Source of the DNA: Alphaproteobacteria bacterium
Lineage (GTDB): Bacteria > Pseudomonadota > Alphaproteobacteria > JAAXGF01
DNA length: 24,417 nt
Reading direction: 5' to 3'
Assembly: GCA_036447835.1 (NCBI GenBank)
Contig: JAZFVR010000209.1
Span: forward strand, 1 to 24,417
Shown: piece by piece, positions 1 through 24,417 of the stretch
Layout of the letters: every line of letters begins with the position of its first letter
How positions within the stretch are numbered: the stretch's first letter is position 1
The notes under the pieces: model-generated
The model's database searches: none
Seen by the model: the letters and a program-made list of their open reading frames with translations, nothing else
What the model was told of the DNA's origin: nothing
Translations under genes and position numbers: made by a program

Positions 1-233
1 GTCACCCCGGCGTTGGTCACCGCGGTCACGATCTCGTTGAGATTGGCCTGGTTGGCGACCGCCTGCATGCTGACCTGCTCGCCCTTGCACCCGACTTCCA
101 CGGCGCCCTGCGCGGCCTGGGCGACGAGATCGGCGAAGCTGGTGCCGGTCTGGTCGACCGTCGGTGCGGTCCCGCCCGCTTGCGACTTGGCGGCGGCGTA
201 GGCGGCGATCGCTTGAGAAAAGTTCACGGCCAT
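1..233 (-). CDS. fliE: Flagellar hook-basal body protein FliE (3' end runs off the window)
   Basis: Not in the ORF track. Manual translation from ATG at 233: MAVNFSQAIAAYAAAKSQ...SFADLVAQAAQGAVEVGCKGEQVSMQAVANQANLNEIVTAVTNAGVT. GGGAG RBS upstream; lies downstream of the flgC remnant as in flgBC-fliE operons. Confidence 0.85.
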   Translation of the reverse strand, partial: MAVNFSQAIAAYAAAKSQAGGTAPTVDQTGTSFADLVAQAAQGAVEVGCKGEQVSMQAVANQANLNEIVTAVTNAGV

Positions 234-288
234 TGCTTGCTCCCTCGGCTCGATCTGTGCTCTTGCCTACCTGACGGGGTTCGTTCGC

Positions 289-510
289 TCAGCGTGCGAG
301 GAGGTCGACCGTGCGCTGCACGATGCTCCTCGAGGCCTCGATGACGCTGAGATCGGCCTCGTAGCTGCACAACGTCTCGCGCATGTCGCTCATCTCGATC
401 AGCGGATTGACGTTGGGCAGCAGAATGTAGCCGTCGGCGTCGGCCGCCGGATGACTGAGGTCGAAGCGCTTGGTCGGCATCGAAAAGAGCTGGAAGTCTT
501 CGAGTTTCAT
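289..510 (-). pseudogene. flgC: In-frame flgB'::'flgC fusion remnant (73 aa)
   Basis: MKLEDFQLFSMPTKR resembles the alphaproteobacterial FlgB N-terminus. It continues directly into the FlgC C-terminal half FDLSHPAADADGYILLPNVNPLIEMSDMRETLCSYEADLSVIEASRSIVQRTVDLL. GAGGGG RBS before ATG 510. Confidence 0.85.
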
Positions 511-527
511 CGCCCCTCGCGGTCGTC

Positions 528-545
528 TGGCGTCTCGAGACGCCA
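528..545. repeat. Perfect 18-bp palindrome in the flgB leader
   Basis: TGGCGTCTCGAGACGCCA is its own reverse complement. Confidence 0.8.
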
Positions 546-576
546 AATCGGCTGAGCGAATGGTCGCGCAGCGCCC

Positions 577-591
577 TTAAAATGCGGTTAA
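577..591. promoter_or_regulatory. CtrA box in the flgB/csrA divergent region
   Basis: TTAA-aatgcgg-TTAA (TTAA-N7-TTAA); an extra GGTTAAC half-site lies at 642-648. Confidence 0.8.
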
Positions 592-680
592 ATCGGGGCC
601 GAGGATTTGGGCTTACATGGCGCAGGCGTTTGCGCTAGTTTGGTTAACGCTCTATCCGCCCGGCCAGGAAGGGCCGCAAC

Positions 681-905
681 ATGTTGTACCTGACGAGGAA
701 GATCGGCGAGTCGGTCATCATCAACAATAACATCGAGCTCACCGTGGTCGAGGTGCGCGGCAAGTCGGCCAAGCTGGGTTTCACCTTCCCCTCCGACGCC
801 ACGGTTCTGCGCAAGGAGCTCTACGAGCGCATCCGCGAGGAGAACATCGCCGCCGCCGGTACCGACGGCGAGGTGGGCGGGCCGCCGCCGCCCGACGGGG
901 ACTAG
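681..905 (+). CDS. csrA: Carbon storage regulator CsrA (74 aa)
   Basis: MLYLTRKIGESVIINNNIELTVVEVRGKSAKLGFTFPSDATVLRKELYERIREEN fits the CsrA pattern (MLxLTRKxGE, VxRxE). Confidence 0.92.
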   Translation: MLYLTRKIGESVIINNNIELTVVEVRGKSAKLGFTFPSDATVLRKELYERIREENIAAAGTDGEVGGPPPPDGD

Positions 906-918
906 GCTCAATCCCCCC

Positions 919-933
919 TTAAATCTTTATTAA
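919..933. promoter_or_regulatory. CtrA box upstream of the fliO-fliP operon
   Basis: TTAA-atcttta-TTAA. Confidence 0.8.
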
Positions 934-1002
934 GCATAAGCTTGCCATAGTCGCTCGACCGCTGGGCGTGGGTGCCCGCGGGTCAACGAGTGGAGCACAG
1001 CG

Positions 1003-1089
1003 ATGACCGAAAGCCGCGACGCGCGCGGCCACACGCCGGTCGCCGTCGCCGAGTTCCCCGACTGGCAAGCGGACGGGGGCGCGGCATGA
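1003..1089 (+). pseudogene. 28-aa remnant, probably of a small FlhB-C-terminal-like (EscU/YscU-type) gene
   Basis: GGAG RBS at 992-995, then MTESRDARGHTPVAVA-EFPDWQADGGAA*. VAVA resembles the opening AVAL motif of these proteins; the stop overlaps the next ATG (ATGA). Confidence 0.5.
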
Positions 1090-1409
1090 GCGCGGCATCG
1101 ATCAAGGCGCGCCTCGCCGAGGCGAGCACCCAGGCCACGGTCGCGCGCCAGGCGCTCGCCCGAGGTCGCGCGTTCGACCTCGGCGGGCTCACCGAGATGG
1201 TGGAAGGCGCCTGCCGGGACCTCGCCGACCTCGAAGGACCCGACGCCAAACCGCTGCACAAACAGTCGCTGGCGCCTTCCGACGAGATCAATGGCCTCGC
1301 CACGCTGCTGACCCGCGAGCACGCGGCGTTGAAGCAGGCGCTGGGCGACCTCGGCGCACGCGAGCGCGCCCAGTCGGCGTACGCCAAGACGGCGCGCGAC
1401 GATCGCTAG
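1086..1409 (+). CDS. Helical hypothetical protein upstream of fliO (107 aa)
   Basis: MSAASIKARLAEAS...AQSAYAKTARDDR; ATG 1086 coupled to the upstream stop; coding-like codon usage. Confidence 0.7.
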   Translation: MSAASIKARLAEASTQATVARQALARGRAFDLGGLTEMVEGACRDLADLEGPDAKPLHKQSLAPSDEINGLATLLTREHAALKQALGDLGARERAQSAYAKTARDDR

Positions 1410-1436
1410 CCTGCCCGTACGCCCAGGTCCGCGGCG

Positions 1437-1742
1437 ATGGAATTCGAAAGCTACCTCCGTTTTGGGCTCGCCCTTGTCCTCGTCGTCGGCCTCATCGGGC
1501 TCGCCGCCTGGGTGGCGCGGCGCTTCGGGCTCGCCGGGCCGACGATGTTGCGCGGCCGGGCGCGGCGCCTCGTCGTGATCGAGTCGACCGGGATCGACGC
1601 CAAGCGCCGGCTCGTGCTCGTGCGCCGCGACGGCACCGAGCACCTGCTGCTTCTCGGGCCTGCGGGCGACGTGGTGGTCGAGAGCGACATTGCCGCGCAA
1701 GACAAGCCCGCCGCCGCCGCGCCGGCCGAGGCGGCGCAATGA
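1437..1742 (+). CDS. fliO: Flagellar biosynthesis protein FliO
   Basis: N-terminal TM segment, then RRLVVIESTGIDAKRRLVLVRRDGTEHLLLLG; overlaps the fliP start. Confidence 0.9.
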   Translation: MEFESYLRFGLALVLVVGLIGLAAWVARRFGLAGPTMLRGRARRLVVIESTGIDAKRRLVLVRRDGTEHLLLLGPAGDVVVESDIAAQDKPAAAAPAEAAQ

Positions 1743-2479
1743 GGCGCATCGCCTGGGTCGCAGCACTCGCCGCCGGCGGGCCGGTGCTGCTCGCCGCGGC
1801 GCCGGCGCTGGCGCAGACGTTCACGCTCGACTTCGGCGAGGGCGGCAGCCTCACCGGACGCATCGTCCAGCTCATCGCGCTCTTGACCATCCTCAGCCTG
1901 GCGCCGTCGATCCTGGTGGTGCTGACGTCGTTCACGCGCATCGTCGTCGTTTTGTCGATCATCCGCAGCGCGCTGGGGCTGCAGCAGACGCCGCCCAACG
2001 CGGTGATCATCAGCCTGGCGCTGTTTCTCACCGCCTTCGTCATGGCGCCGACGTTCGAGCTCGCCTACCGCGAGGGCATCGCGCCGCTGATCGACGAGGA
2101 GATCGGCGAGACCGAGGCGTTCGAGCGCACCGTGGCGCCGGTGCACGGCTTCATGATGACCCACGTGCGCGAGAAGGACCTCGGGCTGTTCATGGACATC
2201 GCCGACATCGACTCGATCGAGGCCCCCGAAGACACGCCGCTCAAGGTGCTCATTCCCGCCTTCATCATCAGCGAGCTCAAGCGCGCCTTCGAGATCGGCT
2301 TCCTCATCTTCATCCCCTTCGTCATCATCGACATGGTCGTCGCCTCGGTGCTGATGTCGATGGGCATGATGATGCTGCCCCCGGTCATGATCTCGCTGCC
2401 CTTCAAGATGATCTTCTTCGTCCTCGTCGACGGCTGGCACCTCGTCGCCGGCAGCCTGGTGCAGAGCTTCAACGTATAG
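1739..2479 (+). CDS. fliP: Flagellar export gate protein FliP
   Basis: TSFTRIVVVLSIIRSALGLQQTPPN, PAFIISELKRAFEIGF and MMMLPPVMISLPFK motifs. Confidence 0.97.
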   Translation: MRRIAWVAALAAGGPVLLAAAPALAQTFTLDFGEGGSLTGRIVQLIALLTILSLAPSILVVLTSFTRIVVVLSIIRSALGLQQTPPNAVIISLALFLTAFVMAPTFELAYREGIAPLIDEEIGETEAFERTVAPVHGFMMTHVREKDLGLFMDIADIDSIEAPEDTPLKVLIPAFIISELKRAFEIGFLIFIPFVIIDMVVASVLMSMGMMMLPPVMISLPFKMIFFVLVDGWHLVAGSLVQSFNV

Positions 2480-2520
2480 GGAGCGCGCCCGGGTGAGCGC
2501 TGCGCGCGGTGGCCCCCGCC

Positions 2521-5500
2521 TCAGTTGATCGCGCTCAGGGAGCCGTTGCGCGCGCGTGCGCGGTAGCCGGCCATGAACGCCTCGAAGATGTCGACCTCGG
2601 CGACCGCGGCGGGCAGCTCGCGCACCGGAACGCGCTTGCGGTCGACCTCGGAGGTGATCATCGCGAACGCGCCCTCGTTGGCGTCGCCCTTCATCTTGGC
2701 GGCGTAGCGCTCGCGCGCGCGGGCGAGGCCCTTGACGTCATCGGCGAGCGAGAGCGCCACGACGAGCCTGAGGACGTGCTGGCTGGCGAAGAAACCGAGC
2801 GGGGGATCGAGCGGCGTCTGCTCGAGGATGCGCCAGGTCGCCGCCGCCGCCCTGGCCCACTTGCCCGCGCGCCAGAAGATGTCGGCGCGCAGAAGCTCGG
2901 CCTCGCGGCTGCGATCGCTGCGGATCAGCGCAATCGCGTCGTCGTGACGATCGAGCTCGGCCAAAGCCCGCGCCTCGAGCTGGCGGCGCTGGCCGGCGAG
3001 ATCGCGGGTGACACCCATCATCTCGCTCGCCGCCAGCGCCTCGAGCGCGCGCTCCGGCTGTTGATTCATCAGCAGGATGACCGCGAGCCGGGTGCCCACC
3101 CGCGACTTTTCGATCCCCTCGAGCCGGTAGGTGAGCTGGTGCTCGAGCACGTCGGCCGCCTGGTCGAGCAGATCGACGGCGACGAGCCTGTCGGCGAGCG
3201 CCTGCATGACCTCGTCGCCGCCCTTGCCGATCGGGGTCAGCTCGCGGAACTCGTAGAACAGCGTAAGCACCTCGCGCGCCGGCACGTCCTCGAGCCTGCC
3301 CTCGAGGAACATGCCGGTGAACAGCTCGCTCATGCGCTCGGTGACCGCGGCCGTCCGGAAGTGGTTGGCGAAGTAGGTCACCGACCGTTTCATCGCCTCG
3401 AACCCGCGGATGAACGCCTTGTCGGCAACGTAGAGCTCCGCCAGCTCGAGCAGCAGTCGCAGCTCGAGATCGTCGCCGCGCCACGCGAAACGCAGGCTCT
3501 CGAGCGACTCGATCGCTTCCGCGCGCGTCGTTTCACCGGTCTCGAGCATCAGCAGCGCGCGTTCCAGGCTGCTGCCCGCGCGCGCCAGCCGGTCGCTGCT
3601 GTTTACCGTCTTGTCCCACAGCTCCCGCGCCGCGTCGGTGTTGTCGACGGCACGCAGCGCCCGCCCGCGAATGTAGTTTGCCCGGTCGATGACGACGGGA
3701 TCCTCGACCGAGGCGAGAATGGCGTCGAGGTAGGCGTTGGCCGCCGTCATGTTGGTCGCCTCGACCGCGGCCTCGGCGGCGATGAGGCCGATCTGGCTGC
3801 GCAGCGGATGCGGCAGTTCGAGCCACAGGACGTCGGCGCGCACGAAATGGACCGTCGCCGCCTCCTTGTCGCCCAGCCGGCTGGCGAGCACGCCGCGCCA
3901 CAGCGCGATGTCGTCGTAGGCGTCGAGCGAAGGGTGATTGAGATCGGCAATGGCGCCTTCGTAACGGTTGTGCATGAGCTGCGAGATGCCGCGCACCGCG
4001 CGCAGTGTCGGGTCCTCGGCAACGGTCAGGTCTTCCTCCATCAACAGCTCGAATCGGCCCAGCACCTCTGCGAAATAACCATTGGCGAACAGGAACAACA
4101 GCTGGTCGATACGCGCCTGCCGGCGCTCTTCCACCGGCGCCACCACCACGGCGCGTTGTAGCTCTTGGCTCTTGTCGTAGAACGCGGCCACGTCGCCGCC
4201 GCGCCAGGCGGCGAAGTCCAGCAGCCTGGTCGCCGGGCCGGTGCGGCGCGTGATGCGGGCCCGTTGTTTGGGGGCCGGCCGCTCCACCGGGCCAGCGGCA
4301 TACGCCAGCTCGACGCCGGCAAGGCTCGTGCGTACGTCGAAACCCCGCGACTTGGGGAGCGCCACGATGCCTTGCGCCGTCGCCAGCAGCTCGAAACCCT
4401 CGAAGCTCCGGCCCTCGACGACCCCGGTGGCCGACGCCACCACCGGCACGACCACGAAGGTCGTGAGATCGTCCGGATCGCTCACCTGGACGCTGTCGGC
4501 GACGTCGGCGATCTTCAGTTGAACGCCGATGCCGCGGGTTTCGTCGTCGAAGGGTCGAACCTCGATCGCTTTCGGAGCTTCGGGCTTGGCGGTGAACTGC
4601 GCCAGCCACAGGTTGCCGCGCCGGCTCAACGCGACCCCGTAGCCGGCGCGCAGCCGGAAACGAAACACGGTAGCGCTCGAATGGGAAACCTGCGCCACCG
4701 ACTGGTAGGCCGGCGATTCATGCGCCAGCGCGTCGGTGAGATCGACCGAGAAGCGCTCCGGAAACACCAGCCAGACATTCCCGTCGTGCACGAAGGCGGC
4801 GCTCGCCAGCCGCTTGCCAGCGTTGAAGCTGACCAGGCTGCGGTCGCCGGTCGACTCGACGGCAACCCTCATCGGCGCCGGACCCAGCGAGATCTCGGCC
4901 GCGGTCGTCCCCAGCGATCGGCCGGCGACGGTCTGCGGCGCGTCTTCGGCGGGTAGCGACAACGGCACCAGCGCGATGGTCCCGCCGTGCGCCGCCATAC
5001 GACTCACCGTGCTCGCGGCGGGCCGGGATTCGGTCATGGCCGCTGGGCGGTATTCGGCGGAGGCGTCGGCCGCGGCCGGGGTTGCGGGTAGGGTCGCCGC
5101 CGACGGCGCCATCTCTCGGGCGACCTCTTGCGCGTCCCCCGGCAGCGGGTGCGGAGGTTCGCCTTCCGCGCCCGTCTCCGGCGCCGGATCGGGCGGCAGC
5201 GGAGTCGCATCGACCGTCGCCTTCACAGACGGTGCGAGGCCATCGTCGGGCGGTGTCGAAGCCTCTCGCGGGCGGGCGGCGGGCGCCTCGGGCCGGTCGC
5301 CTGCCGCGCCTTGGCTACGGGGGGCGAACACGTCGAGCACAACGCTGGTGCCCGAGCGGAAGTGCCGCAGGCGGTTCGGAGCGGCGACTGCGAGAGTCAC
5401 TATGGTGCGTTTGCCGGAGGTCTCGATTTCCCCGGCACCAATGTTCCGTGGCGGGCCGGCATTGAGCGCCGCCAGGTCGATGGTCGCGGCGCGGTCGAAC

Positions 5501-6018
5501 CGGATGATCGCCCTGCCGTCCTCGTGCGTGACCTTGTAATCCACCGGCATCCGCCAGTCGAAGACGATACGGCTGTAGCCGGGATGGTCGCCCACCCGGA
5601 CGTCGACGCGCGGCAGGGCCGGGCTCGGCGCTGCGGCGCCCGAGGCGGCCGCGTCGCCCACCAGATCGACCACCACCGACTTCTCGTAGACGAAGGTGCG
5701 CAACGAGAAGTCGCCGGTGAGCGAGAGCGCGACGGTACGGCCGTCGGCGTCGACGCGGGCGTCGCTCACATAGGCGCGAAGGCTGCGGCGCACCCCGTCC
5801 AACGATACGCTTAGCGGCCGGGCGAAGGTGACGCGGAGGACGCGGCCGTCGATTCTGGCGTCGTAGGTGGCCGGCGCGGGCCAGTCGAAGACGATGCGGG
5901 CGAAGCCGTCGTGTGCGGCCGCCCGGGTCGTCACGGTCTCGGCCGCCCGTGCCGCGGCGCCGGCAAGCACCGACACCGCGAGCGCGACGACGGCGAGTGC
6001 ACGGGCGCTACGTGCCAT
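2521..6018 (-). CDS. Large exported flagellar-motor-associated protein (about 1165 aa): signal peptide, two AMIN-like repeats, low-complexity linker, TPR-like C-terminus
   Basis: ATG 6018 gives MARSARALAVVALAVSVLAGAAARA (signal-like). Repeats HDGFARIVFDW and HPGYSRIVFDW. C-terminal LADRLVAVDLLDQAADVLEHQ region. Frame uninterrupted. Confidence 0.8.
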   Translation of the reverse strand: MARSARALAVVALAVSVLAGAAARAAETVTTRAAAHDGFARIVFDWPAPATYDARIDGRVLRVTFARPLSVSLDGVRRSLRAYVSDARVDADGRTVALSLTGDFSLRTFVYEKSVVVDLVGDAAASGAAAPSPALPRVDVRVGDHPGYSRIVFDWRMPVDYKVTHEDGRAIIRFDRAATIDLAALNAGPPRNIGAGEIETSGKRTIVTLAVAAPNRLRHFRSGTSVVLDVFAPRSQGAAGDRPEAPAARPREASTPPDDGLAPSVKATVDATPLPPDPAPETGAEGEPPHPLPGDAQEVAREMAPSAATLPATPAAADASAEYRPAAMTESRPAASTVSRMAAHGGTIALVPLSLPAEDAPQTVAGRSLGTTAAEISLGPAPMRVAVESTGDRSLVSFNAGKRLASAAFVHDGNVWLVFPERFSVDLTDALAHESPAYQSVAQVSHSSATVFRFRLRAGYGVALSRRGNLWLAQFTAKPEAPKAIEVRPFDDETRGIGVQLKIADVADSVQVSDPDDLTTFVVVPVVASATGVVEGRSFEGFELLATAQGIVALPKSRGFDVRTSLAGVELAYAAGPVERPAPKQRARITRRTGPATRLLDFAAWRGGDVAAFYDKSQELQRAVVVAPVEERRQARIDQLLFLFANGYFAEVLGRFELLMEEDLTVAEDPTLRAVRGISQLMHNRYEGAIADLNHPSLDAYDDIALWRGVLASRLGDKEAATVHFVRADVLWLELPHPLRSQIGLIAAEAAVEATNMTAANAYLDAILASVEDPVVIDRANYIRGRALRAVDNTDAARELWDKTVNSSDRLARAGSSLERALLMLETGETTRAEAIESLESLRFAWRGDDLELRLLLELAELYVADKAFIRGFEAMKRSVTYFANHFRTAAVTERMSELFTGMFLEGRLEDVPAREVLTLFYEFRELTPIGKGGDEVMQALADRLVAVDLLDQAADVLEHQLTYRLEGIEKSRVGTRLAVILLMNQQPERALEALAASEMMGVTRDLAGQRRQLEARALAELDRHDDAIALIRSDRSREAELLRADIFWRAGKWARAAAATWRILEQTPLDPPLGFFASQHVLRLVVALSLADDVKGLARARERYAAKMKGDANEGAFAMITSEVDRKRVPVRELPAAVAEVDIFEAFMAGYRARARNGSLSAIN

Positions 6019-6733
6019 CCCCGCCTCCGTCGGCGAAGGCCTCGCGAATGACGATGTCGACGCGGCGGGCGAGCCGATAACGCTGCTCGTCCACGAAATC
6101 GGCGGGAATCTCGTCGAAGCGCGCATCGGCGAACCCGAGGGCGATGATCTCCCGAGTATAGCCGACGGTGCGCAGACCGTCGGCGACCGCCACCGCCCGG
6201 TCGAGCGAAAGCTCCCAGTTCGAGCGCGTACCGCGGCCTCGAATCGGGTTTGGGTCGGTATGGCCGTTGACGTCGACTCGATTGGCGATATGGCGCAAGG
6301 TTTCGCCCAGCTCGTTGAGTGCCTGACGCGCCTCAGGGGTCAACTCGGCGCTGTTCGAGGCGAACAGAAGGTCGCCCGGCAGGGTGATGACGAGCCGGTC
6401 GTCGATACGGCGCAACAGCGCCTGGCCGAGTACCGGGCGACCACGCGTCTTCTGGGCGATCACCGCATGCAGATAATCGAGGTCGGTGGCGTCGGCGCTG
6501 GCGATCGTCTTCGCGGTGCGGTCGGTCAGGCCGGGAACGGATTCCCAGCCGCGGTCGGGATTGAGCCGCTGCGACAGAGCGCTGATCATGATTTCCCAGT
6601 TCGCCTCCTTGACCGACGACATGGCAAACAACATGACGAAGAAGGTGAGCAGCAGCGAGATCAGGTCGGCGAAGGTGATCAACCATCGCGTTTCGATCGG
6701 GCGCTCGGGGCTGCGCTCTGGAGGGAACGGCAT
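6008..6733 (-). CDS. motB: Stator protein MotB (OmpA-like peptidoglycan-binding domain)
   Basis: WLITFADLISLLLTFFVML has the essential Asp; GHTD, NWELSLDRA and RRVDIVI motifs. Confidence 0.93.
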   Translation of the reverse strand: MPFPPERSPERPIETRWLITFADLISLLLTFFVMLFAMSSVKEANWEIMISALSQRLNPDRGWESVPGLTDRTAKTIASADATDLDYLHAVIAQKTRGRPVLGQALLRRIDDRLVITLPGDLLFASNSAELTPEARQALNELGETLRHIANRVDVNGHTDPNPIRGRGTRSNWELSLDRAVAVADGLRTVGYTREIIALGFADARFDEIPADFVDEQRYRLARRVDIVIREAFADGGGDGT

Positions 6734-6736
6734 GGT

Positions 6737-7417
6737 CTACTCCCCGCCGGCTGCCGACAGGAGCGCGTCTTCGCCCGCCGCCCGGGTGAAGAACAGCAGA
6801 CGCAGCATCGCCGGATCGCCCTCTTCGATGCCGACCGATATATGGTTCGCGGACACGTTGCGCGCGTCCAGCTGCCGCGCGAAGGCGCCGGCGCGCTCGA
6901 CCGCGATCGCCCGCTCGGGTGTCGGGTTGCGCGCCTCGGCGACCGGCAACGCGATCAGCAGCTCGGCCTCGAAATAATGACCGGGAATCTCCCGGTTGAG
7001 GGCCGCGGCGAGCCGGTCGAAAAAGGGTGCCTGCTCGGCCAGCGGCGTGGTCCGGCCGGGCGCATAGATCGACTCGACGGGAATCTCCACCTGCATCTGC
7101 CCGAAGGGCTGATAGGGCGAGACCTTGACGAAAGGAAACTCCGCCTCGAAGAGCGCGCGCACCGTATTCTCGAAATCAGCGATGGCCGAGAAGACGCCAC
7201 TCCCGGGGGCGACGTCGAAAGGCCCCGTGGCCACCAGGGCGGGCTCGGAGAAGGTCGCGCCGAGACTGCCGAGCACCGCATTGGAGCGCGCTTCCTGGCG
7301 GCTGGAGATGGCGTTCATCAGGATGAAGAAAGCGAGGATGATGAGATAGAGGGCGAGGAAGATCGGCGTCGTGGAATCGCCCGGCGCCTTGGGCTTCGCT
7401 GGGAGTCCCCCGATCAT
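6737..7417 (-). CDS. MotB-like paralog lacking the catalytic TM Asp
   Basis: TM IFLALYLIILAFFILMNAIS aligns with the MotB TM with Ala at the Asp position; degenerate OmpA-like C-terminus. Confidence 0.7.
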   Translation of the reverse strand: MIGGLPAKPKAPGDSTTPIFLALYLIILAFFILMNAISSRQEARSNAVLGSLGATFSEPALVATGPFDVAPGSGVFSAIADFENTVRALFEAEFPFVKVSPYQPFGQMQVEIPVESIYAPGRTTPLAEQAPFFDRLAAALNREIPGHYFEAELLIALPVAEARNPTPERAIAVERAGAFARQLDARNVSANHISVGIEEGDPAMLRLLFFTRAAGEDALLSAAGGE

Positions 7418-7426
7418 GGCCGGGGC

Positions 7427-7795
7427 TCAGTCGAAGCTTGCGAGCAGCGCGTCGATATCCTCTTGCTTGTTCCCCTCTCCGGGCAACTGCGGACCGTTGA
7501 GCAGATCGTGATCGGCGCCGGTCGGCTTGTTCTCCCCATCGGTGGCCGCCTCGTCCTCGACCGCCGCGTGCGTCGCCCGCACCTCGTCGCCGAAGACGCT
7601 GACGAGCGGGTCGAGACGCTCCTCGATATGCTCGAGGGTGGTGATGACCTTGCTGATGCGCTGGCCGGTGAGATCCTGGAAACCGCACGCTCCGAAGATA
7701 CGGATGACCTCGTCGGTGGCGACGGTGTCGCCGCGCTCGGCGCGTAAGGCTTCCACACGCGCGCTGACGTCATCGCCGATTTCCTGCGCCTTCAC
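7427..7795 (-). pseudogene. cheZ: Alphaproteobacterial CheZ-type phosphatase with probable internal in-frame deletion (122 aa)
   Basis: N-terminal VEALRAERGDTVATDEV runs directly into IRIFGACGFQDLTGQRISKV. C-terminal LLNGPQLPGEGNKQEDIDALLASFD. The central helical region appears to be missing. Confidence 0.7.
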
Positions 7796-7809
7796 CGAGC
7801 ACGCTCCGT

Positions 7810-8196
7810 TTAGAATTCGCCGATCGCGCTGACGATCTTCGACTTCAGCGTTTCCGCGTTGAACGGCTTGACGATGTAGTCGTTGACGCCCGCCTCTTTC
7901 GCGGCGACGACGTTCTCGGTCTTGCTCTCGGCAGTGATCATGATGAAGGGCATCTCCTTCAGCTCGTCGTCGGCGCGCACCTCGCGCAACAGCTGCAATC
8001 CGGTCATCGGCTCCATGTTCCAGTCCGAGATCACGAGTTCGAACTTGTTGCCACGCAGCTTGTCGAGAGCCGCCTTGCCGTCGGTCGCCTCGTGGATGTT
8101 GGTAAAGCTGAGCTGGCCGAGGAGACCACGGATGATGCGCAGCATCGTCTTGTAATCGTCCACGATGAGAATCGGCATGCTTTGGTCTACGGCCAT
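7810..8196 (-). CDS. cheY: Chemotaxis response regulator CheY
   Basis: ILIVDD, ISDWNMEPMTG, ITAE and YIVKPF motifs intact. Confidence 0.95.
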   Translation of the reverse strand: MAVDQSMPILIVDDYKTMLRIIRGLLGQLSFTNIHEATDGKAALDKLRGNKFELVISDWNMEPMTGLQLLREVRADDELKEMPFIMITAESKTENVVAAKEAGVNDYIVKPFNAETLKSKIVSAIGEF

Positions 8197-8254
8197 GACC
8201 TGCGCTCCGTCCCTCGATCGGATCGGAATGGACCCTGCGTACAGAGCCGATAGG

Positions 8255-8283
8255 TTAAGGTCGATTGGTTAAACGACGGTTAC
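8255..8283. promoter_or_regulatory. CtrA-like sites upstream of the cheY operon
   Basis: TTAA-acgacgg-TTAC at 8269-8283, plus a GGTTAA half-site whose TTAA is at 8255-8258. Confidence 0.6.
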
Positions 8284-8305
8284 GGCTGGCGCGCTGGGCG
8301 TCCGT

Positions 8306-8920
8306 TCACTTGGCGCTGGCGGTCAGATCGGGGACCGGGCGACGGCGGGCGAGCTCGACGGTGACGGCCTTGGCCTTGGCCGAGTCCATCTTGGCCAAAA
8401 CCGGTGCCGCCTTGGCCTCGCGCATGCGCTCGACCACCTCGAGCAGCACGTTCATTTCGAGCTGGTCGAAGATGCGGGCGGCGTCCTTGGGTTTCATCTG
8501 CTCGAAAATCTTGACTAAGCTTTTGATTTTACTTTCTTCTTCCTCGTCGAACTGCTTGAACAGCGCCTCCATGATCGCCTGCATCTTCTTGAGCTCGTCG
8601 ATCTTGCCGTCGATCCGCTGCTCGGCGGCGGCGAGCAGCTTTTCGCGCATGTCGATCTCTGTCGCGCGCAGCTCGAGCTCGTTGCGCCGCTCGGAAAGGT
8701 TTTCGAGCAGCTCGACTTCGGCCGGGCTGATATTGGTGACGTCGATCTCCTCGACTTCGGCTGCGTCGCCGGCACCGCCCTTCGGCGCGCCTTCGGCACC
8801 ATGAGCCGTGACGCTACCGAGAAGGGCGTCCGCGCCGTGCCAGACGTGGCCGACCTTGACCGTGAGCAGCAATAGCGCCGCAACGATGGTAACCGGCAGC
8901 AGCTTGACCCGCTTCAACAC
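8306..8920 (-). CDS. motE: MotE-family flagellar motility protein
   Basis: N-terminal TM, coiled coil, and KSLVKIFEQMKPKDAARIFDQL...MREAKAAPVLAKM. Confidence 0.75.
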   Translation of the reverse strand: MLKRVKLLPVTIVAALLLLTVKVGHVWHGADALLGSVTAHGAEGAPKGGAGDAAEVEEIDVTNISPAEVELLENLSERRNELELRATEIDMREKLLAAAEQRIDGKIDELKKMQAIMEALFKQFDEEEESKIKSLVKIFEQMKPKDAARIFDQLEMNVLLEVVERMREAKAAPVLAKMDSAKAKAVTVELARRRPVPDLTASAK

Positions 8921-8923
8921 CGC

Positions 8924-9403
8924 TTAAGCTCCACCTGCTCCGCGTATCGCATCGCGCAGGTCGCGCTCGACGACGGAAACCGCCCCCTCTTCCCAATCGG
9001 GGTCGGCCCGCGCCGCGGCGTTGTCGTCCCTCCCGCCAGGCGCGACCGTCGCGCCCAGCCTCGACGCTTTCGGGATGGCGTCATCCCGCGTATGCGACGC
9101 ACCTTCGAGGCGGTCGGCGAGGCGCGAGCCCCGTTCGACCAGGAACACCAGATCGTCGCAAAGCGCGCGCGCGGTCTCCACCCGGCTGTCGAGGGTGGCG
9201 CCTTTCTCCTCGCCGACCTCGCGCAGCTCAGAGATGCTGGCCTGGGCACGCTCGGTCGCCGCGTTGAAGCTTTCGATCAGCTTGATGAACTCGCCCTGGT
9301 TGCCGCGCAATTCGCCGAGGCGGCGGTTGAGGATCACGCAATAGACGATCGTCGCCACGAGGAGCAGGGCGATAACGCTGTCGAGGGCGAGCGCGACGGT
9401 CAT
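8924..9403 (-). CDS. Membrane-anchored coiled-coil protein (DUF6468/PflI-like), 159 aa
   Basis: The tail of track ORF 8924..10540 read from ATG 9403: MTVALALDSVIALLLVATIVYCVILNRRLGELR. ATGA-coupled to the fliM stop; Caulobacter pflI follows fliM. Confidence 0.7.
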   Translation of the reverse strand: MTVALALDSVIALLLVATIVYCVILNRRLGELRGNQGEFIKLIESFNAATERAQASISELREVGEEKGATLDSRVETARALCDDLVFLVERGSRLADRLEGASHTRDDAIPKASRLGATVAPGGRDDNAAARADPDWEEGAVSVVERDLRDAIRGAGGA

Positions 9404-10608
9404 TTTACCGCACCCGCGCTCCAGTGCGTCCTGTCGACCCGGATGGCCACGTTGGCGGCCGTACGGCCCATGCGCCCGCTGACCATTGGGACGCCGCCGC
9501 AGCGCAGAACCACGAGCGAATTGGGCTGGGCGCCGAGCATGAAGGTATCGCCGATCTTCAGGTTGGCGACGTCGCGCAGGGCCATCACCTGCTCGTCGAG
9601 CACGGCCTCGATCACCACGGTGGTGTTCCACAGCTCGGTCGCGAGGTGGTTCTCCCAGATCGAATCGCGGCCGAACTTCTCGCCCCAGAACATCTGCAAC
9701 AGAAGGTCGCGGATGGGCTCGAGCGTCGCGTAAGGCAGCACCACCTCGATGTTGCCGCCGCGATTGTCCATATCGACGCGCATCCGCGCCAGAATCGCGG
9801 CGTTGGCGGGCCGCGCGATGGCGGCGAAACGCGGGTTCGTCTCGAGCCTGTCGAAACGGAAGGTCACCGGCGTCAACGGCTCGAAGGCGGCGGTGAGGTC
9901 GGCGAGCACCACCTGGATCATGCGCTCGACCAGGTTGCGCTCGATGGTGGTATAGGGACGCCCCTCGATGCGGATCGGCGCGGTGCCGTGGCCACCGCCG
10001 AGGAGCACGTCGACGACCGAGTAGATGAGGGCGCTGTCGGTGGTGATGAGCCCGAAGTCGTCCCATTCCTCGGCCTTGAACACGCCGAGCATGGCCGGCA
10101 GCGGGATCGAGTTCAGATAGTCTCCGAAGCGCACCGAGGTCAGCCCGTCGATCGAGACCTCGACGTTGTCGGAGGTGAATTTCCTGAGCGAGGTGGTGAG
10201 AAGCCGCACGGCGCGATCGAACGCCACCTCGAGCATCGGCAGGCGCTCGTACGAGACGAGGGTGCTGTTGAGAATCGCCTGGATGCCCGAGCGACGCCGC
10301 GAGTCTTCGTCCTGGTCGAAGCCGAGCAGGCTGTCGATCTCGGCCTGGTTGAGCACGCGCGCCGGCTGGGTGGTCGCAGCGGCGGCCAGCGACTCGTCGG
10401 CCTCTTCGCCTCCTTCTCCTTCGGCGAGCGCCACCCATTCGTCGGCCAGCTGGTCCTGGTTGGGCGCCGGCGAATCGCCTTGCGCACCGCCGGCGGACGC
10501 AGCGTCGCCATCCGCTTCGGCCCCGGCCATGGATTCCCACTCGGCTGCCAACTTGTCGTCGTCGACAGCGTCATCGTCGGTGGCTTTGATTTTCTCCGGC
10601 TCGCTCAT
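9400..10608 (-). CDS. fliM: Flagellar switch protein FliM
   Basis: LNQAEIDSLLG, YERLPMLEV, RFGDYLNSIPLP and GEKFGRDSIWE motifs; C-terminal SPOA domain. Confidence 0.97.
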   Translation of the reverse strand: MSEPEKIKATDDDAVDDDKLAAEWESMAGAEADGDAASAGGAQGDSPAPNQDQLADEWVALAEGEGGEEADESLAAAATTQPARVLNQAEIDSLLGFDQDEDSRRRSGIQAILNSTLVSYERLPMLEVAFDRAVRLLTTSLRKFTSDNVEVSIDGLTSVRFGDYLNSIPLPAMLGVFKAEEWDDFGLITTDSALIYSVVDVLLGGGHGTAPIRIEGRPYTTIERNLVERMIQVVLADLTAAFEPLTPVTFRFDRLETNPRFAAIARPANAAILARMRVDMDNRGGNIEVVLPYATLEPIRDLLLQMFWGEKFGRDSIWENHLATELWNTTVVIEAVLDEQVMALRDVANLKIGDTFMLGAQPNSLVVLRCGGVPMVSGRMGRTAANVAIRVDRTHWSAGAVK

Positions 10609-10618
10609 GGCCCTTCGT

Positions 10619-11140
10619 CTATTGGATCAGCATTTCCTTGAACAAAACGTCGCGGATCTCGACCGGGTTCGCGGCCGCACTGACGCGGCGCAACAGCTCC
10701 TCCTTCAGCCGGTAGATGCCGGCCGAGCCGTGGAGGTCGTCGGCACGCAGCTCGCGCAGGTAAACGTGGAACTGGTCGATGACCCGCGGCAGCACCCGGT
10801 CGAGCAGCGACAGGTCCTCGCCTTCGTCGAGCTCGAGAGTCAGCTGAATCTTCAGGAACGTCTTCTTCTTGCTGCCGGTTTCGAGGTTCACCACCATCTC
10901 GGGCAAATCGTAATAAACGACCGCGGGCGCCTCTTCGTCGGACCCGACCATATCCCCTAGGAAGCCGAAGACACCGCTGAAATAGGCGCCGGCGCCGCCG
11001 CCGATGAGCAGCAACGCGGCAGCGGCCGCGATGATGATCTGGCGCTTGCTGACCGTTCTTCCCGGGGAACCCGACGACGATTCCTCATCAGGCTCGTCGA
11101 TATCCTCCTCGACGCTTTCGTCGGCGGTCGCCTCGCTCAT
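10619..11140 (-). CDS. fliL: Flagellar basal-body protein FliL
   Basis: TM segment, then YYDLPEMVVNL...LPRVIDQFHVYLRELRADDLHGSAGIYRLKEELLRR. Confidence 0.95.
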   Translation of the reverse strand: MSEATADESVEEDIDEPDEESSSGSPGRTVSKRQIIIAAAAALLLIGGGAGAYFSGVFGFLGDMVGSDEEAPAVVYYDLPEMVVNLETGSKKKTFLKIQLTLELDEGEDLSLLDRVLPRVIDQFHVYLRELRADDLHGSAGIYRLKEELLRRVSAAANPVEIRDVLFKEMLIQ

Positions 11141-11192
11141 TTGCCACCTTTGGAATTCGGCACGCGGCAGCCGTGGGGCCGCATCAACCGGG

Positions 11193-11210
11193 TTGGAAAC
11201 ATTATTGCGA
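11193..11210 (+). promoter_or_regulatory. sigma54-like -24/-12 promoter, divergent from fliL, with no recognisable downstream gene
   Basis: TTGGAAACATTATTGCGA (GG-N10-GC, TTGC at -12); AAGAGG and ATG 11235 follow. Confidence 0.5.
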
Positions 11211-11223
11211 ATCAGGCGTTAAC
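11208..11223 (-). promoter_or_regulatory. Imperfect CtrA site upstream of fliL containing a GANTC site
   Basis: Minus strand GTTAA-cgcctga-TTCG; GAATC at 11209-11213. Confidence 0.45.
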
Positions 11224-11348
11224 AAGAGGTTGCGATGGGCGCCGCGACCCCCGTTTACGGCGCATTCGGGCGGCTTCGCCATGCGCGCGATGCTCGATGG
11301 ACGCGATGCCCGGAGCCGGGCGGGGTCGCGCTCGCGGCCGGCCCAGTC

Positions 11349-11777
11349 TCATGCCTCCTGGCGTGCCCAGACCAGGTTGACGAACGCCTCGGCGTTGTCG
11401 GGATCGCGCGTGACCGCCCGGCGATAGCTCTCCACCGCCTCGTCGGCGCGCCCGAGACGCCGAAGCACGGTCCCGCGGTTGGAAAATTAGGCGGGATTGC
11501 TCCCGTCGATGGCGATCGCCCGGTCGATGAGGTCGAGCGCGTCGTCGTCACGTCCCGTCTGGTGAACGACGACGCCGAGCTGATTGAGGACGTCGGCCTG
11601 CCGCGGCTCCGCCGCCAGCACCTCGCGGTAGAGCGCCTCGGCCTCGGCGAGCGCGCCCGCCTGGTGCAGCCGCACCGCGCTGACCAGCTTCTCGGCGATC
11701 GAAGGGGCCGGGGCGCGGGCCGCCGGCGCCGGCTTGCGCGTCTCTGGTTAGCGGCGGCGCCGCGCTTGATGGTTCAT
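11349..11777 (-). pseudogene. TPR-repeat protein pseudogene with two in-frame stops
   Basis: One frame reads MNHQARRRR*PETRK...AVRLHQAGALAEAEALYREVLAAEP...AIAIDGSNPA*FSNRGTVLRRLGRADEAVESYRRAVTRDPDNAEAFVNLVWARQEA*. The TAAs are at 11748-11750 and 11487-11489. Confidence 0.85.
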
Positions 11778-11922
11778 TGGCGTGATCGCCGTTGCGGCGC
11801 CTGGTTGCCCATTGTTCGCCTGCGATCATCGAGTGCGCATGGTGGGCCGGCGGCGAACGCCCGTGTCGATGCGCCGGCCGCGGCGGCGCCTGCCCGCGCC
11901 GGTCACGGCCCACCCGCAAGGG

Positions 11923-12372
11923 TCAGCCGTCCCGGTAAATTTTCTCGCGCCGCTCGTGGCGTTCCTGGGCGTCGATGCTGAGGGTGGCGATGGGTCGCGC
12001 CTCGAGCCGGCGCAGGCTGATCGGATCGCCGGTTTCCTCGCAGTAGCCGTAGGACCCGTCCTCGATGCGCATGAGGGCGGCGTCGATCTTGGTGATGAGC
12101 TTGCGTTCGCGGTCGCGGGTTCTCAGCTCGAGTGCGCGGTCGGTCTCGATCGACGCGCGGTCGGCGAAGTCGGGCTCCTGCGACGTCTCCTCCTGGAGGT
12201 GCTGGAGCGTCTGGGTCGATTCATCGAGCAGCTCAGACCGCCACTGCAGGAGCTTGCGCTGGAAGTACTCGACCTGCACCGAGTTCATGAACGGCTCGTC
12301 GTTCGACGGCCGGTACTCGGGCGACAGGATCATCGATTTCTTGGCGTTCTGACGAGAAGCCAACTCACTCAT
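11923..12372 (-). CDS. dksA: RNA polymerase-binding factor DksA (single-Cys alphaproteobacterial type)
   Basis: DFADRA coiled-coil tip and YGYCEETGDPISLRRLEARPIATLSIDAQERHER. Exact start codon uncertain. Confidence 0.95.
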   Translation of the reverse strand: MSELASRQNAKKSMILSPEYRPSNDEPFMNSVQVEYFQRKLLQWRSELLDESTQTLQHLQEETSQEPDFADRASIETDRALELRTRDRERKLITKIDAALMRIEDGSYGYCEETGDPISLRRLEARPIATLSIDAQERHERREKIYRDG

Positions 12373-12401
12373 CTCCGCTCGGGCCAGACAAAAGAGGCTG
12401 G

Positions 12402-12430
12402 ACTATATGAATCTGGTCGTCGCTGTGCAA
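12402..12430 (-). promoter_or_regulatory. sigma70-type promoter of dksA
   Basis: TTGCAC-N17-TATAGT on the minus strand, GANTC in the spacer, GC-rich sequence after the -10. Confidence 0.7.
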
Positions 12431-12478
12431 GCCAATCCGCACGGCCGGGGAGAAGACCGCCGGCAACGCCCCGGGGAG

Positions 12479-12898
12479 TCATTTTATTATGCCCAGCTTG
12501 GCGAGCTCGACGGCGGCCCTGAGGTCGATCTCCTCGAGGATCGCGGCGAGGCGTTCGTCGGTCACGGTTTCCCGTCTCGCCTGCACCTGTTCGCGCAGCC
12601 CGACGAGGCGTTCGCGGGGTATCGAGCCCATCAGCAATCCGTGTCGGATCTCATCGAGGCGATCGAGGATGTTGTGGCCGCGAGCGACGCTGCGCGAGCG
12701 GCCGCCGGTCTCTTCGGATACCTCCTGCACGGCGAGAATGCCCTCGATCGCACCCACGGCCGTCCCGGGAATCACCGCCGACGCCGCGTTGGGCTCGTCC
12801 CCGACCTCGGCCGCAAATTCGGTTTCCTTGGCGCTGCGCACGCCCTTGCTTCGACGCGCCGGCGTCGGGCTAATCGGAGCGGGGCCGGAGATCTTCAT
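12479..12898 (-). CDS. fliX: Flagellar assembly regulator FliX (139 aa)
   Basis: From ATG 12898: MKISGP...ILAVQEV...RGHNILDRLDEIRHGLLMG...EEIDLRAAVELAKL; divergent from flgI. Confidence 0.9.
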   Translation of the reverse strand: MKISGPAPISPTPARRSKGVRSAKETEFAAEVGDEPNAASAVIPGTAVGAIEGILAVQEVSEETGGRSRSVARGHNILDRLDEIRHGLLMGSIPRERLVGLREQVQARRETVTDERLAAILEEIDLRAAVELAKLGIIK

Positions 12899-12969
12899 GG
12901 CAATGGAACATCGGGCAATTGCGGCGGAAATCGCCTGAATGCGCGCTCCTGAACCATCGCCGAAGTCGG

Positions 12970-12984
12970 TTAATATCGTCTTAA
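12970..12984. promoter_or_regulatory. CtrA box upstream of fliX
   Basis: TTAA-tatcgtc-TTAA. Confidence 0.85.
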
Positions 12985-13010
12985 GCACGACCCGGCACCA
13001 GTCGCGCGCT

Positions 13011-13025
13011 GGGCAACTTTTGCCC
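13011..13025. promoter_or_regulatory. ftr-like (FlbD-binding) dyad
   Basis: GGGCAA-ctt-TTGCCC, about 110 bp upstream of the flgI sigma54-like site. Confidence 0.55.
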
Positions 13026-13131
13026 GATTCGGGGTAGGCATTGCCGGCAAATTCGGGCGTCGGCCCGCCTCCCGCGACCCGGTCCTCGTGAACAAATAAC
13101 GTCAAATCAGCGTTTGATCCTAAGCAACCGG

Positions 13132-13148
13132 TTGGCACGCGGCGCGCA
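13132..13148 (+). promoter_or_regulatory. sigma54-like promoter of flgI
   Basis: TTGGCACgcggcGCGCA: perfect -24, GG-N10-GC spacing, degenerate -12. Confidence 0.55.
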
Positions 13149-13191
13149 TTGGCGAGAGCGGACCCGTGGAGTGATTCTGCCGGGGACGATC

Positions 13192-13526
13192 ATGGATCGT
13201 ATGCTGCTTTCGAGTGCCGCCCTGAAACGTCGAGGCCCGCGCCGCCGGCGGTGGCTCGCCGCAGGCCTTGGCGCCGCGCTCGTGCTGATGCTCGCCGCAG
13301 GCACGGCGAGCGCCATGTCGCGGATCGAGGACATTGCCGCCTTCGAGGGCGTGCGCGACAACCGGCTCGTCGGCTACGGTCTCGTCGTCGGCCTCAACGG
13401 CACCGCGACACGCTCAACAACGCGCCGTTCACGCAGCAGAGCCTGATCGGCATGCTCGAACGCCTCGGCATCAACACCCGAGGCGTCACCCTGAGTACCG
13501 CGAACATCGCCGCGGTGATGGTCACC
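13192..13526 (+). pseudogene. flgI: 5' fragment of P-ring gene flgI with a 1-nt deletion frameshift
   Basis: Signal peptide + SRIEDIAAFEGVRDNRLVGYGLVVGLNGT, a missing base at about 13405, then DTLNNAPFTQQSLIGMLERLGINTRGVTLSTANIAAVMVT in the shifted frame. Confidence 0.92.
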
Positions 13527-13622
13527 GACATGATCATCACCCAGCGAGCGTTCTCCGCGAGCTCGCGCGTGATCACCACGGTCGACGACATGCTCGAAGA
13601 ACTGATCCGCATCCGGCGGTGA
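13524..13622 (+). pseudogene. flgE: 3' end of hook gene flgE fused to flgI'
   Basis: TDMIITQRAFSASSRVITTVDDMLEELIRIRR* is a hook/rod-type C-terminal D0 helix. flgE lies next to sciP-fliF in Caulobacter. Confidence 0.8.
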
Positions 13623-13642
13623 TAGCCGCCACACACCGTGAC

Positions 13643-13678
13643 CCGGCCCGGCGTTCAGCGCCGGGCCGGAATTTTCTT
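13643..13678 (+). terminator. Rho-independent terminator after the flgE remnant
   Basis: CCGGCCCGGCG-ttcag-CGCCGGGCCGG followed by AATTTTCTT. Confidence 0.85.
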
Positions 13679-13690
13679 CGTTAGCGGCAA

Positions 13691-13740
13691 TTAACCTTTT
13701 TCTTAGAAATGGTTAACCCGTTTCTTTAGCAAAATTTTAA
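13691..13740. promoter_or_regulatory. Clustered CtrA-like half-sites upstream of sciP
   Basis: TTAA-N7-CTTA-N7-TTAA at 13691-13716, TTAACCAT on the minus strand at 13709-13716, TTAG-N7-TTAA at 13726-13740. Confidence 0.65.
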
Positions 13741-13801
13741 GCGGGCGAGCCTACCCTTGCAGTAACTAGGGCATGTGGCTCGAACGTTGGAGTCTATGTT
13801 T

Positions 13802-14095
13802 ATGAACGAAGGTACGCTGTTCAATCGCTCAACGATCGGGGGGCGCCTTGACGTACCGGTCACCCTCGACGACCTGCCGCCGCCCGACACCAAACGTTGG
13901 GTGGTGCGGCGCAAGGCGGCCGTCGTGGCGGCGGTGCGCACGGGTCTGATCACCCTCGAGGAAGCGTGCCGTCGTTACACCCTATCGGTTGAAGAATTCC
14001 TTTCGTGGGAACGCGCCATGGAGAAGCACGGGCTGCGTGGCCTCCGTGTAACGCGCCTTCAGGAATACCGCGCACCATCGCGAGATGTGAGATAG
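13802..14095 (+). CDS. sciP: CtrA inhibitor SciP (DUF1153)
   Basis: LDDLPPPDTKRWVVRRKAAVVAAVRTGLITLEEACRRYTLSVEEFLSW...GLRVTRLQEYR. Start chosen from the GGAG at 13789-13792. Confidence 0.93.
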   Translation: MNEGTLFNRSTIGGRLDVPVTLDDLPPPDTKRWVVRRKAAVVAAVRTGLITLEEACRRYTLSVEEFLSWERAMEKHGLRGLRVTRLQEYRAPSRDVR

Positions 14096-14140
14096 TCGCC
14101 ACCGGCCTCGACGGGCTGTGATCGATCGCCCCTGTTTCCG

Positions 14141-14192
14141 TTAACCATATATCATGCGGTAATTTTTTCCCTCCCGTGAGGCAGATTTTGCC
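14141..14192 (+). promoter_or_regulatory. fliF promoter region: CtrA half-site and ftr-like dyad
   Basis: TTAACCAT at 14141-14148; GGCA-gattt-TGCC at 14180-14192 (same spacing as the dyad at 13012-13024). Confidence 0.55.
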
Positions 14193-14304
14193 GCCTGTTT
14201 ACCGCTCTTTCACCGACCGTTGCTAGCGTCGACCCGGCGCGGTGATCGTCCCTGGGGGCGCACCGCGCGCAGTGTCGGAAGGCCACGATGGGAGGTTGAA
14301 AAAG

Positions 14305-15933
14305 GTGAGCGGGATTACGCGATCATTGCAGGGAATCAATCCGGCGCGCCTCATGCTTCTGGTCGGGATGCTGGCGATCGTCGCCGGACTTCTCTTTTTC
14401 ATCGCGACGCGATTGGTCCAGCCCTCGATGAGCCTGCTCTACGGCGATCTCTACCCCGGCGATTCGAGCAAGATCGTGACCAAGCTCGAAGGCATGGCCG
14501 TGCCCTACGATCTTCGCGCCGGCGGCAGCCAGGTCTTCGTTCCCGGAGATCGGGTGCTGCGCCTGCGGATGTCGATGGCCGAAGAAGGCCTTCCGCGAGG
14601 CGGCTCGATCGGCTACGAGGTGTTCGACCGCTCGGATATCCTGGGCGCCACCCGCTCGATCCAGAACATCAACCTCCTGCGCGCGCTCGAGGGCGAGCTC
14701 GCGCGCACCATCGGCTCACTCTCGCAGATCGCCGGGGCGCGTGTGCACCTGGTCTTGCCCAAGCGCGAGCTGTTCAACCGCTCGCGCGAGGAGCCGAGCG
14801 CCTCGATCGTCATCACCGAGGAGCGCGGAACCCGGCTCAATCAGGCGCAGGTCACGGCGATCCAGCATCTGGTCGCGGCCGCGGTGCCCGGCCTCGAGCC
14901 GGCGCGCGTCTCGATCGTCGACAGCCATGGAACGTTGCGCGCCCGCGGCACCGACGGCGACGACGACGGGGGCCTCGCGCCGCTGGCCGCGCAAGACCAC
15001 CGGGTCGCATTCGAGAGCCGGCTCAAGAAGATGATCGAAGGACTGATCGAGCGCTCGGTCGGCGCCGGCAACGTGCGCGCCGAGGTCAGCGCCGAGATCG
15101 ACTTCGACCGCATCACCACCAGCGCCGAGATCTTCGACCCCGACAGCCAGGTGGCGCGCTCGGTCCAGATCATCGAGGAAGAGTCGAACAGCTCGGAAAA
15201 CGCCCAATCCCAGAACGTCAGCGGCGCCAACAGCTTGCCCGACGCCGGGAGCGGCGAGTCTACCGGCTCGCGCAACGTCAACGCCACGGCGCGCGTGGAA
15301 GAGATCACCAATTTCGAGATTTCCAAGACCATCCGAAGCCACGTGCGCGAGAGCGGCACCGTGAAACGGCTTTCGGTCGCCGTGCTCGTCGACGGCAACT
15401 ACACGACCAACGGTGACGGCGAGAAAGTGTATGAGCCACGCAGCCCGGAGGAGATGAAGCAGTTCGTGGCCCTGGTGCGTTCGGCGATCGGTTTCGACGA
15501 GGCGCGCGGCGACACGATCGAGATCGTCAACCTGCAGTTCGCCGCCGTCGACGCGATCGAGCCCGGCGAAGCGCCGATGTTCGATCTCGCCAAGGGCGAC
15601 TACTTCAAGATGGCCGAGATCGTCGTGCTCTTCGTCGTCGGCATCCTCGTCATTCTTCTCGTCCTGCGGCCGATAGCCACCCAAGTGCTGGCCTCGCCGG
15701 CGCAGTCGTCCGGGTTCGGCGGCGGCGAAGCCCGCGCGGCCCTGCCCGGCACGGCCCAGCCGGCGCAGCTGCCGCCGGGAAGCGAGGGAGAGGAAGGGGA
15801 TGACGGGATGGACATCGACCGTATCGAGGGCCGGGTCAAGCAGTCGACGCTGAAGAAGGTGGGCGAGATCGTCGAGACCCATCCCGAGGAGGCCCTCAGC
15901 ATCGTTCGCAACTGGCTCTACCAGGAAGTGTAG
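14305..15933 (+). CDS. fliF: MS-ring protein FliF
   Basis: GSIGYEVFDR, RALEGELARTI, ARVHLVLPKRELF motifs and C-terminal HPEEALSIVRNWL. GTG 14305 follows GGAGG. Confidence 0.97.
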   Translation: MSGITRSLQGINPARLMLLVGMLAIVAGLLFFIATRLVQPSMSLLYGDLYPGDSSKIVTKLEGMAVPYDLRAGGSQVFVPGDRVLRLRMSMAEEGLPRGGSIGYEVFDRSDILGATRSIQNINLLRALEGELARTIGSLSQIAGARVHLVLPKRELFNRSREEPSASIVITEERGTRLNQAQVTAIQHLVAAAVPGLEPARVSIVDSHGTLRARGTDGDDDGGLAPLAAQDHRVAFESRLKKMIEGLIERSVGAGNVRAEVSAEIDFDRITTSAEIFDPDSQVARSVQIIEEESNSSENAQSQNVSGANSLPDAGSGESTGSRNVNATARVEEITNFEISKTIRSHVRESGTVKRLSVAVLVDGNYTTNGDGEKVYEPRSPEEMKQFVALVRSAIGFDEARGDTIEIVNLQFAAVDAIEPGEAPMFDLAKGDYFKMAEIVVLFVVGILVILLVLRPIATQVLASPAQSSGFGGGEARAALPGTAQPAQLPPGSEGEEGDDGMDIDRIEGRVKQSTLKKVGEIVETHPEEALSIVRNWLYQEV

Positions 15934-15948
15934 CGGGGGCGCGGCGTC

Positions 15949-16965
15949 ATGGCGGAGAAGTTAGAGCTACACAGCATGTCGGGGCCCGATCGGGCCGCCG
16001 TCTTCCTGCTGTCCCTCAAGGAGGAGCAGGCCGCCAAGCTGTTCTCCATGATGGACGACGATGAAATCAGGGATCTTTCACAGCGCATGTCGACCCTGGG
16101 TTCGGTGGGCGGGGATGTGGTCGAGCGGCTGTTCGTCGATTTCGCCGAGCAGATCTCGAGCACCGGTTCGCTCGTCGGCAGCTACGACTCGGTCGAACGG
16201 CTGCTGTCGAAGACCATCGATACCGAGCGCGTCGAATCCATCATGGAGGAGATTCGCGGCCCGGCGGGCCGCACCATGTGGGACAAGCTCGGCAACGTCA
16301 ACGAGACCGTTCTCGCGAACTATCTGAAGAACGAGTACCCCCAGACGGTCGCCGTCGTCCTTTCCAAGATCAAATCCGACCACGCCGCGCGGGTCTTGAG
16401 CGCCCTTCCCGAAGACTTCTCCATGGAAGTGGTGATGCGCATGCTGCGCATGGAGGCGGTGCAGAAGGACATCCTCGACGACGTCGAGCGCACGCTGCGC
16501 ACCGAGTTCATGAGCAACCTCGCCCGCACCAACAAGCGCGACAGCTTCGAGCGCATGGCCGAGCTCTTCAACAGCCTCGACCGCTCGACCGAATCGCGCA
16601 TGTTGAGCGCCCTCGAGAAGCGCAACCAGGAAGCCGCCGAGCGCATCCGCGCCCTGATGTTCACCTTCGAGGACCTGGTCAAGCTCGATCCGGCCCGCGT
16701 GCAGACCTTGTTGCGTCACGTCGACAAGCGCAAGTTGCCCGTCGCCCTCAAGGGCGCCTCCGAAACCCTCCGCGACCTGTTCTTCAGCAACATGTCGAAG
16801 CGCGCGTGCAAGATGCTGCGCGAGGATATGCAGGTGCTTGGCCCGGTCCGGTTGCGCGACGTCCACGACGCCCAGCAGTTGATGGTGAACACCGCCAAGG
16901 AGCTGGCCGACAAGGGCGAGATCATGATCGTCGACCAGAAGGGCGACGACGAGCTGGTGTATTGA
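15949..16965 (+). CDS. fliG: Rotor protein FliG
   Basis: [26 protein letters not shown] and GPVRLRDV motifs. Confidence 0.97.
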
Positions 16966-16979
16966 GAGACGCCCCCCAC

Positions 16980-17723
16980 ATGGCTGAACCCGTCAAGTTC
17001 AATTTCGAGACCGTTTTCGAACTGAAAGACGGCGGTGGCAGCGGCCGCGGCGTGGCGTTTTCGCAAAGCTACACCCGCCAAGAACTCAACGCCGCGTGCG
17101 AAGAGGCGCGCCGGGCCGGGTTTGCCGAAGGCGTGGCGCAGGAACAGGCGAGAATCGAGCGCCGGCAAGCCGACGCGCTCGATGCGATCGGCGAGCGGAT
17201 GAGCGAAATCGCGCGCGTCCAGGCCGCCGAGTTCGAACGCACCGTCAAGAGCGCGACGGCGCTGTCTCTGGCCGTCGCGCGCAAGGTCGCGCCGGCGCTC
17301 ATGCAGCGCCAGCCTCTGGCCGAGATCGAGACGATGATCGCCGACCACCTGGCGCAGCTCATCGACGAACCAAATGTGGTCATGCGCGTTCCCGACGCCC
17401 TGCTCGACGCGATCAAGAACCGGATCGACGAGATCGCCGAGGACTGCGGTTACGCCGGCCGCATCGTCCTGCTCGCCGATTCGTCCCTCGGCGAAAGCGG
17501 CTGCCACATAGAGTGGGCCGATGGCGGTGCGGAGCGCAACACCGACGCCGTTTGGCGCGAGATCGAGACCGCGATCGAACGGCTCCTGCACGCGCCGGTC
17601 GGAGACTCCCCGGAGGACGACGGCGTAACGGCACCTGATGCAGGCAACCCGATACAGGAACCGGTCGAATCTGAGGCGTCTCACGACGTCGACGATTCCG
17701 AGACCGACCAGTCCAACGAGTAG
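16980..17723 (+). CDS. fliH: Flagellar assembly protein FliH (FlbE-like)
   Basis: From ATG 16980: MAEPVKFNFETVF...ARRAGFAEG...LGESGCHIEWADGGAER. Confidence 0.85.
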   Translation: MAEPVKFNFETVFELKDGGGSGRGVAFSQSYTRQELNAACEEARRAGFAEGVAQEQARIERRQADALDAIGERMSEIARVQAAEFERTVKSATALSLAVARKVAPALMQRQPLAEIETMIADHLAQLIDEPNVVMRVPDALLDAIKNRIDEIAEDCGYAGRIVLLADSSLGESGCHIEWADGGAERNTDAVWREIETAIERLLHAPVGDSPEDDGVTAPDAGNPIQEPVESEASHDVDDSETDQSNE

Positions 17724-17732
17724 GAGCAAGTC

Positions 17733-18098
17733 ATGTCGGACACCAAGGGCGAGCTTGACCTCGCCGACCTCGACACCGACGGCCAGGAAGCGCAGCTGGA
17801 AGACACTCCCGCCGAGGGTGATCCCGCGCTGGCGCAGGCCGCGGGGCCAAAGTCGGGCAGCGACCTCGAGGCGGTGTTCGACGTGCCGGTCCAGGTCTCG
17901 GCCGTTCTCGGCAAGGCCACGCTCCAGGTCTCGCAGCTACTGAAGCTCGGACGCGGCGCGGTGGTCGAGCTCGACCGCAAGGTGGGCGAGGCGATCGACA
18001 TCTACGTCAACGACCGTCTCGTCGCCCGCGGCGAGATCGTGGTCGTCGAGGATCGCCTGGGCGTGACCATGACGGAAATCATCAAGTCCGATCGCTGA
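17733..18098 (+). CDS. fliN: Switch protein FliN
   Basis: VFDVPVQVSAVLGK...LDRKVGEAIDIYVNDRLVARGEIVVV. Confidence 0.96.
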   Translation: MSDTKGELDLADLDTDGQEAQLEDTPAEGDPALAQAAGPKSGSDLEAVFDVPVQVSAVLGKATLQVSQLLKLGRGAVVELDRKVGEAIDIYVNDRLVARGEIVVVEDRLGVTMTEIIKSDR

Positions 18099-18127
18099 GT
18101 GGACTGCGCGATCGCGGGGGAGACACA

Positions 18128-18895
18128 ATGGACTTGGCAACACTTCTCGGGCTCTTTGCGGGGTTCGGCCTCATCGGCACCGCCATCGTGCTCGGCGGCA
18201 CGCCGCTCGCGTTCGTCGACGCGCCCGCGATGCTCATCGTCTTCGGCGGCACCTTCGCCGTGACGATCGTTTCGTTCTCGCTCGACGACGTGCTGCGCGC
18301 CAACAGCGCCGTGTTCAAGGCGTTGTTCCAGCCGGTGCTCGACACCAGCATCGCCGCCACCCAGGTGCTCGAGCTGGCGGAATTGGCGCGTCACAAGGGC
18401 GCGCTGGCGCTCGAGAACGTGCAGTCCAAAACGGTCAACCTGCCGTTCCTGAACGAGGGCCTGTCGCTCGTCGTCGACGGCTCGAGCGGCGATGAAGTCG
18501 AAAGCATCATGACGCGCAAGGTCCACGCCATGGCGAGCCGCCACGCGAGGAGCGTCGAGGTGATACGCAAGGCGGCCGACGTGTCGCCGGCGATGGGCCT
18601 GATCGGCACGCTGGTCGGCCTGGTACAAATGCTCGGCAATCTCGAAGACCCGTCGACGATCGGGCCGAGCATGGCGGTGGCGCTGCTCACCACGTTTTAC
18701 GGGGCGGTGCTGTCGAACATGGTGTTTTCGCCCCTGGCGGCCAAACTCGAGCGCAAATCGGGCGATGAGGTTCTGCTCAACACCATCTACCTCACCGGAC
18801 TGGCATCGATCACCCGGCACGAGAACCCGCGCCGGCTCGAGATGCTGCTCAACACGCTGCTGCCCCCCACCGAACGGATTGAGTACTTCGAATAG
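18128..18895 (+). CDS. motA: Stator protein MotA/PomA family
   Basis: MDLATLLGL, SPAMGLIGTLVGLVQML and MAVALLTTFYG motifs. Confidence 0.92.
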   Translation: MDLATLLGLFAGFGLIGTAIVLGGTPLAFVDAPAMLIVFGGTFAVTIVSFSLDDVLRANSAVFKALFQPVLDTSIAATQVLELAELARHKGALALENVQSKTVNLPFLNEGLSLVVDGSSGDEVESIMTRKVHAMASRHARSVEVIRKAADVSPAMGLIGTLVGLVQMLGNLEDPSTIGPSMAVALLTTFYGAVLSNMVFSPLAAKLERKSGDEVLLNTIYLTGLASITRHENPRRLEMLLNTLLPPTERIEYFE

Positions 18896-18931
18896 GCGTC
18901 GGATCGATCAGCGGTATCGAGGAGAAAAGTA

Positions 18932-20296
18932 ATGCGTTTACTCATTGTTGGCTCACTCGGCGGCGAAATCGGCACCGCCAGCAAGATCGCCATGGCACGA
19001 GGGGCCAAGGTTGGCCATGCCGGCGACATCGACACCGCGCTCGAAGCGCTGCGATCCGGCCGGGGGGCCGAGCTGGTGATGGTCGACGTCAAGCTCGACA
19101 TCGCCCGCTTCATCGGCTGTCTGACCTCGGAGCGCATCAGCGTGCCGGTCGTCGCTTGCGGCGTCGACCCCGACGCCGACGCCGCGGTACGGGCGATCAA
19201 GGCGGGCGCTCGCGAGTTCATTCCGCTGCCGCCCCAGGCCGAGCTCATCGCGGCGGTGCTCGAGGCGGTGGCGGCAGCGAGCCACACCATCATCTACCGC
19301 GATCCCGCCACGGCCAAGGTTCTGAACCTCGCCGAGCGGGTCGCCCCCTCCGACGCCAGCATCCTGATCACCGGGGAATTGGGAACCGGCAAGGAGCTGC
19401 TCGCCCGTTTCGTACATCGCCACAGCCGCCGCTCGGGAGAATCCTTCGTCTCGGTGAACTGCGCCGCGATCCCTGAGAACCTGCTCGAATCCGAGTTGTT
19501 CGGGCACGAGAAGGGCGCCTTCACCGGCGCCGTCGCCCGCCGCATTGGCAAGTTCGAGGAAGCCAACGGCGGCACGCTCCTGCTCGACGAGATCAGCGAG
19601 ATGGACCCGCGCCTCCAGGCCAAGCTCCTGCGTTCGCTCCAGGAGCGCGAGATCGACCGCGTCGGCAGCTCGGCGCCGATCAAGATCGACATCCGCCTCG
19701 TCGCGACGAGCAACCGCGACCTTGAGGCCGCAGTGGCGGAGGGCAGCTTCCGCGAGGACCTCCTGTTCCGCCTCAATGTCGTCAACCTGCACATGCCGCC
19801 GCTGCGCGAACGCACCGGCGACATCCCGGTGCTGTGCAGCCACTTCATCGAGAAGTACTCGGAGGCCAATGGGATTGCGGTGCGGCCGTTGGCGCCCGCG
19901 GCGCACGACATGCTGGTCGGCCACGGCTGGCGCGGCAACGTGCGCGAACTCGAGAACACCATCCATCGCTCCGTGCTGCTGGCCAAGGGCGAGCAAATCG
20001 GCCCCGACGCGATCATGCTGTCGAGCGGTTCGCAGCGCAGTGAAACGCTGGCCCCTGGCAACGGCGACAGCGCTGCGGCGGTCACCGGCGCCACCAGCCG
20101 CCTGGTCGGGCGCACCGTCGCCGATGTCGAGCGCGACCTCATCCTCGAGACGCTCACCCACTGCCTCGGCAACCGCACCCATGCCGCCAACATCCTCGGG
20201 ATCTCGATCCGCACCCTGCGTAACAAGCTCAAGCTGTACGCCGGCGAGGGCAACAAGGTGCCGCAACCCGGCGAAGCGCCGCAAGCCGCACTCTAG
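18932..20296 (+). CDS. flbD: sigma54-dependent flagellar activator FlbD (REC-AAA+-HTH)
   Basis: GAFTGA, LLLDEISE and GNVRELEN motifs; HTH GNRTHAANILGISIRTLRNKL; position after fliF-G-H-N. Confidence 0.93.
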   Translation: MRLLIVGSLGGEIGTASKIAMARGAKVGHAGDIDTALEALRSGRGAELVMVDVKLDIARFIGCLTSERISVPVVACGVDPDADAAVRAIKAGAREFIPLPPQAELIAAVLEAVAAASHTIIYRDPATAKVLNLAERVAPSDASILITGELGTGKELLARFVHRHSRRSGESFVSVNCAAIPENLLESELFGHEKGAFTGAVARRIGKFEEANGGTLLLDEISEMDPRLQAKLLRSLQEREIDRVGSSAPIKIDIRLVATSNRDLEAAVAEGSFREDLLFRLNVVNLHMPPLRERTGDIPVLCSHFIEKYSEANGIAVRPLAPAAHDMLVGHGWRGNVRELENTIHRSVLLAKGEQIGPDAIMLSSGSQRSETLAPGNGDSAAAVTGATSRLVGRTVADVERDLILETLTHCLGNRTHAANILGISIRTLRNKLKLYAGEGNKVPQPGEAPQAAL

Positions 20297-20469
20297 GAGC
20301 CTGTCCGAGTAATGGTCATGTGCTGCATCGATCCAGGATGCGCGAGTGCCAGGAGCGGAGGCACCGGCGATGCCGGAGCATCGTCAAGCCTTCGCGACGC
20401 CGCAATCGCGCCTCCCGGGGCCTCGAAAACGCGGTGCAGCCCGTGACCATTCCCCCGACAGGCTCCTAG
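20293..20469. mobile_element. MITE-like element (177 bp including flanking CTAG) between flbD and flhA
   Basis: 38-bp imperfect inverted ends (32/38 identical; 20293-20330 versus 20432-20469), CTAG at both ends, no transposase. Confidence 0.75.
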
Positions 20470-20490
20470 GCCGTAACAGGATCGGATCCG

Positions 20491-22590
20491 TTGGCCGAGA
20501 ACGAAACCGCATCGGTGCCGTCGACAGACGTGCTCGCCAGCATCGGCGAAAGCCTCCGCCGGGGCGACGTTGCGCTCGCGCTCGGCGTCATATTCATCCT
20601 CGTCGTTCTCATCCTGCCGATGCCGAGATGGCTTCTCGACATCATGCTCGGCGTCTCGATCAGCTTCTCCGGCCTGATCCTGCTGACCTCGCTGTTCATC
20701 ACCCGGCCGCTCGACTTCAGCTCGTTTCCGACGGTGCTGCTCATCGCCACCATGCTGCGGTTGTCGCTCAACTTGGCCTCGACGCGGCTGATCCTCGCCC
20801 ACGGCCACGAGGGAACGGGTGCCGCCGGCAAGGTCATCGAGGCCTTCGGCAACTTCGTCATGGGCGGCAACTTCGTCATCGGAATCATCGTCTTCGGTAT
20901 CCTGGTGATCGTGAACTTCATCGTCATCACCAAGGGTTCGGGCCGCATCGCCGAGGTCTCGGCACGGTTCAGCCTCGACGCCATGCCGGGCAAGCAGATG
21001 GCGATCGACGCCGACCTGTCGGCGGGCCTGATCGACGAGACCGAGGCGCGCGAGCGGCGCAAGAGGCTGGAGGACGAGAGCAACTTCTTCGGCGCCATGG
21101 ATGGCGCGGCGAAGTTCGTGCGCGGCGACGCCATCGCCGGCATCCTCATCACCTTCATCAACATCATCGGCGGCATGATCATCGGCATGGTCCAGCAGGA
21201 CCTGACGATGTCCCAGGCCGCGGCCTCGTACACGCTGCTCACCGTCGGTGACGGCCTGGTGACGCAGATACCGGCGCTCGTCGTTTCCACCGCCGCCGGT
21301 CTCCTGGTTTCGAAGGCCGGCATCGACGGCACCACCGACAAGGCGGTGTTCGGCCAGCTCGGCCGGCATCCGCGGGCGTTCGGCCTGTCGAGCGCGATGC
21401 TGGTGGCGCTCGCGCTGTTGCCGGGCATACCGATGATACCGTTCCTGCTGCTCGCCGCAGGCTCGGGCGCGCTTGCCTGGCGGCTCACGCTGCGCCCGAC
21501 CGAGGAGAGCCCCGAAGCCCTGGTCGACGCGGCGGCGGCACCGGCGCCGCCGGCGGAGGAGCCGATATCGACGGCGCTGGCCATCGACCAGATCCGCCTC
21601 GAGCTCGGCTACGCGCTGTTGACGCTGATCAACGACCAGCAGGGCCATCGCCTCAGCGAGCAGATCAAGACGCTGCGCCGGCAGATCGCTTCCGATATGG
21701 GCTTCGTCACGCCCTCGGTGCGGATCCAGGACGACATGCAGCTTGCGGCCAACGGATACGTGATCCGCGTCAAGGACATCGAGGCCGGCAGCGGCGAGGT
21801 CAAGCCCGGCATGCTCATGGTGATGGATCCGCGCGGCGAGAAGATCACGATCGCCGGCGAGGAGACGACCGAGCCCACCTTCGGCCTGCCCGCCATGTGG
21901 GTGCCCGAAGCGAACCGCGAAGAGGCGGCGTTCCGCGGCTACACCGTGGTCGATGCGCCGACGGTCATCACCACGCATCTGACCGAGGTGATCAAGGAGC
22001 ACATGTCCGAGCTGTTGTCGTACAGCGAGACCCAGAAGCTGCTCGACGAGCTCGACCAGGATCACCAGAAGCTCGTCGCCGACCTCGTGCCGTCGAAGAT
22101 CGCGGTCAGCGGCATTCAGCGCGTATTGCAGAACCTGCTTTCCGAGCGCGTGTCGATCCGCGACCTGCCCACCGTTCTCGAGGGCATTTCCGAGGCCGTG
22201 GGCTTCACCCAGAACATCACCCTGGTCAGCGAACACGTGCGCAGCCGTCTCGCTCGCCAGCTGTGCAGCGCCAACACCGGCGCCGACGGCGTTATCCAGC
22301 TGGTAACGCTGTCGCCCGACTGGGAACAGGCCTTCGCCGACGCGGTCGTCGGTACCGGCGACGAGCGCCAGCTGTCGATGGCACCGAGCAAGCTGCAGGA
22401 GTTCATCACCGTCGTGCGCCAGACCTTCGAGCGCCACGCCATGATGGGCGAGCTGCCGGTGCTTCTGTCGAGCCCCGGCATCCGGCCGTTCGTGCGTTCC
22501 ATCGTCGAGCGCTTCCGGCCGACGACGGTGGTGATGTCGCAGAACGAGATCCACCCGAAGGCCAAGATTCGCACCGTGGGACAGATCTGA
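20491..22590 (+). CDS. flhA: Export gate protein FlhA
   Basis: SFPTVLLIATMLRLSLN, RFSLDAMPGKQMAIDADL and FFGAMDGAAKFVRGDAIAG motifs; TTG start. Confidence 0.97.
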   Translation: MAENETASVPSTDVLASIGESLRRGDVALALGVIFILVVLILPMPRWLLDIMLGVSISFSGLILLTSLFITRPLDFSSFPTVLLIATMLRLSLNLASTRLILAHGHEGTGAAGKVIEAFGNFVMGGNFVIGIIVFGILVIVNFIVITKGSGRIAEVSARFSLDAMPGKQMAIDADLSAGLIDETEARERRKRLEDESNFFGAMDGAAKFVRGDAIAGILITFINIIGGMIIGMVQQDLTMSQAAASYTLLTVGDGLVTQIPALVVSTAAGLLVSKAGIDGTTDKAVFGQLGRHPRAFGLSSAMLVALALLPGIPMIPFLLLAAGSGALAWRLTLRPTEESPEALVDAAAAPAPPAEEPISTALAIDQIRLELGYALLTLINDQQGHRLSEQIKTLRRQIASDMGFVTPSVRIQDDMQLAANGYVIRVKDIEAGSGEVKPGMLMVMDPRGEKITIAGEETTEPTFGLPAMWVPEANREEAAFRGYTVVDAPTVITTHLTEVIKEHMSELLSYSETQKLLDELDQDHQKLVADLVPSKIAVSGIQRVLQNLLSERVSIRDLPTVLEGISEAVGFTQNITLVSEHVRSRLARQLCSANTGADGVIQLVTLSPDWEQAFADAVVGTGDERQLSMAPSKLQEFITVVRQTFERHAMMGELPVLLSSPGIRPFVRSIVERFRPTTVVMSQNEIHPKAKIRTVGQI

Positions 22591-22612
22591 TGGTGCGCCG
22601 GAGCATGCCGAA

Positions 22613-23584
22613 ATGCGCCTGAAATCGTTCACTGCGGCGAGCATGAGCGAGGCCATGCGACAGATTCGCGTCGAGTTCGGCGAGGACGCGGTGATCGTTT
22701 CGAGCCAGCGCATCATGGGTCACCAGGGCGTGCGGGTTACCGCCGCGCTCGACGACTCCGGCGAAATCCCCGTCGCCAGCGTCGAGCCGCTGGCGCCGCG
22801 CGAAATGGTGGAAGCGATCGACCGCGCGCTCAGCGACCACGGTACGCCGCGCTGGCTGGTCGAGCAGCTCACCGGCGCCGTGTGCGGTGACGAGGACGAT
22901 CTCTTGACCCTGCTCGCTCACGTCCTCGCGGAGAGTTTCCGCTTCGAGCCGTTGGCAGAGGACGGCGCGGCGCGGCCGATCGCTCTCGTGGGTCCGCCCG
23001 GCGTCGGCAAGACGGTCGCCACCGCCAAGATCGCCACGCGCTGGGTTCTCGCCAAGCGACCGGTCAGGGTGATCTCGACCGACAGCTTCCGCGCCGGCGG
23101 CGTCGACCAGCTCGCCGCCCTCACCAAGATTCTGGGAATCAGGCTGTTCACCGCAGCCTCGCCGCGCGAGCTACAGGAAGTGGCGACGGCGGGCGAACCC
23201 GGCGAACTGGTTCTCGTCGACACCGCCAACGCGAACCCCTTCAGCAAGGCCGAGCTGGTGCGCCTCGCCGAGCTCACCGACAGCATCGGCGCCGAACCGC
23301 TGCTGATCCTGGCTGCGGGTGGCGACGCCGAAGAGGCGGCCGAGATCGGCGAGGTTTACAGTGCGCTCGGCGCGACCCGCATGATCGTGACCCGGCTCGA
23401 CGCGGCGCGCCGCCTCGGCGGCATTCTCGCGGCGGCGAACCACGGCCGGCTGGGATTCTGCGAGGTGAGCCTCAGCCCCCACGTTTCACGCAGTCTTCAC
23501 CCCATCGACCCGCAAGCGCTGGCGCGTTTGCTTCTCAGCCACCAGGCCGAACGCGAGCAGGCCGAAGAGCCCGACGAGGCATAG
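22613..23584 (+). CDS. flhF: SRP-family GTPase FlhF
   Basis: MRLKSFTAASMSEAMRQIRVEFGEDAVIVS N-terminus; GPPGVGKT, DSFRAGG and TRLD motifs; G3 reads DTAN. Confidence 0.9.
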   Translation: MRLKSFTAASMSEAMRQIRVEFGEDAVIVSSQRIMGHQGVRVTAALDDSGEIPVASVEPLAPREMVEAIDRALSDHGTPRWLVEQLTGAVCGDEDDLLTLLAHVLAESFRFEPLAEDGAARPIALVGPPGVGKTVATAKIATRWVLAKRPVRVISTDSFRAGGVDQLAALTKILGIRLFTAASPRELQEVATAGEPGELVLVDTANANPFSKAELVRLAELTDSIGAEPLLILAAGGDAEEAAEIGEVYSALGATRMIVTRLDAARRLGGILAAANHGRLGFCEVSLSPHVSRSLHPIDPQALARLLLSHQAEREQAEEPDEA

Positions 23585-23586
23585 CA

Positions 23587-24378
23587 ATGGCAACGAGCAG
23601 CTCTGCACGACAACAGCCCGACACGCGCCCGACCGGCGAAAACATCATCACGATCGCGTCGGGGAAAGGCGGTGTCGGCAAGACCTGGCTGGCGATCACG
23701 CTGGCCCATGCCCTGGCGCGATCGGGTCGCCGGGCGCTGCTGTTCGACGGCGACATCGGTCTCGCCAACGTCGACATCCAGCTCGGTCTGGCGCCCGAAC
23801 ACGACCTCGGCAGCGTCATCGCCGGCCGGCTCAGCCTGCACAGCGCGGTCACCACCTTCGCCGACGGCGGGTTCGACATCATCGCCGGGCGTTCGGGATG
23901 GGGGAGCCTCACGGCGCTGCACCCCTCGCGGCTGACCACCCTGCGCGACGACCTCATCGCCATGGCCGGCGGCTACGACGACGTGGTGGTCGACCTCGGC
24001 GCCGGCCTCGAACAGAGCGTGCGGCTGCTGACCGTGCCCGCCGGCCGCTGCCTCATCGTCACCACCGACGAGCCCACGGCGCTCACCGACGCGTACGCCT
24101 TCATGAAGATCATCCGCGCCGAACGGCCGGGCATCGACCTGCGCGTGGTGGTCAACATGGCGGCCACCCCGAAGGATGGCGAGAACACGTACAACACCCT
24201 GTGCAGGGTGTGCGAGAACTTCCTCAAGTTCACGCCGCCGCTCGCCGGGGTGGTTTGCCGCGATTCCCACGTCAAGGATGCGATCCGCAACCAGACCGCC
24301 ATGCTCACCCGGCACCCGGGGAGCAGGGCGTCGAGCGACATCGAGATGCTGGCCCGGGCCTTGGCGAGAGCGAGGTAG
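23587..24378 (+). CDS. flhG: MinD-like ATPase FlhG/FleN
   Basis: IASGKGGVGKT, DGDIGLANVDIQLG, DLGAG and EPTALTDAYAFMK motifs. Confidence 0.93.
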   Translation: MATSSSARQQPDTRPTGENIITIASGKGGVGKTWLAITLAHALARSGRRALLFDGDIGLANVDIQLGLAPEHDLGSVIAGRLSLHSAVTTFADGGFDIIAGRSGWGSLTALHPSRLTTLRDDLIAMAGGYDDVVVDLGAGLEQSVRLLTVPAGRCLIVTTDEPTALTDAYAFMKIIRAERPGIDLRVVVNMAATPKDGENTYNTLCRVCENFLKFTPPLAGVVCRDSHVKDAIRNQTAMLTRHPGSRASSDIEMLARALARAR

Positions 24379-24417
24379 CGCGCCATGCTGTCATCGACGG
24401 GCCGCGTGCCGCCCACG

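Follow-up and report, generated by a model that had tools for sequence, protein, structure and literature searches.

Loss of the axial flagellar genes and retention of the rotor, export and stator genes in a lineage of sediment Alphaproteobacteria

Gene content of the flagellar locus

The window, that is the whole stretch of 24,417 nucleotides analysed here, is an entire contig of an alphaproteobacterial metagenome-assembled genome (MAG) from marine sediment, referred to as G000. The MAG is 88.98% complete and consists of 468 contigs with an N50 of about 6 kb; it has a GC content of 69% and is found in sediment metagenomes. The gene map was upheld by Pfam and NCBIfam scans and by synteny with four motile relatives, all of them in other genera.

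The contig begins within fliE (positions 3-233, minus strand), of which the first 77 codons are present, with 56-62% identity to FliE of the relatives. The last 72 bp of the gene are unassembled in G000, because a MITE-like repeat follows directly after the stop codon. The entire 101-residue FliE is present in three contigs of the same clade (L118, L135 and L138). Disruption of fliE in G000 was considered and rejected in favor of this assembly break. A second MITE-like repeat lies between flbD and flhA (20294-20471); BLAST matches it 45 times, on over 20 different contigs of G000. On the plus strand follow csrA (681-905; Pfam CsrA, E 1e-19), an open reading frame of 107 residues (orf107, 1086-1409) that is conserved and syntenic in all relatives, and the export gate genes fliO (1437-1742; Pfam FliO) and fliP (1739-2479; Pfam FliP), with pN/pS of about 0.16-0.17.

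The minus strand carries the largest gene of the locus (2521-6018), encoding a protein of 1165 residues with weak Pfam matches to AMIN-like and TPR domains. It is syntenic in the relatives (46-52% identity), and its position next to motB makes the product a candidate stator component or periplasmic scaffold. Both motB (6008-6733) and a paralogue (6737-7417) match Pfam MotB_plug and OmpA; inspection of the N-terminal sequences showed the channel aspartate to be present in the former and missing from the latter. Also on this strand are a short CheZ-like gene (7414-7782; 122 residues versus about 215 in other genera, PF04344 on clade gene calls), cheY (7810-8196; Response_reg, phospho-acceptor residues present), a MotE-like gene with a Pfam MgtE_N domain (8306-8920), a Pfam DUF6468 gene (8924-9403), fliM (9400-10608; FliM, FliMN_C), fliL (10619-11140; FliL), dksA (11923-12372; DksA) and fliX (12479-13105; FliX). 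An apparent truncation of motE in clade contig L111 was rejected, as it is a scaffold gap of 100 N.

The right half of the window is encoded on the plus strand. The gene beside fliF, which an earlier note on this DNA had called 'DUF1153', is sciP, an inhibitor of CtrA (13802-14095; NCBIfam NF051866, 128.6 bits versus a cut-off of 100). Downstream lie fliF (14305-15933), fliG (15949-16965), fliH (16980-17723), fliN (17733-18098) and motA (18128-18895), all identified by Pfam and NCBIfam models, then flbD (18932-20296; Sigma54_activat/HTH_8), flhA (20491-22590; FHIPEP, 868 bits), flhF (22613-23584; SRP54) and flhG (23587-24378; ParA/CbiA). Elsewhere in the genome, fliQ, fliR and flhB are found on contig C463, fliI and fliJ on C448 and rpoN on C217, and the chemosensory genes for MCP, CheA and CheW are retained as well.

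Taken across the genome, the retained set comprises fliE/F/G/H/I/J/M/N/O/P/Q/R, fliL, flhA/B, motA/B, flbD, fliX, flhF/G and cheY, with open frames and lengths that are normal when compared with the relatives. The components of flagellar class II are all represented: MS ring and switch, the export apparatus (flhA, flhB, fliO/P/Q/R, fliH/I/J), and FlbD, FliX and RpoN. Pfam matches to fliF, fliG, fliM and fliN span the full models, the lengths again being those of the relatives, and FliI scores 634.8 bits against TIGR03498, above the equivalog cut-off of 587. Functional residues are retained in FlhB (NPTH), MotB (channel Asp) and CheY (acceptor site). The core proteins are 60-83% identical to flagellar orthologues of the relatives in other genera, and an FlhA-based search of genome contigs for related loci returned distant relatives only, at no more than 74% identity.

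Deletion remnants and the age of the loss

What is left of the remaining flagellar genes? An in-frame fusion of 85 residues (289-546, minus strand), identified by Pfam Flg_bbr_C and by blastp to FlgB and FlgC of the relatives, joins FlgB residues ~18-39 to FlgC residues 77-136, the C-terminal 60 amino acids. Within the clade, 6.6% of its sites are segregating, and L117 and L119 carry a nonsense codon in it. Behind csrA, a small gene resembling the C-terminus of FlhB (906-1085, plus strand) has lost 234 bp after 1046; both clade contig L118 and the relatives have it whole (106 residues, TIGR00789). Between fliL and dksA only 782 bp are left (11141-11922). A single deletion has here removed 4946 bp after 11311, namely flgF-flgG-flgA-flgH and most of a TPR-glycosyltransferase gene. 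The stump of the latter, a FlmG-like TPR-GT41 pseudogene (11309-11778, minus strand), holds three in-frame stops and is missing another 306 bp after 11407; its stops and frameshift vary from strain to strain in the clade. The fourth remnant (13192-13622, plus strand) consists of the signal peptide and about 110 codons of flgI followed by the last 32 codons of flgE. The start of flgI is thus joined to the end of flgE in frame, at a junction with 6 bp of microhomology (13522-13527), and L111 and L112 still carry the un-frameshifted fusion, an open reading frame of 143 residues. In the earlier note, the rod, ring and hook genes had been read as wrecked or absent, on account of the flgB/C and flgI/flgE stubs and the lack of flgF/G/A/H next to fliL, and a frameshift had been placed in the flgI piece. 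Both readings hold; the frameshift is a 1-bp deletion after 13404. A protein search with the fused stub did not recover the clade and found an independent FlgI-FlgE fusion, P0001.

The nucleotide-level comparison that dates these events comes from a sister lineage with intact loci (L107 and L115), 95.1-95.5% identical to G000, which still holds flgK, flgI, flgH, flgA, flgG, flgF and flgE at the corresponding sites. At the site equivalent to the scar between fliL and dksA, L115 carries flgF, flgG, flgA, flgH and a TPR-Glyco_transf_41 gene of 694 residues. L115 can be aligned on the flgI side up to 13527 and L107 on the flgE side from 13522, and the deletions coincide exactly with the flgBC, flgFGAH and flgI...flgE blocks of the relatives. 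The genes were lost through a small number of microhomology- or repeat-mediated deletions. With an intact sister at about 95% DNA identity, the loss must be young, and it postdates the split from this still-flagellated lineage. The remnants had previously been taken to be old, a view that these data overturn.

Could the missing genes reside elsewhere, or the junctions be misassembled, in an organism that in fact swims? The MAG is fragmented (468 contigs, N50 about 6 kb) and 89% complete, so that axial genes might hide in the unassembled 11% or in a second locus. We regard this as highly improbable. The native loci themselves carry the deletions, flanked by remnants on both sides. In the whole assembly the rod model PF00460 has no match, versus 6-7 in each of the four relatives; Flagellin_N has none either, the only matches to Flg_bbr_C are the two stubs, and full-length flgI is lacking, the FlgI model matching just two fragments in the window (model positions 1-70). 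By tblastn, the FlgK, FlgL, FlgD and FliK-like reading frames of the relatives find nothing in G000. In each of the four relatives, by contrast, the two rod/hook domains give 5-7 matches, flgI is full-length and genes with flagellin domains are present; three of the four have flagellin proper. Of the parts that define a functional flagellum, G000 thus has neither rod, nor hook, junction proteins and flagellin, nor P and L rings.

The junctions are not an assembly artefact either. At least 16 independent contigs (among L109-L119 and L135-L140), 97.95-99.5% identical and from at least eight sediment assemblies, each span one or more of them, and the junctions are identical in all; Logan contigs of four studies bridge them too. 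The region is present in 20 sequencing runs from eight studies, with a diversity of about 1-2% within the clade; no run on record as RNA contains this DNA. Lost are the rod, the P and L rings with FlgA, the hook, hook cap and ruler, the junction proteins, flagellin and its TPR glycosyltransferase: all genes for secreted axial parts and outer rings, with the exception of fliE. A survey of the order at a completeness of at least 90% yielded only the family of G000, with nine genomes including G000 itself, and at the level of the class rod genes were found in 195 of 301 genomes.

Selection on the retained genes

Is the base simply decaying more slowly than the axial genes did? Within the clade the retained genes show 260 synonymous and 285 non-synonymous segregating changes (pN/pS 0.37, P = 4e-29 versus neutrality) and not one nonsense codon, where 25.4 would be expected if they were neutral (P = 9e-12). 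Values of pN/pS amount to 0.23 for the export gate (flhA/fliO/fliP/fliQ/fliR/flhB), 0.28 for the stator, 0.20 for flbD/flhF/flhG/cheY, 0.13-0.36 for flhA, flhF and flhG, and 0.47 for the 1165-residue gene, with a housekeeping control at 0.19. Indels in the 23.5 kb of retained genes are all in-frame except for one, a 34-bp frameshifting deletion (3521-3554) in the 1165-residue gene of L117, and the fliF-fliG-fliH-fliN-motA-flbD block is free of stops and frameshifts in every clade contig. The remnants, by comparison, have accumulated seven disruptions in about 1.16 kb (Fisher P = 7e-8 versus the retained genes, calculated with six of the seven). Derived amino-acid changes number 30 in the clade and 29 in the flagellated sister, which indicates no acceleration. 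The 3' end of L109 (flhA, pS 0.24) was left out of these data as chimeric or recombinant. A relative-rate test against four other genera, in which remnant-unique substitutions fell on 13 of 125 sites in G000 and 4 in G003 without a significant excess, was too coarse and is superseded by the close-strain data.

Stops, frameshifts and a pN/pS near 1 throughout, the marks of uniform decay, are thus not what the retained genes display, and we are confident that the retained core is under purifying selection. Constraint is uneven, though. fliE, fliL, fliX and orf107 look neutral within the clade, with 6 synonymous versus 17 non-synonymous changes in fliX and 4 versus 15 in orf107. The overall pN/pS of 0.37, twice that of the housekeeping genes that serve as its baseline, may reflect some relaxation, and recombination with flagellated relatives could have brought some of the variants into the clade. 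The earlier note had proposed that swimming was lost while an MS/C-ring, export gate and stator complex was kept under selection, an idea that would fall if axial genes lay elsewhere, if reads did not support the junctions, or if the retained genes had a dN/dS near 1. The genome, at 89% completeness, yielded no axial genes, the same junctions recur in many independent assemblies and sequencing runs, and the retained genes are constrained where the remnants decay; the core of the proposal is therefore supported, with the qualification that selection does not extend evenly to fliE, fliL, fliX and orf107.

Purifying selection need not imply a positive function. Half-built membrane complexes may be harmful, through leaky gates or stators or a mis-set FlbD, so that point mutants are purged and the module can exit only by deletion of whole operons, the way the axial genes went; the clade would then be caught in the midst of losing its flagellum. 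The losses so far are indeed all clean deletions, erosion is ongoing (it has struck the gene resembling flhB, three of the TPR repeats and, in L117, the 1165-residue gene), and the doubled pN/pS and the four neutral-looking genes fit as well. Flagellar loss moreover recurs in the family: flhA is a pseudogene in G004, and G002 and G006 have no match to any of the three families searched (FlhA, rod N-domain, FliF). However, the very flhA of G004 contains five stops, so the export gate has been point-mutated within the family and such alleles are therefore not generally lethal. Nor do the clade contigs show a single whole-operon deletion of core genes, and flhA, fliP, flbD and motA are constrained to the housekeeping level in a clade that is 1-2% diverse and was sampled by eight studies. 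We consider it unlikely that loss in progress accounts for the base.

Possible uses of a base without a shaft

Since the axial genes are gone and the base is under purifying selection, the 'half motor' probably serves a purpose other than swimming. A genome survey has described 'partial protein sets' or half motors and raised the possibility of an alternative function for the rotor (ISME J 2025, PMC12199754). [quoted passage not shown]

Which use might this be? Compared with Caulobacter crescentus, the retained genes correspond to the class II set plus the stator, and the lost genes to the class III/IV set plus flgBC; sciP, the divergence of fliX and flgI and the position of flbD beside the fliF operon are shared as well. 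In that species, late-assembly mutants become hyperadhesive through MotB proton flux and DgcB, provided that the inner-membrane rotor assembles, and c-di-GMP and adhesion are raised (PMC7885107). Division is defective in Caulobacter class II mutants, and class II assembly is read by FliX/FlbD (PMC3096577). Of the purposes put forward in the earlier note, namely cell-cycle control, signalling and periplasmic export, it is the signalling and checkpoint options that find concrete backing in this literature (PMC7885107, PMC3096577). Like late-assembly mutants such as ΔflgH, in which an inner-membrane rotor is retained and signals via MotB (PMC7885107, PMC3096577), the present clade keeps the rotor; unlike them, its state is natural, made by deletions and fixed in a wild species over about 1-2% sequence divergence. 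The organism also belongs to a different, uncultured order.

From this correspondence our best guess, a tentative one, is that signalling or a checkpoint is the reason for retention. On this view, selection would retain the class II and stator module for its connections to parts of cell physiology other than swimming. The state of FlbD would be set by the assembled MS-ring/switch/export complex, and proton-conducting stators on a rotor without a shaft might generate a constitutive 'surface-like' signal. The rotor-stator-export complex could then be a polar hub for signalling and checkpoint control in cells that live attached to particles and never swim. A neutral-looking fliX fits a FliX-dependent checkpoint poorly, and fliL and fliE look neutral too.

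Could the rod-less type III gate instead open to the periplasm and export a non-flagellar substrate? Such a system would be a present-day counterpart of the first step proposed for the evolution of injectisomes from flagella, an intermediate of the kind put forward by Abby and Rocha (PMC3459982). The export gate and ATPase complex is complete and among the most constrained parts of the locus (pN/pS 0.23), with the FlhB NPTH motif retained and FliI, FliH and FliJ intact. The secretin-less T3SS of Myxococcales, a proposed flagellum-injectisome intermediate argued to translocate proteins, likewise has a core without FlgBCDEK, FlgH, outer channel or filament (PMC3459982). It differs in also lacking FliE, FliG and MotAB and in being anciently diverged; G000 keeps FliG, FliM, FliN and MotAB, and its DNA is about 95% identical to that of an intact sister. 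Against secretion, no candidate substrate was identified: the genes for known early and late substrates are all deleted except fliE, which is itself neutral-looking. No window ORF has a secretin (SctC), needle (SctF) or SctD ring domain, and secretion leaves the equal constraint on motA/motB, cheY and flhF/flhG unexplained. We consider repurposed secretion unlikely.

Buchnera aphidicola is another non-motile bacterium that retains part of the flagellar apparatus and its export system, presumably for some other use. It has kept rod, rings and hook and lost the filament, stator and chemotaxis genes. The partition in G000 is the opposite, without rod, rings and hook and with motA/motB, cheY, MCP, CheA and CheW, and the GC-rich (69%) G000 comes from sediment metagenomes, whereas Buchnera is an endosymbiont.

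The shaft-less base may conceivably have become a dedicated organelle of a free-living bacterium, either a rotor for constitutive proton-flux and c-di-GMP signalling that keeps cells locked in attached life or a periplasm-directed secretion machine, a suggestion we advance with some reserve. What does this lineage offer? It supplies exact deletions, an intact sister at about 95% identity and a wild population in which leftovers decay and the inner-membrane machine remains constrained. Functions of the flagellar base apart from swimming, such as surface and c-di-GMP signalling, a cell-cycle checkpoint or export, thereby become testable, as do the protection of class II genes by pleiotropy and the idea, put forward to explain how injectisomes arose, that a flagellum can lose its axial parts and retain a functional T3SS core. 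If the base were indeed a dedicated shaft-less organelle, the first step from flagellum to injectisome would have been re-run in the course of the most recent few per cent of sequence divergence, with an intact sister species at hand for comparison with the shaft-less form.

Gene order and missing axial genes

The 24,417-base window comprises contig C209 in full, the longest of a fragmented MAG, G000 (468 contigs, 2.42 Mb, N50 ~6 kb, 69% G+C, 88.98% completeness, 0.39% contamination). Coding frames were set from GC3, synteny, and scans against Pfam and NCBIfam. At the left end lie, on the minus strand, a partial fliE (3-233) and the remnant of a flgB'-'flgC fusion (289-546), followed by csrA, the adjoining scar of a small flhB-like gene (906-1085), a conserved 107-aa ORF, fliO and fliP. 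Then come, all on the minus strand, a gene for a 1165-aa AMIN/TPR protein, motB, a MotB paralogue (6737-7417), a short cheZ-like gene (7414-7782), cheY, an MgtE_N (MotE-like) gene, a DUF6468 gene, fliM and fliL. Between fliL and dksA lies a scar of 782 bp that contains a TPR pseudogene (11309-11778); dksA and fliX are again on the minus strand. The flgI'-'flgE remnant lies on the plus strand (13192-13622); sciP (13802-14095) stands between it and fliF, fliG, fliH, fliN, motA and flbD, in this order, and after a MITE-like repeat (20294-20471) flhA, flhF and flhG complete the map. An NCBIfam equivalog model (128.6 bits) identifies the 'DUF1153' gene at 13802-14095 as sciP, which encodes the CtrA inhibitor; with sciP, dksA and csrA inside the cluster, the flagellar genes are thus interleaved with cell-cycle regulators.

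For comparison we used G003, G005, G009 and G011, genomes of other genera of the same family (FlhA ~79-80% identical). Their gene order is that of the window, plus extra genes at three sites: complete flgB and flgC beside csrA; flgF-flgG-flgA-flgH between fliL and dksA; and, from fliX to sciP/fliF, flgI, a rod-binding gene, flgK, flgL, flagellin, a FliK-sized gene, flgD and flgE. The window instead joins an N-terminal piece of FlgB (about residues 18-39) in frame to FlgC residues 77-136; likewise, the beginning of flgI (signal peptide and ~110 codons, among them a 1-bp frameshift) is fused in frame to the last 32 codons of flgE. The whole G000 assembly, 88.98% complete, contains no match to the rod/hook N-terminal model or to Flagellin_N, only two fragments matching FlgI and only two stubs matching Flg_bbr_C; in each of the four relatives, the two rod/hook domains match 5-7 times, flgI is full-length and flagellin-domain genes are present. 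When all ORFs of the relatives' clusters were used as tblastn queries, no G000 counterpart of any axial or outer gene was found; the search did recover fliQ, fliR and flhB, intact on contig C463, and fliI and fliJ, intact on C448. Remnants at native sites and whole-assembly searches together confirm the loss of axial genes, as the earlier note had proposed for rod, ring and hook from the window.

Age, mechanics and spread of the deletions

How old are these losses? A FliF search returned proteins 100%, 93% and 80% identical, the second of them encoded on L107, a contig of an intact flagellated sister lineage. L107 is 95.05% identical to window DNA from position 13522 onward, and upstream of this point it carries an intact flgE (at least 314 final codons covered). 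L115, which carries a FliM variant and comes from the same metagenome, is 94.8-95.5% identical to the window and reads flgK, a 145-aa gene, the rod-binding gene, a 390-aa flgI, fliX, dksA, a 694-aa TPR-Glyco_transf_41 gene, flgH, flgA, flgG, flgF, fliL and fliM. This layout identifies the TPR pseudogene as the 5' end of an FlmG-like glycosyltransferase gene. A single 4946-bp deletion after 11311 took flgH, flgA, flgG, flgF and the 3' part of that gene; the fliL-flgF intergenic DNA is retained up to the deletion point (11141-11311), and a further 306 bp of the pseudogene (three TPR units) are absent after 11407. Where flgI meets flgE, the alignments of L115 and L107 share 6 bp of microhomology (13522-13527), and the deletion there is estimated at 13-20 kb by comparison with G009 and G005. 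Because the sister loci are still intact, the deletions postdate a nucleotide split of ~5%, which contradicts the earlier impression that the remnants look old.

Sixteen further contigs (L109-L114, L116-L119, L135-L140), drawn from eight or more assemblies or metagenomes, match G000 at 97.95-99.5% identity; each spans at least one junction, and the junctions are the same throughout. Of the words sampled from window 10600-15000, a share of 0.61-0.87 is present in 20 runs, which belong to eight studies (sediment or marine). The junctions are also bridged by Logan contigs from four studies, among them an 8.3-kb piece running gapless over 8000-16299. A housekeeping region (contig C400) has the same diversity (98.5-99.5%, ten strains), so the deletions appear fixed in the whole species-level clade. 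With junctions recurring in independent assemblies, and neither Pfam models nor tblastn finding axial genes in an 88.98% complete assembly, an artefact or a hidden set of such genes is highly improbable. The last ~970 bp of L109 (window 20491-21457; 5' part of flhA) stand at pS 0.24, the rest being 99% identical; this segment reflects either chimeric assembly or recombination with a more distant lineage.

Erosion is continuing inside the clade: L118 keeps the small flhB-like gene whole, other clade contigs have lost 234 bp of it, and the three TPR units are kept in L112 only.

Reading frame is kept in the flgB-flgC, flgI-flgE, 234-bp flhB-like and 306-bp TPR deletions, and also in P0001, a 213-aa in-frame fusion of FlgI(1-~178) to the last ~38 aa of FlgE, encoded on a 782-bp contig (L141, ENA ERZ23486246). 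Selection against polar effects on the downstream fliE-fliQ-fliR-flhB and sciP-fliF... operons may be at work, the numbers being small. The P0001 junction differs from the window's and belongs to another organism (FlgI part ~69% identical), an independent event from a sediment metagenome in which the G000 clade also occurs; deletion of the flgI-to-flgE block may be recurrent.

In BLAST, the MITE-like repeat (~180-280 bp, with inverted repeats inside it) has 45 matches, spread over more than 20 of the genome's contigs; besides the window copy, others lie at G000:C463:4768-5045 and L118:1-233. One copy directly follows the fliE stop, between fliE and fliQ, in G000, L118, L136, L137, L139 and L140, and not in L135 or L138; it explains why the contig breaks off at the left edge of the window.

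Selection on retained genes and remnants

Are the retained genes maintained, or do they decay along with the rest? Segregating changes were counted over all clade contigs aligned to the window and C463, leaving out the divergent end of L109; the NG86-style counts are rough (GC3 near 0.9; contigs are consensus sequences), and part of the variation could have been pre-filtered, imported by recombination with flagellated relatives. Retained genes hold 260 synonymous changes over 5971 sites and 285 non-synonymous over 17501 (pN/pS 0.37; P = 4e-29 against neutrality, binomial test). The ratio is 0.20 for flbD, flhF, flhG and cheY, 0.23 for the export gate (flhA, fliO/P/Q/R, flhB), 0.28 for motA/motB, 0.37 for the MS/C ring (fliF/G/M/N) and 0.43 for accessory genes including the big AMIN/TPR gene and fliH; a housekeeping control gives 0.19-0.20 by the same method. 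Values near 1 are thus not general among retained genes, but fliE, fliL, fliX and the 107-aa ORF reach 1.23 (13 synonymous, 47 non-synonymous), and some peripheral genes appear released from selection.

Across the clade contigs, no nonsense codon occurs in a retained gene; the synonymous rate would predict 25.4 (P = 9e-12). Indels in these genes comprise three 3-bp events and one 34-bp deletion; all 1-2-bp indels are intergenic or in remnants. The 34-bp deletion (window 3521-3554), found in one strain (L117), frameshifts the 1165-aa gene into 290- and 864-aa ORFs and is the sole frame-breaking change found in a retained gene. A compensated +1/-1 indel pair was seen at 4998-5003 in two runs. 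The remnants (~1.16 kb in total) carry seven independent disruptions: the TPR stub has four nonsense codons and one frameshift, the flgB-C stub a nonsense codon in L117 and L119, and the flgI piece its frameshift, which L111 and L112 lack, their fusion being an uninterrupted 143-aa ORF. Derived amino-acid changes since the split, over sciP-fliF-fliG-fliH-fliN-motA, number 30 in the deletion lineage and 29 in the flagellated sister, with no acceleration seen. Low pN/pS, the lack of nonsense codons, disruption concentrated in the remnants and the unaccelerated rate reject recent uniform decay of the core genes. Constraint of an indirect kind, with no positive function behind it, is a doubtful but serious alternative.

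Residues kept include FlhB NPTH, the MotB channel Asp and the CheY acceptor residues, and the genome retains two MCPs, two CheA-sized genes, CheW genes and rpoN. The MotB paralogue adjoining motB lacks the channel Asp (IFLALYLIILAFF versus ITFADLISLLLTFF); it is conserved in relatives, with pN/pS ~0.27 in the clade. The CheZ-like product has 122 aa in all clade contigs versus 213-219 aa in other genera, good alignment being limited to its C-terminal half. G000 has two chemosensory gene groups (C152:1597-7025 and C339:2564-4089; two CheA-sized ORFs, several CheW domains) versus one in each of four relatives.

Possible roles of the retained base

Flagellar loss recurs in the family by differing routes: in G004, flhA is a pseudogene with five stops (C48:18125-20224), FliF and the rod genes being retained; rod genes also occur in G001, which lacks FlhA and FliF; and G002 and G006 match none of the three families searched (FlhA, rod N-domain, FliF). 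These routes show that sparing of the export gate is not a general order of decay.

Buchnera is a known bearer of a reduced flagellar set, and orphan flagellar genes are known from Chlamydia; compared with Buchnera, the partition of kept and lost parts is reversed here. Reduced sets also include the Myxococcales T3SS (PMC3459982), and a genome survey found 'partial sets' whose order of loss could not be determined, raising the question of what half a motor is for (PMC12199754). Unlike these, the G000 lineage is GC-rich and found in sediment metagenomes, and hence presumably free-living; its loss is dated against an intact sister, and post-loss selection is read from wild population variation.

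What is retained amounts to Caulobacter class II (MS ring, switch, export apparatus, FlbD, FliX) with the stator, FlhF/G and CheY in addition; what is lost amounts to class III/IV together with flgBC and the glycosyltransferase for flagellin. In Caulobacter, class II mutants, including fliX, have a division defect, and FlbD activity is set by the assembled class II structure via FliX (PMC3096577). Late-assembly mutants (ΔflgH, blocked flagellin secretion) are hyperadhesive, through a pathway that depends on proton flux through MotB and on DgcB, a cyclase bound to the stator; ΔfliF is epistatic, hyperadhesion occurring only with an assembled inner-membrane rotor (PMC7885107). A secretion role directed to the periplasm (compare Abby and Rocha, PMC3459982) is unlikely and would leave the motA/motB constraint unexplained. 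We tentatively favour a retained base that may serve as a signalling and checkpoint hub, because the two Caulobacter findings fit the partition and the motA/motB constraint would be explained. What speaks most against the checkpoint half is fliX, which looks neutral. A signalling role would account for the motA/motB constraint, which a pure checkpoint or secretion model would not. The deletion genotype would then be expected to signal 'surface' constantly, and such a permanent signal would suit life on sediment particles.

Follow-up and report, generated by a model that had tools for sequence, protein, structure and literature searches.

The stretch of DNA analysed here (the window: 24,417 nt, the longest contig of an 89%-complete metagenome-assembled genome, MAG, of an uncultured alphaproteobacterium) belongs to a lineage that appears, from its gene content, to be a natural late flagellar mutant, in which the axial and extracytoplasmic parts of a Caulobacter-type polar flagellum have been deleted. 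The losses comprise the rod, the hook (cap and ruler included), the junction, the filament with its cap and flagellins, the L- and P-rings with their chaperone, a flagellin-type glycosyltransferase, FliW and FlaG. Still present are the MS-ring, the C-ring, the export apparatus, the stators with FliL and periplasmic accessory proteins, CheY/CheZ, FlhF/FlhG, FlbD/FliX, CsrA and a SciP-like gene. Selection has very probably retained this core since the axial genes went, and we put at roughly 0.6 the overall probability of the reading set out here, loss and retention taken together with a proposed role. The MAG (2.42 Mb in 468 contigs, N50 ~6 kb, 69% G+C) keeps che clusters and biosynthetic genes, and with this size, base composition and gene content no signs of a reduced endosymbiont were seen in the assembly.

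Three deletions shared by a widespread clade

Deletions were mapped against motile relatives (including genome G009) and a sister lineage with intact genes, which gave three scars in the window, each with a remnant:

289..510 (−): scar 1, FlgB(1–15)::FlgC(last 58), an in-frame 73-aa stub, now a pseudogene
11141..11800 (−): scar 2, remnant of a 694-aa TPR + GT41 glycosyltransferase gene; flgH, flgA, flgG and flgF gone
13192..13622 (+): scar 3, FlgI(N-terminus)::FlgE(last 31), with an in-frame junction near 13526 and the frame interrupted by a 1-bp deletion near 13405

At scar 1 the junction lies in a Lys-Arg microhomology common to both genes (near 466–471), and the stub heads the fliE operon, which probably also includes fliQ-fliR-flhB. 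At scar 2, relatives carry flgF-flgG-flgA-flgH between fliL and dksA, an order intact in the sister lineage and in G009, whereas the window has in this interval (from the fliL start at 11140 to the dksA stop at 11923) the TPR remnant alone, with in-frame TAA stops; strains differ in a 1-bp indel at 11260 and in several of the nonsense codons. Scar 3, whose deletion probably took out the whole late-gene block, runs from the FlgI signal peptide and N-terminus through the 1-bp deletion and further FlgI sequence to the last 31 FlgE residues. Strain L093 has an additional 121-bp deletion at 13049–13169, and in one branch of the deleted clade the FlgI::FlgE fusion is still an unbroken 143-aa ORF. 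The original prediction, made from the window alone, of fused flgB/C and flgI/flgE stubs (the latter frameshifted), of a TPR gene remnant with nonsense codons and of missing flgF/G/A/H beside fliL is thereby borne out. Its view that the remnants are old does not hold, because the sister lineage has intact genes and one branch the unbroken fusion; the loss of the axial genes is instead recent, younger than the split from the still-flagellate sister lineage.

The same three junctions occur in independent assemblies from more than 10 samples (NCBI, ENA, JGI and Logan), at 98.9–99.6% nucleotide identity to the window, which excludes misassembly: the deletions are real and common to a widespread clade present in many metagenomes. 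This clade is shallow, with ~1% nucleotide divergence among the strains with DNA. FliM of the sister lineage falls in the same 90% protein cluster as that of the window and is ~90% identical to it, the differences being mostly in the N-terminal tail (counted from the alignment), and the flagellar genes of the lineage are ~80% identical to the orthologues of motile relatives.

No intact axial genes were found elsewhere in the assembled genome. A genome-wide Pfam search gave no match for Flg_bb_rod, Flagellin_N, FlgH or FliE, while matches to Flg_bbr_C were limited to the two window stubs and those to FlgI to the window stub (profile positions 1–70, frameshifted); the best FlgH match (E = 0.64, on the strand opposite flhB) is not significant. 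When the late proteins of G009 were used in tblastn of the genome, FlgB, F, G, A, H, K, L, FliW, FlaG, FliD, FliK and FlgD were not found, the sole match of the rod proteins being the FlgC stub and that of the hook proteins the last 31 residues of FlgE. In total, ~18 different late genes have no match in the assembled genome, so that it lacks the rod (FlgB/C/F/G), L/P rings (FlgH/FlgI), chaperone (FlgA), hook (FlgE/FlgD/FliK), junction (FlgK/L), cap (FliD) and flagellin that a complete flagellum requires. Since there is only one FliG and one FlhA in the genome, it has no second flagellar system.

Retained genes and selection since the loss

The retained genes of the window, with values of pN/pS or counts of segregating sites among strains for some of them, are:

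3..233 (−): fliE, first 77 codons, cut off where the contig ends; 56–62% identity to relatives' FliE, missed by the Pfam FliE model
681..905 (+): csrA (Pfam CsrA), kept despite missing fliW and flagellin
1086..1409 (+): conserved 107-aa gene upstream of fliO, no family match; 38–50% identity at the same position in relatives
1437-1742 (+): fliO (Pfam FliO)
1739-2479 (+): fliP (Pfam FliP); 0 nonsynonymous, 2 synonymous
2521..6018 (−): 1165-aa secreted protein, likely a periplasmic motor scaffold; weak TPR and AMIN-like matches
6008..6733 (−): motB, with plug, proton-carrying Asp and OmpA-like domain; 2 nonsynonymous, 3 synonymous
6737..7417 (−): MotB-like gene, weak MotB_plug match, without the channel Asp; pN/pS 0.15
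7427-7795 (−): cheZ
7810-8196 (−): cheY, a receiver with all phospho-acceptor residues
8306-8920 (−): MgtE_N/FlbB-like gene; pN/pS 0.13
8924-9403 (−): DUF6468 gene; pN/pS 0.18
9400-10608 (−): fliM (Pfam); pN/pS 0.22
10619-11140 (−): fliL (Pfam)
11923..12372 (−): dksA (Pfam)
12479..12898 (−): fliX (Pfam FliX); a 139-aa gene call in other assemblies
13802..14095 (+): DUF1153 gene (SciP-like), beside fliF
Start 14242 or 14305, uncertain (+): fliF
15949-16965 (+): fliG
16980-17723 (+): fliH
17733-18098 (+): fliN
18128..18895 (+): motA (Pfam MotA_ExbB); 0 nonsynonymous, 1 synonymous
18932..20296 (+): flbD, sigma-54 activator with GAFTGA loop
20491-22590 (+): flhA
22613-23584 (+): flhF
23587-24378 (+): flhG

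All genes that the original prediction had listed as free of stops and frameshifts are open, although fliE, cheZ and the DUF6468 gene were missing from its list. In every assembly read fliE is incomplete, because contigs break between fliE and fliQ. The genome-wide inventory proposed with that prediction found fliQ, fliR and flhB (contig C463) and fliI and fliJ (contig C448) intact, and the MS-ring (FliF), C-ring (FliG/M/N), export apparatus (FliH/I/J, FlhA/B, FliO/P/Q/R) and stators (MotA, MotB) are all present and open. FliI scores as a FliI_clade3 equivalog (635 bits against a cut-off of 587) and below the SctN cut-off. The CheA, CheW and MCP genes are on contigs C152, C339 and C173, and the sigma-54 gene is on contig C217. 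Moreover, the MotB Asp, FlhB NPTH, FliI Walker A and B, CheY acceptor residues and FlbD GAFTGA are intact.

The signals that could drive these genes are also kept. Predicted CtrA-type motifs stand in front of retained operons and are conserved among strains, TTAA-N7-TTAA having seven sites in the window (0.12 expected by chance) and TTAACCAT two (0.05 expected); among them are:

577..591 (+): TTAA-N7-TTAA motif (CtrA-box type), upstream of the stub/fliE operon, unchanged in strain L091
12970..12984 (+): TTAA-N7-TTAA motif, between fliX and the flgI stub
13709 and 14141: TTAACCAT, before the DUF1153 gene and after it (upstream of fliF)

We take SciP of Caulobacter to be a DUF1153 family member. 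Of a Caulobacter-type hierarchy, which leads from CtrA through the class II genes and FliX/FlbD with sigma-54 to class III/IV, FlbD with its GAFTGA loop, FliX and sigma-54 are all present. The class III/IV targets are deleted, and a scan of the window gave no close matches to the sigma-54 promoter consensus.

For the selection test, segregating sites were pooled over strains, all of which carry the deletions, so that the polymorphisms arose after these. The retained genes have 118 synonymous and 120 nonsynonymous sites (pN/pS ~0.35), near the background of neighbouring ordinary genes on contig C406 (139 and 111; pN/pS 0.28), whereas the remnants have 3 and 22 (pN/pS 2.56). Retained genes differ from remnants (Fisher test, p = 5e-4) and from the neutral expectation (binomial test, p = 5e-12), as do from the latter the stator and switch genes taken separately (motA, motB, fliL, cheY, cheZ and the MotB-like gene, the scaffold left out; 24 synonymous, 18 nonsynonymous, p = 1.5e-5), these p-values being approximate because of linkage and shared ancestry. 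Likewise, at the DNA level no nonsense codon or frameshift was found among strains in ~20 kb of retained coding sequence, against at least eight independent disabling events in ~1.5 kb of remnants; that the seven located in DNA should all fall in remnants by chance has, by arithmetic, a probability of ~1e-8. Polymorphic sites amount to 0.4–11% in retained and 3–11% in background protein clusters, and to 25% in that of the FlgB::FlgC stub (15 variants, most with a premature stop). MotA is the least variable protein, with two variants only, that of the window being found on 10 contigs. The 3' part of flhA together with flhF and flhG has 12 synonymous and 2 nonsynonymous sites, and fliF, fliG, fliH and fliN have pN/pS values of 0.21–0.68.

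Because the retained genes are near background in pN/pS and free of disabling changes in the DNA compared while the remnants are neutral, the core has in all probability been under selection since the loss, as had been predicted. Uniform neutral decay of the whole cluster is rejected, stops, frameshifts and raised pN/pS being confined to the three scars. Polymorphisms imported by recombination from motile relatives could bias pN/pS; the retained genes showed no tracts dense in SNPs. Given the shallowness of the clade (~1% divergence), what has been demonstrated is selection across a brief evolutionary span. The scaffold gene is among the least constrained retained genes (pN/pS 0.59, with fliF/G/H/N reaching 0.68) and one foreign contig has it split into 864 and 290 aa; on another, the MgtE_N/FlbB-like gene is shortened to 114 aa. 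With two accessory periplasmic genes thus seemingly disrupted in single lineages, the periplasmic part may be under weaker constraint.

Possible roles of the retained core

Since stators, FliL and CheY/CheZ are constrained along with the rest, signalling coupled to stators and chemotaxis fits best, and roles limited to a checkpoint or to export fit less well; this particular function, suggested by which genes are constrained and by analogy with Caulobacter, is a tentative assignment. A rotor with stators would probably still be built at the pole, as a signalling or regulatory organelle and not a propeller. Stators engaged on an unloaded or blocked rotor would let protons flow, modulated by CheY-P, and the proton flow would feed a downstream output, for example adhesion or development, through c-di-GMP. 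That a propeller-less rotary motor acts here as a dedicated signalling organelle, by which chemosensory input and the flow of protons would be converted to an output of the cell, is possible if still doubtful. If true, this would be the first natural, selection-backed flagellar motor exapted for a use outside both swimming and secretion across the envelope, and it would serve as a living model of the loss of genes thought to precede injectisome evolution.

In Caulobacter, class II loss blocks FlbD via FliX and disturbs division. In what was the main idea of the original prediction, beside signalling and periplasmic export, the class II structure could have been kept here only since FliX/FlbD read its assembly and FlhF/FlhG position it; transcription, the cell cycle or division would be controlled in this way, and the motor parts as such would have no function. 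FlbD, FliX, sigma-54, the SciP-like gene and the CtrA-type boxes are indeed all kept and conserved, and every class II structural gene is constrained. We nonetheless consider this unlikely, for it does not account for the stators and the switch: motA, motB with the Asp that carries protons, the MotB-like gene, fliL, cheY and cheZ are constrained to the same degree (24 synonymous against 18 nonsynonymous sites), and MotA is the least variable of all proteins. The class III and IV genes, on which FlbD is known to act, are all deleted. More improbable is exaptation of the flagellar type III export apparatus, with the C-ring as sorting platform, for non-flagellar export to the periplasm or beyond, in which case the lineage would be a present-day parallel to the initial step suggested for injectisome origin. 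Flagellum-specific gene loss has been proposed to precede injectisome function (Abby and Rocha 2012, PMC3459982), and the complete export set (FlhA/B, FliO/P/Q/R, FliH/I/J and FliE) is kept and constrained. Against this, nothing is left to carry proteins through the peptidoglycan and the outer membrane, no candidate substrate or chaperone was identified, the ATPase scores as flagellar, and stators, FliL and CheY/CheZ are constrained though export needs none of them.

It is very unlikely that the axial genes lie elsewhere (carried by a plasmid, left on an unbinned contig or part of the 11% of the genome that the assembly lacks) and that the organism still swims. Axial genes on unbinned DNA are conceivable because the MAG is 89% complete and highly fragmented, and flagellin arrays often fail to assemble or bin; but three separate native loci are deleted, the ~18 late genes have no match, a second flagellar system is lacking, the remnants decay freely and the same state recurs across many independent assemblies. 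Least probable of all is a loss so recent that the rest has merely not yet decayed, without selection. It accords with the youth of the clade, the intact sister lineage and the commonness of flagellar loss in the family (no FlhA match in 6 of the 12 other family genomes); the polymorphisms, however, postdate the deletions, and pN/pS stands at background level in the retained genes against ~2.6 in the remnants, which also carry at least eight disabling events, with none in the retained coding sequence compared at the DNA level.

Relation to other partial flagella

The closest counterpart of the signalling organelle proposed here is in Caulobacter crescentus, whose late mutants (e.g. flgH or hook) likewise have rotor, export apparatus and MotAB without rod, ring, hook or filament, and which shares FlbD/FliX, a SciP-like gene and CtrA-type boxes. 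Where such late mutants retain the MS/C-ring rotor, adhesion is activated via MotB proton flux and DgcB, with fliF epistatic (Hershey et al. 2021, PMC7885107), and input from chemotaxis feeds into this stator branch too (Salemi et al. 2024, PMC11580411). Those are, however, laboratory mutants of a motile species, whereas the state described here is fixed in a wild clade and maintained through selection; it offers support from nature for the laboratory finding that rotor and stators signal without a filament.

Buchnera keeps rod, ring and hook genes and builds envelope-spanning hook-basal bodies, without stators or chemotaxis genes. The pattern is reversed here, rod, rings and hook being gone and stators, CheY/CheZ and che clusters kept, so that neither mark of a Buchnera-type apparatus is found. 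What the two have in common is that a non-motile organism has a filamentless partial flagellum, probably for another purpose, the apparatus of Buchnera aphidicola being likewise a reduced one (Maezawa et al. 2006, PMC1595500; Toft and Fares 2008; both cited in PMC13063649). In the first step proposed for the injectisome (NF-T3SS), and in the secretin-less systems of Myxococcales, axial genes are lost and the type III export core is conserved (PMC3459982), as here. Unlike in NF-T3SS, the genes here are orthologous flagellar ones, with a FliI-type and not an SctN-type ATPase, FliG and MotAB are kept, and SctD-type parts are not evident. The lineage gives a present-day picture of a flagellum that has shed its axial parts and is yet kept, the intermediate invoked for injectisome origin.

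Genome surveys keep finding half motors and cannot separate relics from working machines. [quoted passage not shown]

Within the family, flagella have often been lost. One member, G004, shares the ancestral gene cluster and likewise tends towards loss of motility; its flhA carries five stop codons and its flbD matches as two separate pieces, which suggests a frameshift or indel. Decay in G004 is uniform, in contrast to the clean divide between deleted and preserved genes in the lineage of the window.

Flagellar genes of the window and of the rest of the genome

The window spans C209, the longest contig of a MAG of 2.42 Mb, in full (468 contigs, N50 ~6 kb, 69% G+C; completeness 89%, contamination 0.4%), assembled from an uncultured alphaproteobacterium whose GTDB family includes both flagellate and non-flagellate genera. 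Scans with Pfam and NCBIfam models gave the following gene map:

233-3, minus strand: fliE, incomplete, running into the contig end
510-289, minus strand: FlgB::FlgC stub, 73 aa
After the stub, in order: csrA (681-905), a conserved 107-aa ORF, fliO, fliP
Minus-strand block, in order: gene for a 1165-aa secreted TPR/AMIN-like protein (the scaffold gene), motB, MotB-like gene (minus strand, without the channel Asp), cheZ, cheY, MgtE_N/FlbB-like gene, DUF6468 gene, fliM, fliL
Between fliL and dksA: TPR remnant
Between the TPR remnant and the next stub, minus strand: dksA, fliX
FlgI::FlgE stub, then a DUF1153 (SciP-like) gene
Last genes of the window, in order: fliF, fliG, fliH, fliN, motA, flbD, flhA, flhF, flhG

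Across the 89%-complete MAG, the profile search returned no match to Flg_bb_rod or Flagellin_N and no significant match to FlgH, the Flg_bbr_C and FlgI profiles matched the stubs only, and a tblastn search from G009, a motile genome of the same family, with its late proteins as queries, detected no FlgB, F, G, A, H, K, L, FliW, FlaG, FliD, FliK or FlgD. Together with the three deletion scars described below, this inventory bears out the original prediction that the rod, ring and hook genes are destroyed or missing, and its concern that intact axial genes might lie elsewhere found nothing to sustain it in the assembled MAG. Other parts are present: fliQ, fliR and flhB are intact on contig C463, fliI on C448 scores above the FliI_clade3 equivalog cut-off with fliJ next to it, the MAG has sigma-54 (no close match to the sigma-54 promoter consensus occurs within the window), and there are two che clusters and MCP genes despite the lack of flagellin. 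On C152, C339 and C173, one cluster reads CheW, MCP, CheW, CheA-like and the other CheA, CheW, with a further MCP gene, all intact. A FliF scan of genome contigs found matches solely in distant MAGs, at ≤51% identity.

The retained proteins keep their key motifs, namely the plug and proton-carrying Asp of MotB, the NPTH cleavage site of FlhB, Walker A and B of FliI, every acceptor residue of CheY and the GAFTGA loop of FlbD. Moreover, TTAA-N7-TTAA motifs (7 observed against 0.12 expected by chance) and TTAACCAT motifs (2 against 0.05) precede retained operons and are invariant among strains save at spacer positions, which fits continuing CtrA-type cell-cycle transcription, with CtrA as the putative binding protein.

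All assemblies are interrupted between fliE and fliQ, and none has fliE whole. The end of C463 (bases 4750-5323) carries a short repeated GC-rich motif, suggesting that a repeat or insertion lies between the two genes; the break region also takes in window position 1 and bases 1-507 of L132, the contig matching C463. A gene for a PAS-HisKA-REC hybrid histidine kinase (L132 2643-4898, equal to C463 359-2614) overlaps the flhB stop codon, with recA next; recA is at the matching place in G009, ~2.4 kb from flhB, where the kinase arrangement appears conserved. This kinase might be a partner of the apparatus in signalling. The csrA gene has outlasted its usual partner, fliW, and every flagellin gene, and CsrA would thus be unopposed.

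Three deletion scars and their distribution among strains

Four genomes of the family (G003, G005, G009 and G011), whose FlhA is ~80% identical to that of the window, have 5 or 6 rod/hook-type genes each. The genes shared with the window are colinear in G003, G009 and G011, with rearranged blocks in G005, and G009 shows this order:

Block 1: flgB-flgC-fliE-(fliQ)-fliR-flhB
Block 2: fliL; divergent flgF-flgG-flgA-flgH; then dksA-fliX
Block 3, divergent from fliX: flgI, flgK, flgL, fliW; contig break
Block 4, past the contig break: flaG, fliD, fliK, flgD, flgE, SciP-like gene, fliF

An HTH_3 gene between flgB and csrA in G009 (L030 9828-10130) is missing there in both G003 and the window, and so falls outside the loss described here.

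At scar 1, FlgB residues 1-15 are fused in frame to the last 58 of FlgC, with Lys-Arg microhomology at the junction. At scar 2, flgF, flgG, flgA and flgH are missing and the TPR remnant is the 5′ part of a glycosyltransferase-type gene; an intact, still-flagellate sister lineage (FliM variant P0084, GCA_044345325.1), with a FliM that shares a 90% protein cluster with the window's, has a 694-aa TPR + GT41 gene between dksA and flgH. This rules out the remnant as an independent old pseudogene and overturns the earlier view of it as old, the deletions being younger than the split from the sister. At scar 3, an in-frame fusion links the FlgI N-terminus to the 31 C-terminal residues of FlgE; a 1-bp deletion near 13405 came later. 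Because the contig breaks in G009 and G011 match, the two late-gene clusters appear to have been adjacent in the ancestor, and if they did adjoin, a single event at scar 3 would have taken out the whole late-gene block.

Exact-protein look-ups and cluster listings across NCBI, ENA, JGI and Logan assemblies yielded 2-22 sequence variants for most retained proteins. The readable foreign contigs match the window at 98.9-99.6% DNA identity, end at other positions and have identical junctions:

Scar 1 junction: also in L091
Scar 2 junction: also in L092, L093, L094, L095, L099
Scar 3 junction: also in L092, L093, L094, L099

The junctions are therefore neither an assembly artefact, a doubt the original prediction had raised, nor peculiar to one genome. 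A divergent branch of the deleted clade (FliM variant P0081, seen in ERZ23498356 and GCA_044233465.1, differing at 13/402 residues) also lacks flgF-H, and its FlgI::FlgE fusion is an unbroken 143-aa ORF. The deletions therefore arose before the clade, found in >10 samples, diversified, and after its split from the intact sister.

The scars are still decaying in the sampled strains. Strains differ in four nonsense codons of the TPR remnant, which also has a 1-bp indel at 11260, the flgI frameshift is missing from the P0081 branch, L093 has a 121-bp deletion (13049-13169), a premature stop in the FlgB::FlgC stub is among the disabling events, and the dksA-to-fliL spacer comes in three lengths (1090, 784 and 672 bp, from gene coordinates), indicating further deletions. 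In all, at least eight independent disabling events were found in ~1.5 kb of remnants versus 0 in the ~20 kb of coding sequence compared from retained genes; by our own arithmetic, the probability that all seven DNA-located events fell in the remnant fraction by chance is ~1e-8. The in-frame FlgB::FlgC stub was ruled out as a working mini-rod protein, since no other peptide is as polymorphic and it is mostly truncated: the 15 members listed from its cluster of 19 are 15 distinct variants, with 25% polymorphic sites, and most are prematurely stopped. At window 11396-11411 in the TPR remnant, six linked substitutions in 16 bp, common to L093, L095 and L099, look like a tract of recombination or gene conversion, or an old haplotype.

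Selection on the retained genes

As the deletions are common to all strains, differences among strains postdate the loss. Eight foreign contigs were aligned to the window and each variable site was counted once; further coverage came from short contigs for flhF, flhG and the 3′ end of flhA, and from a single contig for fliQ, fliR and flhB. Pairwise dN/dS against relatives with ~80% identical FlhA was left out, as it would record mostly pre-loss evolution, with dS saturation expected.

Polymorphism within the clade. Each count gives the segregating sites of all strains together, and the pN/pS values may be influenced by recombination.
Retained flagellar genes, all: synonymous 118, nonsynonymous 120, pN/pS about 0.35
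Retained, window set only: synonymous 101, nonsynonymous 113, pN/pS 0.38
Retained, window set minus scaffold gene: synonymous 71, nonsynonymous 64, pN/pS 0.30
Ordinary genes, contig C406 (14 genes, same population): synonymous 139, nonsynonymous 111, pN/pS 0.28
Three remnants: synonymous 3, nonsynonymous 22, pN/pS 2.56

With p-values that are approximate owing to linkage and shared ancestry, the retained genes differ from the remnants (Fisher p = 5e-4) and from neutral expectation (binomial p = 5e-12), and compare with the background at p = 0.08, or p = 0.59 with the scaffold gene left out. Constraint is seen both in the stator and switch genes (motA, motB, MotB-like, fliL, cheY, cheZ, MgtE_N-like and DUF6468; 24 synonymous, 18 nonsynonymous, p = 1.5e-5) and in the ring, export and regulator genes (47 synonymous, 46 nonsynonymous, p = 1e-7). 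Polymorphic sites make up 0.4-11% of retained proteins, the same range as in background proteins, and MotA has two variants only. The uniform decay, with dN/dS near 1, that would have pointed to recent loss was not found, and the freedom of the retained genes from stops and frameshifts, first noticed in the window, extends to all strain DNA compared, where the sole coding indel is a polymorphic in-frame 3-bp insertion in csrA. For the motile pair G009 and G011, dN/dS is 0.02-0.32 for these genes, a per-gene baseline only, in which the fliF and scaffold-gene values are alignment artefacts. The clade of sampled strains is shallow, and its higher ratio reflects this shallow timescale rather than relaxed selection, because it equals the genome background.

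The scaffold gene has a pN/pS of 0.59 and, going by gene calls and proteins, seems to be split into 864 + 290 aa in one contig; in another, the MgtE_N/FlbB-like gene seems cut to 114 aa. Each change, confined to a single lineage, could be a deleterious allele or an assembly error, and possibly the two are the first losses among periplasmic accessory genes; taken together with the scaffold pN/pS, they may point to looser constraint on the periplasmic accessory layer than on the core. The two contigs concerned are a 22,790-bp one of ERZ23498356 and a 7,266-bp ENA contig, with ~155 extra bases upstream of the 114-aa gene. In the background set, cobS (C406 9619-10683) and an hpcH-like gene (C406 19105-20085) have pS ~0.12, 3-4x that of neighbouring genes, suggesting imported alleles.

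Possible roles of the retained apparatus and comparison with other systems

This lineage has lost all axial and outer parts, and selection continues on the inner-membrane machine, the stators and the switch input. Our preferred reading, to which we give a probability of roughly 0.35-0.4, is a stator-coupled signalling organelle, whose rotor, stators and switch input would be kept for signalling through the stators, as in Caulobacter late mutants. Caulobacter is the best-fitting precedent: its late flagellar mutants, in which MS/C-ring rotors are still built, switch on adhesion via MotB, a signal that needs proton flux and the cyclase DgcB, with fliF epistatic (PMC7885107), and chemotaxis input joins the same stator branch (PMC11580411). 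A checkpoint through which FliX/FlbD read class II assembly, as an alternative or an addition, would account for the rings and gate but leaves the constraint on motA, motB, fliL, cheY and cheZ unexplained, and we regard it as rather unlikely. An export role, again alternative or additional, would also account for rings and gate, stumbles over the same five genes and seems less probable still.

Two other readings fare worse. Axial genes hidden elsewhere would be compatible with a MAG that is 89% complete, but neither profile search nor tblastn found an intact late gene across it, making this very improbable. Recent neutral loss is the least credible of all, given at least eight disabling events in remnants versus none in retained genes and a retained pN/pS close to background.

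Buchnera keeps the opposite flagellar subset to that of the window lineage, with rod, rings and hook but without stators or che genes. Models for the origin of injectisomes posit a similar loss step (PMC3459982), whereas the window genes are clearly orthologues of flagellar genes. A 2025 survey, which records 11% of non-motile species as having rotor proteins but no filament proteins, asks what purpose half a motor serves (PMC12199754) but, unlike the window clade, comes without evidence of selection. Another genus of the family, represented by G004, also contrasts with the window clade: the same cluster (G004:C48, L037) is evidently in uniform, plain decay, with five stops in flhA (2 TGA, 2 TAG, 1 TAA) and an flbD match in two separate pieces, suggestive of a frameshift or indel.

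Across ~400 alphaproteobacteria, no further genome was seen to combine FliG and FlhA with a lack of both flagellin and rods, as judged with rod models that are short and also miss divergent rods. FliG-positive genomes with ≤2 rod C-terminal matches were cross-tabulated by eye and nine were followed up, each of which had flagellin or lacked FlhA. In genus g141, all three sampled genomes have FliG, the two tested further (G143 and G267) have FlhA and flagellin, and the rod models barely match any of the three. G018 and G041, with FliG and flagellin matches, no FlhA and no rod match, represent a different kind of partial set.
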